From the NCBI RefSeq assembly GCF_000143415.4, contig NW_003314261.1, forward strand, positions 4,814,691 to 4,878,690: a stretch of DNA of 64,000 nucleotides, written 5' to 3'. The notes below the pieces were generated by a model. That model was given only the letters and a program-made list of their open reading frames with translations. It searched no databases and had not been told where the DNA came from. The position numbers were made by a program, and so were the translations under genes. Below are positions 1 through 64,000 of the stretch, piece after piece (positions within the stretch are counted from its first letter, which is position 1; each line of letters opens with the position of its first letter). The DNA is from Selaginella moellendorffii. Its lineage: Eukaryota > Plantae > Lycopodiophyta.

Positions 1-739
1 GCACGAACACAGGGCATATCACAATAACATGGATCCCAAACTCGTCGCCAAGTTTGCTCACGAGCTTCTCCGACTCGGTTTTAGCAAGCATGTACCAGTA
101 CTGGAACAAAAATCGTAACAAGTTGAGAACTCTTTCCAGCTTCTGTTACCTGGTTCTTTCGGCAGGATTCAGGATCAGACCAGCAGCTCTCATCGATTAT
201 TTGATCTTGAGGATGGTTTGGATTGTAAGCTATGGCAGCTCCAGAGGAGGTGAACACAACACGCTTGATATTCTCCTTGTGGCAAGCTTCCATTACATTT
301 CGAGTACCATCCATGGCGGGTTTTAACACGTCCTATTGGCAACAGTATGATCAGTGAGAATGAAAAAAAAACTCCAAGAAAGAAGAAAAACTCACGTCTG
401 GATCCTCAAACTTTGGAGCAACGGGACAAGCGGTGTGGAAGACAACATCGCAGCCACGAACAGCGCGCACAAGCGAGTCATAGTCGAGAACATCAGCTTT
501 ACACAGCGATAATCTCTCGCCGGCGCCAGGGAGCTTCTTCAAATGCCCATACTTCTCATCGTCATCTAGAACCAAAACCAATCAAGCCAAAATGTGGCCA
601 AGAACCGATCAATCCATCGCTCACCTGGATCTCGAACGGTGCCGTGCACCGTGTAGCCCCGATCCAGCAGCTTGGCGACGATCCACGACGCAATGAAGCC
701 GCCGGCGCCAATCACGCAAGCTCTCTTCCCTCCCTCCAT
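1..739 (-). CDS. Cinnamoyl-CoA reductase-like / DFR-family NAD(P)-dependent reductase, 5' part; runs off the window start
   Basis: Exon 1 (739-625) reads [38 protein letters not shown] (Rossmann motif). Later exons give [54 protein letters not shown]...KRVVFTSS and YWYMLAKT (YxxxK). GT-AG introns are short. The motif differs from the NWYCY of bona fide CCRs, hence CCR-like. Confidence 0.9.
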
Positions 740-1879
740 AATTGCAATGAAGCCCTAGTCAGTACTCTCATGAAGATATTTCCTCTCAGTCTTAGAAAAA
801 ATGGAATTTGGAAGCTCCATCAAACTTGATATACACGAGCTTCTCGACTTTCAAAAGGACCAGGAAAAAAGCATGTCCCACCGAACCCGTGTAACACGAC
901 CGTCCAGATGTGAATTAAATGTAGTAGTAGACATTATGAACTTACTCACTATGTATCATGTCATGACCATGCCATGGGCATTACATGGGTATATTTATTT
1001 TTCTGCTTTGATTTGACTTTTTAGGACATTAGGAAAAAATTAAATGTTGCAGAAAACTTAATATCTATTACAAGTTCATTAGGGTAGGGTTTTATGAATA
1101 TCAGTTTCCCTAGTTGTAATGTGAAATGGTTATAATGATAACATTTTAAATTTTCCACACTGTGATCGTTTATGGGTTGATTTTCCTTCCAAGGATATTA
1201 ATCCAAGAAAAGGTAAAGATTGAATCTCTTGTCTAGGCTTTAATATGCTTATTTTTGGTGTGGTTAAGATTGTTTAGTTCAGTGCATATTATAAAAAACC
1301 CAAAAGCCCCATATAAACAATTATGAAAGAGTAGGTTGTGTTAATTGATTATGCTATGGAAAAATCTTGGTTGTTACATTGCAAAAAGAAGCATTTAATA
1401 GGGGAAAAGCCAAATTTTTCATTTATGCAAGTTTGTTACCCTTATAAAATATTTTTTTTCTCAACAATTTTTATTTATAGATTGACAATCAAATTGAAAG
1501 TGAGATTGAAAATGATATTTCAATTGAACAAGACCAAAGTGTTGATCAAGAAAGAAGTGCTAATGTTAATAATATAAGTGAGGTAAAGTGTATAAAGGTT
1601 TCAAAATTTAGATGGCTTCATTTTCCTTTTTACTTTCCAGATTGACTCTAATCTAAACCTTATAGCTGTTGAATCTCTCTAGATCCTTCCACAAACCTAA
1701 AAAGGTATTGCTAAGTTTTATATTGATCTTGTTCGCATGGGGTAGATCCACAATTAATATCCTTTATTTTAACTTAATAGCTTAAATGTCATCTTATATC
1801 TTAACATAGACTTCATTTAACATTGTTTTGCATGCAAGAGTTGGATATGGGAAGTTGGTGTTTGTATATAACATACCTA

Positions 1880-2148
1880 AATTTAGAGCCAAACTCCACA
1901 CCTATTACATTACTAAATGGGGGTCTGCTACACTCTCAATTTTACGAGCACTAGCTCCCTATACCCAACACTTGTATACAAAACAATATCAAATGGCATC
2001 TAATACAATTTTGACATATCAATGACCTAACATGAGGAGGTGGGTACCCTATCGACTAATATAGCATGGAGTTTGGGTTTAAACCCAAGCTGGACATAGA
2101 ATAAGAGCAACACAACCTAACAAGAGCCAAACTAATGTCTTAGTTGCA
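1880..2148. repeat. Dispersed LTR-like repeat, copy A, followed by a poly-C tract (PPT on - strand)
   Basis: Aligns by eye with 5370-5661 (gagcc.aactcc...gagcactagctccct.tacc...tgggtaccct...ggagttt...aaacc.aagct) and with ~16390-16570 plus 17254-17455. Confidence 0.6.
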
Positions 2149-4985
2149 CCCCCCCCCACCCCCCCCCCCCCCCCCCGACTTAAACCCAACTCTGAAAATT
2201 AACAAAAAACATACTTTGTATATGGGAAATACATCAACTTCAATGAGTGGGGAAACTACCTTTCCTCTACATCTAAGGACATTAAAACTTAAACATCCTT
2301 TAGTTGTCACCAACAAGGAAATGACTAATAAAGTGAGCCACTTTTATTGATTCGAGCATCACTCAGCTTACAAAGGAATGATACACCCTTGCCTATAGGA
2401 ATATAGGGAGAGAGTTAAAGGCTTAACTCTTTTGAGTAGAAATCAACCCCATCAGAAAGATTTAGACTAGGAGATGAAGTTGTTTATATGACCACTACCC
2501 TTTTCAAAAATGGGTCAACATAAAAGAGGCAGGGATTTGATAATGGTATCGATTGAACCCATATACCGAAGTGCCAAAGTCAACCCACCAAGATTTATCC
2601 AAAACTAACAAACAAGAGAAATGTTTAATGGAAATATATTACTTTATTGATTTCCAAGATTTATTATAAAGATTTATAAAAGTTACTTTTTATTATAATT
2701 CTCATACTCCATGACAAGCTTACAAATATGCGTAAGATTCCTAAGAAGCTCTTAAGTTGATTCATAAGTTGGGTAACCTTTCACACTTAACAAGATATTC
2801 CTTCACACAAACTTATCTTGGAAACCAAGAATCCAAGACAGTTTCAACTTCATACTTGGGTTCACTATCCACAACCTTTGATATTGGGCAAATTTCCTGT
2901 TGACGGTCAACATTTATAGTGTATGGTGCCAAAAGATTAACATAAAAAACATTATGAACATTATCTCCGCAGGAAGATCCAACTGATAGAATATATCACC
3001 AATTTGCTTTAATACTTGATAGGGACCAACAAATCTTGGTAACAACTTTTGGGATAAAGAGCTTTTAATATTCAAGTTTTGGGAAGATAGCCACACTTGA
3101 TCTCCCACTTGATAGGATACATTCTTATAATATTGATTTTTATCATGTTGATACATATCTTATCCTTATTATGTTGATATGTATCTTGAGCTTTGCCCAT
3201 CACCTCAATACCCCTAGACTAACCTTGTGCAGTTGCTCCACATAAGTCTCAATAGCTAAGACCAACATTTCAGACATTAGTTTCAGTGTAACAATTTGTT
3301 GAGGAACTCCACGAGCATTCCCTTGTAACATTTCATATGGAGGATAGCTAATAGCATTGTGAAATGTGTTGTTATAATAGATTTCTACTGTGTTTAAATG
3401 TTTAACCTAGTCGTGTTGGTCTATTATGACATAGTAATGCAGATAATCCTCAACTTGAGTATTCACATGTTCAATTTGCCTATTGGTTTGAGGATGATAA
3501 GCTATATTAAGCTTCAACTTTGGTACCGAATAAGTGGAATAATATGCCCTAAAACTTCCCTATAAATCTTGAATCTTTATCCGAGATCATTTCTTAAAGA
3601 AGACTAGAAACCCGTACTATTTTATGGAAAAAGACTGCTTGCTTTGCATTCATTATTTCCACAGTTAGAATAAAATATGCAATTTTTAATAACCGATCCA
3701 CAACCACTATCAAAGTGTCATAACCTTTAAACTTTAGGAAACAAGTGACAAAGTCAAGTGTCATACTCTGAAATAGCCATGTTAGCTTGCTTTTTAGTTC
3801 TTTGCTTACACTGCTAGCATATAGGGCAAGACATCACCTTCCATACTAAACTAGAAAAATCCCTTTTTCAATGAGGTAAGAGTCTTTCGTTTACTACCAT
3901 ATTCCACTATCAGAACATCATGATGTTCTCACAGAATCAACTATCATAGGTCCTTGGACAACAAATACAATCTTTCTTGCTTATAATAAATAAATCTGTC
4001 TTTAACTGAGAAGTGAAGTTTCACAATGGTGTGACTAACAACTTTCACTACTTTGCTACCAAGGTTCTACTTCAACAACTCCATATGATGCAACATCACT
4101 TTTGTTAACAATTCGTTTCTATATGAAGCCCAAATATCCTCCAACTAATCTAAACTGATTGCCAACATTGCCTAGAATTGAGTTGATTCAATGCATCCGG
4201 AACAATATTGTCTTTACAAGTTTATAGATGATTTTAATATCAAATGTAGTGAGCTTCTCTTGCCAACAAACTTGCTTTGGCATAAACTTTGGTTGCATTG
4301 CAAAGTAGCTCAATGTGTTATTATTTATATAAACCTTGGTATGTCCACCCAAATAGTGTTTCAAATGTTTCAACGCTAACACTATAAAAAAACATCTCTT
4401 TCTCGTGTGTTAACCATCTTTATTGGGTTTTATCTAATTTTTAGAGTAAAAAACAATGGGACACTTGTGTTGCTTTAGCATAACACCAAATGTATTATCA
4501 CAATCTTGCTGCAACACAACATCTATAACATAGCCAAATGCATCATAATGCACTTCGAAAGGTTTATTAAGATCTGGAATCTTGAGAATAGGAACCATAG
4601 TCAAGATCACCTTCAATCATACAAAAGTATATTGACAATTCGGTGTCCAATAAAACGATATACTACCCTTTATTAACTCATTAAACGGAAGAACAATACT
4701 TACATATGCAACCTTCATATGATTAACTATGTTTGCCACTATAAAATAGTTTTTTATATTGTAAATCTAGTCTTTCAAAACTTGACAATCTTGTATGCCT
4801 CTAAAATTAAGTGGTTTCAAGGTCTTGAACTTTGAAATTTGTGCAACTGGGGGCAATTGCAAAAATTCATCATCCTCAAAACTTGAAGAGGAGTTTGGTT
4901 GTTTAGATTTAGTTGGTTTAGTTGCTTTAGCTTCTTTTTTCCTCTTTTTGTTCTCTTTTTTTAATTTATGAATTTCTTTTTGCAA
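2149..4985 (-). mobile_element. Degenerate Ty3/gypsy (chromovirus-type) internal region: RNase H, integrase, chromodomain
   Basis: RNase H fragments: ILKIPDLNKPFEVHYDAFGY, LALKHLKHYLGG. Integrase C-terminus: YQVGDQVWLS...KLLPRFVGPYQVL. Chromodomain remnant EPKYEVETVLDS...EYLVK at ~2780-2860. PPT-like poly-C at 2149-2177. Many stops and frameshifts. Confidence 0.85.
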
Positions 4986-5369
4986 ATTCTCGATCTCAAT
5001 ATCTTGAGTTGTACACTACAATGCTATAGTATTAAGCCCTTCAATTTTTGACTTAGCCTTAACCTTAGCCTTTTCTATAGCATCTTTGGTAAGAGTTTCC
5101 TCCTTTTGATTTGCCTATCTAAAGGTTTTAGCATCATCAACATAGATTCTTTTCACTATCTCACTAGTTTCTTGCATGCCTCTATTAATAACTAAACATG
5201 CATGCAATGTTTTTACCGAATAGTGGAATTTAATTAATCCTTCATAGGTCGTTTTGGATCTACTAAAAAAGTCTTTACATATGTAACTTGAGTCAGAAAA
5301 TCTGATAAAAGTTAGATAGGAATTGCTAAGACATTTCCTCTGATGCCAAATGTAACACACTTAAATATG

Positions 5370-5690
5370 GAGCCGAACTCCAAATCCATTGCATTACAAA
5401 ATGAGTGTTTAGTACACTTTTAATCATATGAGCACTAGCTCCCTGTACCTAGCACTTGTATGAAAAATAGCATTAAATGGTGTCTGACATAATTTTGGCA
5501 TATTGGTGGGTACCCTACCGACTAGCACAATATGGAGTTTTAGCTTAAACCTAAGCTAAATAAAGAGTAACATAGTGGGAGCCAAATTAATATCTCAAGT
5601 GGTTGGCTATGCATTTCAACCCCACTATCCCTACTATACATTTAGAACCTCCTATAGCACACCCCCCCCCCCCGCCGTTCCCCCTTTAGA
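5370..5690. repeat. Dispersed LTR-like repeat, copy B, ending ...CA and followed by a poly-C PPT
   Basis: Similar to 1880-2148; ends tagcaca|ccccccccccccgcc. Confidence 0.6.
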
Positions 5691-6292
5691 AACGCACACT
5701 TTGGGCTTTCACCTTAGTCCCAAGAGTTAATCTTTAAAACAAGCTTGAAAACTTACTAATTATGCAATAGTGCTAAATCATGAATTGGGACATAGAAACA
5801 ACACCATAAGGTTTAAGATACTCTCTAGATTCCATAAATATGCCTCTCGAGTAAATCTATAAATAGCATATGAAACTGGAATAATAAATATATATGTACA
5901 TTCCTTAGGATTAATACAAAAATTGGGCGTGTCACCCTCTCAACAAAATACTCTATGTGACACTCATGTGTCTCAATTGGACCTAGTCTTGAAGTAGAAG
6001 TGGATATGGTCATCTCCTTTAGATCATATCGATATCCAAGCCTCCCCCTCAAATTGATCATAGAACAGAGTTAAAGCGGTGCTATTGCAAATCTCATTGT
6101 CAACCACTCTACCAAAACACAAGAGCCATATGTTCCTCTACTCCTCTAGTCAACTAGATTTTGCCTGCTTTTTCAGGATGGCATAATAGAGGTGCATTGC
6201 TACAAGAGTAAGTCTCCACCATGAGGCTAAAACTATAAATATCTTCATGTTGTCCATCAAAATGATAATGATTCCATGCCTCCCAAAGTGTT

Positions 6293-6392
6293 NNNNNNNN
6301 NNNNNNNNNNNNNNNNNNNNNNNNNNNNNNNNNNNNNNNNNNNNNNNNNNNNNNNNNNNNNNNNNNNNNNNNNNNNNNNNNNNNNNNNNNNN
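6293..6392. other. Assembly gap (100 N)
   Basis: Run of exactly 100 n, a typical scaffold placeholder. Confidence 0.99.
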
Positions 6393-6739
6393 TTCTTGTC
6401 ACTAGCCAGTGCAAGACACAACGAGACAGGAACTCTTTACCAAGCTAAGTGTTAATATCATGTAGGAATTCTATCCTTATACTCATTCAGTTTAAATACA
6501 CTCAAGATGTCCAATAAACTCCACTAGTATAAGAAAGGTTACTAAAGGGATCCAATTGTACTGATCTCCTACTGTCATGGTAGTAAAGAAAAAGTGTTTA
6601 TAAGAACTAGTTGACAAGTATCTTTTGTTATATTTGCAATATCATTGGGGTTATTAAGTGTGTACCAAACCCTCATTTTATAATACATTAGGCTTGGAGT
6701 TCAACTGGATTATAGATATGCCAATAATCGATTGTTGAG

Positions 6740-7125
6740 AGCTATTATAAGTAAATTAAAGTAAAGATAAGTACTTTCCCATAATCCTTACTTTATCAAA
6801 TTTCTTATAAAAGACATTAATAAATTTTTCAATAGTTGATTCATATGCTTTTTTTGTGTATACATTTGTGGATGCTCACCAATACTCATGCTCACTTTAG
6901 TCTCTAGCTTCTTAAAGACTGTTTACTAAAAGTTAGATATAAACTTAAGATCCCAATCTCTTTTAATATCACTTAGCAAACTATAAAGGTTGAATAACAC
7001 CTCTATAAACACCTCAACAAGTTTAAAAGCTTTAATTGTTATCTTTATTATAAATAAGTAAGCCATCTTTGTAAAATGATCCATAACAACCTAGATAATA
7101 TCATTTCCTTGAAAGGTGGTCTTTT
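6740..7125 (-). mobile_element. Highly degraded Ty3/gypsy integrase fragment
   Basis: The reverse strand near 7060-7120 reads approximately GNDII*VVMDHFTKMAYL, the gypsy integrase 'VVVDRFTKMAHF' motif. Confidence 0.6.
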
Positions 7126-7379
7126 GTTGTCTAAGTTGTTTTTGAATATTTAAAGTTTACATTCACTTTTGCTCTAGTTTTCATCCATTTAAACAACACA
7201 ACTATATTTTGTTAAAGAAAATGCTTCATTAGCATTGTTTTGATATAGAAAGGACCAAATAGTGATTCTCACTCAATTATTTTTCACTCTCAAAAGTATA
7301 TAGCTTTCATGTGGTCTTTTGTCGTTTAGAATTCTTTTAATCTTTTGAAGTTTGCATTCACTTTTACTTCAATTTTCAT

Positions 7380-8100
7380 CCACATATATCAATAAATCAA
7401 AATGTTGCAATATAATTTTCTCCACCCCTTCCTCTTGCTCTAGGGCCTTTGAAATCTATCTTTATGGATTTCTTTATTAATCTTCTAATTTTTCAAGGAT
7501 TTGATAGTGTCCTTTTTGTAGTCGATTAGTTTTCTAAAATGGTATATTTCTTAGCATGTCACAAGACAATTGATAGAAGGTAGTTGACTAAGCTTATTTA
7601 CAAAGAGATTTTCTACCTTTATATATTGCCAGATAATATTGACAATGATCAAGGGCTTTAATTTGTTTATAAATTTTGGTGCTAATTTATTTCTTCCTTT
7701 GTTATCCACTTCTTACCATCTATAAATTGATAATTAATCTCCTTCCTTCTACTGAGTTTATTTATAATAATTCTTAACACTTTTTAACACATTACTGTTC
7801 CTTCTTTGTCAACTATAGCCTTCATCTTTGTTAGTTATATTTTTTTTCTTTAAGTACCTAATTTTTTAAATGATTTTATTGCTACTTATACTACTACTTT
7901 AGATTCTCTTTATAAGAAAGTTCATTATTACATTTCTCTTATTTAAGTTGTTCATCATTTTATTACTGATTATTCTTGGTCCTTCTTTTTAGTTGAATCA
8001 AAGGTTTAGCTTCTTTACCATTATTAGAAGACCACACATACTTGCAATAAGATAGATTATCAATATCTGGGTATTCACTATATGCTCTCTCACACTAGAA
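7380..8100 (+). mobile_element. Highly degraded Ty3/gypsy integrase fragment, opposite orientation to the previous one
   Basis: SIFMDFFINLLIFQGFDSVL..VD*FSKMVYF at ~7455-7550; remnants toward 'KIDYQYLG' near 8050-8070. Confidence 0.6.
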
Positions 8101-9239
8101 ACTTGGTGATTGATTTGTTCTCAAAAAGAAAGAAAGAGAGAGAGAAAAGAAGGGAAGAGTGGAGTGGATGTTTATTGTTGTGCTTGATTCACTTAATCTT
8201 ATGCTCTATTGAAGTTAAATGCAAACAAACACATAGAGAGTAAGAAAGAAAAGTGATTAAATCCTTCAATCCCTAAGAAGGTTTTTGTCAAAGTTGTGAG
8301 TAAAAATAAACTTAACATTGCTTAAGTACTCTAGATTTTGAGTATATGGATATGCATTAATGATGGAAGGCTAGAGTACAAAAGAGTTAGGGATAGGATT
8401 TGAGTGTTAACTTGCCCCTCTTAACTAGTCCTATATAATGGCAATTGCCACTTCTTCATATTTTTAAGTCTCAAGGTTTGAGTCTCAAGACTTAGGATCA
8501 TGCTTCTAAATACAAAGTTGAATTTTTGTGCTTCACATGCACTTAGGTTACTTATTAACTCAATCTTCCACTATTTATAAACTTACATCTAGTGTTCTAT
8601 ATTTCTTTATGAAACATTATCTCATCCTTTCTAATCCCACTGGTTTCTCACCACCACCTCCTCCAAAGTGAGTACAAGTTGGCATCCTTAATTTGAAGTA
8701 TTAGTATCACAACTTCTATTGTTTTTTTGACTAACTTAAGTATCCTCCTTGTGATTATACTTGGGAGTTTGCTTCTCACATTGCTCATACTTTTAAGTTG
8801 GTTGCAAATTTTCATCAATGATATCCATTTAAGCTTAGTTCTATACCACTTTAGTTGTTGTTCAGTGCTCAATATAAAAGAAGGTAAGGATGATGTCATA
8901 TATTTGGAATATTTTTGTATTTATTGAGAAGTATATTCACTATTACTGGCCATAGTAAAAATTAAACCCCAAACTTTTACTTATATATGGGATGCAACAC
9001 CCACTATGCACATGGATGGGCATTTGGGATTAATATGGATCTATACCCAGATTAGATTTCTAGATTAGTTGAGGGATGGACTAGATTAGTTTCTAGAGTT
9101 TCTATGAAAGTAAGAGTGTTCAAGATAAATATTTTTTTATTTAATATTGTAATAGTTTCATTATCTCCCCTTCTTTTAATGACGAGCTCTTAGATAACAA
9201 TATTATCTATATTGAAAATTATATTTATTTTCACTTTTA

Positions 9240-11137
9240 TAGGTGTGGATGATAGTGCTTTTTTCATATCATCACTACCCCACGTCCAGTCTTTGATGCA
9301 AGAATGGGCCTCCCACAGCGAAGGTCTTAGAGCAAAGATGGTGATCCCGCTCTGCCACAAGTACTCAAGCAAGAGCTTGTGCTTTATTGGGCTTTAAGGA
9401 ACACAACTGTATGGTGTTTGCTCTTCTTCGGGGATGTGATTTCTTGGAGCTTCATCTCTACACACTCACTCGATAAGTCTATGATGATGATGATGATTGG
9501 CATGATGATGAGCACTGGATCAAGAACTGGATCTCAACCGAGGATCATTGTGTGGAATTTGGAAGATGGCAGATAAACATTGAACAAGACGTACTGAGAT
9601 GCCTTGGTGGTGACAGTCAAGAGCCATATGATAACTATTATGATAAGGAAAACTTTGACAAAGAAGGCTATTGAGGGAACGAGGGTGGAATTTATGAGTA
9701 CTTCTATCACGTCGCAGTGCTGGTGGCCTGGCCCAAGAGCAAACGCTGTGATGCAATTCTCTCCAGTTGTTTGTATTATGTCGGCAGCAGACGTGTGGCT
9801 GGGCTCATGAAAGACGCTGGCACTGCCGAGGGTGCAAAGGAAGAGGTGCACAAACTGGAGGTGGCACTGGAGAAGTGGAAGCCTCAGCTTATCAGTGGCA
9901 TGTTTGATAAGGGAACTGAGACTTTGGGCACACTCATATCGTCGGGGTGTGAGCATGGAGTGATCGAGCTGGCCAGAATGCTCATGAAAGCTGTCAAGCA
10001 ATATCCTCACAATTTAGAGAAGCTGTTGGAGTTCTTTCTCGACACTCCAGCTTGCAAGGCCAAGGCTTTGGAGATCGTCTCGGAAGCCCCGCTGGAGTGT
10101 GTTGCATTGGCAGTGCATCGCAGCCATGAGTACCGCCAACTCGTAGAGGCTTGAGTGGACAAGCTAACATCAACAGATTTGGAAGTAGAGAAACTCAGGC
10201 TAAAACTCCCATCGTGGTGCAATGGGTGTGCAACCATCTTTGATGTTCACGGACAGTTCCTGGCTAGTGTCGTGAAGTTGATCTCAACACTTGCAGTGTA
10301 TGGCTCACTCAACACTGCCATGGAGCTCGCAAGCATGGAAAAGCAGCTGCTGGTGGATCTGGAAGAGGAACTCAGACTTCACCACAAATGCAGCTATGAT
10401 GAAATGCTTGTACTGCTGTTCATGGTTTCATGGGGAAAGTTATCGATGAACACTGCAAAGTCTATACTCTAGGTGGAGAAGGAGGTGATGAATAATGCAT
10501 TGACACTGCGACCAGTTTGCTAGGCATGAAAGAGAGGGTCACAGTAACAGCCTTGCTTTCTGAGCTGTGTGCTTCTTACTTGCAAGCGAATGCTCCTCAA
10601 CAAGATTTTGAGTCATACTTTTATCCTGGTGAGTACTTTGGTTCTGCGGAAGAGCTCTTTGATTCCATAGAAGAGCACGCTTGAGATGAGTATAATCAGC
10701 TGGCGAGAGCCTACCACTCCAGAGGTCCTATGGCTAAGGAATTTGTGGCGAATGTGTTCCGGTTTGGGGATGAGGAGCTCATCAGCAAGGTGGCTGGATT
10801 GCTCATCGACGGGACGCACTTAACTTGGAAGCTATTAAGTTCTTCTAACATTGTTGTGGTGGCTTTGGATTCCACTGCTGCGGCAAGGAACTCCTTGAGG
10901 AAGGTGGTGGAGGCGAGGATGGAACACCTGTGTTCCAAGCTCCAGTATGGAGGGGAGAGGATTAAGTCAAATCCATCCAAGAGGCAAGGGTTGGAGGTGT
11001 GCTGCCGGCACAGCAAGTGCTGGAAAACCCTGTGGAGACTCCGTGCTCTATATGATATCCGGGTGGAGGAATTTGAGGATCATGCCGCTGCCGAGCTCAA
11101 GGAGTTGGAGCTCGTCTTGAACAAAATGGCTCCATAA
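9240..11137 (+). pseudogene. 2OG-Fe(II) dioxygenase-like gene, copy 1 (5'-truncated, multiple stops and frameshifts)
   Basis: Collinear with 24675-25819 plus 30338-31105 (GVDDSAFF.SSLP.VQSLMQ.WAS.SEGLRAKMVIPLCHKYS ... FEDHAAAELKELELVLNKMAP*). The catalytic N-terminal domain is missing, replaced by AT-rich DNA left of 9240. Confidence 0.9.
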
Positions 11138-14100
11138 GTTCAAAAGAGAGGTAAAAGTTGAAGCACAAACACTTAATTAAGTGCTAAAGATTTCCCTTAG
11201 AGAATAGGTCTCTTTACGGTGAAAGTTTTTTATCCTCCTGTTCCATATACATTGATTATTAAATGCTTGACACAAATTTCTCCAAGAGATATCCCTGGTG
11301 TGTGGTGGGATAGATCAGTCTTGATCACCTCAGTGTTCTTCCATATGCTAACAGCCTAGATCCCTAAAGTTGAATGCAGTGAAAGTGCTGCCATGGATGA
11401 ACATGTAAAGCTTGGAATGCCCACCTTGCTCGCATCATTGAATTGAGGCTCATATCCGGTGTCCACTCCCACAATAGCGCAGCAGAGGGCGGTCTTGGGG
11501 AGGAACTCTGGACAGTCAGTGGATGCATATGGAACGTACACTCTCTAGCACCCAAACCGCCCTGAGCTTGGCGAGATCTTGGCATGAAACTGGGAGCTTG
11601 GTGATGCCTTCCACTGCCAAACACACTGCCTTGGATCGTCCCAGCTGCCCAGCCTTGCCAAGGACCCGACAGCCATGCCCTTCTCAGCCACCACCACCTC
11701 AGCTTCCATCTCAGTTCCCAAAAAGCTGTTACTGTGTGACATCTTGAGCTCCACCAGCTCACGTGAGTGCTCAGAGACAGGCATGCCACCATGCTCACCA
11801 GGGCCACCACGTGATTACCAAGATCCATCACCTTATTGAGCAAGCACCCCAAGACGCAAACAAGCAAAAGCCTTTAGCTGGTTAGTGTAGATGTTTGGAT
11901 TTTGTGTGTAGTGACTTCATTGCTTTGGTATGGTTATATACATAATGGTATGGGTGTGATGGTTGGTGTTTGGTGTCATGGATGGATGACTTAGCTTGTT
12001 TTCTGACATGGAGACTTGTTGTCACTTGTCTCCACACTCCTCCTCAAGGCTCCTATTGTTAGTCAAATGGAGAGATTTGAGGAAGACTTCATGTTTCACT
12101 CAATGTAGCGACTTCATTAGGATATCAAAGACCATTGAGGTGGTTGAGCAAAATTCTAGGTTGATAGTTCTATTGTTGACTTGATCCCAAATGAAGTGGA
12201 ACCTCAAGTCAGTGTGCTTGGTGTGTGAAATCTCACATCCCGAGTCAACACTATTGCTGACATGTTGTTGAAGTAGAATTTGACTATTAGAAATTGTATC
12301 CCGAGGTCTTGTAGCAACATCTTAAGATAAATGGATTCTTTTGCTATTGCTGTAGATGCGATGTATTCAGACTCACACGAGGACATTGCAGTGATCTGCT
12401 GCCTCCTAGAATGCTAAGTAACCACATTACGGTTATACATGATGATCATTTGGATCACCTGCCCAGTCTATGTCCATGTATCCCATGCATATTTCAATGT
12501 ATTTTCTTATACCACTCACATAGCTCATGATCTGCTTCACAGCAGCCCAATGTGAGGATGAAGGGTTATCCAGGAACTTTAAGACACACTGAATGCAAGG
12601 TTAGGTCTAGTCGAAACCATTAAGTAGATGAGACTTCTGACTACTGAATGGTACAATATCATGTTCTCCTCCTTAGGAGTGTCATCTAAAGTTGATATTG
12701 AGCTAAAGGCCTTAGACAACTTTGAGCCTACTTCTAGCCACTAGGTTAGCACCAAACATAGAGTATGTCATGGAGAATGTCATGGATGTATTTCTTTGGA
12801 GAATGTCATGGATGTATTTCTCCTGGGAGAGCTTAAGTACTCCATGTTGCCTATCATGGCAGACTTGAATTCCCAAACAATAGTGCAAATCTCCCAGATC
12901 AGTCATCTTAAATTTGGCAGCAAGGTAAGTCTTAATCTAGTTGATAAGCTGCACCTAGTTGGAGGCTAATAATGTATCATCTACATAGAAGGCTAAGAAT
13001 ATAGAGATTGTTATCAATCACATTGTAAGTGAGGTTAGAAAATCATTGATTTTAGTGTACCATGACTTGGGTTTCAGCCTATATAATGCCTTATGTAAAT
13101 AGCAAATGAGATGCTCCTAGCCTAGAAGGCTGGGTGATGTACACCTCCTCCTCAAGATCACCATTGAGGAAAGCACTTCTCACATCAAGTTGATGGAGCT
13201 CCAAGTCAAGCTCAGTTACATGGCTAATCAAAAGATGAATGGTTGTCAACTTCACAATAGGGCTATAAGTTTCAGAGTAGTCAACTCCCTATATTTATAA
13301 GAAGCCACAAGCTACAAAGCATGCATTCTAGTGCTTGATCCATTAGCTAGGTATTTCATCTTGAACAACCACTTGGCTGCGACTATCTTCCTGCCAGAAG
13401 GGAGGGGAACCAACATCTAGGTTCAATTCTTGATCCACTAGTGAGAGATACTCATATTGCATAACCACTTGCCACTCTAAGGCATCAGGGCTAGAAAAAG
13501 TAGCCTGGTAGCCACAAGGCTCAGCAATCCAATAGAATCCCTTCTTGCACAAAGCTTGAGTAAAGGACTCAAGAGCTTTAAGCATTATAACAATCCCAAT
13601 CTCTTGACAAGGTGGTAGTGTCAAGAGAGGATTTGGAGGAGGTGAGTTGGAAGAGCCTTCAACCATTTCTTCACTAATAAAGAACTCATCCATAAAAGTA
13701 GCAAGGGTTTGCTCATTGGATAAAGTAGAAGTGTTGTTGGTCACCCCCGAAGTGACTGGAGAGTTGGTGGGGAAGTCATGCCACTGCCAAGTAGAGGAGC
13801 ATTGCTCCTCCTGGAAGAAGCTACCTCTAAACTGCTTAGTGAACTCCTCATCTAACACCAAGGACAAGTCCTAGAACTAGAAGAAGCAATACCTCAAATG
13901 TGGTGATAGAGTTCTTGCTTGTTGAAAGAAACATTTTGGCTAACCATGAGCTTATTGAGAGCAAGATTATAAAGGCAGTAAACCTTAGAATGAGCATGAT
14001 AGCCCATGAAGATGGTCTTCTGACTTATGGGAATGCGAGCATATGCTATTCAACCAAAGAGCCTCAAGTGCCCTAACTGAGAGCACTTCCCAGTCAAAGC

Positions 14101-14453
14101 ATAATAAGAAACCGTGCTAGTGCTCCTTGTGGGAAAACAGTTGCAGATATAAAAGGCCATGTTGACCACTTTGCCTCAAAAGGATTTAGGTAAACCTGCA
14201 TGTTGGAGAATGAATCTCTAGCAAAGTGTAATTGAATCGCTCTGCCACACCATTCTGCTGGGGAGTACAGGCTGTCATATATTGTTAATCTATGCTTGTC
14301 TCAGCTAGGAAGTTGAGAAACTTGCTGCTCATGTACTTGCCATCACCATCCTTATATAGCACATGGATTTTCCTTCTAGTAAACATCTCTACCTAGCTTT
14401 TGAAAAGCTTGAAGTGGTTAAACATTTCACTCTTTATGAGGAGAAGACTTACT

Positions 14454-16039
14454 TGTGAGACATAAATCCCTAAGCCCCAAAGTGGAGCCGAAAGGGTGCC
14501 ACATGGTAGTGGCCAAAGCGAAAGCCAAACGAGCATAACATGTTTGGACTAAAAGCTCCAACTTGAAAAGTTGAGAGTGGGAGTGGAACTTCCAACAAAG
14601 TGCTCGAGGAACAAGCACAAAGCAAGCAATAAATGAGTTTCTAGAAAAGGGACACAAGAGGACCAACACATGACACATGGAAGTGTTTGAGATGGAGTCT
14701 GAGAAGGAGTCCGAGATGGAGTCCGAGATGGACTAAGATGGAGTTTGAGATGGACCCAAGATGGAGTTCAAGATGGAGTCTGAGATGGACTGAGATGGAG
14801 TCTGAGATGGACCCAAGATGGAGTCCGAGATGGAGTCTAAGATGGACCCGAGATGGAGTCCGAGATGGAACCTGAGATGGAGTCTGAGAAGGACCTGAGA
14901 TAGAGTCCGAGGTCGAGACCGAGACCAGGACTGGGACTAGGACCGGGACCGGGACCGAGACCGAGACTAGGACCGAGGCTGAGACCAGGGCCGAGGCCGA
15001 GACTAGGGCCGAGACCGAGGCCGAGTCTGGGGTCGAGCTTGAGCCCGAGTCCGAGTCCGAGTCCAAAAGCCCAAAGCGTTCATCTCCCAGACCCTGGGGG
15101 GTTTGGTGAGCTCCAAAAGTATAGTAAGGGGAAGACTTCAGTGGAGCCAATTTGGCCAGAAAAGGCCAGTTTGGCCTAGGAAGGCTGTACCCAAGCATTG
15201 GGTGAAGGGATAACCACTAAGAAGTCCAAGGCTAGAGTGAATACAGACTAATAAATGGGGTAGCTTGGTGAAGTGTTCAAGAGTCAGCTCTAGTTCCCCA
15301 GGAGATCGAATGGCTAATACTCCCAATCCAAGTGTGGGTGGCACTACTTACTTAGATACCTAGTGTGGCTCAACGGAACCTCACTCTAAGCCCATGGCTA
15401 GAGCACCCAAAGGTGGAAGATGGGGAGAGTACCCATGAGGCTCGCATAGGGCCATGGTGTTCTGAAATGTTGTCCCAAAGTTCCAAACTATGGAAAGGAA
15501 GAGGAGTGGTCCTCTGGTGTAGTGACCAATGATACGGTCATGTGGTAAGGAAGTCCCAGAGGACAATGGGACTTAGTGATTGAGCCTATGGGCTTTGTCC
15601 CAATGGCAATGTTGGCAAACACAGCCATGGATAGAAAAGGGATTTGGTGGGGACTGTAAAAGGGATATTGGGGAAGGTTGTTCCCCATGTTTGTGGGCAT
15701 TTTAAGGATACTAAGGAGTGGACCTAGGATGGTCACTCATGGACGGATGGCCCAGTCTTTGAGAAACGGGACTGCAATGCAGGTGGTGTTGGGGTGAATG
15801 GGCGTGGCCTTAGCATAACGGGTTGGTATGTCAATGGTACCTTAGGGTGTCAGTCATTAAATTAGACATGTGGAGCACTTGGATCAAGTGCAATGGTTGA
15901 GTGGCATAGATGTCATTCTTGGGGCTAATAAGTCCCTAAGTCCCAAATAGGACTTACAAAGGTTGTGAGTGAGACTCTTTCAAGTGGTCGAAGGTGTGGT
16001 TAAGTGACTAAAGTAGAATGAAAAATTTTGTCGCTTACA
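14454..16039. mobile_element. 1586-bp solo-LTR-like insertion with a 5-bp TSD
   Basis: Starts tgtgagac and ends gtcgcttaca, flanked by ttact / tcact. The uninterrupted paralogous integrase at ~18030-18060 reads gagaagac-tcacc-acaatgtacctagaat. Confidence 0.8.
14688..15065. repeat. Compound minisatellite: 10-12-bp GAGATGGA(GTCY/CCC/CT) units grading into 6-bp GAGACC/GGGACC/GAGTCC units
   Basis: Directly visible tandem array. Confidence 0.95.
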
Positions 16040-16570
16040 TCACTATAGTATACCTAGAATAGTCATCGATAAAAGATACAAAGTACCTCTTGTGGCTAAG
16101 TTTGTTCACAAGTAGATATCACACATCACTATGAACCAAATCTAGCAAGCTTATAGGTTGATCCTCAATGGTTCTTAATGTAAATAGAAGGCAAACTTGC
16201 TTGCCAAGATGGCAGTTTTCACACATGCCCAAATGACTAGTTAGGAATATAATGCCTATTTTCACCCTTTACTCAATAGTGATTTAGCATAGAATAACTA
16301 TAAAGCAGAACTTTAAACCCTTAGATATGTGGGCCAAGAGTACTATAATAAAACCTAAGTTTAGGGCTTTGGGCCACTGAATGAAGGTATAGAGCCAAAT
16401 TCCCAAATATATAACTAAAAAGTAAAGGAACTAAAACATGGAATAACTTTTGAGTATATGCCCTAAAGAGTGAAGAGACAGGAACAATAAGCAATATAAA
16501 TATAGTTCTAAAGTATCCAACATTCCATTTCCAAGACTAGCACATAAAACAGAGCCAAATAAAGCTTAAT

Positions 16571-17253
16571 TGTAGTGCTATTTCTCTCCCCTTAAGCCAA
16601 TTAGAAAAAAGGTAGTTACTTGATAAGAGAGCCCTTAGTGGCTATTTTATCTCTATTTATCCCTTAAGGTTTCTAGAATCCACAATGATAGTATATCTAA
16701 ATTTCATCCCATGATCACATGTGCTACATTCACCCCCCCCCCCCCCCCTTCCCCCTTCAGAGATGTCAATGTCCTCATTGACTATTGACTAGCAACCATT
16801 ACTGAACTAAGGGGAACCAACACTTCCATTTCCGCATTGAATTTACCAATTTCTATAGTGGAGACTAGCTATTCCATATAAAGCAACTAATTATCCACCC
16901 ATACCGCAGTCCTACAGTGGATACTTTCGTCTATGAATGCTCCACCAAGAGGAAGGATATACACATGGATGCCCAATACATATGATTTCAAATTTAAGGG
17001 TAGAAATATACCTTGTTCAAGGGTATATTATATTTTTAAGTAGCCACTAATCAATAAGAATCAAACCCGTGCCATTTGCTCTGATACCACATGTAGTGCA
17101 TCTTATCTCTCTCCCCTTAAGCTAACTAGAAAAGGGGTAATTGCTTGATGAGAGAGCCCTTAGTGGCTATTTTATCCACATTTATTCCCTAAGGTTCTAA
17201 AGATCCATGATGACAATATATCCAAATCTCATTCCATGATCACATGCACTACA
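16571..17253 (-). mobile_element. TRIM (terminal-repeat retrotransposon in miniature), 683 bp, non-coding
   Basis: Direct repeats at 16571-16728 and 17092-17253 (TG...CA). PBS TGGTATCAGAGC (tRNA-iMet) on the - strand at 17078-17089. PPT poly-C from ~16731. TSD ttaat/ctaat. Confidence 0.9.
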
Positions 17254-17468
17254 CTAATGCTATTTCAACATACCAATAGCCTAATGCAAAAATATGGGTA
17301 TTCCACCAACTAACATGGTATAGAGTTTAGGCTTAAACCTAAACCAGATGCAAAACAAGGATATGCAAGCAAGTGGGAGCTAGACTATGCCTCACGTTGG
17401 TCAGTCATACCCAACCTACCCACTATCCCTATTATATATTTGGAACCCCTACGCTAGGGATAAATCTA

Positions 17469-18150
17469 CTATATTAGGATTGGAAGAAGCAATACCTTAA
17501 ATGTGGTGATAAAGTTTTTACTTATTAAAAGAAACATTTTAGTTGACCACAAGCTTCTTGAGAGCAAGATCACAAAGGTGGTAAGCCTTAGAATAAGCGT
17601 GATAGCCCACAAAGATAGTATTTTAACTCTTGGGAATGCAAGCATATGCTGTACAACCAAAGACCACTGAGAGTGCTTCCCAATCAAAGCATGATAAGAA
17701 ACCATGCTAGTTCTCCTTGTGAGAAGACGATTGTAGATATAAAAGGCCATGTTGACCACTTCACCCCAAAAGGATTTGGGTAAACCTATGTGTTGGAAAA
17801 GGCATTAAACAGTCTCTAGTAGAGTCACTTTGCCACACCATTCTACTAGGGAGTATAAGGCATCATATACTAGTGAACAATGCCAATCTCAGCTAGGAAG
17901 TTGAGAAACTCACTACTCATGTACTCACCACCACCATCCGTGCATAGCATATGGATTTTCCTTCTAGTAAACATCTCTGCCCAGCTCTTGAAAAGTTTGA
18001 ACTGGTCAAACACTTCACTCTTTGCAAGGAGAAGACTCACCACAATGTACCTAGAATGGTCATGGATAAAAGACACAAAATACCTCTTGTGGCTAAGTGT
18101 TTCCACAAGCAGATAGCATACATCACTATGAACCAAATCCAACAAGCTAG
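17469..18150 (-). mobile_element. Second copia integrase fragment, same family as 13880-14453
   Basis: ORF MLDLVHSDVC...YFVSFIHDHSRY...KSEVFDQFKLFK...TDGGGEY; nucleotide similarity to 13880-14453. Confidence 0.85.
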
Positions 18151-20859
18151 ATTTCTCAAGGTTTTCAATATGAGTGTGACCCGATTAGCAACTAGTGTTG
18201 GGGCATCTTTCAGCCCCAACTATGGATCCATCCCTCATACACACATTCATAAAGCTGCAGCTCCAAACTCAAGTGCAAAAGAAAATGGGAAGGAACTATA
18301 CTCAAGCCTCTCTTGGGCTTATATACAAAGATGTAGGAATATTCCAAGGATATGGAATATCCCTTACTCTCTTTCAAGCCAGAATCTAAGCCGTGACACA
18401 AGGAGAAGGTGATAATGAGCTAGCACTGCAACAACAACCACTTGTGGGATATGCAAGACTCTAGCATGCAAGAACCCACAGCTGAAATGCTCCCATGTGC
18501 TAGAATGTAGTGTCCAAAAAGGGTAACTGCTAAAACAAAGAGAAATGGAAAAAAAAAACAAGAGAAAGAAAACTGAAAGTGGAAGTAAAAAAGAATGGAG
18601 ATATAGTCCAACTTCACTCACTCACTCAACTCACACACCCAAGCACCAGGTTCATCTCTTTGGAACTTTCATTGATTGAAACAAGGGTACATTTAGGCAT
18701 CAATCAGCTCAGTGACAACCGGGTTCAAGAGTTCTTCCAGGATTTCTCTCATCAGTCAATACCACACTTGACTGCAGGTGGGGCAGTGAGTCACCACAAT
18801 CTGCTCTGACTGAATGCTCAGTCTCTCTACTACCTGATGCACTCTCAAGATTGCAGGTGATATGATCTACATGTGGATCACATTGAGGGACTCCATGTTG
18901 TCACACCATTTCCACGCACTTGTTCCACTCTTGAAGAACTGCCCCCCAAGTACTCAGGAAGATTCCAGGATAACTCCTAATATGCTCAGGATATTCCTTT
19001 ATAGAATATTCTAGCTTTAAACACTTAGAGTTTTGCTGATGAAGCTTCTCCACAAGCTTCACTCTTGCAACTTCAACTCAAAATATCTTTTGCTTCACAT
19101 GTTCAATCTTCTTGATCTCAGGCTCGTTGGAAAGCCCTCACTGAGCTCTTCAACCTTCCTAAAATCTTTATTTATGAAATCCTCACTGCATGCAAGATAA
19201 TTACCAAGAACTTCTCAACTTCAAAACCTCTTAAACTTCACCGACTTCAGCTGCATCTCCCCTCTGGGGCTCTAGCATGCTACTTTACTTCCTTTTGCAC
19301 TTCCTCAACTCACAAACCACACAAATCTCTAAAAACAAGGGAAACACGCAAAGTGAATCAACTTTCTCAGATGACAAGAGATGAAAGTAGAAGATGGGAG
19401 AGGAGTTTAAAGTTCAAAGACACAAGGAAAACCTAGTGGGAAACTGTGTAGCTGAACTAAAAAACTCAAAGAAGAGGGAAAAATGAGGAGAAAAGAGTGC
19501 TCAAAACTTTGGCTGAGAATGAAGAGTGCTGGAATATGTATAAGAAAGTGAGGATGGAACTGATGTAGGGAAAGAAGCCAAAGAAATAGAGCACAAATTA
19601 ACAAGAGTTGAGGAGTCTTCATACAATCAATAATGCAATCAAAGTGTGTTCACTATAGAAAGAGACTTGCTCCACATGATTCCCTGGCCTAAAGCAAGAT
19701 GTAAGAAGAGTGAGAGCATCGAAGAAGTCCAGGGTCAAAAGTCACATTTTGAGAAGGCGTGGGCCAGTGAACTTCCAAGATTGCATGGTAAAGTATATGC
19801 ATCTTGGGGAATTCCATGTAAAGGTAGAGTTAATACACAATAAGAGACTTGAGGGTGGATATAGGCTCTAGATGTAAGCTCCACACTATAGGAACAAGTT
19901 GCAAACTCCATCGCTGCAGCAGATACCACTCCCAAGCATTCACTGGAGGCAATTGGAGATGGCTACTTATTTAGAAGAAAGTGGTCAAATACTGGCTTTT
20001 CAATCCCAGTAGCCACCAACTCATCAGCTTCATCCACTATCAATGATAAAAACATTGTCAAGGTATGGCATTTTCTTTTGTTTTTCTAATATTTAAAGAG
20101 TTGGCGAGTTGTGGAGTGAAGTGTCAAGATTCCAGAGAATATACAGAAGAAGGATATTCCAAGAGTTTGTGACAAGAAGAAAGGAAGTTAAGAGAAGTTA
20201 GGGAAGAGAGGAGAATGACAAGTGGAGCTTGGCATGAGTCAAAGAGGCAGAACGATGGAGCACAGCATATTGATATGTCATATTTGAGTGCAGCAATGTG
20301 CAGAATAAGCAAAATTATCTAGTGAGCAGCGAGTGAGTATAGTGTGCTTACATTGTGGGCAAGAGTGGATTAGGCTGTTAGTTTAAGTCTTGGCTGAATT
20401 GTTAGAGGATTAAAAGCTTTTGTTCCTACACAGCTCTTGGAGTATGAGTTTAGGGTTCTAGTTGGACTTCTAGTTGTCATATTTGGTGCATTAGTTGGGA
20501 GCTGCATTCGTGAGCATTGAAGTTGAGTGTGGAAGGCCAGAATTCAGCTGCGGAGTGGTAGCTTGTGCATGCGTGGCCAGAGATGAGGAATAAATAGAAA
20601 AAGCTGTAGAGGATGTTCTAAGGGAGAAATCAAAAAAATAGAAAAAAGACAGAGAAGCAAAACGATTTAAGAAGTGTCAGCAAAACGATCCAGTGTCTTC
20701 TTCAGAAAAAACACCACAAAAGTTGCAGCGGACTGAGGAGGAATAGTGGGAACCTTATCAAAGTTTGCCACTACACTAACAGCAGCAATCATTTATTGTG
20801 ATGGCAGCAGTACCACCACCAGCAGTTACTAGCCAGATGAAGTATCCCACGTATGTGAC

Positions 20860-22330
20860 ATTTGGTATAAGCATGTCACCATGTTCAAGAATGTGAGCAT
20901 GGCCAATAGTGAGGAAACTTTGCAGCAGAGACTTTTTCCAGTGACATTGAAGGATGTTGCCACATGCAGTAGCTTTCACTAATTGGGACCATTTGAAGAC
21001 TACATTTTTAAATGCTTTTTGCCCTACAAGATTCCATCAACGAGTGAGTGACGAGCTCAATGTGATTACCTTCCTGCCAGGAGAAACTATTCAATGGTAT
21101 GCAATAAGATTTTGGCAACTCCTCTCAAAGAAGGATCCAAAACCTGCAAAAGATGATCAGGTTTGATACTTTTGGCAAGGCTCATCACGGTTTGAGCAGG
21201 CCAAGTTGCCAAGTCGTCATGGACATATCCAAGCATCATCAGTCCTTAGAAGAATGGCTACACAATCAGTAGGCTTGTTAGATCATACAAATCTAGGAGT
21301 CTATCCAGGCGGAGTACTTGGAATTTTAAATTCAGTGAGTGTGACAGCTCCAACTTTGATCCCAACAGTGGCTCCAGTGGCTCTTATGCAATTTCAAGTT
21401 CCAGCCCTATCACTAGAGGTACAGATGAACAAGGTTAAAGAAGATTTAGTCGAGGCTCTTACAAAGAAGATGGGGGACTTACAAGTTAATTGGATTAAGG
21501 GTGTTTAGAATCCTCCCCAGCCAGTGTGTGATCGCTCAAATGTCTAGTGTGAGTGTCCAGTCCAGCAAGCGAGAGTAAATTGTCAATTCTGTGCTCCAAT
21601 ATTTGAGAATGTAGGTGTTCCTTCTCTAATGCAAGTGAGTGAGCTCTTTGATCAATTTAGAGGGAGTAAGAAGCCACTCAGAGTAGGGAAGAGACAGAGG
21701 TATAGATGAGTCTTGAATCTGGAAGTTGCTCCTTATGATATTATGAGAGACTTGGACAATCAAAAACCAATAATTACTTTTGCTCAGTTACTTCAGTTAG
21801 CTCTAAGGCTTCAAAGGGTGTTTCTGCTACAATGCAATCTCATAGAGAGGTAGTGGTGAATTCAGCATGGCCAATCATAGCAGATATATTCTCCAGTGAT
21901 TGAAATGGAGATAGCAGGTAAACAAATCAAGCATTACTTGTTGGATGGAGGGACTGGAGTAAATATTATTCCAGATGAGATGGCATTTAAGCTTGGCTTA
22001 GGAGTTCTTGTACCAGTGAATTTCCATGTTAAGATGGCAGATCAGAGTCGAGTGAAGCCGTTGGGAGTTCTTACAGGTGTGAAGATAGATGTAGCAGGGT
22101 TGAACTTTTATGTGGATTTTGTGGTTCTTAGGATGAGACTTGGCGAATTAACTTATCCATTGCTTCTAGGCTGACCTTGGTTGGTGCAAGCTGATACTGC
22201 TCAATACTATCATAAAGGCTTGATGAGGATTAGAAGTGGAAATTTCAAGCGCAAGATTCAAGTTAGTGTTCAAGTAGTGTCAAAGTTGAACCAGCCAATG
22301 GAAATTGAGAGAAGCACTCTGTTGTATCCA
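20860..22330 (+). mobile_element. Ty3/gypsy gag-protease remnant
   Basis: Retrotransposon gag-like FTNWDHLKTTFLNAFCP. Aspartic protease LLDGGTGVNII...VKMADQSRVKPLG...YPLLLG*PW. Confidence 0.8.
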
Positions 22331-22804
22331 CAACAGGAATTTGTCCCCCTCTCAAGAACTTACAACTTTACCCTTCTGGAACCCACAGCTCTCTACCTCC
22401 TGGATCGTCCCATGGCTGCCTCTCAGTAGGATGGACCAAGGAATAACTCTAATCTATCACTATCCTCGGCTGAAGCTCCCATCATCTCAGCCTCGATCAA
22501 CCCTCCTCTCAATGCCTTTGCTAGTGCCTTCAGGCCAATCTCTAACACCAGCACCTCACTCAGCGCTCCAGTACTGCTCAGTGCCTCAAGCCAGCCCTCT
22601 CTCAGCCCCTTTGCCAGCACCTCCGGGCCGGTCTCTGCTTGATCACGCCCTAGCACCTTGCTCAGCTCACTAGTGCCGTTATCTTGGTGCTCAATGCAGT
22701 GCAATACCAAATTTTGGCACCTCTCAGCCACATCTGGTGGCTCATCCTCATCCTCGCTGGCTTCCTTGGCCAACACCATCATCCCAGGCTCTGGAGCCCT
22801 CAGG

Positions 22805-22971
22805 GCTCTAATACCATGAAGAGATATGTGGAAGCTAAGATGGACAAGGATGACTCTGGAAGGATAGTCGAATATAACGTCATAACCAAATGGCCTCTAG
22901 CCTACACCTGGATCGGTGGAGTGGCATTACTTCCACCTAGGATCATGACATAGAGAGCGTATACCTCAACA
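22805..22971 (-). mobile_element. Orphan copia-type 5' LTR (~155 bp, 22817-22971) with PBS
   Basis: The - strand reads TGTTGAG...CTCTTCA immediately followed by TGGTATTAGAGC (iMet PBS with one mismatch). No partner LTR found. Confidence 0.65.
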
Positions 22972-23059
22972 GTTTCTAGCTAGGAAAGGATATTTTGGGA
23001 GGGAAGATAGATCTCAAGAATGTGATGAGCTGCCATACCTCATGAGTGCTAATCACCAT

Positions 23060-23712
23060 TTGCCTGGCACTGTAAGAAACGAGTTCTTCCCAGGCTTGAC
23101 ATATCTCTGGATCGTTCCCTTGACGTGTCCCCTGCCTGTCCTTTCCTGTTGTAGGCCCACTGCACTCGATCTCTCCATGTAAGAGTGAGCACCGTTCCAT
23201 GCGACCGAATTCCTGTTGGGCATGAGCTTGAATATGTGCTTCGCTTCAGAGGTCATTGCCTGATCGAGGTAAGCCATGAGTAGCATTGTCCACGGAGTCT
23301 CGTACAAGGTGGACGTCTTGGGCAAGCCTCGAGCGACGCCTCGAGTGCAAGAAGCCACACTCGGGTTTTTCATCCTGTGCACCATAGTCTTGCTCGTTTT
23401 AAGATCCTTGGCAAATACTGCAATCATGGCCCCCACCTCTCATGCCCAGGCGAAGATCTAAAGATCTATACCGGCCCATGCATAACCTTCGATCATCATC
23501 ACCCAGAGGTCCACAGCCGGATCCTTCACCAGCTTGAACAGCTCAGTTACCTTGTCCACCCCCCTCTGGGTATACTCCGAGTGCCTGATGTTCCAAGTCT
23601 TGACGTCCCTCTTCCCGGCACCATTAAAGAACTCCCTGGTTTCCTCGAGCTTCTCATTCACAATGCAGAGAGCCCGATCATGCTATAGCTGGTCGGCAAA
23701 GTCATACGCGCA
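23060..23712 (-). pseudogene. Degenerate copy (psi-a) of the PPR gene at 34261-35946
   Basis: EETREFFNGAGKRDVKTWNI, FKLVKDPAVDLWVMMIEGYA, HRMKNPSVASCT and FKLMPNRNSVAWN match the intact PPR, with internal deletions and frameshifts. Confidence 0.92.
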
Positions 23713-24039
23713 TAGCTCTTGAACCTGGTGCTCACAAGACCCATTTTTTTCTGCCGAGGCTCCACACGATCATGCAGAGGACTCCTCAATTCCATCTGGG
23801 TGGCCTTGGACGGCATTCTCTCGTAAGTGAGCTGAGCAGGTTAAGTTGAAAGCCAGCAGTAACCCGTTTGCAACAGAGATGTCAATCTTAAAGTGTGGTC
23901 TGATAGGCCCATACTGTTTCAAGTGCTCACACTCTCGGGGATGTTGGTGCCAAAGCGCCTTGAGAAGCTCCTGCGTCATCGGGTTATGAAATAAATAACC
24001 TTGCCCTAAATACTTAAACTGGTGTTTTGCATAAGGCGT

Positions 24040-25819
24040 ATCGGCGAGTGCTTTTGCCGCTGGAGGTGAGATCGATGTGCAGCTCCATCCCATGCTGCGC
24101 ACTCTGGCAGTGGAGGGCATGGCGGGTGGCGCCATCCGGCTCCCACTCTCACTCGAGGATCTTGACAAGCTCAAGGCGGTCTCACAGCCAGCACCATTCG
24201 GCATTGGCAAGCGTACTCTTGGCGATACAAGCGTCCGCCAGCCCTGGCAACTTGATCCCTCCAAGATCTCTTTCCCCGACAATCCAGAGTTTCTCGCCAA
24301 GACCGCCTACGACATAGCGTCCGCCGCTCTCTCGAGCATGGGAGTGCACGCGGGATCCCTAGAGCTTGGCGTGAAGCTGTACAAGATGCTACTGTATGAG
24401 CCAGGTGGGCATTTCAAGCTTCACAGCGACAAGGAGAAGGAAGCTGGCATGTTTGCGACCATGGTCATCCAGCTTCCTACCCAGACGGGCCATGGGGGTG
24501 GAGGTCTCACTGTCCGGCACTTGAGCTGCTCCAAGGCCTTCGAATTCCAATCCACTAGCGGCTACTTCTACACCACCTTTTTTTGTCATTGCGAGCGTAA
24601 GCTTGACGAGGTGACAAGGGGATCGAGGCTGTGCTTGGTCTTCAGCTTGGTAAGGAAGAACACCAGGTTCTTGGGCGTGGATGATAGTGTGTTCTTCACT
24701 TCAGCACTGCCCCGTGTCCAGGCTTTGATGCAAGCATGGGCCAGCCGCAGCAAGGGTTTTAGAGCAAAGATGGTGATCCCACTTTGCCACAAGTACTCCA
24801 CCAAATGCTTGCGCTTTGCTGGGCTCAGGGGACATGACCGCGTGGTGGCTGCTCTTTGCGGGGGATGTGATTTCCTGGAGCTTCATCTCTGCACGTTGAC
24901 CAAGCTTGTGCAGGATCCCCAACACGTTGATGATGATGATAGGAAGCATGATGATGAGCACTGGATTGAGAACTGGGTTTCAACCGAGGATCACTGCAAG
25001 GAATTTGGAAGATGGCCAATCAACATTGAACGAGACGTACTGAGATGCATTGGTGGTGACAGTCGAGAGCCATTTGACAAATTCCCTGACGAGGAAAGCT
25101 TTGACAAGGAAGGCTATGGAATTTACAAACACTTCTATCATGTTGCTGTGCTGGTGGCCTGGCCAAAGAGCAAACGCTATGACGCAATTCTCTCGAGTTG
25201 TTCGAGTGACGAGCACAGCATGGTTGTGCCCGGGCTCTTGAAAGACGCCACCACTGCTGAGGATGCAAAGCAAGAGGTGCACAAACTGGTGGTGGCGCTC
25301 GTGAAGTGGAAGCCTGAACTCCTCACAGCCAAGGTTTTGGGCTTGTGTCACAATTATGGACTCAGGGGAGCATGGAGCGATCAAGCTGGCCAGAATGCTT
25401 ATAAAAAATGTCAAGTCCCTCAAGAAACATCCTGACAAATTAGGGAAGCTATTGGAGTTCTTCCTCGACACTCCAGCATGCAAAGCAGAGGCTTTGGAGA
25501 TCGCCTCTGAGGCCCCACTGGAGTGCCTTGCACTGGCAGTGCGAGTACCGCCAGATTGTCAATGCTCAAGTGGACAAGCTTATATCAACGGATTTGCAAG
25601 CAGAGAAGCTCAAACTCCTGGTCGAACAGCGGAACGCAACCATCTTCGACGTTCATGCAAAGTTCCTGGCCAGTGTCGTGAAGCTGATCTCCAAGCTTGT
25701 GGAGTATGGCTCACTCGATACTACCAAGCAGCTTGCAAACGAGGTGGAGAATCAGCTGCCAATGGATCTGGAAGAGGAGCTCAAAGCATACGGTAGCCGC
25801 TACAATCTGGTGCTAGTAC
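24040..25819 (+). pseudogene. 2OG-Fe(II) dioxygenase-like gene, copy 2, 5' part (catalytic domain); continues at 30338-31105 after a copia insertion
   Basis: PAPFGIGKRTLGDTSVRQPWQLD...KLYKMLLYEPGGHFKLHSDKEKEAGMFATMVIQLP...HGGGGLTVRH...YTTFF...EVTRGSRLCLVFSL matches the 2OG-FeII_Oxy_3-type DSBH fold (HxD present, 2OG-binding R present). Frameshifts near 25360 and 25540. Confidence 0.88.
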
Positions 25820-28800
25820 TGAGACAAATCAGGATCAAAGCGCACTGCGCTAGCGGACAGAACAGGAAAACCCTAATGTCTACGTGGTGAGGTGTGTCAT
25901 GTAACACTCCCCCCCAAACTGAAGCCACTCACCAAACCAAATCTGTTGCGTAGGAGCTGAAACTGGTGTGGCCCCAATGGCTTGGTGAGAAAATTGGCTG
26001 GCATGTCCTGTGTCCTGAGATGTTGGACGGCCAAGGTGCCACCATCAACCAACTCATGCATGTAGTGAAATTGGACTTCAATGTGCTTTGAGTAGGCATG
26101 GTGGACGGGGTTCTTGGACATGGCAATGCTGCTTCGGTTGTCACACCAAGAAGTAGTGGGGCTAGCTTGTGAACATCCCAGCTCAGCAAGTAACCCTTGA
26201 GCCCAGACCACATCCCTGCTACTAGTAGTGAGTGCAATGTACTCTGCTTCTGCACTAGAAAGGGCCACCATAGATTATTGCTTGGAGGCCCACGTGATGG
26301 CACCTCCTGAGAAGGAAAGGCAAATGCCAGAAGTCAAGCGATGACCTTTGTTGTTGGCAAAATTAGCATCCGTGTAGCATGTCAATGATGCATCACCCCC
26401 TGAATAAGCAATGCCATAGTCTATAGTGCCTTGGAGGTATCTCATAATACACTTGGCAGCTTGCCAATGTATGGTGGTTGGTGATGTGTTGTACTGACTC
26501 AAGGCAATAGTCATATATATGATGTCGAGGCGAGTCATTAGGGCCAAATATATGAGGCAACCAATGAGATGCCGATAGGGAGTCCCAGTGGGTAGAGGCT
26601 CACCAGACTACTCAACTATGAGGTTGATAGCACCAACGACCATCGGGGTCTTGATGGGGTGGCAATTATGCATACCAAACCAATCCAGCAAGACTTCAAC
26701 TTTACGTTGTTGGCTAAGCATGTAGCCACTGGACTCAAGATCATGTGTGACTTCAAAGCCAAGAAAGTAGGAGACTTGGCCAAGATCCTTCATCTGGAAT
26801 TGTTGGCTGAGAGTAGCTTTTAGAGCAGCAATGGCATTGGTGTAATCACCCATGATGAGCAAATCATCAATGGAGAGGGCCACAATAAGCATGTGCTCAG
26901 CATGACCATTGACATACACATTGTGATCAGCATGACAGCGATGAAAGCCTTGAGCACGTAGGGTGGCATCAAATTTTTTATACCAAATACGGGAGCTCTA
27001 TTTTAGGCCATACAAAGCTTTCCGCAGTTGCCATATAGGGCCACCAAGGGCAACATCATCCTCAAAACCAGGAAGTATATGCATATAGATGTCCTCTTGC
27101 AAATCCCCATTCAAAAATGTAGTTTTGATGTCCATATGGTGGACTTGCCATTTGCGAGCAGCTGCAAGTGCAAAAAGAGTATAGAGGCTAGCCATTTTTA
27201 CAACCGGTGAGAATGTTTCATCGTAGTCAAGGCCATGGACTTGGTGAAAACCGCGAACAACCAACCGTGCCTTATAATGTACAACCTAACCATTTTTCCC
27301 ATACTTCTTGGAAAAAATCCATTTTGGATCCAAGACATGTCATCCTAGTGGCACTAAATCAACTGGAACATAAGTTCAGTTAACCTGAATGGAAGAAACT
27401 TCTTCCACAATAGCTTCCATCCAAGATGAAGCCTCAAGTCCTGAGATGGCCTCATCATAGGTCATGGGGATGCCGACGTAAAAAAGGCCACAAATGTCAT
27501 CAAGTTCTGCAGCATCTGCTTCAGCATTTTCCCGGACTTTCAACGAGGGCCGACGTTCCCAAGGGTGATCAAGAACTGGCATCAGATCAAGCATGCCACG
27601 ACAGCGACAAGGTGGTGGAGGTGTCGGAGGCCTATCCTCAACTGGAGGAGCATCAGCTGGTTCAAGCATGTCCAGAAGTGGAGGATTCCCCAGTGGAATC
27701 TCTGGTGGCAACTCAGGAATAGGATCTTGAAGCAGAGGCAAGAGTGGACCATCTCCCATAAATGGGATCAAAGGAACAAGTTGAGTCTCAGCAATGAAAG
27801 AAGGATCTTGAAGAGCCTCTGTACACATGGGAAAGTTATCTTCATTGAACATGACGTCTATGCTTACAAGAGAGATGCAAGAACAACTTGTAAGCTTTTC
27901 TACTGATAATATCGCCCTGTGCATATCCCACGAAGATGAATTTTTTACTTTTGGGATCTAGCTTTTTCTGAAGTTGATCAGGGGTATGTGCATATGCTGC
28001 ACAACCGAAGACCCAAAAGTGGGACACATCAGGAGTGGAACCTATCCAAAATGCCTCAAGGGTTTTTCCATCCAAAGCAACTGTGGCAAGGTGATTTTGT
28101 ACGTGCATTGCGGTGGCTATAGCCTCTTGCCAAAACATCTTGTCAAGATGTGCATCAGCTAACAAAGCGCAAGCAACATTGACAAGAGTGCAATTCTTCC
28201 TTTCTGCAACACCATTTTGCTAGGAGCAGGCTGTGGCTTGCAATCGTATGCCTACATCATGACAGATGCCCCGAAGCTCATTGTTGAGGTATTCACCACC
28301 ACTATCAACTCAAAGAGCTTTTATCTTTCAACCAAGGATGTTTTTAACGTAGGCCTTGTACATTTGAAAGGCAGCAACTACATCACTCTTACGTATCAAG
28401 AAATGGATGCATGTTCGACGGCTATAATCATCAATGAATGTGAAGAAATATCTTGCACCATCGTGACTTGGCACGTCCATGGGGCCGCAAAGATCAGAAT
28501 GGACCAAATCTAGAAGTCCAAGTGCTTGATGCTTACTCGGTGAGAAATTCCGGTGGTGATGCTTGCCTAAAATGCAAGCTTCACAAAATGTAGATGGGAT
28601 ACGTTGAAAGTCCAATCCAGTAACAATATCTTGGGATTTCATCTGTTGAAGATGAACATGACCAAGTCTCTTATGCCAAAGCTTCACACAAGAATCGGCC
28701 TCTATAGTCTGAAAGGCCTAAACCAGGTTGGTAGCAATAATCTCATACAAGTCCCTAATGTGTGACCCACGAAACAATTGTGTACCAAGCATATGAAAGT

Positions 28801-30332
28801 CACTAGAGTCAACCAAAGAAACTCCCTTTTCATCAAAGACTACATTTTAATCACATATTTTGGCGACGGACATTAAGTTTCATCGCAAGGTGGAAACATG
28901 CATGGCACCATCAAAGGCCATGGTCCTCCCATGATCAAGTGAGAGCCAAAATTGTTTGATGCCTTCTATAGGGATAGTGGTATTGTCACCTAAATGAACA
29001 CCATATTTTCCAATGCTCAGTTGATAACACTCAAAAAGACTCTTCTTATTGCCCATAAGATTAGTACAACTAGAGTCTAGGAGCCACCGGCTTGGTGCTG
29101 CAATTGCCTCTGCGTTGTAGAGCTCTTCAGCATCCTCATTTGCTGTAGCGATTCCATCACGCTCGAGCAGATTGAGTCGCTTGACAGGCTTGGGAGCAAG
29201 GCAATATTGAGCCCAGTGGCCCATCTCCAAACAACGAGCACACTGATTCTTAGCAAGTCTAGGCTAGCTGAGCAACACCTATGGCACCAAGAGTGAAATG
29301 GATGTCTTCAACATCCATTCACAAATAGATTCCTTCAGGCTAGAGGAAACTGGCAGCATCCAGACTCACACTGCTAAGCTCTAGGGCTTCTTCACACAAC
29401 TTGCGACTACAATGGATGTCTTCAACATCCATTCACAAATGGATTCCTTGAGGCTAGAGGAAACTGGCAGCATCCAGACTCACTGCTAAGCTCCAGGGCT
29501 TCTTCACACAACTTGCGGCTGCTGGGGCAAAGCACTGTCTCACAGATGAGTAGTAGAGGTTGTAGCTTTACAGGTCTTTGCCAACTAGCTGATGTAAGCT
29601 CATGAGTTTGGACTTCCCGAGAGGTCACTCAGCCTAGTACTATTCAAACCCACCAAATATCCCAAAACCCTTAACCGATTAGAAAAAGTGCACTTTTATT
29701 CATGGGCCCTTTCCCTCTATATGGATTGTTTTTCAAGTCGTTCCCTTTAGTTACTTACAGTTGGAAGAATGCAATTGAAAGCCTACTTCTCCAACTAGGG
29801 ATGATTTGGGCAGATGCCATGAGGAGTCTTCGCAATATTGAGGCCATGCAAAGCGAGAGAGCTCAAATGCCATAGGCTGTGTATGCTTCGTAGTCTTCTG
29901 GTGATGCCAAGGTGGCAAAACCACATATAGCTGCAAATGCCCAGAAAGAGCAAAATTCCGTGGCATTTGGGCATGCCAACTTCCAAAGCTTTGCTATAGT
30001 GGATTTTGGAAATTTGAGGACAAGCACATCACAATACTCCCTCTAGCCTTGGAATCCCAAAGGTTCCAATCACGCACCTCAACAGTGCCAGAGCCTAGAG
30101 CTGGTGATGACTCTATCCCATCTACAATCCCCAACAACCCATGAAACAAGAGATAAGATTCAAGATGGATCTTGAATCCCTCAAACCCTTCTCCATCAAA
30201 CTCATAGATGGATCCTTCCATAGTGTTATCCTAGCTCCGATACCATGAGACAAGTCGGGATCAAAGCACACCGCGCTAGTGGACAGAACAGGAAAACCCT
30301 AATGTCTATGTGGCAAGGTGTGTCATGTAACA
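25820..30332 (-). mobile_element. Full-length Ty1/copia LTR retrotransposon (4513 bp), decayed ORF
   Basis: 87-bp LTRs at 25820-25906 and 30246-30332; exact TSD agtac; PBS TGGTATCGGAGC at 30234-30245; PPT from 25907. Domains: gag (MEGSIYEFDG..), protease (WLLDSSCTNLM), GAG-pre-integrase (LWHKRLGH), integrase (DLVHSDLCGP), RT (GLDYDETFSPV), RNase H (VALSSAEAEY). Confidence 0.97.
29297..29517. repeat. Tandem duplication (~114-bp period) inside the copia gag region
   Basis: aatggatgtcttcaacatccattcacaaat...cttcttcacacaacttgcg occurs at 29297 and 29411. Confidence 0.9.
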
Positions 30333-30337
30333 AGTAC

Positions 30338-31105
30338 TGCTGTTCATGGTTTCATGGGGAAAATTGTCTGTGAACAGTGCAAAGACCATTCTCACAAAAG
30401 AGAGCATCATGTTTGAACTGATTGATGCATTGTCACTGATGAGGAGCGCGGCCACTTTGCTCGGTGTGAAAGAGAGGGGCCCCCTGAGAGCCTTGTTTGC
30501 TGGGCTGTGTGCTTCTTACTTGCAAGCAGGCTTGCAAGAGAATGGTCAAGAAGAAATTAGTTCCACCAACAAATACTTTCATTCCATAAAGAGCCACTTC
30601 GGTTCTGCAGAAGATCACTTTAATGCTGCGGAAGAGTACGCTCGAGATGAGTATAATCAGCTAGCAACAGTCTGCGACTCCGGTGTGATTACCAGGGCCA
30701 GGGAGTTTGTGGAGAATGTGTTGTGGTTTGGGGACGAAGAGCTCATTGGCAAGGTGGCCGGATTGCTCATGGACCGGACGCACTTAACTTCGAAGCTACT
30801 AAATTCCTCCCCAGAGTATTGTTGCGGTGGCTATGGATTCCACTGCTGCCGAGAGGAACGCTTTGAGGAATGTGGTGGAGGCGAGGATGGATCACTTGCG
30901 TTCCGGGCTCGAGTATGGAGGGGAGAGGATGACGTCGAATCCATTCAGGAGGGCGAGGATTGGAGGTGTGCTGCCGGAGGATCAAGTGCTGGAAAATCCG
31001 CGGAGGCTCCGTGCTCTGTGGGAGATCCGCGTGGAGGAATTCAAAGATCATGCTGCCGCCGAGCTCAATGATTTGGGGCTCGTCTTGAACAAGCTGGTTC
31101 CGTAA
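30338..31105 (+). pseudogene. 2OG-Fe(II) dioxygenase-like gene, copy 2, 3' part
   Basis: Removing the copia rejoins LVLV-LLFMVSWGKL, as in copies 1 and 3. Ends EFKDHAAAELNDLGLVLNKLVP*. Frameshift near 30810. Confidence 0.9.
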
Positions 31106-31489
31106 GGCAGTAAAAACTAGCTTGATATGTTGGTTTTACGATTTACGGTCATGTTTGTTTGGCATCTTGATCCTTTCGCATTTTCTCCTCCGTGAAATCA
31201 CACACGGGCTTTTTCGAGTTTGATGGATGGTGTTTCTGTTTAGAGTATGAAACAAATGAAGGAAATATCTTCTTGTGGAAAGTTTTCTTTGAGATTCTCC
31301 TCGTAGCCGGCAATCGGCAACGTCCACGAGTGCATATAATATGTGTTGGGGAAGCTGGTTTTCGAGCGCAAAAACAATCAAAGTTTGGATGGGATTGCAA
31401 GATGGGGATATCACAACAACATGGATCTCGGTTTTAGATTGCTGGAAGAAAAATCGTAAGAAGTTTAGAAGTTTCTTTCGGTTCGTGTA

Positions 31490-31772
31490 CCATCAGGAAA
31501 TCATATTCTCTGACTGCGATATACAGCCGTCGGAGAGCAGTAGCTCTTCCACTTGCTTGGGCTTGAGAAGCTGCATCACGCACAGGTAATCTTCCAGGAC
31601 CGGATCCACATTGAGGTCTGCGACCAGCGATCGTACCATGCTCGTAAAGATGTCGTTGTCCTGTCCGTTCCTATTGTTCCAGGACTCCAAGATTCTCCAT
31701 CAAAGGGGTGAGCCTGGATCATCGCGTTCCACGCGACCGGATCCTGAGCATGAGCTTGATTGATGATGCGCA
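31490..31772 (-). pseudogene. Degenerate PPR copy (psi-b), heavily deleted
   Basis: DPVAWNAMI, ESWN, NGQ, DNDIFTSMVRS, VDPVLEDYLCVMQLLKPKQVEELL match non-contiguous blocks of the intact PPR. Confidence 0.9.
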
Positions 31773-33892
31773 TGAGGTCTCACCGTCCAGCACTTGGGCT
31801 GTTCCAAGGCCTTCGAATTCCAATCCCCCAGCGGCTACTTCTACACCACTTTTTTTTTTGTGATTGCGAGCATAAGCTTGACGAGGTGACGAGTGGATCG
31901 AGGCTGTGCCTGGTGTTTTGTTTGGTGAGGAAGAACACCAAGTTCCTGGGTGTGGATGATAGTGCTTTTTACATATCATCACTGCCCCGCGTCCAGTCTT
32001 TGATGCCCTCCCGCTGTGAAGGTCTTCGAGCAAAGATGGTGATCCCGCTCTGCCACAAGTACTCGAGCAAGAGCTTGCGCTTTTCTGGGCTTAAGGGACA
32101 CGACCGCGTGGTGGCTGCACTTCGATCCGGGGGTGTGATTTCCCGGACCTCCATCTCTGCACGCTTACCAAGCTTGAAAAGGTCGATGATGATGTGATAT
32201 TGATGACGAGCACTGGATCGAGAACTGGGTCTCAACCGAGGATCACTGTGTGGAATTTGGAAGATGTCAGATCAATGTTGAAGAAGACGTATTGAGATGC
32301 GCTGGTGGTAAGAGCCGTTTAACAACTTCTACGATAAGGAAAAATTTGACAATGAAGGCTACCGGGGGGAACGACGGGAATTTCCGAGTACTTCTATCAC
32401 GTAGCAGTGCTGGTGGCCTCGCCCAAGAGCAAACGCTGTGTGGTTATTCTCTCGAATTGTTTGAGTCCCGTCCACAGCACGATTGTGGTTGGGCTCGTGA
32501 AAGACGCTGCCACTGTTGAGAATGCAAAGGAAGAGGTGCACAAATTGCTGGTGAACTAGCCTGAACTGGTTTTGGACTTGTGCCTCGGGAAGGACGAGAT
32601 GTTTGATCATGGAGATGAGAATTTGGTGGGCAAGCTCAAGTCCGCAGCGTATGAGCATGGAGCGATCGAGCTGGCGAGAATGCTCATGAAATCTGTCAAG
32701 GAATATCCTGACAATTTAGGGAAGCTGTTAGAATTCTTTCTCGACACTCCCCGGAGATCGTCTCAGAAGCCCCGCTGGAGTGCGTTGCATTGGCAGTGCA
32801 TCGCAGCCACAAGTACCGCCAACTCGTAGAGGCTCGAGTGGACAAGCTAACATCAACGGATTTGGAAGCAAGAGAAACTCAGGCTAAAACGTCCATCGTG
32901 GTGCAACCATCTTCAACGTTCATGGACAGTATATAGTATTTCAAATTGGTGTTTACACAATCTTACAGCTTCAGAAATCGTTTCTCGTAAAGAACCGACG
33001 AACGAAACAAGAAATTTAAGTGTCGTGAAGTTGATCTCAAAGCTTGCGGCGTATGGCTTGCTGCAGCTCGCAAGCAAGGTGGAAAAGCAGCTGCTGGTGG
33101 ATCTGGAAGAGGAACTCAGACTGGACCACAAAGGCAGCTACAATGAAATGCTAGTACTGCCGTTCATGGTTTCATGGGGAAAGTTATCGATGAACACTAC
33201 AAAGTCCGTATTCTGGGTGAAGAAGAAGGTGATGAATAATGCATTGACAGTGATAAGAAGCACGGCCGGTTTGCTAGGCGTGAAAGAGAATGGCGCAGTA
33301 ACAGCCTTGTGTTGCTGGGTTGTATGCTTCTTACTTGCAGGCAAATGCTCCTCGACCAGACTTCGATTCCACGACTGAGCACTTTAAATTTGGTTCTCCG
33401 GAAGAGCACTTCGATTTTGCAGAAGAGCGCGCTCGAGATGAGTATAATCGGCTGGCGAGTGGCTACCATTCCAGTGTGATTCCCGTGGCCAGGGATTTTG
33501 TGGAGAATGTGTTCTGGTTCGGGGACGAAGAGCTCATCGGCAAGGTGGCTGGATTGCTCATCGACCGGACGCACTTAAGTTGGAGGCTATTAAGTTCTTT
33601 TTCTCCGAGCATCGTTGCGGTGGCTATGGATTCCAGTGCTGACCGTGTTCCATCCTCGCCTCCACCACCTTCCTCAAGCGTTCTGCGTTCCGGGCTCGAG
33701 TAAGGGGAGGAGAGGATCAAGCCAAATCCTTTCAAGAGGGCGAGGGTTGGAGATGTGCTGCCGGAAGAGCAAGTGCTGGAAAACCCGCGGAGACTCCGTG
33801 CTCTGCACGAGATCCGGGTGAAGGAATTCAAGGATCATGCTGCTGCGGAGCTCGAGGATTTGGAGCCCGTCTTGAACAAGTTGGCTCCGTAA
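31773..33892 (+). pseudogene. 2OG-Fe(II) dioxygenase-like gene, copy 3 (5'-truncated, frameshifted)
   Basis: Begins mid-domain (ggtctcaccgtccagcac, GLTVQH), includes CDCEHKLDEVTSGSRLCLVF, and is collinear to ...VLNKLAP*. Confidence 0.9.
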
Positions 33893-34260
33893 GTACACAA
33901 TGTATACAGTCGAAGAGAGAGCCTTTGGGACGAAATCTTTGTTTATGCTTATGTCTGCTGTGAAAGCGATATCTATTGAGAATAAATCCGGCCACAGTTG
34001 ATGCGCTGTCCACAATTGAATGTGATGATCAAGATCGTAATTTCGAGCATCTTGAAGAAGCCAAGGAGCCCTTTAATATAATGAACTTGGGACGACCAAG
34101 AAAACCCGTACAGATATAACGTCATGAGCATTGGAGCAATTGCGAAAGAGCGTGGGCGGATCGGCGATCGATGCGCAAAACGCCCCGGGCCGAGGCATCG
34201 GGTTCACCGGGCGGGGGAGCTCTCGCATAGATCTTGGCAATCTCGAGGGCGGAAACCATA

Positions 34261-35946
34261 TCATACACAGACTGCGATAGGACACAGCCGTCGCAGAGCT
34301 TTCTCGGCCATCTCAGTGAGCTCCTTGTCCCCGGCCCTCTGGCAAACCCCAAGAAAAGTCTTCCACACGTCGTAGTCCGGCTCGAAAGGCATGCAGTTGA
34401 GCAGCTCTTCCGCTTGCTTGGGCTTGAGAAGCTCCATCACACAGAGATAATCTTCCAGGACCGGATACACCTCAAAGTCTGCGACCATGGATCGGAGATA
34501 GCTTGCAGCTTCGTCAGTCCGGCCTAGAGACCTGCACGCGGATACCATGCTCGTAAAGATGCCGTTGTCCGGCATCACACCCCTGAGCACCATGTTGGAG
34601 AGCAAACTCACAGCCGCTGCATACTTCCCCTTCGTGGCCAATCCAGACACCATCAAACTCCACGACTCCAAGTTCTTCTCCTCTATCGAATGGAAAACCG
34701 AGGTTGCCTCCTCGAGAGACCCCAGCCTCAAGAACGTCTTGAGAAGCAAGTTGTTCAGCTCCAGATCTCTGAGGCAAGAGCTCCACCGAAACTCCTTCGC
34801 AATCTTCCCAGCATCGTCCAAATTGGTGCACGACTCCATGACCGTGAGGAACGAGTTCTTGTCCGGCTTGACATATCTCTGGATCATCCCCTTGAAGATC
34901 TTGTACGTGTCCCCTGCCTGTCCGTTCCTGTTGTAGGCCGCCATGATCGTGTTCCACGACTCCAAGTTCCGCTGCGCTCCCATTCCCTCGAACAGAATCC
35001 TAGCCTCCTCGATCTCTCCATGCAAAGAGTGAGCACGGATCATCGCGTTCCACGCGACCGGATCCCTGTTGGGCATGAGCTTGAAGATGCGCTTCGCTTC
35101 AGAGAACATCGCCCGATCGAGGTAAGCCATGAGCAGCGTCGTCCACGGAGCCTCGTACGAAGTAGACATCTTGTTGAACACGTCCTGCGCGTCGCTGATC
35201 TCTCCAGCCTTGAGGTAAGCCTCGAACAGCGGCGTGCAAGAAGCCACACTCGGGTTCTTCATCCTGTGCACCATCTCCTTCGCCGTCGCAAGATCCCCGC
35301 TCTCGGCAAATGCTGCGATCATAGCTCCCCACACTCTCTCGTGCCCGGGCGAAGCTCGGAAGATCGTGAACGCCCTCTGCGGCATCCCGGCACGCGCATA
35401 CCCCTCGATCATCGTCACCCAGAGGTCCACTGCCGGATCCTTCGCCAGCTTGAACAGCTCCTTGGCCTCGTCCATGAGCCCTCTCTGGGTATACGCCGAG
35501 AGCATGATGTTCCAAGTCTTGACGTCCCTCTTCGCAGCACCATCGAAGAACTCCCTGGCCTCCTCGATCCTCCCGTTCACAATGTAAGCCTCCAGCATGT
35601 TGTTGAGCGCAATCATGCTGTTACTAGTCGGCAGAGTGTCATACGCGTAGCGCGCTTCCTCGGTGCTGTTGCAAACGCCGAAGAGCTTGATCAGGAGATT
35701 GCCCAGGAAGCCATCGTGGTCGTATCGCCTCTTTCTGATCAGTCCCTGGAGCCGGCGGCCCTCCTCGAGACCTTTCTCTTTGATACATCGTCGCAGGAGG
35801 AAGTAGTAAGCATCCTTGCTGCTCCCTCGATCGGATCTCGCGATGAATTCCACAGCCTCGGACAAGCTTCCCTCTTTGTAGTCACCAGCCACAGCTCGCA
35901 GCAGCGATCGAAAGTGTAAAAGCCTGGAGAGTGAGACCCGGACCAT
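34261..35946 (-). CDS. PLS-class pentatricopeptide repeat protein with a truncated E-like C-terminus and no DYW (561 aa, intronless)
   Basis: Tandem PPR motifs (e.g. RDVKTWNIMLSAYTQRGLMDEAKELF, RDPVAWNAMIRAHSLHGEIEEARILF) and E-domain start MPFEPDYDVWKTFLGVC. The N-terminus resembles an organellar transit peptide. Confidence 0.95.
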   Translation of the reverse strand: MVRVSLSRLLHFRSLLRAVAGDYKEGSLSEAVEFIARSDRGSSKDAYYFLLRRCIKEKGLEEGRRLQGLIRKRRYDHDGFLGNLLIKLFGVCNSTEEARYAYDTLPTSNSMIALNNMLEAYIVNGRIEEAREFFDGAAKRDVKTWNIMLSAYTQRGLMDEAKELFKLAKDPAVDLWVTMIEGYARAGMPQRAFTIFRASPGHERVWGAMIAAFAESGDLATAKEMVHRMKNPSVASCTPLFEAYLKAGEISDAQDVFNKMSTSYEAPWTTLLMAYLDRAMFSEAKRIFKLMPNRDPVAWNAMIRAHSLHGEIEEARILFEGMGAQRNLESWNTIMAAYNRNGQAGDTYKIFKGMIQRYVKPDKNSFLTVMESCTNLDDAGKIAKEFRWSSCLRDLELNNLLLKTFLRLGSLEEATSVFHSIEEKNLESWSLMVSGLATKGKYAAAVSLLSNMVLRGVMPDNGIFTSMVSACRSLGRTDEAASYLRSMVADFEVYPVLEDYLCVMELLKPKQAEELLNCMPFEPDYDVWKTFLGVCQRAGDKELTEMAEKALRRLCPIAVCV

Positions 35947-36039
35947 CTTCTTTGCTTCTCTGCCGCTATAAACCCCGGATGATTCTCTATTATATACAAG
36001 CTAGTCCAGAACCCCGAGCTTCCTGGTTCTACCACTTAT

Positions 36040-36260
36040 CTACGATGGCAAGATCCCCCACTGGTGTAGCAGGCCTTTCCCCGACGCTATCTCCAGGACG
36101 AGCAGCACAAGGACTGCTAGCATCGCCACCCTTCCGTTCCAAGTCTCGGCGCTCTTTGTCCAGCCCCATTCCCAGACTGCTACTGGAGCTGGAAGTTCCC
36201 TCCGTTGTGTATCATACGTTGCGAGTAACTCTCCTACGCTTCCGAGAGGAACGAGCGCCT

Positions 36261-36292
<32 letters not shown>

Positions 36293-38220
36293 TGAAAACT
36301 GAGAACAAACTTATAAGGAGTAGCAAACCTGTCGCGCTTCCAAGTTCGATACAGCCATTGCTCCGACGTAAGGTAGTGCTTCGATCACTGCGTCTGCCAA
36401 GTCTGTGATGAATGTGGAATCGCAGTTGAGCGCCGGAACTCGACCCCAGTGGACTATTCCCGACTCCAGCGCAAGCTCTTTGTATTCCATGTCGATCTCC
36501 TCCAATGTCTCGATGTGCTCGCTGACAAAACTGCATGCATTGCAAGAAAAGTTGGTCTTTCTTGTTCACAAAAGATTTATACAAACCTGATTGGAACTGC
36601 CAAAAGGCTCTTAATACCGTTCTGACCAAGCTCTTTTATCTTCACATCTGTGTATGGCTTTAGCCATTCGACAGGACCAACGCGGCTCTGGTATATGAAA
36701 ACAACCACAAAATGAAAAACAAAAGAGAAACATCAAAGTGAGATAAATACCTGATATGCCAAGGAGTGAACGTTCTTCACACCCCTGCTCCGCAACTCAG
36801 ACATGATCAAGTCGACACATTCTTCCATTTCCGCTTTGTATGGATCCCCGGCTTCTTCTACATACGCCACCGGAACTCCATGAGCACTAAAAAAGATATG
36901 GACCTGCAAGCAGAAACGTAAAACTTTGAGAACGCAAGCAAAGAGCTCCCTTACGTCCTCAGGATTCGGAAACTTGGAAAACTCCTTTTCTATGAGAGAC
37001 GCCATAGCTTTTACATATCCTTCCCTCTGGTACCACGAAGGAATAACAGTGTGTTGCATGTTGACTAAATACTCATCCGACCTGCAATCAAGTTAAGCCT
37101 CAAACTACGAGCAACGATCGTGGTACCTAAAGATGCTTTCTAGAAGGCGCAAACTCGAACCGCTTGTGGAAATGGAAAACTGCGGGTAGAGTGGTAGAAC
37201 GACAAGCCTCGTTATTCTATCCTTCTTTATCTGCACATAAGCTACAATTTAAACGAGATATATAAGAAGAATTTCGGCTAACCTGTTCAATGGCTTCTTC
37301 CGTGAAAGGATGCCAGTATCGCATCCCAACATATACCGTTGCAGGCAAATGCTTGGTCTCCAAAGATTTTTGGAGAGCCCTGGCCTGTGAGAAACTAAAT
37401 ACTGTAACTAAAAGAATGCGTGGATCAAGCCTTGCCTGTTCTTCAGTTATTCTTCTCAACGGAGAACCTCCACCGATAGACGCATATCCTTCGGCACTCT
37501 TGGGAGCCCGAGCTGCCGAAATAAACTCCGCAAGTGGTTTCTGGAGGAACCGAAACAGTCGAGGCAGCCGGATGATGTCCTGAAATACTTAATGTTGTTA
37601 GAAAGTACGCGAAAATAAAATCAAGGAAACACAAAGGGAAGTAAAACAAATGAAAAGAGAAAGATGTTAAACTCACAGGATCGGAGAAAAGATTAAAAAG
37701 AAAGGGTTGCACGTCTTCGAGGGAGTCGGGTCCTCCAAGGTTCAGAAGCAAAACTCCCACTTTCTCGTCCTGTGGGAGCGCCAAAGGTTGCCGAGTTTCA
37801 CTCATCAAAGGTCCCACATCCACAGTTGCCTTCGTCATAAGCTTCCATGCGCTCTTTTGTGACCGTCTGGAAGCTTGAGACAAAGATCCGTATTTGCATG
37901 CGTGGTCTCCCAAGATCAGCACACTTGGCCTATAGATCCACAAAAAGAATTCATCAATACCATCGGAAGAAACAAAACTCAAACAAACGTGGCAAGGACA
38001 CAGTCACAATCCAAAGAAGAAGAAGCTTTCAATACACGCGAGGCACAGTTCACGCTTTGGAAGAACACATACCCGGCCTTTGCCTGACGCCTGCAAGACA
38101 CCTCACCAATGCGATTCCACTGCCGTGGTCTCTCGCCTGAACAGCGGAGCAGCTATATAATTTCCAGAAATCCCCCCAAAACTTACATGGATGAATCGCG
38201 AATTCTATCTGCTGCTGCAT
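36040..38220 (-). CDS. FC2: Ferrochelatase, plastid FC2-type with a C-terminal CAB/LHC-like helix (multi-exon; start codon tentative)
   Basis: [51 protein letters not shown] and [11 protein letters not shown]. Last exon [45 protein letters not shown]. Confidence 0.95.
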
Positions 38221-38421
38221 CGCCACCGCAGTCCAGCGCGCGTCCACAAGAATGTGAGCTCGCCGCCCGCCCTAGCGCGGCATTGGCGCTGCTCGCCACG
38301 GCAAACCCTAAAATCCTGGGCCGCTGACGTGGCAAAGCGGGAGCCCCAAATGCAACGCAAGGTTGACAATCGAGAGAGATGAAATCACATTCTTTACCCA
38401 GTTAAAGTTTGGTAAACAAGA

Positions 38422-38440
38422 AGGTTCATTGAACCTAGAC
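38422..38440 (+). promoter_or_regulatory. UPE-box-like element (SLIM1/EIL3-type sulfur-deficiency element)
   Basis: AGGTTCATTGAACCTAGAC matches the first 19 positions of the UPE consensus as I recall it, AG(G/A)T(T/A)CATTGAA(T/C)CT(A/G)GAC(A/G). It lies 155 bp upstream of the LSU-like ATG. Confidence 0.8.
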
Positions 38441-38595
38441 TGGCTTGTGGCGCGAAACTTCTCCAGTCAATCAGGACCGTTGAACGCGCGCGTTTTCCAG
38501 AACGGAAGATCTCAGGTTGGTTCCCAATAAATAGGACCTTGGTTTGCGCGTAGAAACTCTGCTATTCTTACACATCGATTCCATCGCAGAGCGAA

Positions 38596-39099
38596 ATGGC
38601 AATGGCAGAGAGAGAGATCGCGCTCACGGAAGAGCTGCGATCGGTGGCGGAGAGGAATCAGAAGCTGGAGAGGGCGCTGGCATCGAGCAGGGCGCGCGAG
38701 GAATCGCTGTGGAAGAAGATCGATCTCATGAGGATCGAGGAGCGGAAGCTGGAGGAGGCGGAGGAGCGTCTGTGCGCGCAGCTGGGGCAGCTGGAGGTGG
38801 AGTACATGGAGCAGAGCCGAGCCCACAAGGAGCAATTGGAGATGGAGCGATCGGCTCACTCGCGAGATCTCCAGCGCTTGGCGGAGGAATTTGCGGCGGT
38901 GGAGCGGAGACTGGAGGAGGCGCAGGCGAAGCTCGAGCTCTACGCCAGCAATGGGGATCGCCCGCGAGAGACGATCCATCGCCAGGATCAAGGATCGCTG
39001 CTCAAGAGCTCTGGAGATCAAAAGCTCGGGAAGAATGGAGGAGGCTTGGAGAGATTGCTGGTGATGTGGTCCAAGCCGGCTGTGGAGAGTTTTGCGTGA
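38596..39099 (+). CDS. RESPONSE TO LOW SULFUR (LSU/UP9)-like coiled-coil protein, 167 aa, intronless
   Basis: LEEAEERLCAQLGQLEVEYMEQSRAH matches the LSU signature (A)EEAEE(R/Q)LCSQL(A/G)ELEVE..EQAR.Y. The N-terminal EELR..AERN..LE also fits, and a UPE-box lies upstream. Confidence 0.82.
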   Translation: MAMAEREIALTEELRSVAERNQKLERALASSRAREESLWKKIDLMRIEERKLEEAEERLCAQLGQLEVEYMEQSRAHKEQLEMERSAHSRDLQRLAEEFAAVERRLEEAQAKLELYASNGDRPRETIHRQDQGSLLKSSGDQKLGKNGGGLERLLVMWSKPAVESFA

Positions 39100-39560
39100 G
39101 ATTGATGGAATAGTTAGCTTGCATTGATAGATCATTGTACCTTTGTAGATTGGGAAGAAACAAAAATGGAAAAAAAGCTGTTGCGTGGTACCAAAAAATC
39201 ATCCATCAAGATCAAGGATAAAAAAACAAAAAATCTTGGTACTTTTCTACTTCATGCAACAAACAAGAACACCACAAAATCACTCAAGATCAACACTACG
39301 TTCTAAGGTTTTACTTTGTAAAAATATCGAAATCAGATCCAAACAGGCAAAAAGCTCACCGTCATTTTCAACTTTATTCTTCCAAACCCCACAAACTTTG
39401 ACTTGTTCCATCTTCACTCAATGCTCTTAATCTGTAGTACAAGATGGCTGAAAGATCATAGTCCCTTCATTGAAGTTCTTGGGTGGAAAGACAAAAGAAA
39501 ACCTCGCAGGCTTTGATCAGCACAAACAAGATCGTGCAAACCTTTCTCTCTCGCGCGCGT

Positions 39561-40291
39561 CTAGGCAAAAGTGTTTGGCCTCTTGGCCTTGAACGTCGTC
39601 TTGAGCTTCCGGCTGGGCGCGCGGATCTTCCGGTTCATGAGCGGGAACTTGATCTCCGAGCTGTGGAACTGCTTGGTGTTCTCGCGCTTGCAAGCACTGT
39701 CCGGGACGCTCGCCGTCTTGATGATCTGGATGCAGGGGAATCGGACGCGGTGCCGCGACGCCATCTCGTCATACATTTGCTCCACCGCGCCGTTCAAGGT
39801 GATGTCGCGGTACTCCTTGTACATGTTGTGGTACCCCGTCCGGCTCTGGTACCTCACCCAGATGCCATAGTTCTTGATCGTGGTCGGGTTCTTCTCGAAA
39901 ATCTGTGTCACGAAGTTCCAAAGTTCTCACTTGTAAGGCTCGAGAAAAGAAAGAAAAAGAAAGAACTTTACCTCGTTGATAGCGAGGATCTGGCCGTGAG
40001 ACTTCTTCACCTTCTTGAGCTTGCGAAGGAAGTACCTAGAGTGAAAGAAAGGTAAATCGAGAGAAAATGGAAATGGATCGATCGATCCAATCGACTCCAC
40101 TCACCAGAATTTGGACTTGGCGCGCACTTCGTCGCCGGCCCAGAGCTTCATCCGGTACATCTTTGGGTGCTCATTGTCGGGAGTGGGAGTAGCTCTCCCG
40201 ACCACCTGGTACTGATGAAACTGCGAGACAATGGGAGGGATCAATCGATGGATCGAGCGCTCGAGCTGCGAATTCTTACCCGGAACTTCAT
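39561..40291 (-). CDS. RPL18a: 60S ribosomal protein L18a (eL20), multi-exon
   Basis: MKFR | [13 protein letters not shown]...[17 protein letters not shown] | [20 protein letters not shown] | [33 protein letters not shown]...[10 protein letters not shown]. Telo-box at 40345. Confidence 0.97.
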
Positions 40292-40466
40292 CGCGCCGCG
40301 CCTCGCCTCTTTCTCCCGCAGCCGCCCAAATGCGAAGACCCTCTAAACCCTAGGCGTGGAAAGCCGTCCGATTGATTTGCCCTAACACGGACGGCATCGG
40401 AGACGCGTCCGCGGTTCGATACCTTTCGTGGCCGTGATTTAGCTCAGGGTTTAGATTTTGGAACCT

Positions 40467-42232
40467 ATGCCCAGTGGCGGATTCTTGCGCAATCCTCTGG
40501 ATCGGCTGCCGGGCGGCATTCTTGCGGTCTGGATCGATCTGATCGTTGCGTTTTGTAGGGAAAATCCTGTGGAAGGGCTTTCCTCGAGTTTGTCGCGTCC
40601 TTGCTGCGGACGATGATCCTCATTTTCTGGGAGAGATCAAGCTTAAGCTCGAGATCTTTCACTACTGCGGTAAGATCGATCGTTTAAGAGCTCTCTGGGA
40701 ATTTTCTTTACAATGTTGGCAGTGACAACGTTTGTGAATGGAGACTCTGTTCGTGAAGCATTACAAATGGAGCCATGCTCGTTTCATACAGCTTTGCTGG
40801 GGAGCAAGAACATCAAAGGCCTTGAAATCCTCTCTACACCACGATGTGTACCTATAATTTGTGAGTTTTAAGCATTTGGCAGTGGTTTCTAGCATAGAGG
40901 ATATGGCGATCACGATGCAAGGCATTGCTGTAAGGTTTATGTTTCTGAAAGTGGATTTTCCTATCGCAAAGTTTTTTAAACAGGCTGGTGCTGCTGGCTT
41001 TCTTTGAAAACGAACTATTGACGACGAAACACTCAAAAATCTTTGGCAGCATGTAGCAAGAAAGGTACAAAATGTATGTTTTGTTTCTTCAATCAGCTAA
41101 GTAAATTTCCAGGCTTTGAAGGAGCAGAGCCGAGTCCATCTTCATCCAATCGATGAACCAACAATCTCTACAAAACATACTTCTACAACTGAAGATCAAT
41201 CCAAGACACAACTAGAACAATCATCTAACGCAACATCTGACAGCATTCCCACTCTAGTTACATCTCAAAGTAACAATATCTCAGGTAGTGTTTTGGAGTT
41301 TTTACTCGTGAGGCTGATTGTCATGTATGAGAAGAAGCAATGGGAAATAAAATCGTATGCTGGCGAGAGCGTGAATGGTCAGCTGACTTCTAGCAATGAC
41401 GAAGTGACGCTGGATGACGAGCTGGAGTCCATACAAAGGTCAGCATCTGACCATAGCGGAACCGTCGATGCCGCTCAACAAGAGCAACACATGCAACGTG
41501 TAGAAAACTGTCGCAAAAAAGAACGATCTTTAACAACGAAAAAAACAAAGGTAAGAACGCCTCTTCTCTCTTATGCACTTGACGATGTTTCTTCTCAGGT
41601 TGATTGGAACCCAGATCTTCACCGGTTGTTTGTTCAAACTGTAGAGGAACTCGGCTTGGAGAAAGCGATTCCATCTCGAATTCTGGAAATCATGGGTGTT
41701 GAGTCCCTCACACGCCATAATGTTGCCAGTCACTTACAGGTACAAGAACATCATTGTATGCTTGTGTAAACACTATTTTCAGAAGTATCGTGCTCAGAGG
41801 AAGCGCAAGCGCGCTGAATCGAAACAGAAGTGCTCAAGCTTAGAGCCGCTGAATAAACGCGATTGTCTACACATCCAACCTTCTCCATCCATTCCTTCTA
41901 CGTGCCTGGCCATGTATGGGGACTCCCTGCTCAAGGTTGGCCACCTCCAAAGCCTTTGCACCAGGTACTCGTAGAGTTCCTTTTCAGTATGGGTGCCTGA
42001 TTCTAGTTTTTGCAGAATTCCATTTCCGCATGGCAGACAACGGGTCCACCTGCAAAGCATGTATGTGTTGTTTTTAAGCACCGACTTGTTTTCTCTGAAT
42101 TTGCAGTCAAGAAACGCAAACAAAGATGAATCGCGTGTAAGGTCTAAACTATCTTTACCGATGGGACTTAAGCCTCCGATGATCGCGGGTCTAATCGAAG
42201 AACTCAGGAAACTGGCTCAAAGAGCTAAGTGA
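40467..42232 (+). CDS. APRR2/GLK-family GARP transcription factor with a pseudo-receiver domain; apparent premature stop; start tentative
   Basis: Receiver-like [21 protein letters not shown]...[19 protein letters not shown]. Myb/[51 protein letters not shown]|KYR. C-terminal GCT-box-like LPMGLKPP. Confidence 0.82.
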
Positions 42233-42533
42233 AGATTCAACGAGGGCAGGCTGTATGGTGGGCTCTTCAGCGGAGTAGCTGATGGATCATCCAAACATCC
42301 CGTAAGCCGAACTTGGACTTTCAATATTGGATAGCTGAACTAGTCAGACTCTTGACTTCGAGAACAGACTGGGAAGACGCACTCTCTTCTGAGCTGCAAC
42401 TACAGGTAGCTAAAACTAGTGCTTGATCTTTGTTTTAATCCTTTGGTGTTTGCAGGAGTCGAGTACCTGCGAGAAGAGTCCAGTTAAATCATATGAAACT
42501 GAAACCGAGACATTACAGCAGGTAGCTTACCTC

Positions 42534-43025
42534 CTAGAAGAGTGATCCCGCTCCTGATCCTGCTCTGGGTGACTTTGCAGGATACTCGGGCACTCTATTT
42601 CCTCTCTCGTCATACAGGATGAGGCCAGAGAAATCCGGAGGCTCGCACTTCTCGCCCGTGAGAATCGTTCTCTGCCACACGGCTCCCGTGTTCTCCCAGA
42701 ACATATCGTCCTGCTTCCTGTACTGCTGCTCCACGCGCAAAAGAGCAGCTTTGCGCTTGGCTTCCTTGCGCTTTGACAACCACTTGAGCTTGGCCAAGGC
42801 CCTTGGAGTTAAACATCCTTCGCTGCCAGAGAGCGAGCCAGACCTGTCGAGCGAATCCTCCGAGTCTGCTAACTCCTTGCTAGAAATTCTCTTGACGGTA
42901 AACATTCCCAGCAGCGTAGCGAACCATCTCGTCATGTGATTCATCGTGCTCCTTGTTTTTCGATGCAGGCTAGCTAGCTCGGCCTGCTGAGTAGCGAGTG
43001 AGATAGGCTGGAGAGCCGCAGACAA
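42534..43025 (-). CDS. Conserved uncharacterized land-plant protein; 5' end uncertain
   Basis: C-terminal motif VWQRTILTGEKCEPPDFSGLILYDERGNR...SPR resembles the plant 'WQKTILMGEKC.P..FSG.I.YD..G' family. Confidence 0.75.
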   Translation of the reverse strand: MSAALQPISLATQQAELASLHRKTRSTMNHMTRWFATLLGMFTVKRISSKELADSEDSLDRSGSLSGSEGCLTPRALAKLKWLSKRKEAKRKAALLRVEQQYRKQDDMFWENTGAVWQRTILTGEKCEPPDFSGLILYDERGNRVPEYPAKSPRAGSGAGSLF

Positions 43026-44408
43026 AGGGGCTTGTCTCTTACCTCGAAGAGAGCGTAAGTTTTTCTAGACGATCCCGCTATCCTTGTTTGACTCGCAAAG
43101 CCCGAAGTGCACCTTGCAGATTGGTGCGAATGTTCGCTGGCGTGCCATATATCAGTTCGTGCGCATGAGTGCTCCCGGAGTGGAGCGAGGCTCGCTCACA
43201 CGTCGACGAATCCACTTACCGAGTGAAAGGTGAAAGAGAATTTGGAGTCGCAATCAACTATGCGGCCCCGGAACAAGATGGAGGGAGGGATAGACGAGAA
43301 AGAGAGATCATATATAAAGGTAGACACTGAACACTCTCTTGCGTCGCCGTGGATTAATTCCTTTGAGCTACAGGAATCGAGAGAACAGCAGCGGTCAATC
43401 AGTATATATTTCCATCGTCAAAAACTATATCTTTTGTAAGCTGGCTTGCCTTTGCTTTGCTCGATCACCCGGCTAACTCTCTTTCTCGCGCAGGCTTTTC
43501 AGAAAATGTAGTGTAAGGAAGGTCGGTGGTAGCAGCCAGGAAGGCGAGAGAGAAACTTTAATACGAGGACAGCTCGCAGTGGACGGTCAATAATCAAAGG
43601 TCAATCCTTCAACTGCCATAGCTTTTCTTTAACTTGCTTACGGACACACAGAGGGAGCGAGAGGAGACCACGCGGCCAAGAAGACGAAGATAGACTCACG
43701 CAAATAAGATCGATTCGTGAGAGCTTCCTTACACAGGTAAGCGTTGAAGACAAGTTCTTCTTTCGCTTTGGAAAAATATATCTCCGACACTCCCGGGTCT
43801 CTCTCTCTAGGTGGGTGTTGAATCGATTTGCCTCGCTGGTGTCACTCACAACTCGTGTTCGTGATATTCAAAGGTGGGCGATGGATGGACGAGCACTAGC
43901 CGAGCTCAGCGGAGTTTTATAGCGAAAACAAAGACGAGAGTAATCCGCAAGGCGAGACAACACAGTGTTCCCGTGAGCCGGAAGAAAGAACAAACTACCA
44001 ACAATGGTTTTAGTCGGTTTTAGCAGTGGCCTGGATACTTCCACCGCCCTCGACATCGAAGCGATCGAAGTGAGAGCGAGGCAAGACTACTTTTTTGTGA
44101 TTGACAAGGCTGGCCCATCCTCTTTTGTTCTTAGTTCCAACCAGTTTCGACAAGACCAACCGGAGCGAGATATGAAAGAGACAACAATTCTTGTATCAAC
44201 CGCAAGTTTCTCGTGAACTTACATGGAGGATCAAGAAGGTACTTTCAAAAGCAAGCTCTCTAGATTTTTTTTTAATCTTTTGCTTTGGCAGTCACGCCCT
44301 GTAACTGGAAGATGATTGAGAACCGGACTACCAGTGGGGACTACGCACTCACCAGCCGAAAGAAGTCCGGAAGAAGAAACAAAGCGAGGAAGTTGCCCAG
44401 CCGACATC

Positions 44409-45980
44409 TCACGTAGTAGCCTCGGCGATGCTACTCGCAAGGACGCTGCCAAAGTTATTGAAGTAGTTGTCGGGCTCCGTCACGAAGCAGGAGATGATGT
44501 CGCGCAAAGTCACCACACCCACGATGCGTTGCTTGTCGTCCACGATGTGGATGCGGTGGATGCCTTTTGTGGAGAGCACGTCGATCACCTCGCCCAGGCT
44601 GGTGCTCTCCTCGCAAGTTATCGGCGGCATCATCAGCGCTGGATGGGGGTCGTGAGTGGACGACTTGGCGCTGTGCATGAAATCATACACCGTCAACTCC
44701 CTGCGCAGTAAAGAAAAAGCGAGTTACTACTTCGTCAACTAGAAGAAAATCTGTGGTTACCTCCGCCTGGAACAAAGCTCGGGTTGAAGCAACAAGAACC
44801 GGATGTCCCGCATGCTGATGTTTCCAACCAGTTCCTTCTGCTCGCCTTTCACGACCGGCAGACCGCCAACGTTCTTCTCGCGCATGAGCACGAAGGCGTC
44901 GAGTACCAACTTGTCTGCATCAATCGACACCACCTGTGGGAGCCGCGTTAGAGACATGAGGAAGAGATGGAGAAAGACAAACCTGGTCCGGGGTCATGCG
45001 AGGCAGTCCCAGTTGAAAGATACTCTTGTCGGCAATGAAGTCGAACCAGTCACGTCCGCGGCACATCGCCAGGCCCTTGACAACAGCCGACTGAGTTATC
45101 AAGTTCTTCACCGTCGGCTGGTCCTTGTCCACGATCGGGATGCTCCGGAGCCGAAACTTGGACAGCAGCAACAGAACCGTCAGCATGGTGTCGTCCGGTT
45201 GCACGGGAAGAAACGGAGCCCATCGAAACGACTTCGTGATCTCCCAGACCTGCAGAGCAAAAACGAAGGAGATACAAAAGATAAGCTGGTGGAAGACATA
45301 CTACGTTACCTTGGTGGACTTGAAAGGCTCTTCGTTGAGAATGACCCGGAAGAAATCCTCGCCGAGAGAGTCCGCCGCAGTGGAAGCATTCTTTCCAGGT
45401 CCTTTGTCCGCAGCCACACCACCAGCTATGGCGGCACCCACGGCAGCAGCAGTGAGTCCCACGACAACTCCGGGTCCTGTGGCTCCGAGTGCCAGAGCTC
45501 CGAGAGCTCCAACAGCGCCGGCTCCCATTCCAGCCGCTGCTGCCGAGCCGGAGGCTAGAGCGGTGGCAGCAAGCTCGGCCTTTTCCAGCACCCAGAGGAT
45601 GATCACCGAGTAGTCCACCATCCCCAAGTAACGCTCGGACCAGCGCTCCTTGGCGTCGGCGTCTGGGATCTTCACGGGTGCCGAGAAGATGTTCTTCTCC
45701 GAGAGAATTCGAACGGTGTCGGCGATGGTTGTATCAGCTGCGATCTCCACGACTGTGATCCACGATCATGCAAAGAAGTTTTTTTTTCAGTAGAGTTCCT
45801 ACGATGGGAATTTCTCATACCTTCGCCAGACGGCACGTCCGGGAAGTAAGAAACTGGGATCTTCGCGAAGGCGGAGTTGAGGAGCTCCTGGATCCCTGAG
45901 GGGACGCCCCGCTGGCACAGAACCCTCTCGTGCTCGTTCCACAGCCTCACGAGCTCCGAATGTAGATCCTCCGACGCCAT
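44409..45980 (-). CDS. SNF1-related kinase (SnRK1) regulatory subunit gamma-like, CBS-domain protein (multi-exon)
   Basis: LNSAFAKIPVSYFP, ILSEKNIFSAPV, RYLGMVDYS, a Gly/Ala-rich insert, LLLLSKFRLRSIP and IHRIHIVD...VGVVTLRDIISCFV. Confidence 0.92.
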
Positions 45981-46369
45981 GGCAGTCCCTAATCCCTGAT
46001 CTGTGAGAGAAACTCGCCGATCGGCAGCTGCAAGAAGAGCGCATCGGCCAAGAAATGCGAAATGCGTCGCCGCGATCTTGCTACGCGACGATCATACCTG
46101 GAATGACGTGCAAATCTCCCGCAAAGAAGAGCGCGATCACATAAACCCTAAGAAAACACTGTGAAAAGAAAGTCGCACAGTGAGAGATGAGGTGGCGGCC
46201 TTTCAGGCCACCAGCTGGGATTACAGCAAGACGACACGTGTAGAGCGAGTAAGTTCCACAGGGGTTTTCTAGGGTTTTCTTCCGATCACAGATTTCTGGA
46301 TCGATTGATGTTTGCGATCACGGTATGGATCTCTACATTGCTAAATTTCTCTCGTATGTTTGTTTCCAG

Positions 46370-47993
46370 ATGGATTTCGCGGAGATCGATAGGCACCTGG
46401 GCGCTGCATGGCTCGGCGCTGCTTTAATCTGTGTCGCGGCGGCGCTGCCAATTAAAGCGCTCCATCCTCTCCGATCTCTGGTGCTTGCCTGCTGCCGTAG
46501 AGGAAAGCTCCTCCATTCTTCTTCTTCTTCTTCGTCAAAGGTAAGCATTTAATTAATAGTTCCATAGCTAGGAAGAAATCATAGCTTTCTCCACTGGATT
46601 TTTCTCATGTCGACATACTCCACACTCCATCTATTTCAATTCACTTCCATAGCTTCCTTTCCCTTAGGTAGAAACCATAGCTTTCTCCACTGTGGATTTT
46701 TTTCTCCACACTCCACAGTGCCAACTTCAATTTTCCTTTCCATTTCAATTCACTTCCATAGCTTCCTTTCCCTTAGGTAGAAACCAACTGTGGATTTTTT
46801 CTCCACGTACTCCAACAGTGTCAACTTACATTTTCCTTGCAGAGATTCACTGTTCCACAGAGCTTCTTCACGCACTTCTACGTTGTTGGTGTGACTTGGA
46901 ACACTCTTTTGCTCGCCGCGGCCACACTCTCGTCGTGCATGTGTACACTATCATCAGCATCAGATGGAATCCAGTTCTCGGCGCTGGTCGAGCAATTCAC
47001 CGGGGCTGGAGCTTCCGCCGGCTCGGGCTCCATCCCGTCCATGGCCAAGCAGAAGCAACGGGGCTGGACGGTCGTCCTTTTGCTACTCCTTATGGAGCTC
47101 CAGGTGTGCCGGAGGCTTTACGAGTCCCTGATGGTTCTATCCTATGGCCCGGACGCTCGGATGCATCTCCTCGGCTACCTCGTCGGACTCTTGTGAGTAG
47201 CACTGCTTTTGGTTTTCTCGAGTTTCCGGACTTGGAGAGCTTACTTTTCTCAGCTTCTATGTGGCAGCTCCGCTCTCGCTGTGCTGCCAAGAAATCGGAG
47301 AGATCATGATCAACACTCTCGGCACGGTCTCACAGGGCCGGTTACGGAGTTCGTGCGCTTGGAACCCCGACACGCGGTGGTGGGAATGTTTCCATTACTC
47401 ACCGTGGAGGCTGAACTGGTACCAGTGGCTGGGTGCGCTACTCTTTCTATGGGGGTGGTACCACCAGTACAAGTGCCATCAGATCTTGGTAAGTGCTCCT
47501 CGTTTTCTGGACTTCTGGAAAGGCCGGCTCCTTAATCGGGCTTTGCTTTTACTCTCTAGGCCTCGCTCTCGAGCGAAGAAGAGTCAGGAGAAGGCAAAAC
47601 GTACGTGATACCATATGGGGACTGGTTTGACAAAGTTTCCTGTGCTCATTACCTCTCCGAGATCGTAAGTTCATTCCCCCGGAGCTTCGCATCATACTTC
47701 CGACTTAAACTCCTCTACTTTTTTTTTTGGAAAGGTCATGTACTTCGGCCTCGTGTTTGCAAGTGGAGGGACGCAAGCTACGATATGGTTTTTACTCGCC
47801 TGGGTGGTACTAAATTCTTTTTTTCTTTTTCTTTTTTTGTCGATAAAGGTGGAAATTTGATCGTGATTTTTTATTTTGTTTCGTCCAGTTCTCAAATCTC
47901 TATCTGGCCGCCAAGGAAACACATGAGTGGTATCTGTCCAAGTTCGAGAACTATCCCAAGAACAGGAAGGCGTTAATACCGTTTCTTTACTGA
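46370..47993 (+). CDS. PPRD: Polyprenol reductase (steroid 5-alpha-reductase family), multi-exon
   Basis: [72 protein letters not shown], and [17 protein letters not shown]. Confidence 0.93.
46560..46830. repeat. Imperfect tandem repeat (~110-bp period) in intron 1 of PPRD
   Basis: atttcaattcacttccatagcttcctttcccttaggtagaaacca occurs at ~46633 and ~46742, with a partial unit at ~46560. Confidence 0.85.
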
Positions 47994-48289
47994 AGCATGG
48001 CAAGCACATATGTATATCTATGAATGTACACGACGAAGAAAGCAAAGTTTGTAAGTATACTGCCCGAGTTTGTGTCAATAAATTCCCAGGATCTTGGTAC
48101 GGTGCTTTAACATGTTTTTCTTTTTACTGTAGTAATAAAAGTAAGTACTTCGCTAATCATCCCCCGCATCCAGCAGTTTTCTTTACAGTAAAAGCAGTAC
48201 CACCAGGTGGGGGGGATGGCGTAAAAAACCCACACGAAGAACCAAAAACAAAAGAGAAGAGAGAAAAAGCTTCGCTTTTGGCGTCGCGA

Positions 48290-49561
48290 TCAATCCAGAT
48301 AGGATTGCATGCACACCAGGCCTTGGAGGAGCTGCATGTCATACATCAACGTGGATTCGTCACCGAGCAGCGATGATGAAAAACTCTCGACGTCGTCGAT
48401 AATCTCGTCGGTGAGATTCCTGACTTGGCCGCCGCCGCCGCCGCCGTTTTGTTGATCCTGATTCGGACGATCTTCTTTCTCTCGATGATCGTGAAGAGGA
48501 GACGCTGCAGGAATCGCTACCTGCTGCTGCTGGGCGATCGTCACCTGCGGCTGGATCGCACTGCAAGAACTCGAGGGAGTGGCAGTGGTGGTGCCGAGAT
48601 TAAACTCGCGCGACGAGGATGAGCTGTTGGTGGTGGCTATGGTGTCACTCCAAAGTCCACAGCTCACCTCATACAAGCTGGGGATGTTTAAGTTGCTAGC
48701 GTCAAAGATGAAGCCACTGCAAATCTCGTCCGGGGAGAGCCGCTGCTCGGGAGGATGATCTTGCTGCTGGATTTGCATTTGAGCCGCGACTTGGAGCCAT
48801 AGAGACGACGTGGAGGAGGAAGAACGGTCGTGATGCCTCTCGAAGCTCGCAGTGCTGCTGCTCGAGGAGTGACGATCTGGACAAAGATCCCGCGGAGACA
48901 AAGGTCCAGTGCTTTTGATCGGAGTGGTGGTAGTGGTGGTGGCAGTAGTGGCAGTAGCGGCGGATTGGATGTTGGTGGAAAGAGATGGCTGGATGGAAGA
49001 ACTCTTGGCGTTGGAGGAAGAAGAAGGAGAGGAGGACATGTTGCTCGAATCGTAGATCGGCCAGCGGTGGTGCTGGAGGGGCTGGCTCGGCGCTTGCCCG
49101 AAGCCCTGGGCGATCCTGGGAAGCAAGAATGGCCCGCGCTGGACGAGCTCCATGGTCGCCGGGAGAGGGGCCATCGGCGCCGCCAAATTCGAGGAGCACT
49201 GCGATAGCGTCGGCCCCGAGGAATAACACCCGGAGCAAGACGATGAGGAGGAAGCGAGCGGAGAAGAAGGAGAAGGAGAAGAAGAGGAAGAAGAATACTG
49301 GAAATTCGTTCTTGCTCGCGCGCCGCGCATCGCCCTGGCGGCATTGTCGTAGGCGATCGCCGCGTCCTCGGCGGTGTCGAAGGTGCCCAGCCATCGCCGC
49401 TCCTTGCTCCTGGGATCCCTGATCTCCGCCGCGTAGCGCCCCCACGGCCGCCGGCGCACGCCCCGATACCGCCCCTCGCCCGCCGGAGGAGCAAGAGGCG
49501 AAGGCTTCGCTACCACCGCCGCCGCCGCTCCATCGCTGCCATCGCATCGCGCTCGCTTCAT
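48290..49561 (-). CDS. AP2/ERF transcription factor, ESR/DRN-like (group VIII), intronless
   Basis: [57 protein letters not shown]. Long Ser/Thr/Gln-rich C-terminus. First ATG at 49561. Confidence 0.93.
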
Positions 49562-49629
49562 CGCCCTAGCACACGCTCCAAGCGACTGATCAGTGGAGAA
49601 GAAATCCAAGCTAAAGAACACGGGAGAAA

Positions 49630-49740
49630 TTTATATAAGCCCCGGCGCATATTCCCCGAATAAAAAAAAATGGCGGCGTTACCCTCAGGTGGGGAATCCA
49701 CGGCCCGGGTGATGCCACGTGTCAGGTAGTCTGACGTGTC
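49630..49740 (-). promoter_or_regulatory. TATA box plus paired ACGT (G-box/ABRE-like) elements upstream of the ERF
   Basis: ttatataa at ~49631, gccacgtgtc at ~49713 and ctgacgtgtc at 49731. Confidence 0.5.
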
Positions 49741-50291
49741 TCTATCCACCCGAGTATGATGTCCTAGGAGAGGTAGTTAATGACAAGGTGGTGGGGAATA
49801 TTCATACGGGAATCTAGCCCATAAAACGTACGTCCGTGTGTGTGTGTGTGTGAGTGTGTGTGGGTTGCTTTCATGAGGGAGATTTCATTAGATTAAGTAT
49901 AATAAATATTTAGTATAGTTAAGTAATGGGTACGTATCTATGTAGCACCCAAGCTGTAAAACGAGTAAGCGTTAGCAGCTTTGTGCTAATTCAAAATGAT
50001 TAAGCGCAAGGTGAAAAGATAGAATATTAATCTTTTACTGGCTGGCGCAGGTTTTAACTTTACTGAGTATACAACGCCGTCGCAGGTACGTATGTCGGGG
50101 GAAGGTCGGACCGCCCGCCGCCGTCAAGTCCCCGTCAGTCAGGGGAGACGGAATAATTGTTAATAAGCGGAGAGATTCCTCCATGGAGGAATAATCTTCT
50201 CTGGCAGGTAAATTTGACAGCTCATTTCTATGGTAGAATTGCGCCAAGTTTGGGAGTCAAAAATAATTTGGAGGATGCGTTAGAGCGTCCA

Positions 50292-50365
50292 AGTTCTGTA
50301 GCTCAATTGGTCAGAGCGTTGGTCTTATGAGCCGAAGGTCGCGGGTTCGACCCCCGCCAGAACTA
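50292..50365 (+). tRNA. trnI-UAU: tRNA-Ile (anticodon UAU), intronless
   Basis: Cloverleaf: agttctg / ta / gctc-aattggtca-gagc / g / ttggt-cttatga-gccga / aggtc / gcggg-ttcgacc-cccgc / cagaact / a. Confidence 0.95.
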
Positions 50366-50490
50366 AGTCCTCTCCAAAACTAGTTAGTAATATATTTTGT
50401 TTTGGAAATATTTTGATATTTTTTATATCAAGTCAAACATTATTATTGCTTATTATTTCAGTTAAAGCTTCTATTTCGTTAGAAAATTTC

Positions 50491-52130
50491 TCAGCTGGTT
50501 TGTACAAGGTTTTGGTGGATTTTCCACACGTTGAAGCCGTAGCCGATACGAATGAGCAGCAGCTCGAAGAGCATATGGAGGATGCTGGTCATTCTCAGCT
50601 TGGAGCCGGGGATCTCTGTCCAGTTCACGGCAATCTCTAGCGCTGGGATCCCCAATCTCTTGCACAGGTACAAGAGCTCCACGTCGAAGCACCACCGCGT
50701 GAGCCTGAGATTGATGAAAAGTTGCTGTGCCGCGGACCTCGTGAACATCTTGAATCCACACTGGAGATGGAAGAAAATTCGGTAAATAAAGTTTCCATTT
50801 TCCATGAACACTGAAAACTATAACAACAAACCTGAGTGTCTCGGATTCCAGAGCCGGCAGCAAGGAGGACGCACAGATGGAAGCCTTTCATGAGGAAGTT
50901 CCTGTACCATTTGCGCTGCGAAAAGAAAGCCAAGTGATCTTCAGTGATGTTCAAACTTCAAGGAAGAAGAAAAGAAGGAAAGCGTATCTACCGTTGCTAG
51001 AGCTTGTTGTTCTAGATGTGCGCGTGACCCGCAGGCAACCAAGGGGACGTCAAAGATGTTTTCCACGGAAGGATCACGTAGCTTTTGTATCTTCTCCCCG
51101 TACGTCAGAATCTGCAGTGACAAAAACAAAGCAAAACAAAAGATGTAAGTGTGCCAAAACTTGCTCTTCTGATCGTCCAGGAACTTACAGCATTTTCCAG
51201 CTTTTCTAAGTTTGTGATTTTAGTTGCCCCGTCCGCATCCAGCATCAGAATGAGCTCTCCTCTAGAGCAGAGAGCTCCCTTCAACAGCACGACGCATGAA
51301 TCGACGGATAGAGTTATCAAACAAGAAAGAAATACCTTGGTGACGGCGGCTCCTTTCCCGCAATTGACGCCTTGCTTGATGAGCCTCACGTTGTCCATCT
51401 TATACTTCTTGATGTAATCGAATGCTACTTTTACAGTGTTGTCTCGACTTCCATCGTCGACTATAATAATCTGCGAAAACAAAACACGATGTACAAAAAA
51501 AACTAGAAAAAAGAAGAGGAAAAAAAAAAACCACTAGAGAACTCTAAACTACTCACTTCGTAAGTGAATGACTTATTTACAGCAGCGCGGCCTTCCAGAT
51601 ATCTGCAAAGGAAAAAAAACGTTGAAGAATCCAAGGGAGAGAAAGATTTTCAAGGCAGAAAGATAAGTTTTTAGAACCTCAAGGTTTCGTCGAGAGTGAG
51701 AGGAAGCCTTGCCTCTTCATCAAAGGCCGGAATCACGAGAGACAAATATTTCTCGGGAGGTCCAAACACCGAAGGACATCGCACCTATTACGATACAAAA
51801 GCTCAGAAAAATTTTTGGACAAGAACATGGAGCTACCTTCTCAAGGGACGAGGGATTCTCCAAGAAACTTGGTGTTGTAGTCCTGAAAGAACAACGAGGC
51901 CTCAGCCACAAGAGAGAAAAAAAAGGCCGATCGAAGCACAAGCTTACCCGCTTCCTTGATCGAGCTTTTGCGTCCACTCCACAATGTAGCTGAGGAGCCA
52001 TAGCGCGCTGGAGAACACCTGATCTCCATTCTCTCAAAAAAAAACTCGAAGAGGAAGGAGGGAGCCTTACCACGACGATAATTCCAACCAGCACTGGAGA
52101 AATCTGTGACAATGGGACCAAAAGTCCCAT
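50491..52130 (-). CDS. ALG5: Dolichyl-phosphate beta-glucosyltransferase (multi-exon)
   Basis: YLSLVIPAFDE, IIIVDDGSRDNT, NCGKGAAV, GELILMLDADGATK, GSRAHLE, RKWYRNFLMKGFH, IRDTQ|CGFKMFTR, WCFDVELLY and VNWTEIPGSK. Confidence 0.95.
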
Positions 52131-52383
52131 CTCCTCCCGGCGAGCAGGGGCTGGACGAAGAACCCTAAAACCTAAAATTTGGTCACGTCCTTTTACCCCT
52201 GGAAAAAGAGCTCGCGATTTTATACGCGATGAATTGCCCTTGCTCGTCCATTCTCCTCCTATAGCCTTGATCTTGATTCTCACACTCGGCATTTGGATTG
52301 TCATGAAGATCGATCGAGGAGAGGATTCTTAACGAATATTAAAATATCCTCTTTTTTAAAGGGAAGATAAACCCTAAACCCCA

Positions 52384-54049
52384 ATGGCGCTTGTGTCGGT
52401 TCTTCATGGAGGTACGCTACGTCTCTCGATCGATTGTGTCATGAATCGCGATTTTGGCGGCAGGAAGATCAGCGATCGCGGGTCCAGGCATCGGCAGCAA
52501 GAGTACACATCTGGCAGGCTCTCGGCGGCATCGATGCGCGCTTGCCTCCTCTTCCTCATCGCTCAGCTCGCCTCCAGCGCCTCCATTCTCGCCCACGGCC
52601 GCCGCCAAGCTCGTTGCCGTGATTGGAGAGAATGCCGTGAGCCCCCTCCAGGAAACACCATGGCTGGAAGTCATGAACCATATGGTATGGTTTTAATTCT
52701 CCTTGATTCATCCACCTCGCTTTTCTTTCTCTTCTTTCCAGGTGAAGAGACTTCGCTGGACTGATGCTAGCTTTGAGATGCTCGTCTTCACGGACGAATC
52801 ACTTCCAGAGAATCGAGAGTTCTCCTCGGCGGTCGCGAAAGCTGATATACTCCTGGGACTCGGGCTCGGAAATCCCGACACTGTAAGCTGGATCAACAGC
52901 GCGAGCTCGTCAGTGCCTACGAGGATTTGCTTCGACTCCACGGACAACTCCGGTACCTGGCTGGGAGGTGTCAAAGTTTTGCCTTTGGAGAGCCCGGTGG
53001 ACCGGCTGCGCTCGATCGTCCCAGGAACGAAGCTCGCCAAAGGCTTGAAGGTTCTGGACCTTGTCACCAACGCTTGGAGCCGTCACAGCAGCGACAACGT
53101 GTGCTTCGCGCTCCTGGTTCTCATCGACTCGTACGTAGCTCCCGTGCCGCTGCTGAAAAACCTGCGAGCCACGAGCTTGTCACAAATCCAGTGCATGGCC
53201 AAGAACTGCGGGAAGGAGATTCTGGCTTGCCTCTTGGATCCAAGTTGCCGCAAGGCGCTCGACTGCCTGACGAGCTGTGCTCCAAACGACCAAGTTTGCA
53301 GCTACCGCTGTATCGTTTCGTACGAGACGCCTACGCTCGAGGCCATCTCGCTGTGCATCCTCCAGAAGAACAACTGCTTGGGACTGAGCGCCGAGATCCA
53401 GAGCCAGCCGGTGGTGAAGCCGCTAGAAAAGTTCCGGGGACAAGAACTCACTCACACTCTGGCCGAGGACATCTTCATCGGCTGGCTGGGGACACTCAAG
53501 TGGAGCTGGAGGGTGGCCGCTGGCCAGAACGCTGCCTACGATCACTTCGCAAACCAGATCCAGCTCTACTACCGCGGGACCAAGAACTCGATGTGGTACG
53601 ATCCTGTGTTCCAAGTGGAGACGTTAGAGGGAGAACTGGTGTGGAGAAGAAGACACTACCGTGCTCGCAGAGGAGAGGTTCCCGGCACCTTTTACTTCAC
53701 AGTTCTCGACAACGGCGTCGTCTCGAAGGAGTTCTGGCGGATAGTCGACTGCGCCGACGATCTCTCCTGGGGGCTCTTCTACTACAGTGGCGCCGCCACG
53801 GCCGCGGGGCAGTCATACTCGGGTGCCGTGCTGGTGTCGCCGGATGGAATGTGGCCCGGCGAGCAGCACAGCGAGCGAGTTAACGCAGCTCTCGGCCGCT
53901 GCGGTATTAAGTTATGGGAGATGTACACCGTCACCAACAACCGCTATGGTGACGAGGATGACGAGAGTGGAGAAGAAATTCCGCTGGGCCTTCCAGAGGG
54001 ATCCAAGCTCCACCACCACTCGTCAATCGTCAGCAGCTCGCGTGGTTAG
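52384..54049 (+). CDS. VDR: Violaxanthin de-epoxidase-related protein (VDR), 3 exons
   Basis: Cys-rich CMAKNCGKEILACLLDPSCRKALDCLTSCAPNDQVCSYRCIVSYE followed by the lipocalin-like WRVAAGQNAAYD...WRRRHYR. Exon 1 MALVSVLHG splices in frame to GRSAIAGPG. Confidence 0.92.
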
Positions 54050-54376
54050 CAGCACCTATTCCGGACCGTGAGTCTTGGGAAATAAAAAAGCAGTTGAGCG
54101 ACTTACTTCCACTGGTGACGAGGATGGCTACATAGCAAGCCGGGAGTTCTTGCTTCCCAGAGCTGGAGCACGAAGAAGAGCAGCAACAAGGAGGGGTGTG
54201 AGAAGTCACGCCCGTATGTTCAACGTCGGGCTGCTCTTCAAGTTGTGTGCGTTCCTCGAGGAAGCACTCAGCGCGCTCATCAGTTCTACGTTCGTTCTTG
54301 TCGCCGAGGACGAGATCTAGAGAAGCTCCCGACGTCAGTGGTAAGCAGCGAAAGATAGTTGCAAGCACTTAACTCG

Positions 54377-55736
54377 ATGAACTCCAGCAGGACACGTCCC
54401 TCGATGGAGCAGCGAGGAGTTCCAAAGTTCCAACTCTTCCTGGCCTTTGTTCTTTCCAATGCCGCCTGCCTTCTCCACGCTGCCAATGTCCCAGCTCTGT
54501 TCATCTTCGGGGACTCGCTCATCGACGTTGGCAATAACAACTACATCAACTCACTCGCCAAAGCCGACGTCCGCTACAATGGTATCGACTACAACCACGG
54601 CGTTCCCACCGGGAGGTTCTGCAATGGTCGCACCATTCCTGATTTCCTCGGTATGGCCAACTTTGCATCCTGCCTGACCTTTCCTCTTGACTTTCAGGCG
54701 AGTACCTCGAAGTCCCCCCACCTCCAGCGTACCTGACCCCCAACTTGACGATCAAAGACATTTCTCGCGGACTAAACTACGCTTCCGGAGCTGGGGGCGT
54801 TCTGGATGCCACTGGAGCAAACTACGTAAGTTCCCACCCCTGTCAAGTACTTCTTCCTCATTGCTGCCTTGTCTTCCAGATTGCCAGGCTCTCGTTCAAC
54901 CAGCAGCTCGTCTACTTCGCCGGCACGAAGCAGCGCTACGTCACGGAGCTGGGAATGGACGCGGCCAACAAGTTCCTGGCGGACTCGATCTATATGGTGG
55001 CCTTCGGAGCAAACGACTATATCAACAACTATCTCGTCACCTTCTCCCCGACCCCGTCGCTGTATAACACATCTCAGTTCCAGGACATGCTGATCTCGAC
55101 GTACTCGCAGCAGATATCCGTGAGTTTTCGATGTCCTTTTCTTTCTCTTTGGTAGTTTCTTCCTTCCGCTGACTTGGTTTCTCTCGCTGGGCAGCGTCTG
55201 TACGACCTCGGAGCCAGGAAAATGGTTGTCTTTGGAGTCGGCCCACTCGGTTGCATTCCCAACCAGCTGATGAGAACCACTGACCAGAAATGCAATCCTC
55301 AAGTAAACAGCTATGTCCAAGGCTTCAACGCGGCACTCCAGAGGCAGCTCAGTGGAATTTTGCTCAAGCAGCTTCCCAAAGTCCGGTTCGCGTACGCACA
55401 TGGCTACGACAGGTTCATCGACATGGTCAAGTCGCCTGCATCATATGGTACGTGTGCCTCTTCACTGAGCAAGCAGTTTTCTACGCGTTGCTTGTTCTCG
55501 CAGGTTTTAAGGTGACGGACGAAGGTTGCTGCGGGCTTGGAAGACTCAATGGCCTCCTCGCTTGCATGCCAATATCAAACCTGTGCAGTAATAGGAAAGA
55601 GTACCTGTTCTGGGATCCTTTCCATCCCACGGAAGCGGCCAACATGGTTATTGCCACCGACTTTTACAACGGGACCACAGCCTATGCGTCGCCAATCAAT
55701 GTCGAAGAGCTTGCATCTGTGTCGGCCGTGGTTTAA
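54377..55736 (+). CDS. GDSL esterase/lipase (multi-exon)
   Basis: ALFIFGDSLIDVGNNN, PTGRFCNG, GLNYASG, GANDY, GPLGCIP and YLFWDPFHPTE; signal peptide present. Confidence 0.96.
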
Positions 55737-55974
55737 TAGCTCGTTTCAAAGCGAACCCACGCTGTTTTGATCTGAAGAGAGCAATACTTAAAATGGCTTG
55801 AACGAAACTTCTCCAACAGGAACTTACCATGAAAACTTTTGCTTGGCAGCACAGATAAACGCAGTCACGGCTTCCGAAATCTGTAACTGCTGAAAATCCT
55901 TTTGAGTTTCCAGCGGCAGTCTCTTCTTCTGAAAACACAGCCAGCATAAGCTGACTAACAAAGCAGGTATTGTA

Positions 55975-58534
55975 CCTGGTGCTTTGCAGCATCAAATTGG
56001 TGAAACCGTGTGTTGTTTGCTTCTGGAGTTGGAGTCCAAGGACCAATGCCTTCTGTGCGTCGAACTCCGTTAGAAGAAACATTTGGATGTTTATCGTGTA
56101 CAGTATCTTCCCTGCTAAACAAGAGAATAAATTAGAATCACAAACAAAAGCCAGCTTAAACCTCGGCGCTCTTTGCACGTCGGCTGGAGCTGTAGCTGGC
56201 CGTTTCGATTGCTTAGGAATCTGAGAATATAAGAAAACTCTAAGCAAAAGGTTGTAGAGGTGTTGTTAAGGCAAAGCAAAGTACCTCAGCATGATGGTCA
56301 CCCCCGGAGACGAACCTTATCCTTTGTGGGATGAACTTCTTTCCACCATATATCGGATTTAAAGCTCTGAGCTTTCCACCATTGGAGAAGATGGACCACT
56401 TCAACTCCGCTCGCAAGGCACGTCGGTTGGCCCTCGACTGCCTTGTTCGATGGAGCCTGAACGGCCATCGACTTCTCTCTGGAGCCTTCTCAGTACTGAC
56501 CATAGATTCCCGGGCTCTAAGCAGTTCCTGGCCACGCTTGGAGCACAGATCAACCACCTCGGCCAGTTTCGAGGACACCAGAAGGGACTCGTGAACCCCC
56601 TTGAACAAGTCTGTCACGTCCTCCGCGATATTGACACCTTTCTTCTTGAGCTTGAGGAAGCAAGCACGGTTTCGGTTGTCTTCCTGTTCTACAGGCTTCG
56701 CGTTTTCCTGCAAAACCTCCTCTATATCCGCGCCCTCGTAGTCAGACGAGCAAGTGCTTGGTGCATCCTCAGCAGCTTCATTGTTGTCTGGCATGCCATT
56801 CTGAACGTAGTCCTTGAAAACATCGTTCTCTTCCTCGTCGTCGCTCGCTGCCAAATCTTCGTCAACTTCCTTCGCAGCTGGGAGTTTCTTCGGTGATCCC
56901 CCCGACTTTCTTGGTGTGTCGAGCGAGCTTGGAGCAGTGAAACACCTCTTATCCTCGACAAACTTTCTCGTTATAGGAAAATCTACATCCGTTGAGCAGA
57001 CCGCACTATCAACACACGCATGCTGGACTCCCTGGAGATCGGTTGCATTTTCCACCACGCTCTTTCTTGGTGAAAAAGTGTGAAGCTGATTGCTCTGAGC
57101 GTTCGAAGTGTTGTCCGGAAAGACCTTCTCAGCTGCTGCAGCAATCTCAGAAGTGGTATTTACTACCACTGGTGCAGTCACGGGCCTAGCATGGCTGCTA
57201 CTTAAACTATGCTTACTGCTCGTTGATTTCAAGCAGCCTGACGTGAACTCTTCGTCTTTGATCCTCGATTTGGAGCTCCGCAAGTGCAAAGATACCTGCT
57301 CTGTTTCGTCAAAGTTGCTGCTCAGCCCCTTGGTGTCAGCTATATTCAGCTTCGTGTATAAGTTCCTCTCCAGTGCCAGTAGAGCCTTCACACTGGCTTG
57401 TCTAAACCACAGTGGCTTCGCTCTTTCGGACGTCAAAACTGGTCCAGCTGAAGCGGGTCTGAACCGAATTTCCTGTAGCGAGGGCCTGGCCGGAGGAACA
57501 TCTTCCTTATGCAAGTTTTTCTCGTCCTGGTCACAAGCAACGGCACGGTGCTTACTTCCGGCTTTGATAAGCTCTTCGTCATGAAAGGAGTGGCCAAAGT
57601 CGCACGGAGCACCCTGCCAACTCTGCTGCTTACTCTTGCCCCTCTTCGGTGGAGACTCAAACGCAGGACCATCTCGCGAAGAAGACTTGCTACCATCGTC
57701 GACGGAACCGTCCATATCATAGAGCTCACTCTTGCTCCTGGCTTTTCTCGCAGGAGACTCATCTCTAGCAGACCAAGGCCTCTTTGCAAGAAGACTACTC
57801 TCCTTGGCACAGCGACCTTCTCTAGCCGAAAACGGTCTCTCTTGATGCCTGCTTTTACTGCGGGGCTTCTCAAAGCAGTCCTTTTCTCTGGAATACCTCT
57901 CAACGCACTCCCTGCTACAGCTCCTTCCACCACAGCTATTTTCTTTACTACTCCTTCCACTCCACTGCTTACTATTCCTCTTTGCATTCCTCGATCCCCC
58001 GGCAGAACGATTCCATCCTCTTTCTCTGCATTTCTCGAAATCCCTGCTCGACTGTCCTTCCCTGGAAATCCTATCGCTACTACTACAGGTAGCATTCTCG
58101 TGTTTGTCCCTTTCTCTACGTCTGTCTAGACTATTTTGATCCTTGCCAGGATTCTCAGCTCCTCCATCCAAATCCTCACTGATCTTGTTGTATTCCCGGA
58201 TCGTCTCCAGCAGCTCTTCCACGGGATCCTTCGCCGGCCGCTGCGGCTTACGCAAGCACTGCCGCTCGCGAACCCTGTAACCATATAGACCACGCACCTT
58301 GCTCCTGCGCACGAGATCGCTGAAGACATCCAGCTCCATCGGCGCATTGGAGGCGATGAGCCGCAGCAGCACCGGACTGATGTAATGCGGCGCGGAGGAA
58401 TCCGGGCGCCGCCGATGCTGATCCATCCGGGGCGCACAAGCATCTCGATCGTCCCTCCAGCGCTGTGGCGCAGCAGCGCCACTCCTCTCCTTGTAGCGCG
58501 GCGTCGTGGGGAGCGCGATAATCGCCCCTTGCAT
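55975..58534 (-). CDS. Large unknown low-complexity protein (2.25-kb first exon, then probable small exons; 3' end uncertain)
   Basis: 764-codon ORF. Splice donor GAG|gtac at ~56284, then plausible exons ~56221-56163 (IPKQSKRPATAPADVQRAP) and ~56111-55976. No recognisable domain. Confidence 0.7.
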
Positions 58535-58839
58535 CGCATCGCCCTAGCTAAGCCCTAGCCCTAAACTTTTGAAGATACGCGCCATAACGGAAATATTCCA
58601 ATACCGTACGGACACAACGGAAGAAAAAGAAAAAAATAATAGAAAGAATTTCTCTTGTTCTTCGTCTCTCTCTTCGTCTCTCTTGTTCTTCGTCTCTTTC
58701 TGCCTCCTCCCCGGTCGATCGATCATCTCGCGCAAACACTCGATATCTTCACCATCAGTTACACAACAGGGATGATCTCATCGTCTTCTTCCATCCTTGT
58801 TCATCGTCTTCGTCGTTGTCTTCCTCAATCGTATTCTCG

Positions 58840-61197
<2,358 letters not shown>

Positions 61198-62829
61198 AGC
61201 GTGATGCCCTGTAAGGGATTGCTGCAAGCGCAGGTGGCGCTGAGATCCGGAATTGTTTGGCCCAGACGAGGCCTCTGCTGGAGGAGGAGAATTGTCAACT
61301 TGAGCCAAGCGCCGATTGATCCAATGCCGAAAACCCTCTAAGAGGGTGCCACCCATGTGCTGCCCAGCAATGCCGCGACGCAAGAGCAAGCATCCAGTGA
61401 TGATCCACCGCAGCGGCCCCTCAATCCCCAGGCTTCCCACAAAACATCCTTGTTCTTGACAGCGCTAGCTTCCACAAGCTGGGAATTCCCAAATCGCGGC
61501 ACCCCCCTCGTGTCCCAGATAGAAGAATTCTGGCAATTCGGCGATGGCAACCGGCAGCGGCAACAGCAGGTATCGAACCCCTCCGCCGCTTGTCTCATCC
61601 CCACGCCCTAATCCCGGATTCCCCCAAAATGCAGCTCCTCCCTCGCCCCAGCCGCCGCAAGATCCCTGCGCCGCCCCGAAATATCGATCTCCCTGCTCGG
61701 CCCTAGCCCCGGATCACCAGATCGTGGCACAGCGCCCTCGCCGGCGCCAGATCGAGCGCCACCATACCTATCGCAGACGCGCCGAGGCCAGCCGCGATCT
61801 ACCTAGAGCTCGCGAGGCGCCAGATCAAGCACTCGCCCACCGACGACGCGACGCGCACAAAGAAATGGAAGATGAACGACACACCACCACAGCCAAAGCA
61901 TAAGAAAGAGAGAGGAAGAAAAAAAGGGCAGTAAATCGATTACTTGCCTTTTTTTACTACCACCGTAACACGTGACCTACCTTTTTAAATTCCATGCTGG
62001 CCATCCGACGGCCCTGGCGCCTGCCACCTCCGCGCGCGATTCACCCCGAGCGTCGATAGGAAAATCGTGTCTTTTTACCAATTTACGAATTAATCATTGA
62101 TGCCGAAGCAACGGCCACGATGAACGCTTGTGGTGGAATGGGCAGGCCGGGGTTGACAACGCTCCCAACTGATTGGTTAGCTGCAAAACATGGCTTTATC
62201 GCTGGAGCCACTCACTCTCGCACAACTTACAACTTTTTTTTATATTTCAGGTCAAAATTTTCGGACATTCAAACCATTGCTTTTGTGACTTGATTTGGGT
62301 GCAGGATCCAATCCAAGCCTCCCAATGGCACCAAAACACAAAGGTTTGCGCACCCAAATGTGGAGAATTCCATTTCTTGGCTTTCCAGGCATGCCATAAG
62401 TTGCTTTAAAGAGGCGTTAAACCCTCTTGGTTTTGGAGAGGGACGCGCGACCAAAGCTCCTCACAGGGCTGCATTGCAACAACCCTTCGCAAGGAAAGAA
62501 AAAACTGCCAAAGTTTTGCTGGAAATTCAAGAGTGTTGCACTTGCTTTCCGAGACAATCCAGAAACTTGTGGTACTCTTGCTGCGTGTCTGGCTTTGAGA
62601 AGTCCAGGTGCGGCAGAGTTTTCAGCATGTGCTGCTCTTTTATAAAAACAGCATGGTGGTTGTGAGGAATAGAATCCAGATTTCCATTCCCATTTTGTGT
62701 TTCAAAAACTTTATAGTTGCGATTCAATGAACAAAGAACAGCTAGCTCAGGAGAAGCATATACATATAAATCACACCAATCTTGGCTAGTGCCACTTAAT
62801 AGACTAGCAAGCAATTATCTTGTTGGCAT

Positions 62830-63870
62830 TTCAGTTTTCTTTAATAAACTAATGGCAATATGCTTAGATTGGTAAATTTTGATAAATTAGCAAAGTAAGT
62901 AAAACAATATTCTTCTGTATTCAAAAGTTGTTTTTTTTCTTGGAACTTTTCTTAACCCTGTTTGAGGAATCTTTAATTTATTAATTTAGGATTTTTACTC
63001 TACTTTAACTCTTCTTAAACAAGTTAACTCAATATATAGTTTGAACAACAAGATCAAAAGATATTTGTGCAAAATACTTTTAATGCTTTCATTTTTTGTT
63101 TAGTTGTGTTTGATTACTATTATACATTAACTAATTTATAAAAAATAACTTTAATTAATTTTTATGGTGTTAACTAGATTATCTTTTTTTAATAATATTT
63201 TATAAATAATCATTACAACTGATTTTTTAGATTAAAAGATTATACTAGAAATTTTATAACCTTTATCTATAAATATAAAATAATAAATGTTAAGAATTTT
63301 TACATAAAATTTATAATGTTTTCAAAATTAAAATTATTCTTTAATTATTTTCTAATTTTTACATTTTTTTTATGATTTTTTAAATTAAAACTCCCATAAA
63401 CCCAATAAATTTAACTGAGATAAAATATTTAATAAAAAAGTGGTATAGGTATAGTGGCAAAGGCCTTTATGAATGACAAAAAATCATATTTATAATAATG
63501 AAATAAGTTATATTAATTATGTTTGTATAAGATATACTAATGAATCATTTTTCATTTAGTTAATTTTTATTTTTATCACTTTTAGATTGGAGTTTTTTAT
63601 ATTTATTAATTAATTTTTATTTTATTTTTTATATTTTAATTATTAAATATGTGATAGATTATAAATCCACTAGCTATATCATTTGCAATTGTGAAAGTAC
63701 AATAGTATCTAAACATTTTTTAAATAAATTGGCTTATAATTTTTAAAACATATGTGCCAAGATTTGAAGAATAAGAAAAAAAAAATTCTTAGCAATTCTC
63801 CACTATTAGTTAGTTAAGTACATTCTATTTTATGCTATTTTGACAATTTAGATTTTAGATTACAGTATTA
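62830..63870. other. Extremely AT-rich non-coding segment
   Basis: Visibly A/T-dominated with almost no CpG; no ORFs in the provided track. Confidence 0.8.
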
Positions 63871-64000
63871 GCATCAGCAGTCAAAGCAAAGACAAAACTA
63901 AGAGGAGCAAACAATGCCACTAAAGCCAAGAGCCATGAAGACACACAAGCCAGTGGCCACTGCCAAGAAATGATAATAAGGCATTGCTTGACAAGGATCA

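What the first reader, a model, noticed from the sequence alone, without database searches (positions are those of the whole stretch)
9240..35946. Three-unit tandem array of a [2OG-Fe(II) dioxygenase-like gene -> <- PLS-PPR gene] module
Seen: the order is Ox1(9240-11137) ..TE nest.. PPRpsi-a(23060-23712), Ox2(24040-31105, split by copia), PPRpsi-b(31490-31772), Ox3(31773-33892), intact PPR(34261-35946). Two unrelated genes were co-amplified as one unit at least twice. All Ox copies appear broken and one PPR survives. Inference: this is either birth-and-death amplification of an RNA-editing PPR carrying a neighbour, or a functionally linked pair (RNA-binding PPR plus a nucleic-acid/protein hydroxylase-type enzyme).
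Basis: partly seen in the sequence, partly recalled or inferred. Interest (0 to 1): 0.75.

Follow-up and report, generated by a model that had tools for sequence, protein, structure and literature searches.

The report
Decayed tandem oxygenase–PPR gene-pair array
In the spikemoss Selaginella moellendorffii an old local duplication made three copies of a neighbouring pair of unrelated genes, a prolyl-hydroxylase-like oxygenase and a PPR RNA-binding protein; every copy except one PPR gene has since decayed, which is ordinary gene birth and death and not evidence that the two genes work together.

Summary
The window is Selaginella moellendorffii nuclear DNA. It carries three same-strand copies of an intronless oxygenase gene ("Ox", about 890 codons), and each is followed by a convergent PPR gene or PPR remnant.

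All three Ox copies are dead in this haplotype:
- Ox1 has lost its first ~195 codons.
- Ox3 has lost its first ~140 codons.
- Ox2 carries a Ty1/copia insertion, a ~160-bp deletion and two frameshifts, and has Arg in place of an iron-binding His.
- The Ox2 allele on the other haplotype lacks the copia but has its own N-terminal frameshift and the same His-to-Arg change.

Only PPRc is intact (561 aa, 98% identical allele on the other haplotype). It looks PLS-like but ends after an E1-like motif, with no E2 or DYW domain, so an RNA-editing role is unproven.

Synonymous divergence is similar for Ox pairs (0.31–0.45) and for PPRa–PPRc (0.45). dN/dS is below 1 throughout. The pair was therefore probably duplicated as one unit, and copies stayed under selection for a while before decaying.

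Ox belongs to a large PHD/P4H-like family that also occurs in a moss, a fern and a green alga. The scan had already noted this same stretch as a horizontal-transfer candidate (s1-432246).

The parts
9236..11137 (+). Ox1 pseudogene. It is truncated at the 5' end: the equivalent of residues 1-195 of the Ox2 allele P0212 is missing, so all three iron ligands are gone. It has at least two frame changes and four in-frame stops.
11624..11763 (-). Fragment of a different PPR gene type. It is 68-71% identical at protein level to residues 585-639 of P0010, contains a frameshift, and lies about 490 bp beyond the Ox1 stop codon.
11800..23060 (.). Spacer rich in insertions between Ox1 and PPRa. It holds a degenerate integrase core (17870-18145, minus strand), a gag aspartyl protease remnant (21896-22174, plus strand), a 12-nt minisatellite (14690-15026) and 570-bp direct repeats (13872-14452 and 17475-18040).
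23068..23732 (-). PPR pseudogene a. It corresponds to residues ~94-369 of the intact PPR at 79-87% nucleotide identity, has many indels that are not multiples of three, and lacks both ends of the gene.
24041..25819 (+). Ox2, 5' part. It has a 466-codon open stretch with the annotated ATG at 24092 (P0001, SELMODRAFT_402801). The HxD motif is present but the distal iron-binding His is replaced by Arg (ORF residue 174). Compared with the other-haplotype allele there is a ~160-bp deletion at about 25367 and a frameshift at about 25501-25541.
25820..30332 (-). Ty1/copia LTR retrotransposon inserted in Ox2. It has TG...CA ends, 87-bp LTRs (25820-25906 and 30246-30332, 91% identical) and a 5-bp target duplication AGTAC (25815-25819 and 30333-30337). 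On the minus strand the domain order is Pol_BBD, gag-pre-integrase/rve, SH3, RVT_2, and the coding region is degraded.
30333..31104 (+). Ox2, 3' part. It has a 1-nt frameshift at 30813/30815 relative to the other-haplotype allele and ends at the stop codon TAA at 31102-31104.
31496..31770 (-). PPR pseudogene b. Five collinear pieces match the intact PPR (residues ~288-343, 459-518 and the stop region) at 84-96% nucleotide identity, with large internal deletions. It abuts the truncated 5' end of Ox3, as a single deletion across a head-to-head junction would leave it.
31774..33891 (+). Ox3 pseudogene. It is truncated at the 5' end (starts at about residue 141 of P0212, so the HxD motif is missing while the distal His is kept), has many frameshifts, and ends at the stop codon TAA at 33889-33891. 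The gene model P0003 (SELMODRAFT_402802) is a chimera of the Ox2 3' part, the PPRb region and Ox3.
34261..35946 (-). Intact PPR gene (PPRc, 561 aa). It has a run of about 31-residue repeats, then a P-L-S-P-L-S series and an E1-like end, with no E2 or DYW domain. Its allele P0007 on the other haplotype scaffold is 98% identical and the same length.

Best explanation
This is the remains of an old local tandem duplication of a segment of roughly 5 kb. The segment held two unrelated, convergently transcribed, intronless genes: a prolyl-hydroxylase-like Fe(II)/2-oxoglutarate oxygenase of about 890 residues (Ox) and a PLS-like PPR gene. Two rounds of duplication, by unequal crossing-over or replication slippage (inferred), gave the order Ox1-PPRa-Ox2-PPRb-Ox3-PPRc. 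The copies stayed under purifying selection for part of their history, so they were real genes at first. They were then lost one at a time, through deletions across gene junctions, small indels, retrotransposon insertions and loss of a catalytic ligand. Only PPRc still has an open reading frame. The adjacency of Ox and PPR reflects where the duplication breakpoints fell. It is not evidence of a shared function.
For: Species: Selaginella moellendorffii. Three Ox and three PPR copies alternate in one orientation. NG86 estimates with bootstrap intervals: Ox1-Ox2 dS 0.45 (0.35-0.55), Ox2-Ox3 0.43 (0.35-0.52), Ox1-Ox3 0.31 (0.25-0.40), PPRc-PPRa 0.45 (0.32-0.64). The two genes therefore have the same age range. 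dN/dS is 0.43-0.55 for Ox pairs and 0.27 for the PPR pair, and every interval excludes 1. 19 of 39 indels among the Ox copies are multiples of three. Similarity among copies stops at the stop codons, and the spacers of 360-390 bp cannot be aligned, as expected for neutral DNA at dS about 0.45. Disabling lesions are private to each copy, so the copies decayed after the duplication. The Ox2 alleles of the two haplotypes carry different lesions but share the His-to-Arg change. PPRc is intact in both haplotypes. The adjacent UniProt accessions D8R743 (PPRc allele) and D8R744 (Ox2 allele) suggest that the array is also present on the other haplotype. Intact Ox paralogues exist elsewhere in Selaginella, and homologues occur in a moss and a fern.
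Against: The order of the two duplication events is not resolved. The non-adjacent copies Ox1 and Ox3 are the most alike (0.83-0.94 identity in most 100-nt windows), whereas PPRb is at least as close to PPRc as PPRa is. This mosaic needs gene conversion or a more complex history. The 5' end of PPRa (residues 1-93) is absent, and only ~430 bp separate it from the Ox2 start. A breakpoint inside the PPR gene would explain that, but it fits badly with the low dN/dS of PPRa. A fourth Ox of similar divergence (P0002) lies on another scaffold, so not all amplification was local. No expression data were available.
Confidence: 0.8

Rival explanations
1. Ox and the PPR form a functional two-gene module, for example an organelle RNA-binding protein working with a hydroxylase, and the module was amplified because the two work together.
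For: Both genes were copied together twice, and copies of both stayed under purifying selection after duplication (dN/dS 0.27-0.55). They are convergent with a short spacer of ~360-390 bp in units 2 and 3.
Against: The surviving PPRc has no intact Ox next to it in either haplotype. The Ox paralogue P0050 is fused in its gene model to a GT8 glycosyltransferase, so its upstream neighbour is not a PPR. No Selaginella PPR model fetched here contains Ox sequence. No second intact PPRc-type protein exists in the collection, including on the scaffold that carries P0002. The Ox fold matches protein prolyl hydroxylases and not nucleic-acid oxygenases. The family is abundant in bacteria and fungi; from general knowledge those organisms have no PLS-class PPR editing factors.
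Confidence: 0.05
2. The array is much older than dS suggests, and the genic parts have been kept similar by repeated gene conversion between units. In that case the similar divergence of Ox and PPR reflects conversion and not one common duplication date.
For: Identity is mosaic: Ox1-Ox3 reaches 0.90-0.94 in several 100-nt windows and about 0.8 elsewhere. Similarity ends exactly at the coding boundaries while the spacers cannot be aligned. A partial PPRc copy about 94% identical at protein level sits at the P0010 locus elsewhere on the scaffold.
Against: Coding constraint (dN/dS below 1) together with dS of about 0.45 already explains why the spacers cannot be aligned. Most lesions are private to single copies, so conversion has not been frequent recently.
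Confidence: 0.12
3. Ox is carried by, or is itself part of, a mobile element that inserted repeatedly beside PPR copies.
For: Ox is intronless and occurs at several dispersed loci in Selaginella. The 3' end of similarity among copies is sharp.
Against: The sharp 3' boundary is simply the stop codon. No terminal repeats or target duplications flank the Ox copies. The strict alternation with PPR copies of the same age points to one duplicated segment. The family is an ordinary cellular gene of about 770-890 residues in bacteria, fungi, an alga, a moss and a fern.
Confidence: 0.03

Closest known systems
Birth-and-death evolution of tandemly duplicated plant gene clusters (general model; PPR and 2OG-dioxygenase families are both known to expand by local duplication)
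   Same: Direct tandem units, comparable divergence of all parts, private disabling lesions, TE insertions, one surviving copy.
   Different: The unit carries two unrelated genes. Both were under selection for a time after duplication, yet all copies of one of them died.
PHD/P4H-type Fe(II)/2-oxoglutarate oxygenases (Pfam PF13640 2OG-FeII_Oxy_3; structures PHD2/EGLN1, Pseudomonas P4H, PiuC, OGFOD1). In plants, class DOXB denotes the prolyl 4-hydroxylases (PMC5447875).
   Same: The N-terminal ~200 residues are predicted to adopt the same double-stranded beta-helix fold (Foldseek E 1e-6 to 1e-4). Intact relatives keep the HxD...H ligands and the basic 2OG-binding residue.
   Different: These proteins are much longer (770-890 aa) and have a long conserved C-terminal region of unknown function. 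No sequence relative has a solved structure. The window ORF scores below the Pfam cut-off (19.6 against 27 bits). The copies in this window are pseudogenes.
PLS-class PPR proteins of the At1g56690 / At4g02750 / At2g35030 type (names given by NCBI to the best hits)
   Same: A run of about 31-residue S-type repeats followed by a P-L-S-P-L-S series and an E1-like motif. The best database hits are E/DYW-type PLS proteins at 22-29% identity.
   Different: The protein ends about 5 residues after the E1-like motif. There is no E2, no DYW deaminase domain and no Pfam E-motif hit. Apart from its own allele it has no relative above 29% identity.
Ty1/copia LTR retrotransposons
   Same: RVT_2, integrase, gag-pre-integrase and Pol_BBD domains in the order integrase before RT, TG...CA ends, a 5-bp target duplication and LTRs.
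   Different: The LTRs are very short (87 bp) and the coding region is degraded. The insertion appears to be absent from the other haplotype.

Membership tests
Fe(II)/2OG oxygenase, PHD/P4H-like (PF13640) | Double-stranded beta-helix fold | tested here: met
   AlphaFold2 model of the Ox2 N-terminal ORF has mean pLDDT 79. Foldseek against the PDB gives PiuC, a Burkholderia 2OG oxygenase, Pseudomonas P4H, PHD2 and OGFOD1 as top hits, E 1e-6 to 1e-4.
Fe(II)/2OG oxygenase, PHD/P4H-like (PF13640) | HxD...H iron-binding triad | tested here: not met
   In Ox2 the HxD motif is present but the distal His is Arg in both haplotypes (CHCERKL against the family pattern DCxHxL). Ox3 lacks HxD and Ox1 lacks all three ligands because of their 5' truncations. 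The intact paralogues P0051 and P0053 keep the triad.
Fe(II)/2OG oxygenase, PHD/P4H-like (PF13640) | Basic residue that binds the 2OG C5 carboxylate | tested here: met
   Arg in the motif G-S-R-L-C-L of Ox2 aligns with a conserved Arg/Lys column.
Fe(II)/2OG oxygenase, PHD/P4H-like (PF13640) | Score above the Pfam gathering cut-off | tested here: not met
   The Ox2 ORF scores 19.6 bits against a cut-off of 27. Full-length relatives P0004 and P0005 pass with 29.2 and 34.8 bits.
PLS-class PPR editing factor | Tandem PPR motifs | tested here: met
   PF01535 E 4.5e-56, PF13041 E 9.5e-46.
PLS-class PPR editing factor | P, L and S motifs of about 35, 36 and 31 residues ending in P-L-S-P-L-S-E1 | tested here: inconclusive
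   Motif lengths were read by eye from the translation. They fit six or seven repeats of about 31 residues followed by 35/36/31/35/36/~28 and an E1-like 'MPFEPD..W' end. No dedicated PPR motif caller was available.
PLS-class PPR editing factor | E1-E2 extension | tested here: not met
   No Pfam E-motif (PF20431) hit. The ORF stops ~5 residues after the E1-like motif, and no E2-like reading is seen in the 3' spacer.
PLS-class PPR editing factor | DYW cytidine-deaminase domain | tested here: not met
   No PF14432 hit. TBLASTN with the DYW-bearing protein P0035 finds no DYW remnant anywhere in the window.
Tandem segmental duplication of a two-gene unit | Alternating copies of both genes in one orientation, with similar divergence | tested here: met
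Tandem segmental duplication of a two-gene unit | Similarity running through the intergenic spacers, with a definable unit junction | tested here: not met
   The spacers between the two stop codons and the head-to-head spacers do not align. This is explained by dS of about 0.45 together with deletions, but the unit junction therefore cannot be placed.
Ty1/copia LTR retrotransposon (insert in Ox2) | LTRs, 5-bp target duplication, integrase upstream of RT | tested here: met

The most novel reading that the evidence does not exclude
The convergent Ox-PPR pair was once a real functional module in lycophytes, for example a prolyl-hydroxylase-like enzyme acting with, or on, an organelle RNA-binding protein. 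It would have been kept in triplicate under selection before a paralogous Ox elsewhere took over. In that case PPRc would still depend on an Ox-family enzyme acting in trans.
Probability: 0.05. Interest if true: 0.6.

Novelty: new member of a known kind. Interest (0 to 1): 0.2.

Why it matters
The main value is for annotation. SELMODRAFT_402801 and SELMODRAFT_402802 are models built on pseudogenes, and 402802 is a chimera of two Ox copies plus a PPR remnant. The locus is also a well-dated example of how PPR genes and their neighbours are gained and lost in a genome with a very large PPR family. It shows as well that the long PHD-like oxygenase family is an old green-lineage family of unknown function and not a Selaginella-only import. 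It does not open a new mechanism.

Tried and rejected
- **Chance co-location.** A PPR on the same 2.9-Mb scaffold as P0002 (P0033) and one on the same 1.5-Mb scaffold as P0058 (P0035; accession D8SC00 against D8SC72) are only 22-26% identical to PPRc and not demonstrably adjacent. I rejected these as chance.
- **Codon-position counts.** Raw counts at first looked neutral. This was partly because the wrong frame was used for the last ~290 nt, and proper NG86 estimates show constraint.
- **ORF 11364-11867 (minus strand).** I tested it as a possible 3' end of PPRa. It is unrelated; the real PPR-like signal there is in another frame and belongs to a different PPR type.
- **Solved structures.** Sequence searches against solved structures gave nothing.
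- **Assembly artefact.** Rejected, because the copies differ by 12-25%, the only gap lies outside the array, and the other haplotype has the same neighbours.
- **Copia as a mis-predicted intron in the other-haplotype allele.** Rejected, because no GT-AG pair gives the observed read-through.
- **Joined Ox2 sequence.** The two halves of Ox2 were always aligned and searched separately.
Full report
**Identity of the DNA.** The 452-codon ORF at 24077-25435 is 100% identical to SELMODRAFT_402801 of Selaginella moellendorffii (P0001). The window is therefore spikemoss nuclear DNA from a 6.95-Mb scaffold. GC content is 46%, and the single 100-N gap lies at 6293-6392, outside the finding.

**Observation.** The repeat finder and a self-BLASTN show three direct copies of a gene of about 2.5 kb:
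- Ox1 at 9242-11139.
- Ox2 at 24077-25821 plus 30334-31106.
- Ox3 at 31774-33894.

They are 75-84% identical over whole BLASTN alignments, with E-values from 1e-96 to 0.

TBLASTN with the intact PPR (34261-35946, minus strand, 561 aa) finds two further minus-strand remnants:
- PPRa at 23068-23732. It covers residues ~94-369 at 79-87% nucleotide identity and has many indels that are not multiples of three.
- PPRb at 31496-31770. Five collinear pieces cover residues ~288-343, 459-518 and the stop region at 84-96% identity.

**State of the Ox copies**:
- Ox1 starts at the equivalent of residue ~196. It therefore lacks the whole catalytic core, and it has at least two frame changes and four in-frame stops.
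- Ox3 starts at residue ~141, so it lacks the HxD motif, and it changes frame many times.
- Ox2 keeps 466 open codons. However, the nearly invariant distal iron-binding His is Arg (CHCERKL against the family pattern DCxHxL). Further downstream it has two frameshifts and an insertion.

The insertion in Ox2 is a Ty1/copia element at 25820-30332 on the minus strand. Its features are:
- domains Pol_BBD, gag-pre-integrase/rve, SH3 and RVT_2, in copia order;
- TG...CA ends;
- 87-bp LTRs that are 91% identical;
- a 5-bp target duplication, AGTAC.

PPRb abuts the truncated start of Ox3, which is what one deletion across a head-to-head junction would leave. The gene model SELMODRAFT_402802 (P0003) is a chimera of the Ox2 3' part, the PPRb region and Ox3.

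**The other haplotype.** The 90%-identity cluster of P0001 also holds SELMODRAFT_408077 (P0212, 891 aa) from a 3.67-Mb scaffold. That scaffold also carries the 98%-identical PPRc allele (P0007/P0214). The UniProt accessions of the two are adjacent, D8R743 and D8R744.

P0212 reads straight across the copia site. Relative to it, the window has a ~160-bp deletion at about 25367, a frameshift near 25501-25541 and a 1-nt shift at 30813/30815. No GT-AG pair could splice the copia out to give that read-through, so the insertion is probably specific to this haplotype.

P0212 is not a healthy gene either. Its first 21 residues are in another frame, so it loses the conserved VEG...LPLS motif, and it shares the His-to-Arg change. 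Ox2 is therefore dead in both haplotypes, with independent later lesions.

**Was the pair duplicated as one unit, and were the copies ever functional?** NG86 estimates were made on in-frame codons, with the Ox2 halves handled separately and never joined. Bootstrap intervals are in brackets.

| Pair | dS | dN/dS |
|---|---|---|
| Ox1-Ox2 | 0.45 (0.35-0.55) | 0.43 |
| Ox2-Ox3 | 0.43 (0.35-0.52) | 0.49 |
| Ox1-Ox3 | 0.31 (0.25-0.40) | 0.55 |
| PPRc-PPRa | 0.45 (0.32-0.64) | 0.27 |

All dN/dS intervals exclude 1.

- The two genes have the same age range, which supports co-duplication.
- Copies of both were under purifying selection for part of the time since.
- About half of the indels among the Ox copies (19 of 39) are multiples of three, which points the same way.
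- Similarity among copies ends exactly at the stop codons (TAA at 31102-31104 and 33889-33891; for the PPR, ~10 nt past its stop). The spacers of 360-390 bp do not align. That fits neutral DNA at dS of about 0.45.
- Disabling lesions are private to each copy, so the decay came after the duplications.

**What remains unresolved.**
- The order of the duplication events is unclear. The non-adjacent copies Ox1 and Ox3 are the most alike, with patches of 0.90-0.94 identity, whereas PPRb is at least as close to PPRc as PPRa is. Gene conversion or a more complex history is needed to explain this.
- PPRa lacks residues 1-93 and only ~430 bp separate it from the Ox2 start, so the unit junction cannot be placed.
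- A fourth Ox of similar divergence (P0002, SELMODRAFT_409722) lies on another scaffold.

**What Ox is.**
- Pfam gives only a sub-threshold PF13640 hit for the window ORF. Full-length relatives pass the cut-off.
- An exhaustive HMMER search finds 4376 cluster representatives.
- The closest relatives (40-48% identity) are other Selaginella genes: SELMODRAFT_437525/439806, 404931/414781, 424217 and 420502.
- Next come a moss (Ceratodon purpureus) and a fern (Adiantum nelumboides).
- Further members occur in the green alga Ostreobium, and one sequence comes from a krill genome record. The Atlas clusters are mainly bacterial and ascomycete.
- The family is thus an old and widespread group of proteins of about 770-890 residues. 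Each has an N-terminal oxygenase domain and a long conserved C-terminal region.
- An AlphaFold2 model (pLDDT 79) matches PiuC, Pseudomonas P4H, PHD2 and OGFOD1. This is the protein prolyl-hydroxylase type, not AlkB or TET.
- No sequence relative has a solved structure.
- In plant nomenclature the prolyl 4-hydroxylases are class DOXB (PMC5447875). The long proteins here are not classical P4Hs.

**What the PPR is.**
- PPRc has strong PPR hits.
- By eye it has a run of ~31-residue repeats followed by a P-L-S-P-L-S series and an E1-like 'MPFEPD..W' motif.
- It has no E2, no DYW domain and no Pfam E-motif hit, and there is no DYW remnant anywhere in the window.
- Apart from its allele, its best hits are E/DYW-type PLS proteins at only 22-29% identity.
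- It is therefore a divergent, truncated PLS-like protein. An editing role is possible only with a deaminase supplied in trans, and this is unproven.

**Functional linkage.** Nothing supports it:
- PPRc survives without a working Ox beside it in either haplotype.
- The Ox paralogue P0050 is fused in its gene model to a GT8 glycosyltransferase, so at that locus the upstream neighbour is not a PPR.
- None of the Selaginella PPR models fetched contains Ox sequence.
- No second intact PPRc-type protein exists in the collection.

The conclusion therefore rests on indirect evidence.

**Side observations.**
- The RefSeq PPR model XP_024534088 (P0010) lies elsewhere on the same scaffold, with an allele on the other haplotype. 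It begins with a partial copy about 94% identical to PPRc residues 148-218, followed by the PPRc C-terminal end read in another frame.
- A fragment resembling the body of that model (68-71% protein identity) lies at 11624-11763, just beyond Ox1.
- The 11.9-kb interval between Ox1 and PPRa carries only weak retroelement remnants, a 12-nt minisatellite and 570-bp direct repeats.

**Verdict.** The feature is real and was described accurately. It is best explained as an old tandem duplication of a two-gene segment followed by birth-and-death decay. It is ordinary in kind, useful for annotation, and of low general interest. The scan had already noted this same stretch as a horizontal-transfer candidate (s1-432246). 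The moss, fern and alga homologues argue against a recent import into Selaginella.

Noticed in passing
window 11624-11763 (-), and the P0010/P0213 locus elsewhere on the scaffold: The RefSeq PPR model XP_024534088 (812 aa) starts with a partial copy about 94% identical to PPRc residues 148-218, followed by the PPRc C-terminal end and 3' flank read in another frame. It then continues into a different PPR. A fragment of that different PPR lies just 3' of Ox1. This suggests a further, younger duplication or a fourth unit outside the window.
   Followed up: partly
window 24041-25435 and P0212 (other haplotype): The two haplotypes carry different lesions in Ox2. This window has the copia, a ~160-bp deletion and two frameshifts. 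The other haplotype has an N-terminal frameshift. Both share the loss of the distal iron-binding His. The copia LTRs differ by 9%, which is more than expected for an insertion private to one haplotype; with only 87 bp per LTR the estimate is noisy.
   Followed up: partly
Ox family, proteins P0050-P0061: The long PHD-like oxygenase family has at least five other loci in Selaginella and homologues in Ceratodon (moss), Adiantum (fern) and Ostreobium (green alga). This argues against the reading of this stretch, noted elsewhere in the scan, as a recent microbial transfer into Selaginella. The function of the conserved C-terminal region is unknown.
   Followed up: partly
window 56240-58534 (-): A 764-codon ORF encoding a Ser/Arg/Lys-rich, probably disordered protein. 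It has no Pfam hit and no usable Atlas hit.
   Followed up: partly
window 14690-15026: A 12-nt minisatellite (GAGATGGAGTCY-like units grading into GAGACC/GGGACC units) inside ORF 14641-15198 (minus strand).
   Followed up: no
window 37443-37982 (-), 48290-49621 (-), 50292-50365 (+): Neighbouring genes to the right of the array: a ferrochelatase exon (PF00762), an AP2-domain gene and a tRNA-Ile(TAT).
   Followed up: no
window 9180-9241: Ox1 similarity starts abruptly after an AT-rich stretch ending ...TTTTATAG. The missing ~600 bp of the Ox1 5' end is nowhere else in the window.
   Followed up: no

Follow-up and report, generated by a model that had tools for sequence, protein, structure and literature searches.

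The LSU/UP9 family (LSU1-4 of Arabidopsis and UP9C of tobacco; Pfam PF24980) comprises small helical coiled-coil proteins encoded by intronless genes, and in angiosperms the presence of a UPE-box together with an LSU gene is a mark of sulfur-deficiency genes (PMC9229004, PMC4292543, PMC4206189). The UPE-box has been described as two overlapping, oppositely oriented TEIL binding sites of the consensus AYGWAYCT (PMC4206189). The family has been considered Spermatophyta-specific by Uribe et al. 2022 (PMC9229004), and Canales et al. 2023, who found the EIL3 family in all land plants analysed, reported no LSU homologue in Selaginella moellendorffii (PMC9917515); a 2026 review in J Exp Bot also describes the non-seed lineages as being without LSU (PMC13621318). 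All three argue that the sulfur-response network is older than LSU, which joined it late (PMC9229004, PMC9917515, PMC13621318). The sole earlier hint of an LSU outside seed plants that we found comes by implication from the Dollo parsimony analysis of Geng et al. 2021, where LSU is listed among the orthogroups 'lost in the fern ancestor', which therefore implies an unnamed non-euphyllophyte member (PMC7975763).

The 64,000-nt stretch of the S. moellendorffii genome analysed here (the window) contains a 167-codon open reading frame (ORF) on the plus strand next to a divergent ferrochelatase gene (Table 1). In our view this locus is likely to hold a divergent, transcribed LSU homologue and UPE-box module, which by analogy with the angiosperm genes would be induced through EIL factors under low sulfate. 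As in the LSU/UP9 family, the gene is intronless, and its product may be a small helical coiled-coil protein of the same kind; 74 of its residues align without a gap to the LSU core, with RN..L, REE, EEAEERLC, G and E kept, and a candidate UPE-box lies directly upstream of the gene. It differs in coming from a lycophyte, whereas the family has been published as specific to seed plants, in scoring below the Pfam gathering threshold and sitting on a very long branch, and in its length: it has 167 aa, the predicted helix running on to residue 118 before a tail of low confidence, as compared with ~90-130 aa for LSUs and 84-144 aa for its database matches.

Table 1. Features of the ferrochelatase/LSU-like locus (positions in the window) and UPE-boxes of three LSU loci from other plants
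Feature	Position	Strand	Remarks
Ferrochelatase CDS, FC2 type	36040..38220	-	several short GT-AG introns; PF00762; C-terminal LHC/CAB motif
Ferrochelatase exon 1	38186..38356	-	5'UTR of at least 136 nt and first 11 codons from ATG 38220
Stretch without RNA contig cover, 158 bp	38357..38514	.	four runs; likely shared core promoter, UPE-box near centre
UPE-box-like element	38422..38441	+	19/20 published consensus positions; core 38422-38436 is a 7-1-7 palindrome
LSU-like transcript extent	38515..39188	+	contig starts 38515, 38538, 38574, 38587; ends 39175-39188; no joints
CCAAT and TATA-like ATAAATA	38524..38535	+	upstream of LSU-like ORF
CDS of LSU-like protein, 167 aa, intronless	38596..39099	+	LSU core ~residues 9-82; helix 2-118; tail 119-167 of low confidence
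LSU locus L007	129 bp upstream of ATG	same as gene	UPE-box 20/20
LSU locus L002	106 bp upstream of ATG	same as gene	UPE-box 19/20
LSU locus L001, second gene	76 bp upstream of ATG	same as gene	UPE-box 19/20

The top Pfam match of the protein is LSU (PF24980; 19.2 bits, E 0.0013, profile positions 4-52 of 53), with a score under the curated gathering threshold of 30 bits. This threshold is an operational cut-off rather than a biological feature, and it is because of this score that the protein is called LSU-like, or divergent, throughout. A phmmer search of 1.84e9 (1.84 billion) representative proteins at E<=1e-3 returned 21 matches, the query plus 20 proteins that are 84-144 aa long, with E values from 3.3e-7 (best) to 8.8e-4 and identities of 38-51% across query residues ~10-85. 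Every one of the 20 belongs to PF24980, and those that carry a name are RESPONSE TO LOW SULFUR proteins from Wolffia, Cocos, Musa and Mangifera. Since no unrelated coiled-coil protein among the 1.84e9 representatives passed the E<=1e-3 threshold, the LSU signal is not compositional. Twelve columns are invariant in the alignment of the 21 sequences (R20, N21, L24, R34, E35, E53, E56, E57, L59, C60, G64 and E67), and the EEAEERLC.QLG.LE block, C60 included, is among the invariant part.

An independent hidden Markov model (HMM), built from 149 LSU proteins with Selaginella left out, gave 47.2 bits over an ungapped 74-residue alignment, compared with -7.8 bits for the reversed sequence; of 2000 composition-matched shuffles, one reached 18.0 bits and the rest stayed at or below 4.9. 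Among the 867 ORFs of the window, only the LSU-like ORF matches this model (E 3.5e-14; the next, 0.13). A sequence-only reading of this DNA had seen here an intronless gene with an LSU signature, and had named a failure to group with the LSUs by HMM or phylogeny as a refutation. The signature is confirmed by the phmmer matches, which apart from the query are LSUs only, by the 12 invariant columns and by the HMM score, which also places the protein with the LSUs (47.2 bits, the shuffles giving 18.0 at most), and the absence of introns by single RNA contigs that run from 38538 to 39175 and from 38515 to 38929 without joints. Whether the whole sequence or residues 1-95 served as the query, word-index protein searches returned nothing but this protein, the index being too insensitive for the LSU family, and a language-model atlas returned generic animal coiled-coil families only, which is uninformative. 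The AlphaFold2 model consists of a single long helix, residues 2-118 with pLDDT >90, and then a low-confidence tail; the helix agrees with the published description of UP9C as an alpha-helical coiled-coil protein (PMC4292543).

The second signal at this locus is the promoter element. The UPE-box consensus AG[G/A]T[T/A]CATTGAA[T/C]CT[A/G]GAC[A/G] was used as printed by Uribe et al. 2022 (PMC9229004). Its first 19 positions are all matched, with zero mismatches, by AGGTTCATTGAACCTAGAC at 38422-38440 on the plus strand, while position 20 is T in Selaginella and A/G in the consensus. This 19-mer occurs once in the window, even with three mismatches allowed. At the base composition of the window, chance would be expected to yield 9.5e-6 such matches per window and 5.6e-8 per 375-bp ATG-to-ATG interval; scaled to the two-haplotype genome (~210 Mb), the expectation is ~0.03 by our own arithmetic. 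With so few matches expected, chance is excluded as the source of the UPE-box, multiple looks being allowed for. Within the element an exact TEIL site, ATGAACCT, occupies 38422-38429 on the minus strand and reads towards the ferrochelatase gene, and a second one, TTGAACCT, occupies 38429-38436 on the plus strand and agrees with AYGWAYCT at 7 of 8 positions. The sulfur-responsive SURE core GAGAC is absent from the ferrochelatase/LSU-like intergenic region.

Three LSU loci from other plants, obtained via LSU homologues, served as controls (Table 1). The tree places the protein of L001 with duckweeds and, less firmly, that of L007 with Cocos. The Selaginella box follows the same rule as the boxes of all three: it precedes the ATG by 155 bp and shares the orientation of its gene. 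The Selaginella element thus resembles the UPE-box of sulfur-deficiency genes, to which the EIL factors SLIM1 and NtEIL2 bind, in its two partly overlapping inverted TEIL half-sites, in its proximal position near the 5' end of the LSU-like transcript and in its orientation; it differs in that the candidate element sits in a bidirectional promoter common to a ferrochelatase gene. One of the control loci, L001, contains two convergent LSU genes (3001-3348 and 4936-5268) that are 1.6 kb apart, with a recognisable UPE-box at the second only.

The RNA data come from four runs, drawn from as many studies; their contigs represent RNA because they carry the GT-AG joints left by splicing of the ferrochelatase gene on the minus strand. 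Both the LSU-like gene and the ferrochelatase gene are transcribed. Exon 1 of the latter extends to 38343 and 38356 in two runs, which puts the 5' end of its mRNA at 38356 at least, and when the transcript is spliced by the observed joints the ATG at 38220 is in frame with the ferrochelatase sequence. The allelic gene has the ferrochelatase domain PF00762 on record, and the C-terminus carries a 17-residue LHC/CAB motif. Such a C-terminal motif tells FC2 from FC1, which is without it. Its presence assigns the enzyme to the FC2 type. An ACGT-core element, CTGACGTGGCA (38323-38333), which resembles a G-box or C-box bZIP site, lies in the ferrochelatase 5' region between the shortest (38304) and the longest (38356) contig 5' ends, and could serve FC2 as a light- or bZIP-type control element of its own.

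The distance from the UPE-box does not exceed 74 bp for the farthest 5' end of the LSU-like contigs, or 65 bp for that of the ferrochelatase transcripts. Two of the LSU-like contig starts lie downstream of the CCAAT/TATA-like stretch at 38524-38535, that at 38538 follows directly after its end, and that at 38515 lies upstream of it. The geometry given in the sequence-only reading agrees with these data in each respect: the palindromic core consists of two 7-nt arms that are perfectly complementary around a central T; the stated spacing of 155 bp is found between the box at 38422-38440 and the LSU-like ATG at 38596; and the divergent ferrochelatase, described as lying about 200 bp from the box, has its ATG at 38220 on the minus strand, 201 bp away, with the mRNA 5' end within 65 bp.

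Each of the two signals, LSU homology and UPE-box, is independently significant, and their coincidence at one locus makes a conserved EIL-UPE-LSU module the best reading. In this module, the LSU-like protein keeps the two conserved LSU helical motifs, RN..LE...REE and EEAEERLCxQLGxLE, within one predicted long helix, its C-terminal part being probably lineage-specific. The promoter likewise keeps a near-canonical 20-nt UPE-box, with its pair of inverted, overlapping EIL/TEIL half-sites, in the orientation and the proximal position seen at the three control loci. By analogy with angiosperms, a Selaginella EIL-family factor would bind this box, and its binding would increase transcription of the LSU-like gene when sulfate is scarce; the divergent FC2 gene would simply use the same short core promoter. 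We infer both EIL binding and sulfur responsiveness of the LSU-like promoter from this analogy.

It might be argued, in line with the sulfur-iron coupling put forward in the sequence-only reading, that one UPE-box acts both ways, inducing the LSU-like gene and at the same time making FC2, an enzyme of plastid heme synthesis, subject to control by sulfur through EIL factors. The short distances of the box from both sets of 5' ends (not above 65 bp for FC2 and 74 bp for the LSU-like gene), its place inside the 158-bp uncovered gap, its palindromic core and the exact 8-nt TEIL site pointing towards FC2 would all fit such an arrangement. Yet the box is asymmetric in its 3' part, CTAGAC, which is turned towards the LSU-like gene, just as each of the three control loci has it turned towards its LSU gene, and FC2 has an ACGT element of its own in its 5' region. 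Moreover, the LSU-like/FC2 contig depth ratio varies from ~0.04 to 0.6 between runs with no mutual tracking, although contig depth is a poor measure and this is a weak hint, and our literature search found no paper linking ferrochelatase with SLIM1. We therefore regard control of FC2 by the box as unlikely. The same doubt attaches to the combined scenario in which an EIL-UPE-LSU module was present in the vascular-plant common ancestor and the palindromic box of the 158-bp bidirectional promoter ties FC2 heme synthesis to sulfur in Selaginella; if true, it would be a cis-level link between sulfur and heme synthesis that has not previously been described.

EIL sites are also used in ethylene signalling. 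The box could accordingly be a functional EIL site that answers ethylene or general EIN3-type signals instead of sulfur, the SLIM1-type specialisation being perhaps younger than the lycophytes. This reading would be in line with the recognition of the TEIL sites of the UPE-box by the whole EIL family (PMC4206189) and with the EIL phylogeny, where the lycophyte EILs all fall in a single group (PMC9136324). However, what is conserved in Selaginella is the full 20-nt UPE-box, beyond the 8-nt TEIL site, and it is found upstream of the sole LSU homologue, a combination that in angiosperms goes with sulfur deficiency (PMC9229004, PMC4292543, PMC4206189). A role in ethylene or general EIN3-type signalling instead of the sulfur response thus seems unlikely, and sulfur-dependent induction of the LSU-like gene remains the preferred reading.

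The finding corrects the published claim on the taxonomic range of the LSU family, according to which Selaginella is without it. Probably, the LSU/UPE module is older than seed plants, gene and promoter together having arisen no later than in the common ancestor of the vascular plants. The suggestion in the sequence-only reading of a possible origin of the EIL-UPE-LSU circuit before the seed plants is well founded, since a lycophyte LSU homologue is at hand, the near-canonical box is placed and oriented as in the three control loci, and lycophyte EIL genes have been reported (PMC9136324). An earlier origin implies that LSU was lost, or diverged past recognition, in ferns and perhaps elsewhere. 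Neither the word-index searches nor phmmer of the 1.84e9 representatives found an orthologue in another identified lycophyte, fern or bryophyte, so that the dating of the family depends on a single species. A profile search with the LSU alignment gave 791 matches; the 120 listed have angiosperm names, mostly of eudicots, or are nameless, with no gymnosperm, fern or bryophyte among them. Conservation of a 19-nt regulatory element over so deep a divergence is notable by itself. With one LSU-like gene found, one UPE-box and a compact promoter, S. moellendorffii would also offer a simple system for studying the ancestral function of LSU and its wiring to EIL factors and sulfur.

Instead of descending vertically, the LSU gene may have been acquired by an old transfer from plant to plant. 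In the maximum-likelihood tree the LSU-like protein stands outside any shallow clade, and its branch is very long, at 5.4 changes per column; the tree includes no gymnosperm LSUs, is therefore unrooted and does not separate vertical descent from transfer. Finally, a chance resemblance, that is, a generic coiled-coil ORF outside the LSU family beside a fortuitous motif, might draw on the Pfam score under the cut-off and on the generic coiled-coil families of the language-model atlas, but it is effectively refuted by the exclusive matching of LSU proteins among 1.84e9, their membership in PF24980, an HMM score of 47 bits where none of the 2000 composition-matched shuffles exceeds 18, and a motif expectation of ~1e-5 per window, which make two independent signals at one locus.

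A further LSU-like protein, P0005, of 118 aa was found on three JGI metagenome contigs with a GC content of 33-37% (L004:1369-1725; also L005 and L006). Its alignment with the Selaginella protein extends to residue 117, further than that of any other match. P0005 is also the nearest neighbour of the Selaginella protein in the tree, but this is a long-branch join; no UPE-box was found near its gene within four mismatches. If the source of P0005 were a non-seed plant, this would bring such cases of LSU to two.

The 167-aa ORF at 38596-39099 (plus strand) shares 99% identity with SELMODRAFT_408074, a hypothetical protein of S. moellendorffii that most likely belongs to the other haplotype, and its 90% cluster adds a 167-aa record and the 190-aa model SELMODRAFT_402804, both from one 6.95-Mb scaffold. 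The gene order PPR - ferrochelatase - LSU-like - RPL18A is repeated on a second scaffold, GL377573.1, whose promoter sequence is identical to that of the window. Most likely, the two scaffolds represent the two haplotypes of the assembly and the near-identical LSU-like copies are alleles; the promoter being identical across haplotypes, their comparison is uninformative on constraint. Contamination is ruled out by the same synteny on two scaffolds together with transcription in four studies.

The surroundings of the locus are very compact, with ~6 kb for the four genes (PPR, ferrochelatase, LSU-like and RPL18A). Directly downstream of the ferrochelatase lies an intronless ORF of 561 aa with PPR/TPR repeats (34261-35946, minus strand). 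On the other side, RPL18A (minus strand; CDS exon ~39561-39911) is convergent with the LSU-like gene: the LSU-like contigs stop at 39175-39188, and those of RPL18A extend down to 39273-39310. In run X2, a single contig (38587-39600) spans both the LSU-like gene and RPL18A, possibly reflecting 3' overlap or read-through.
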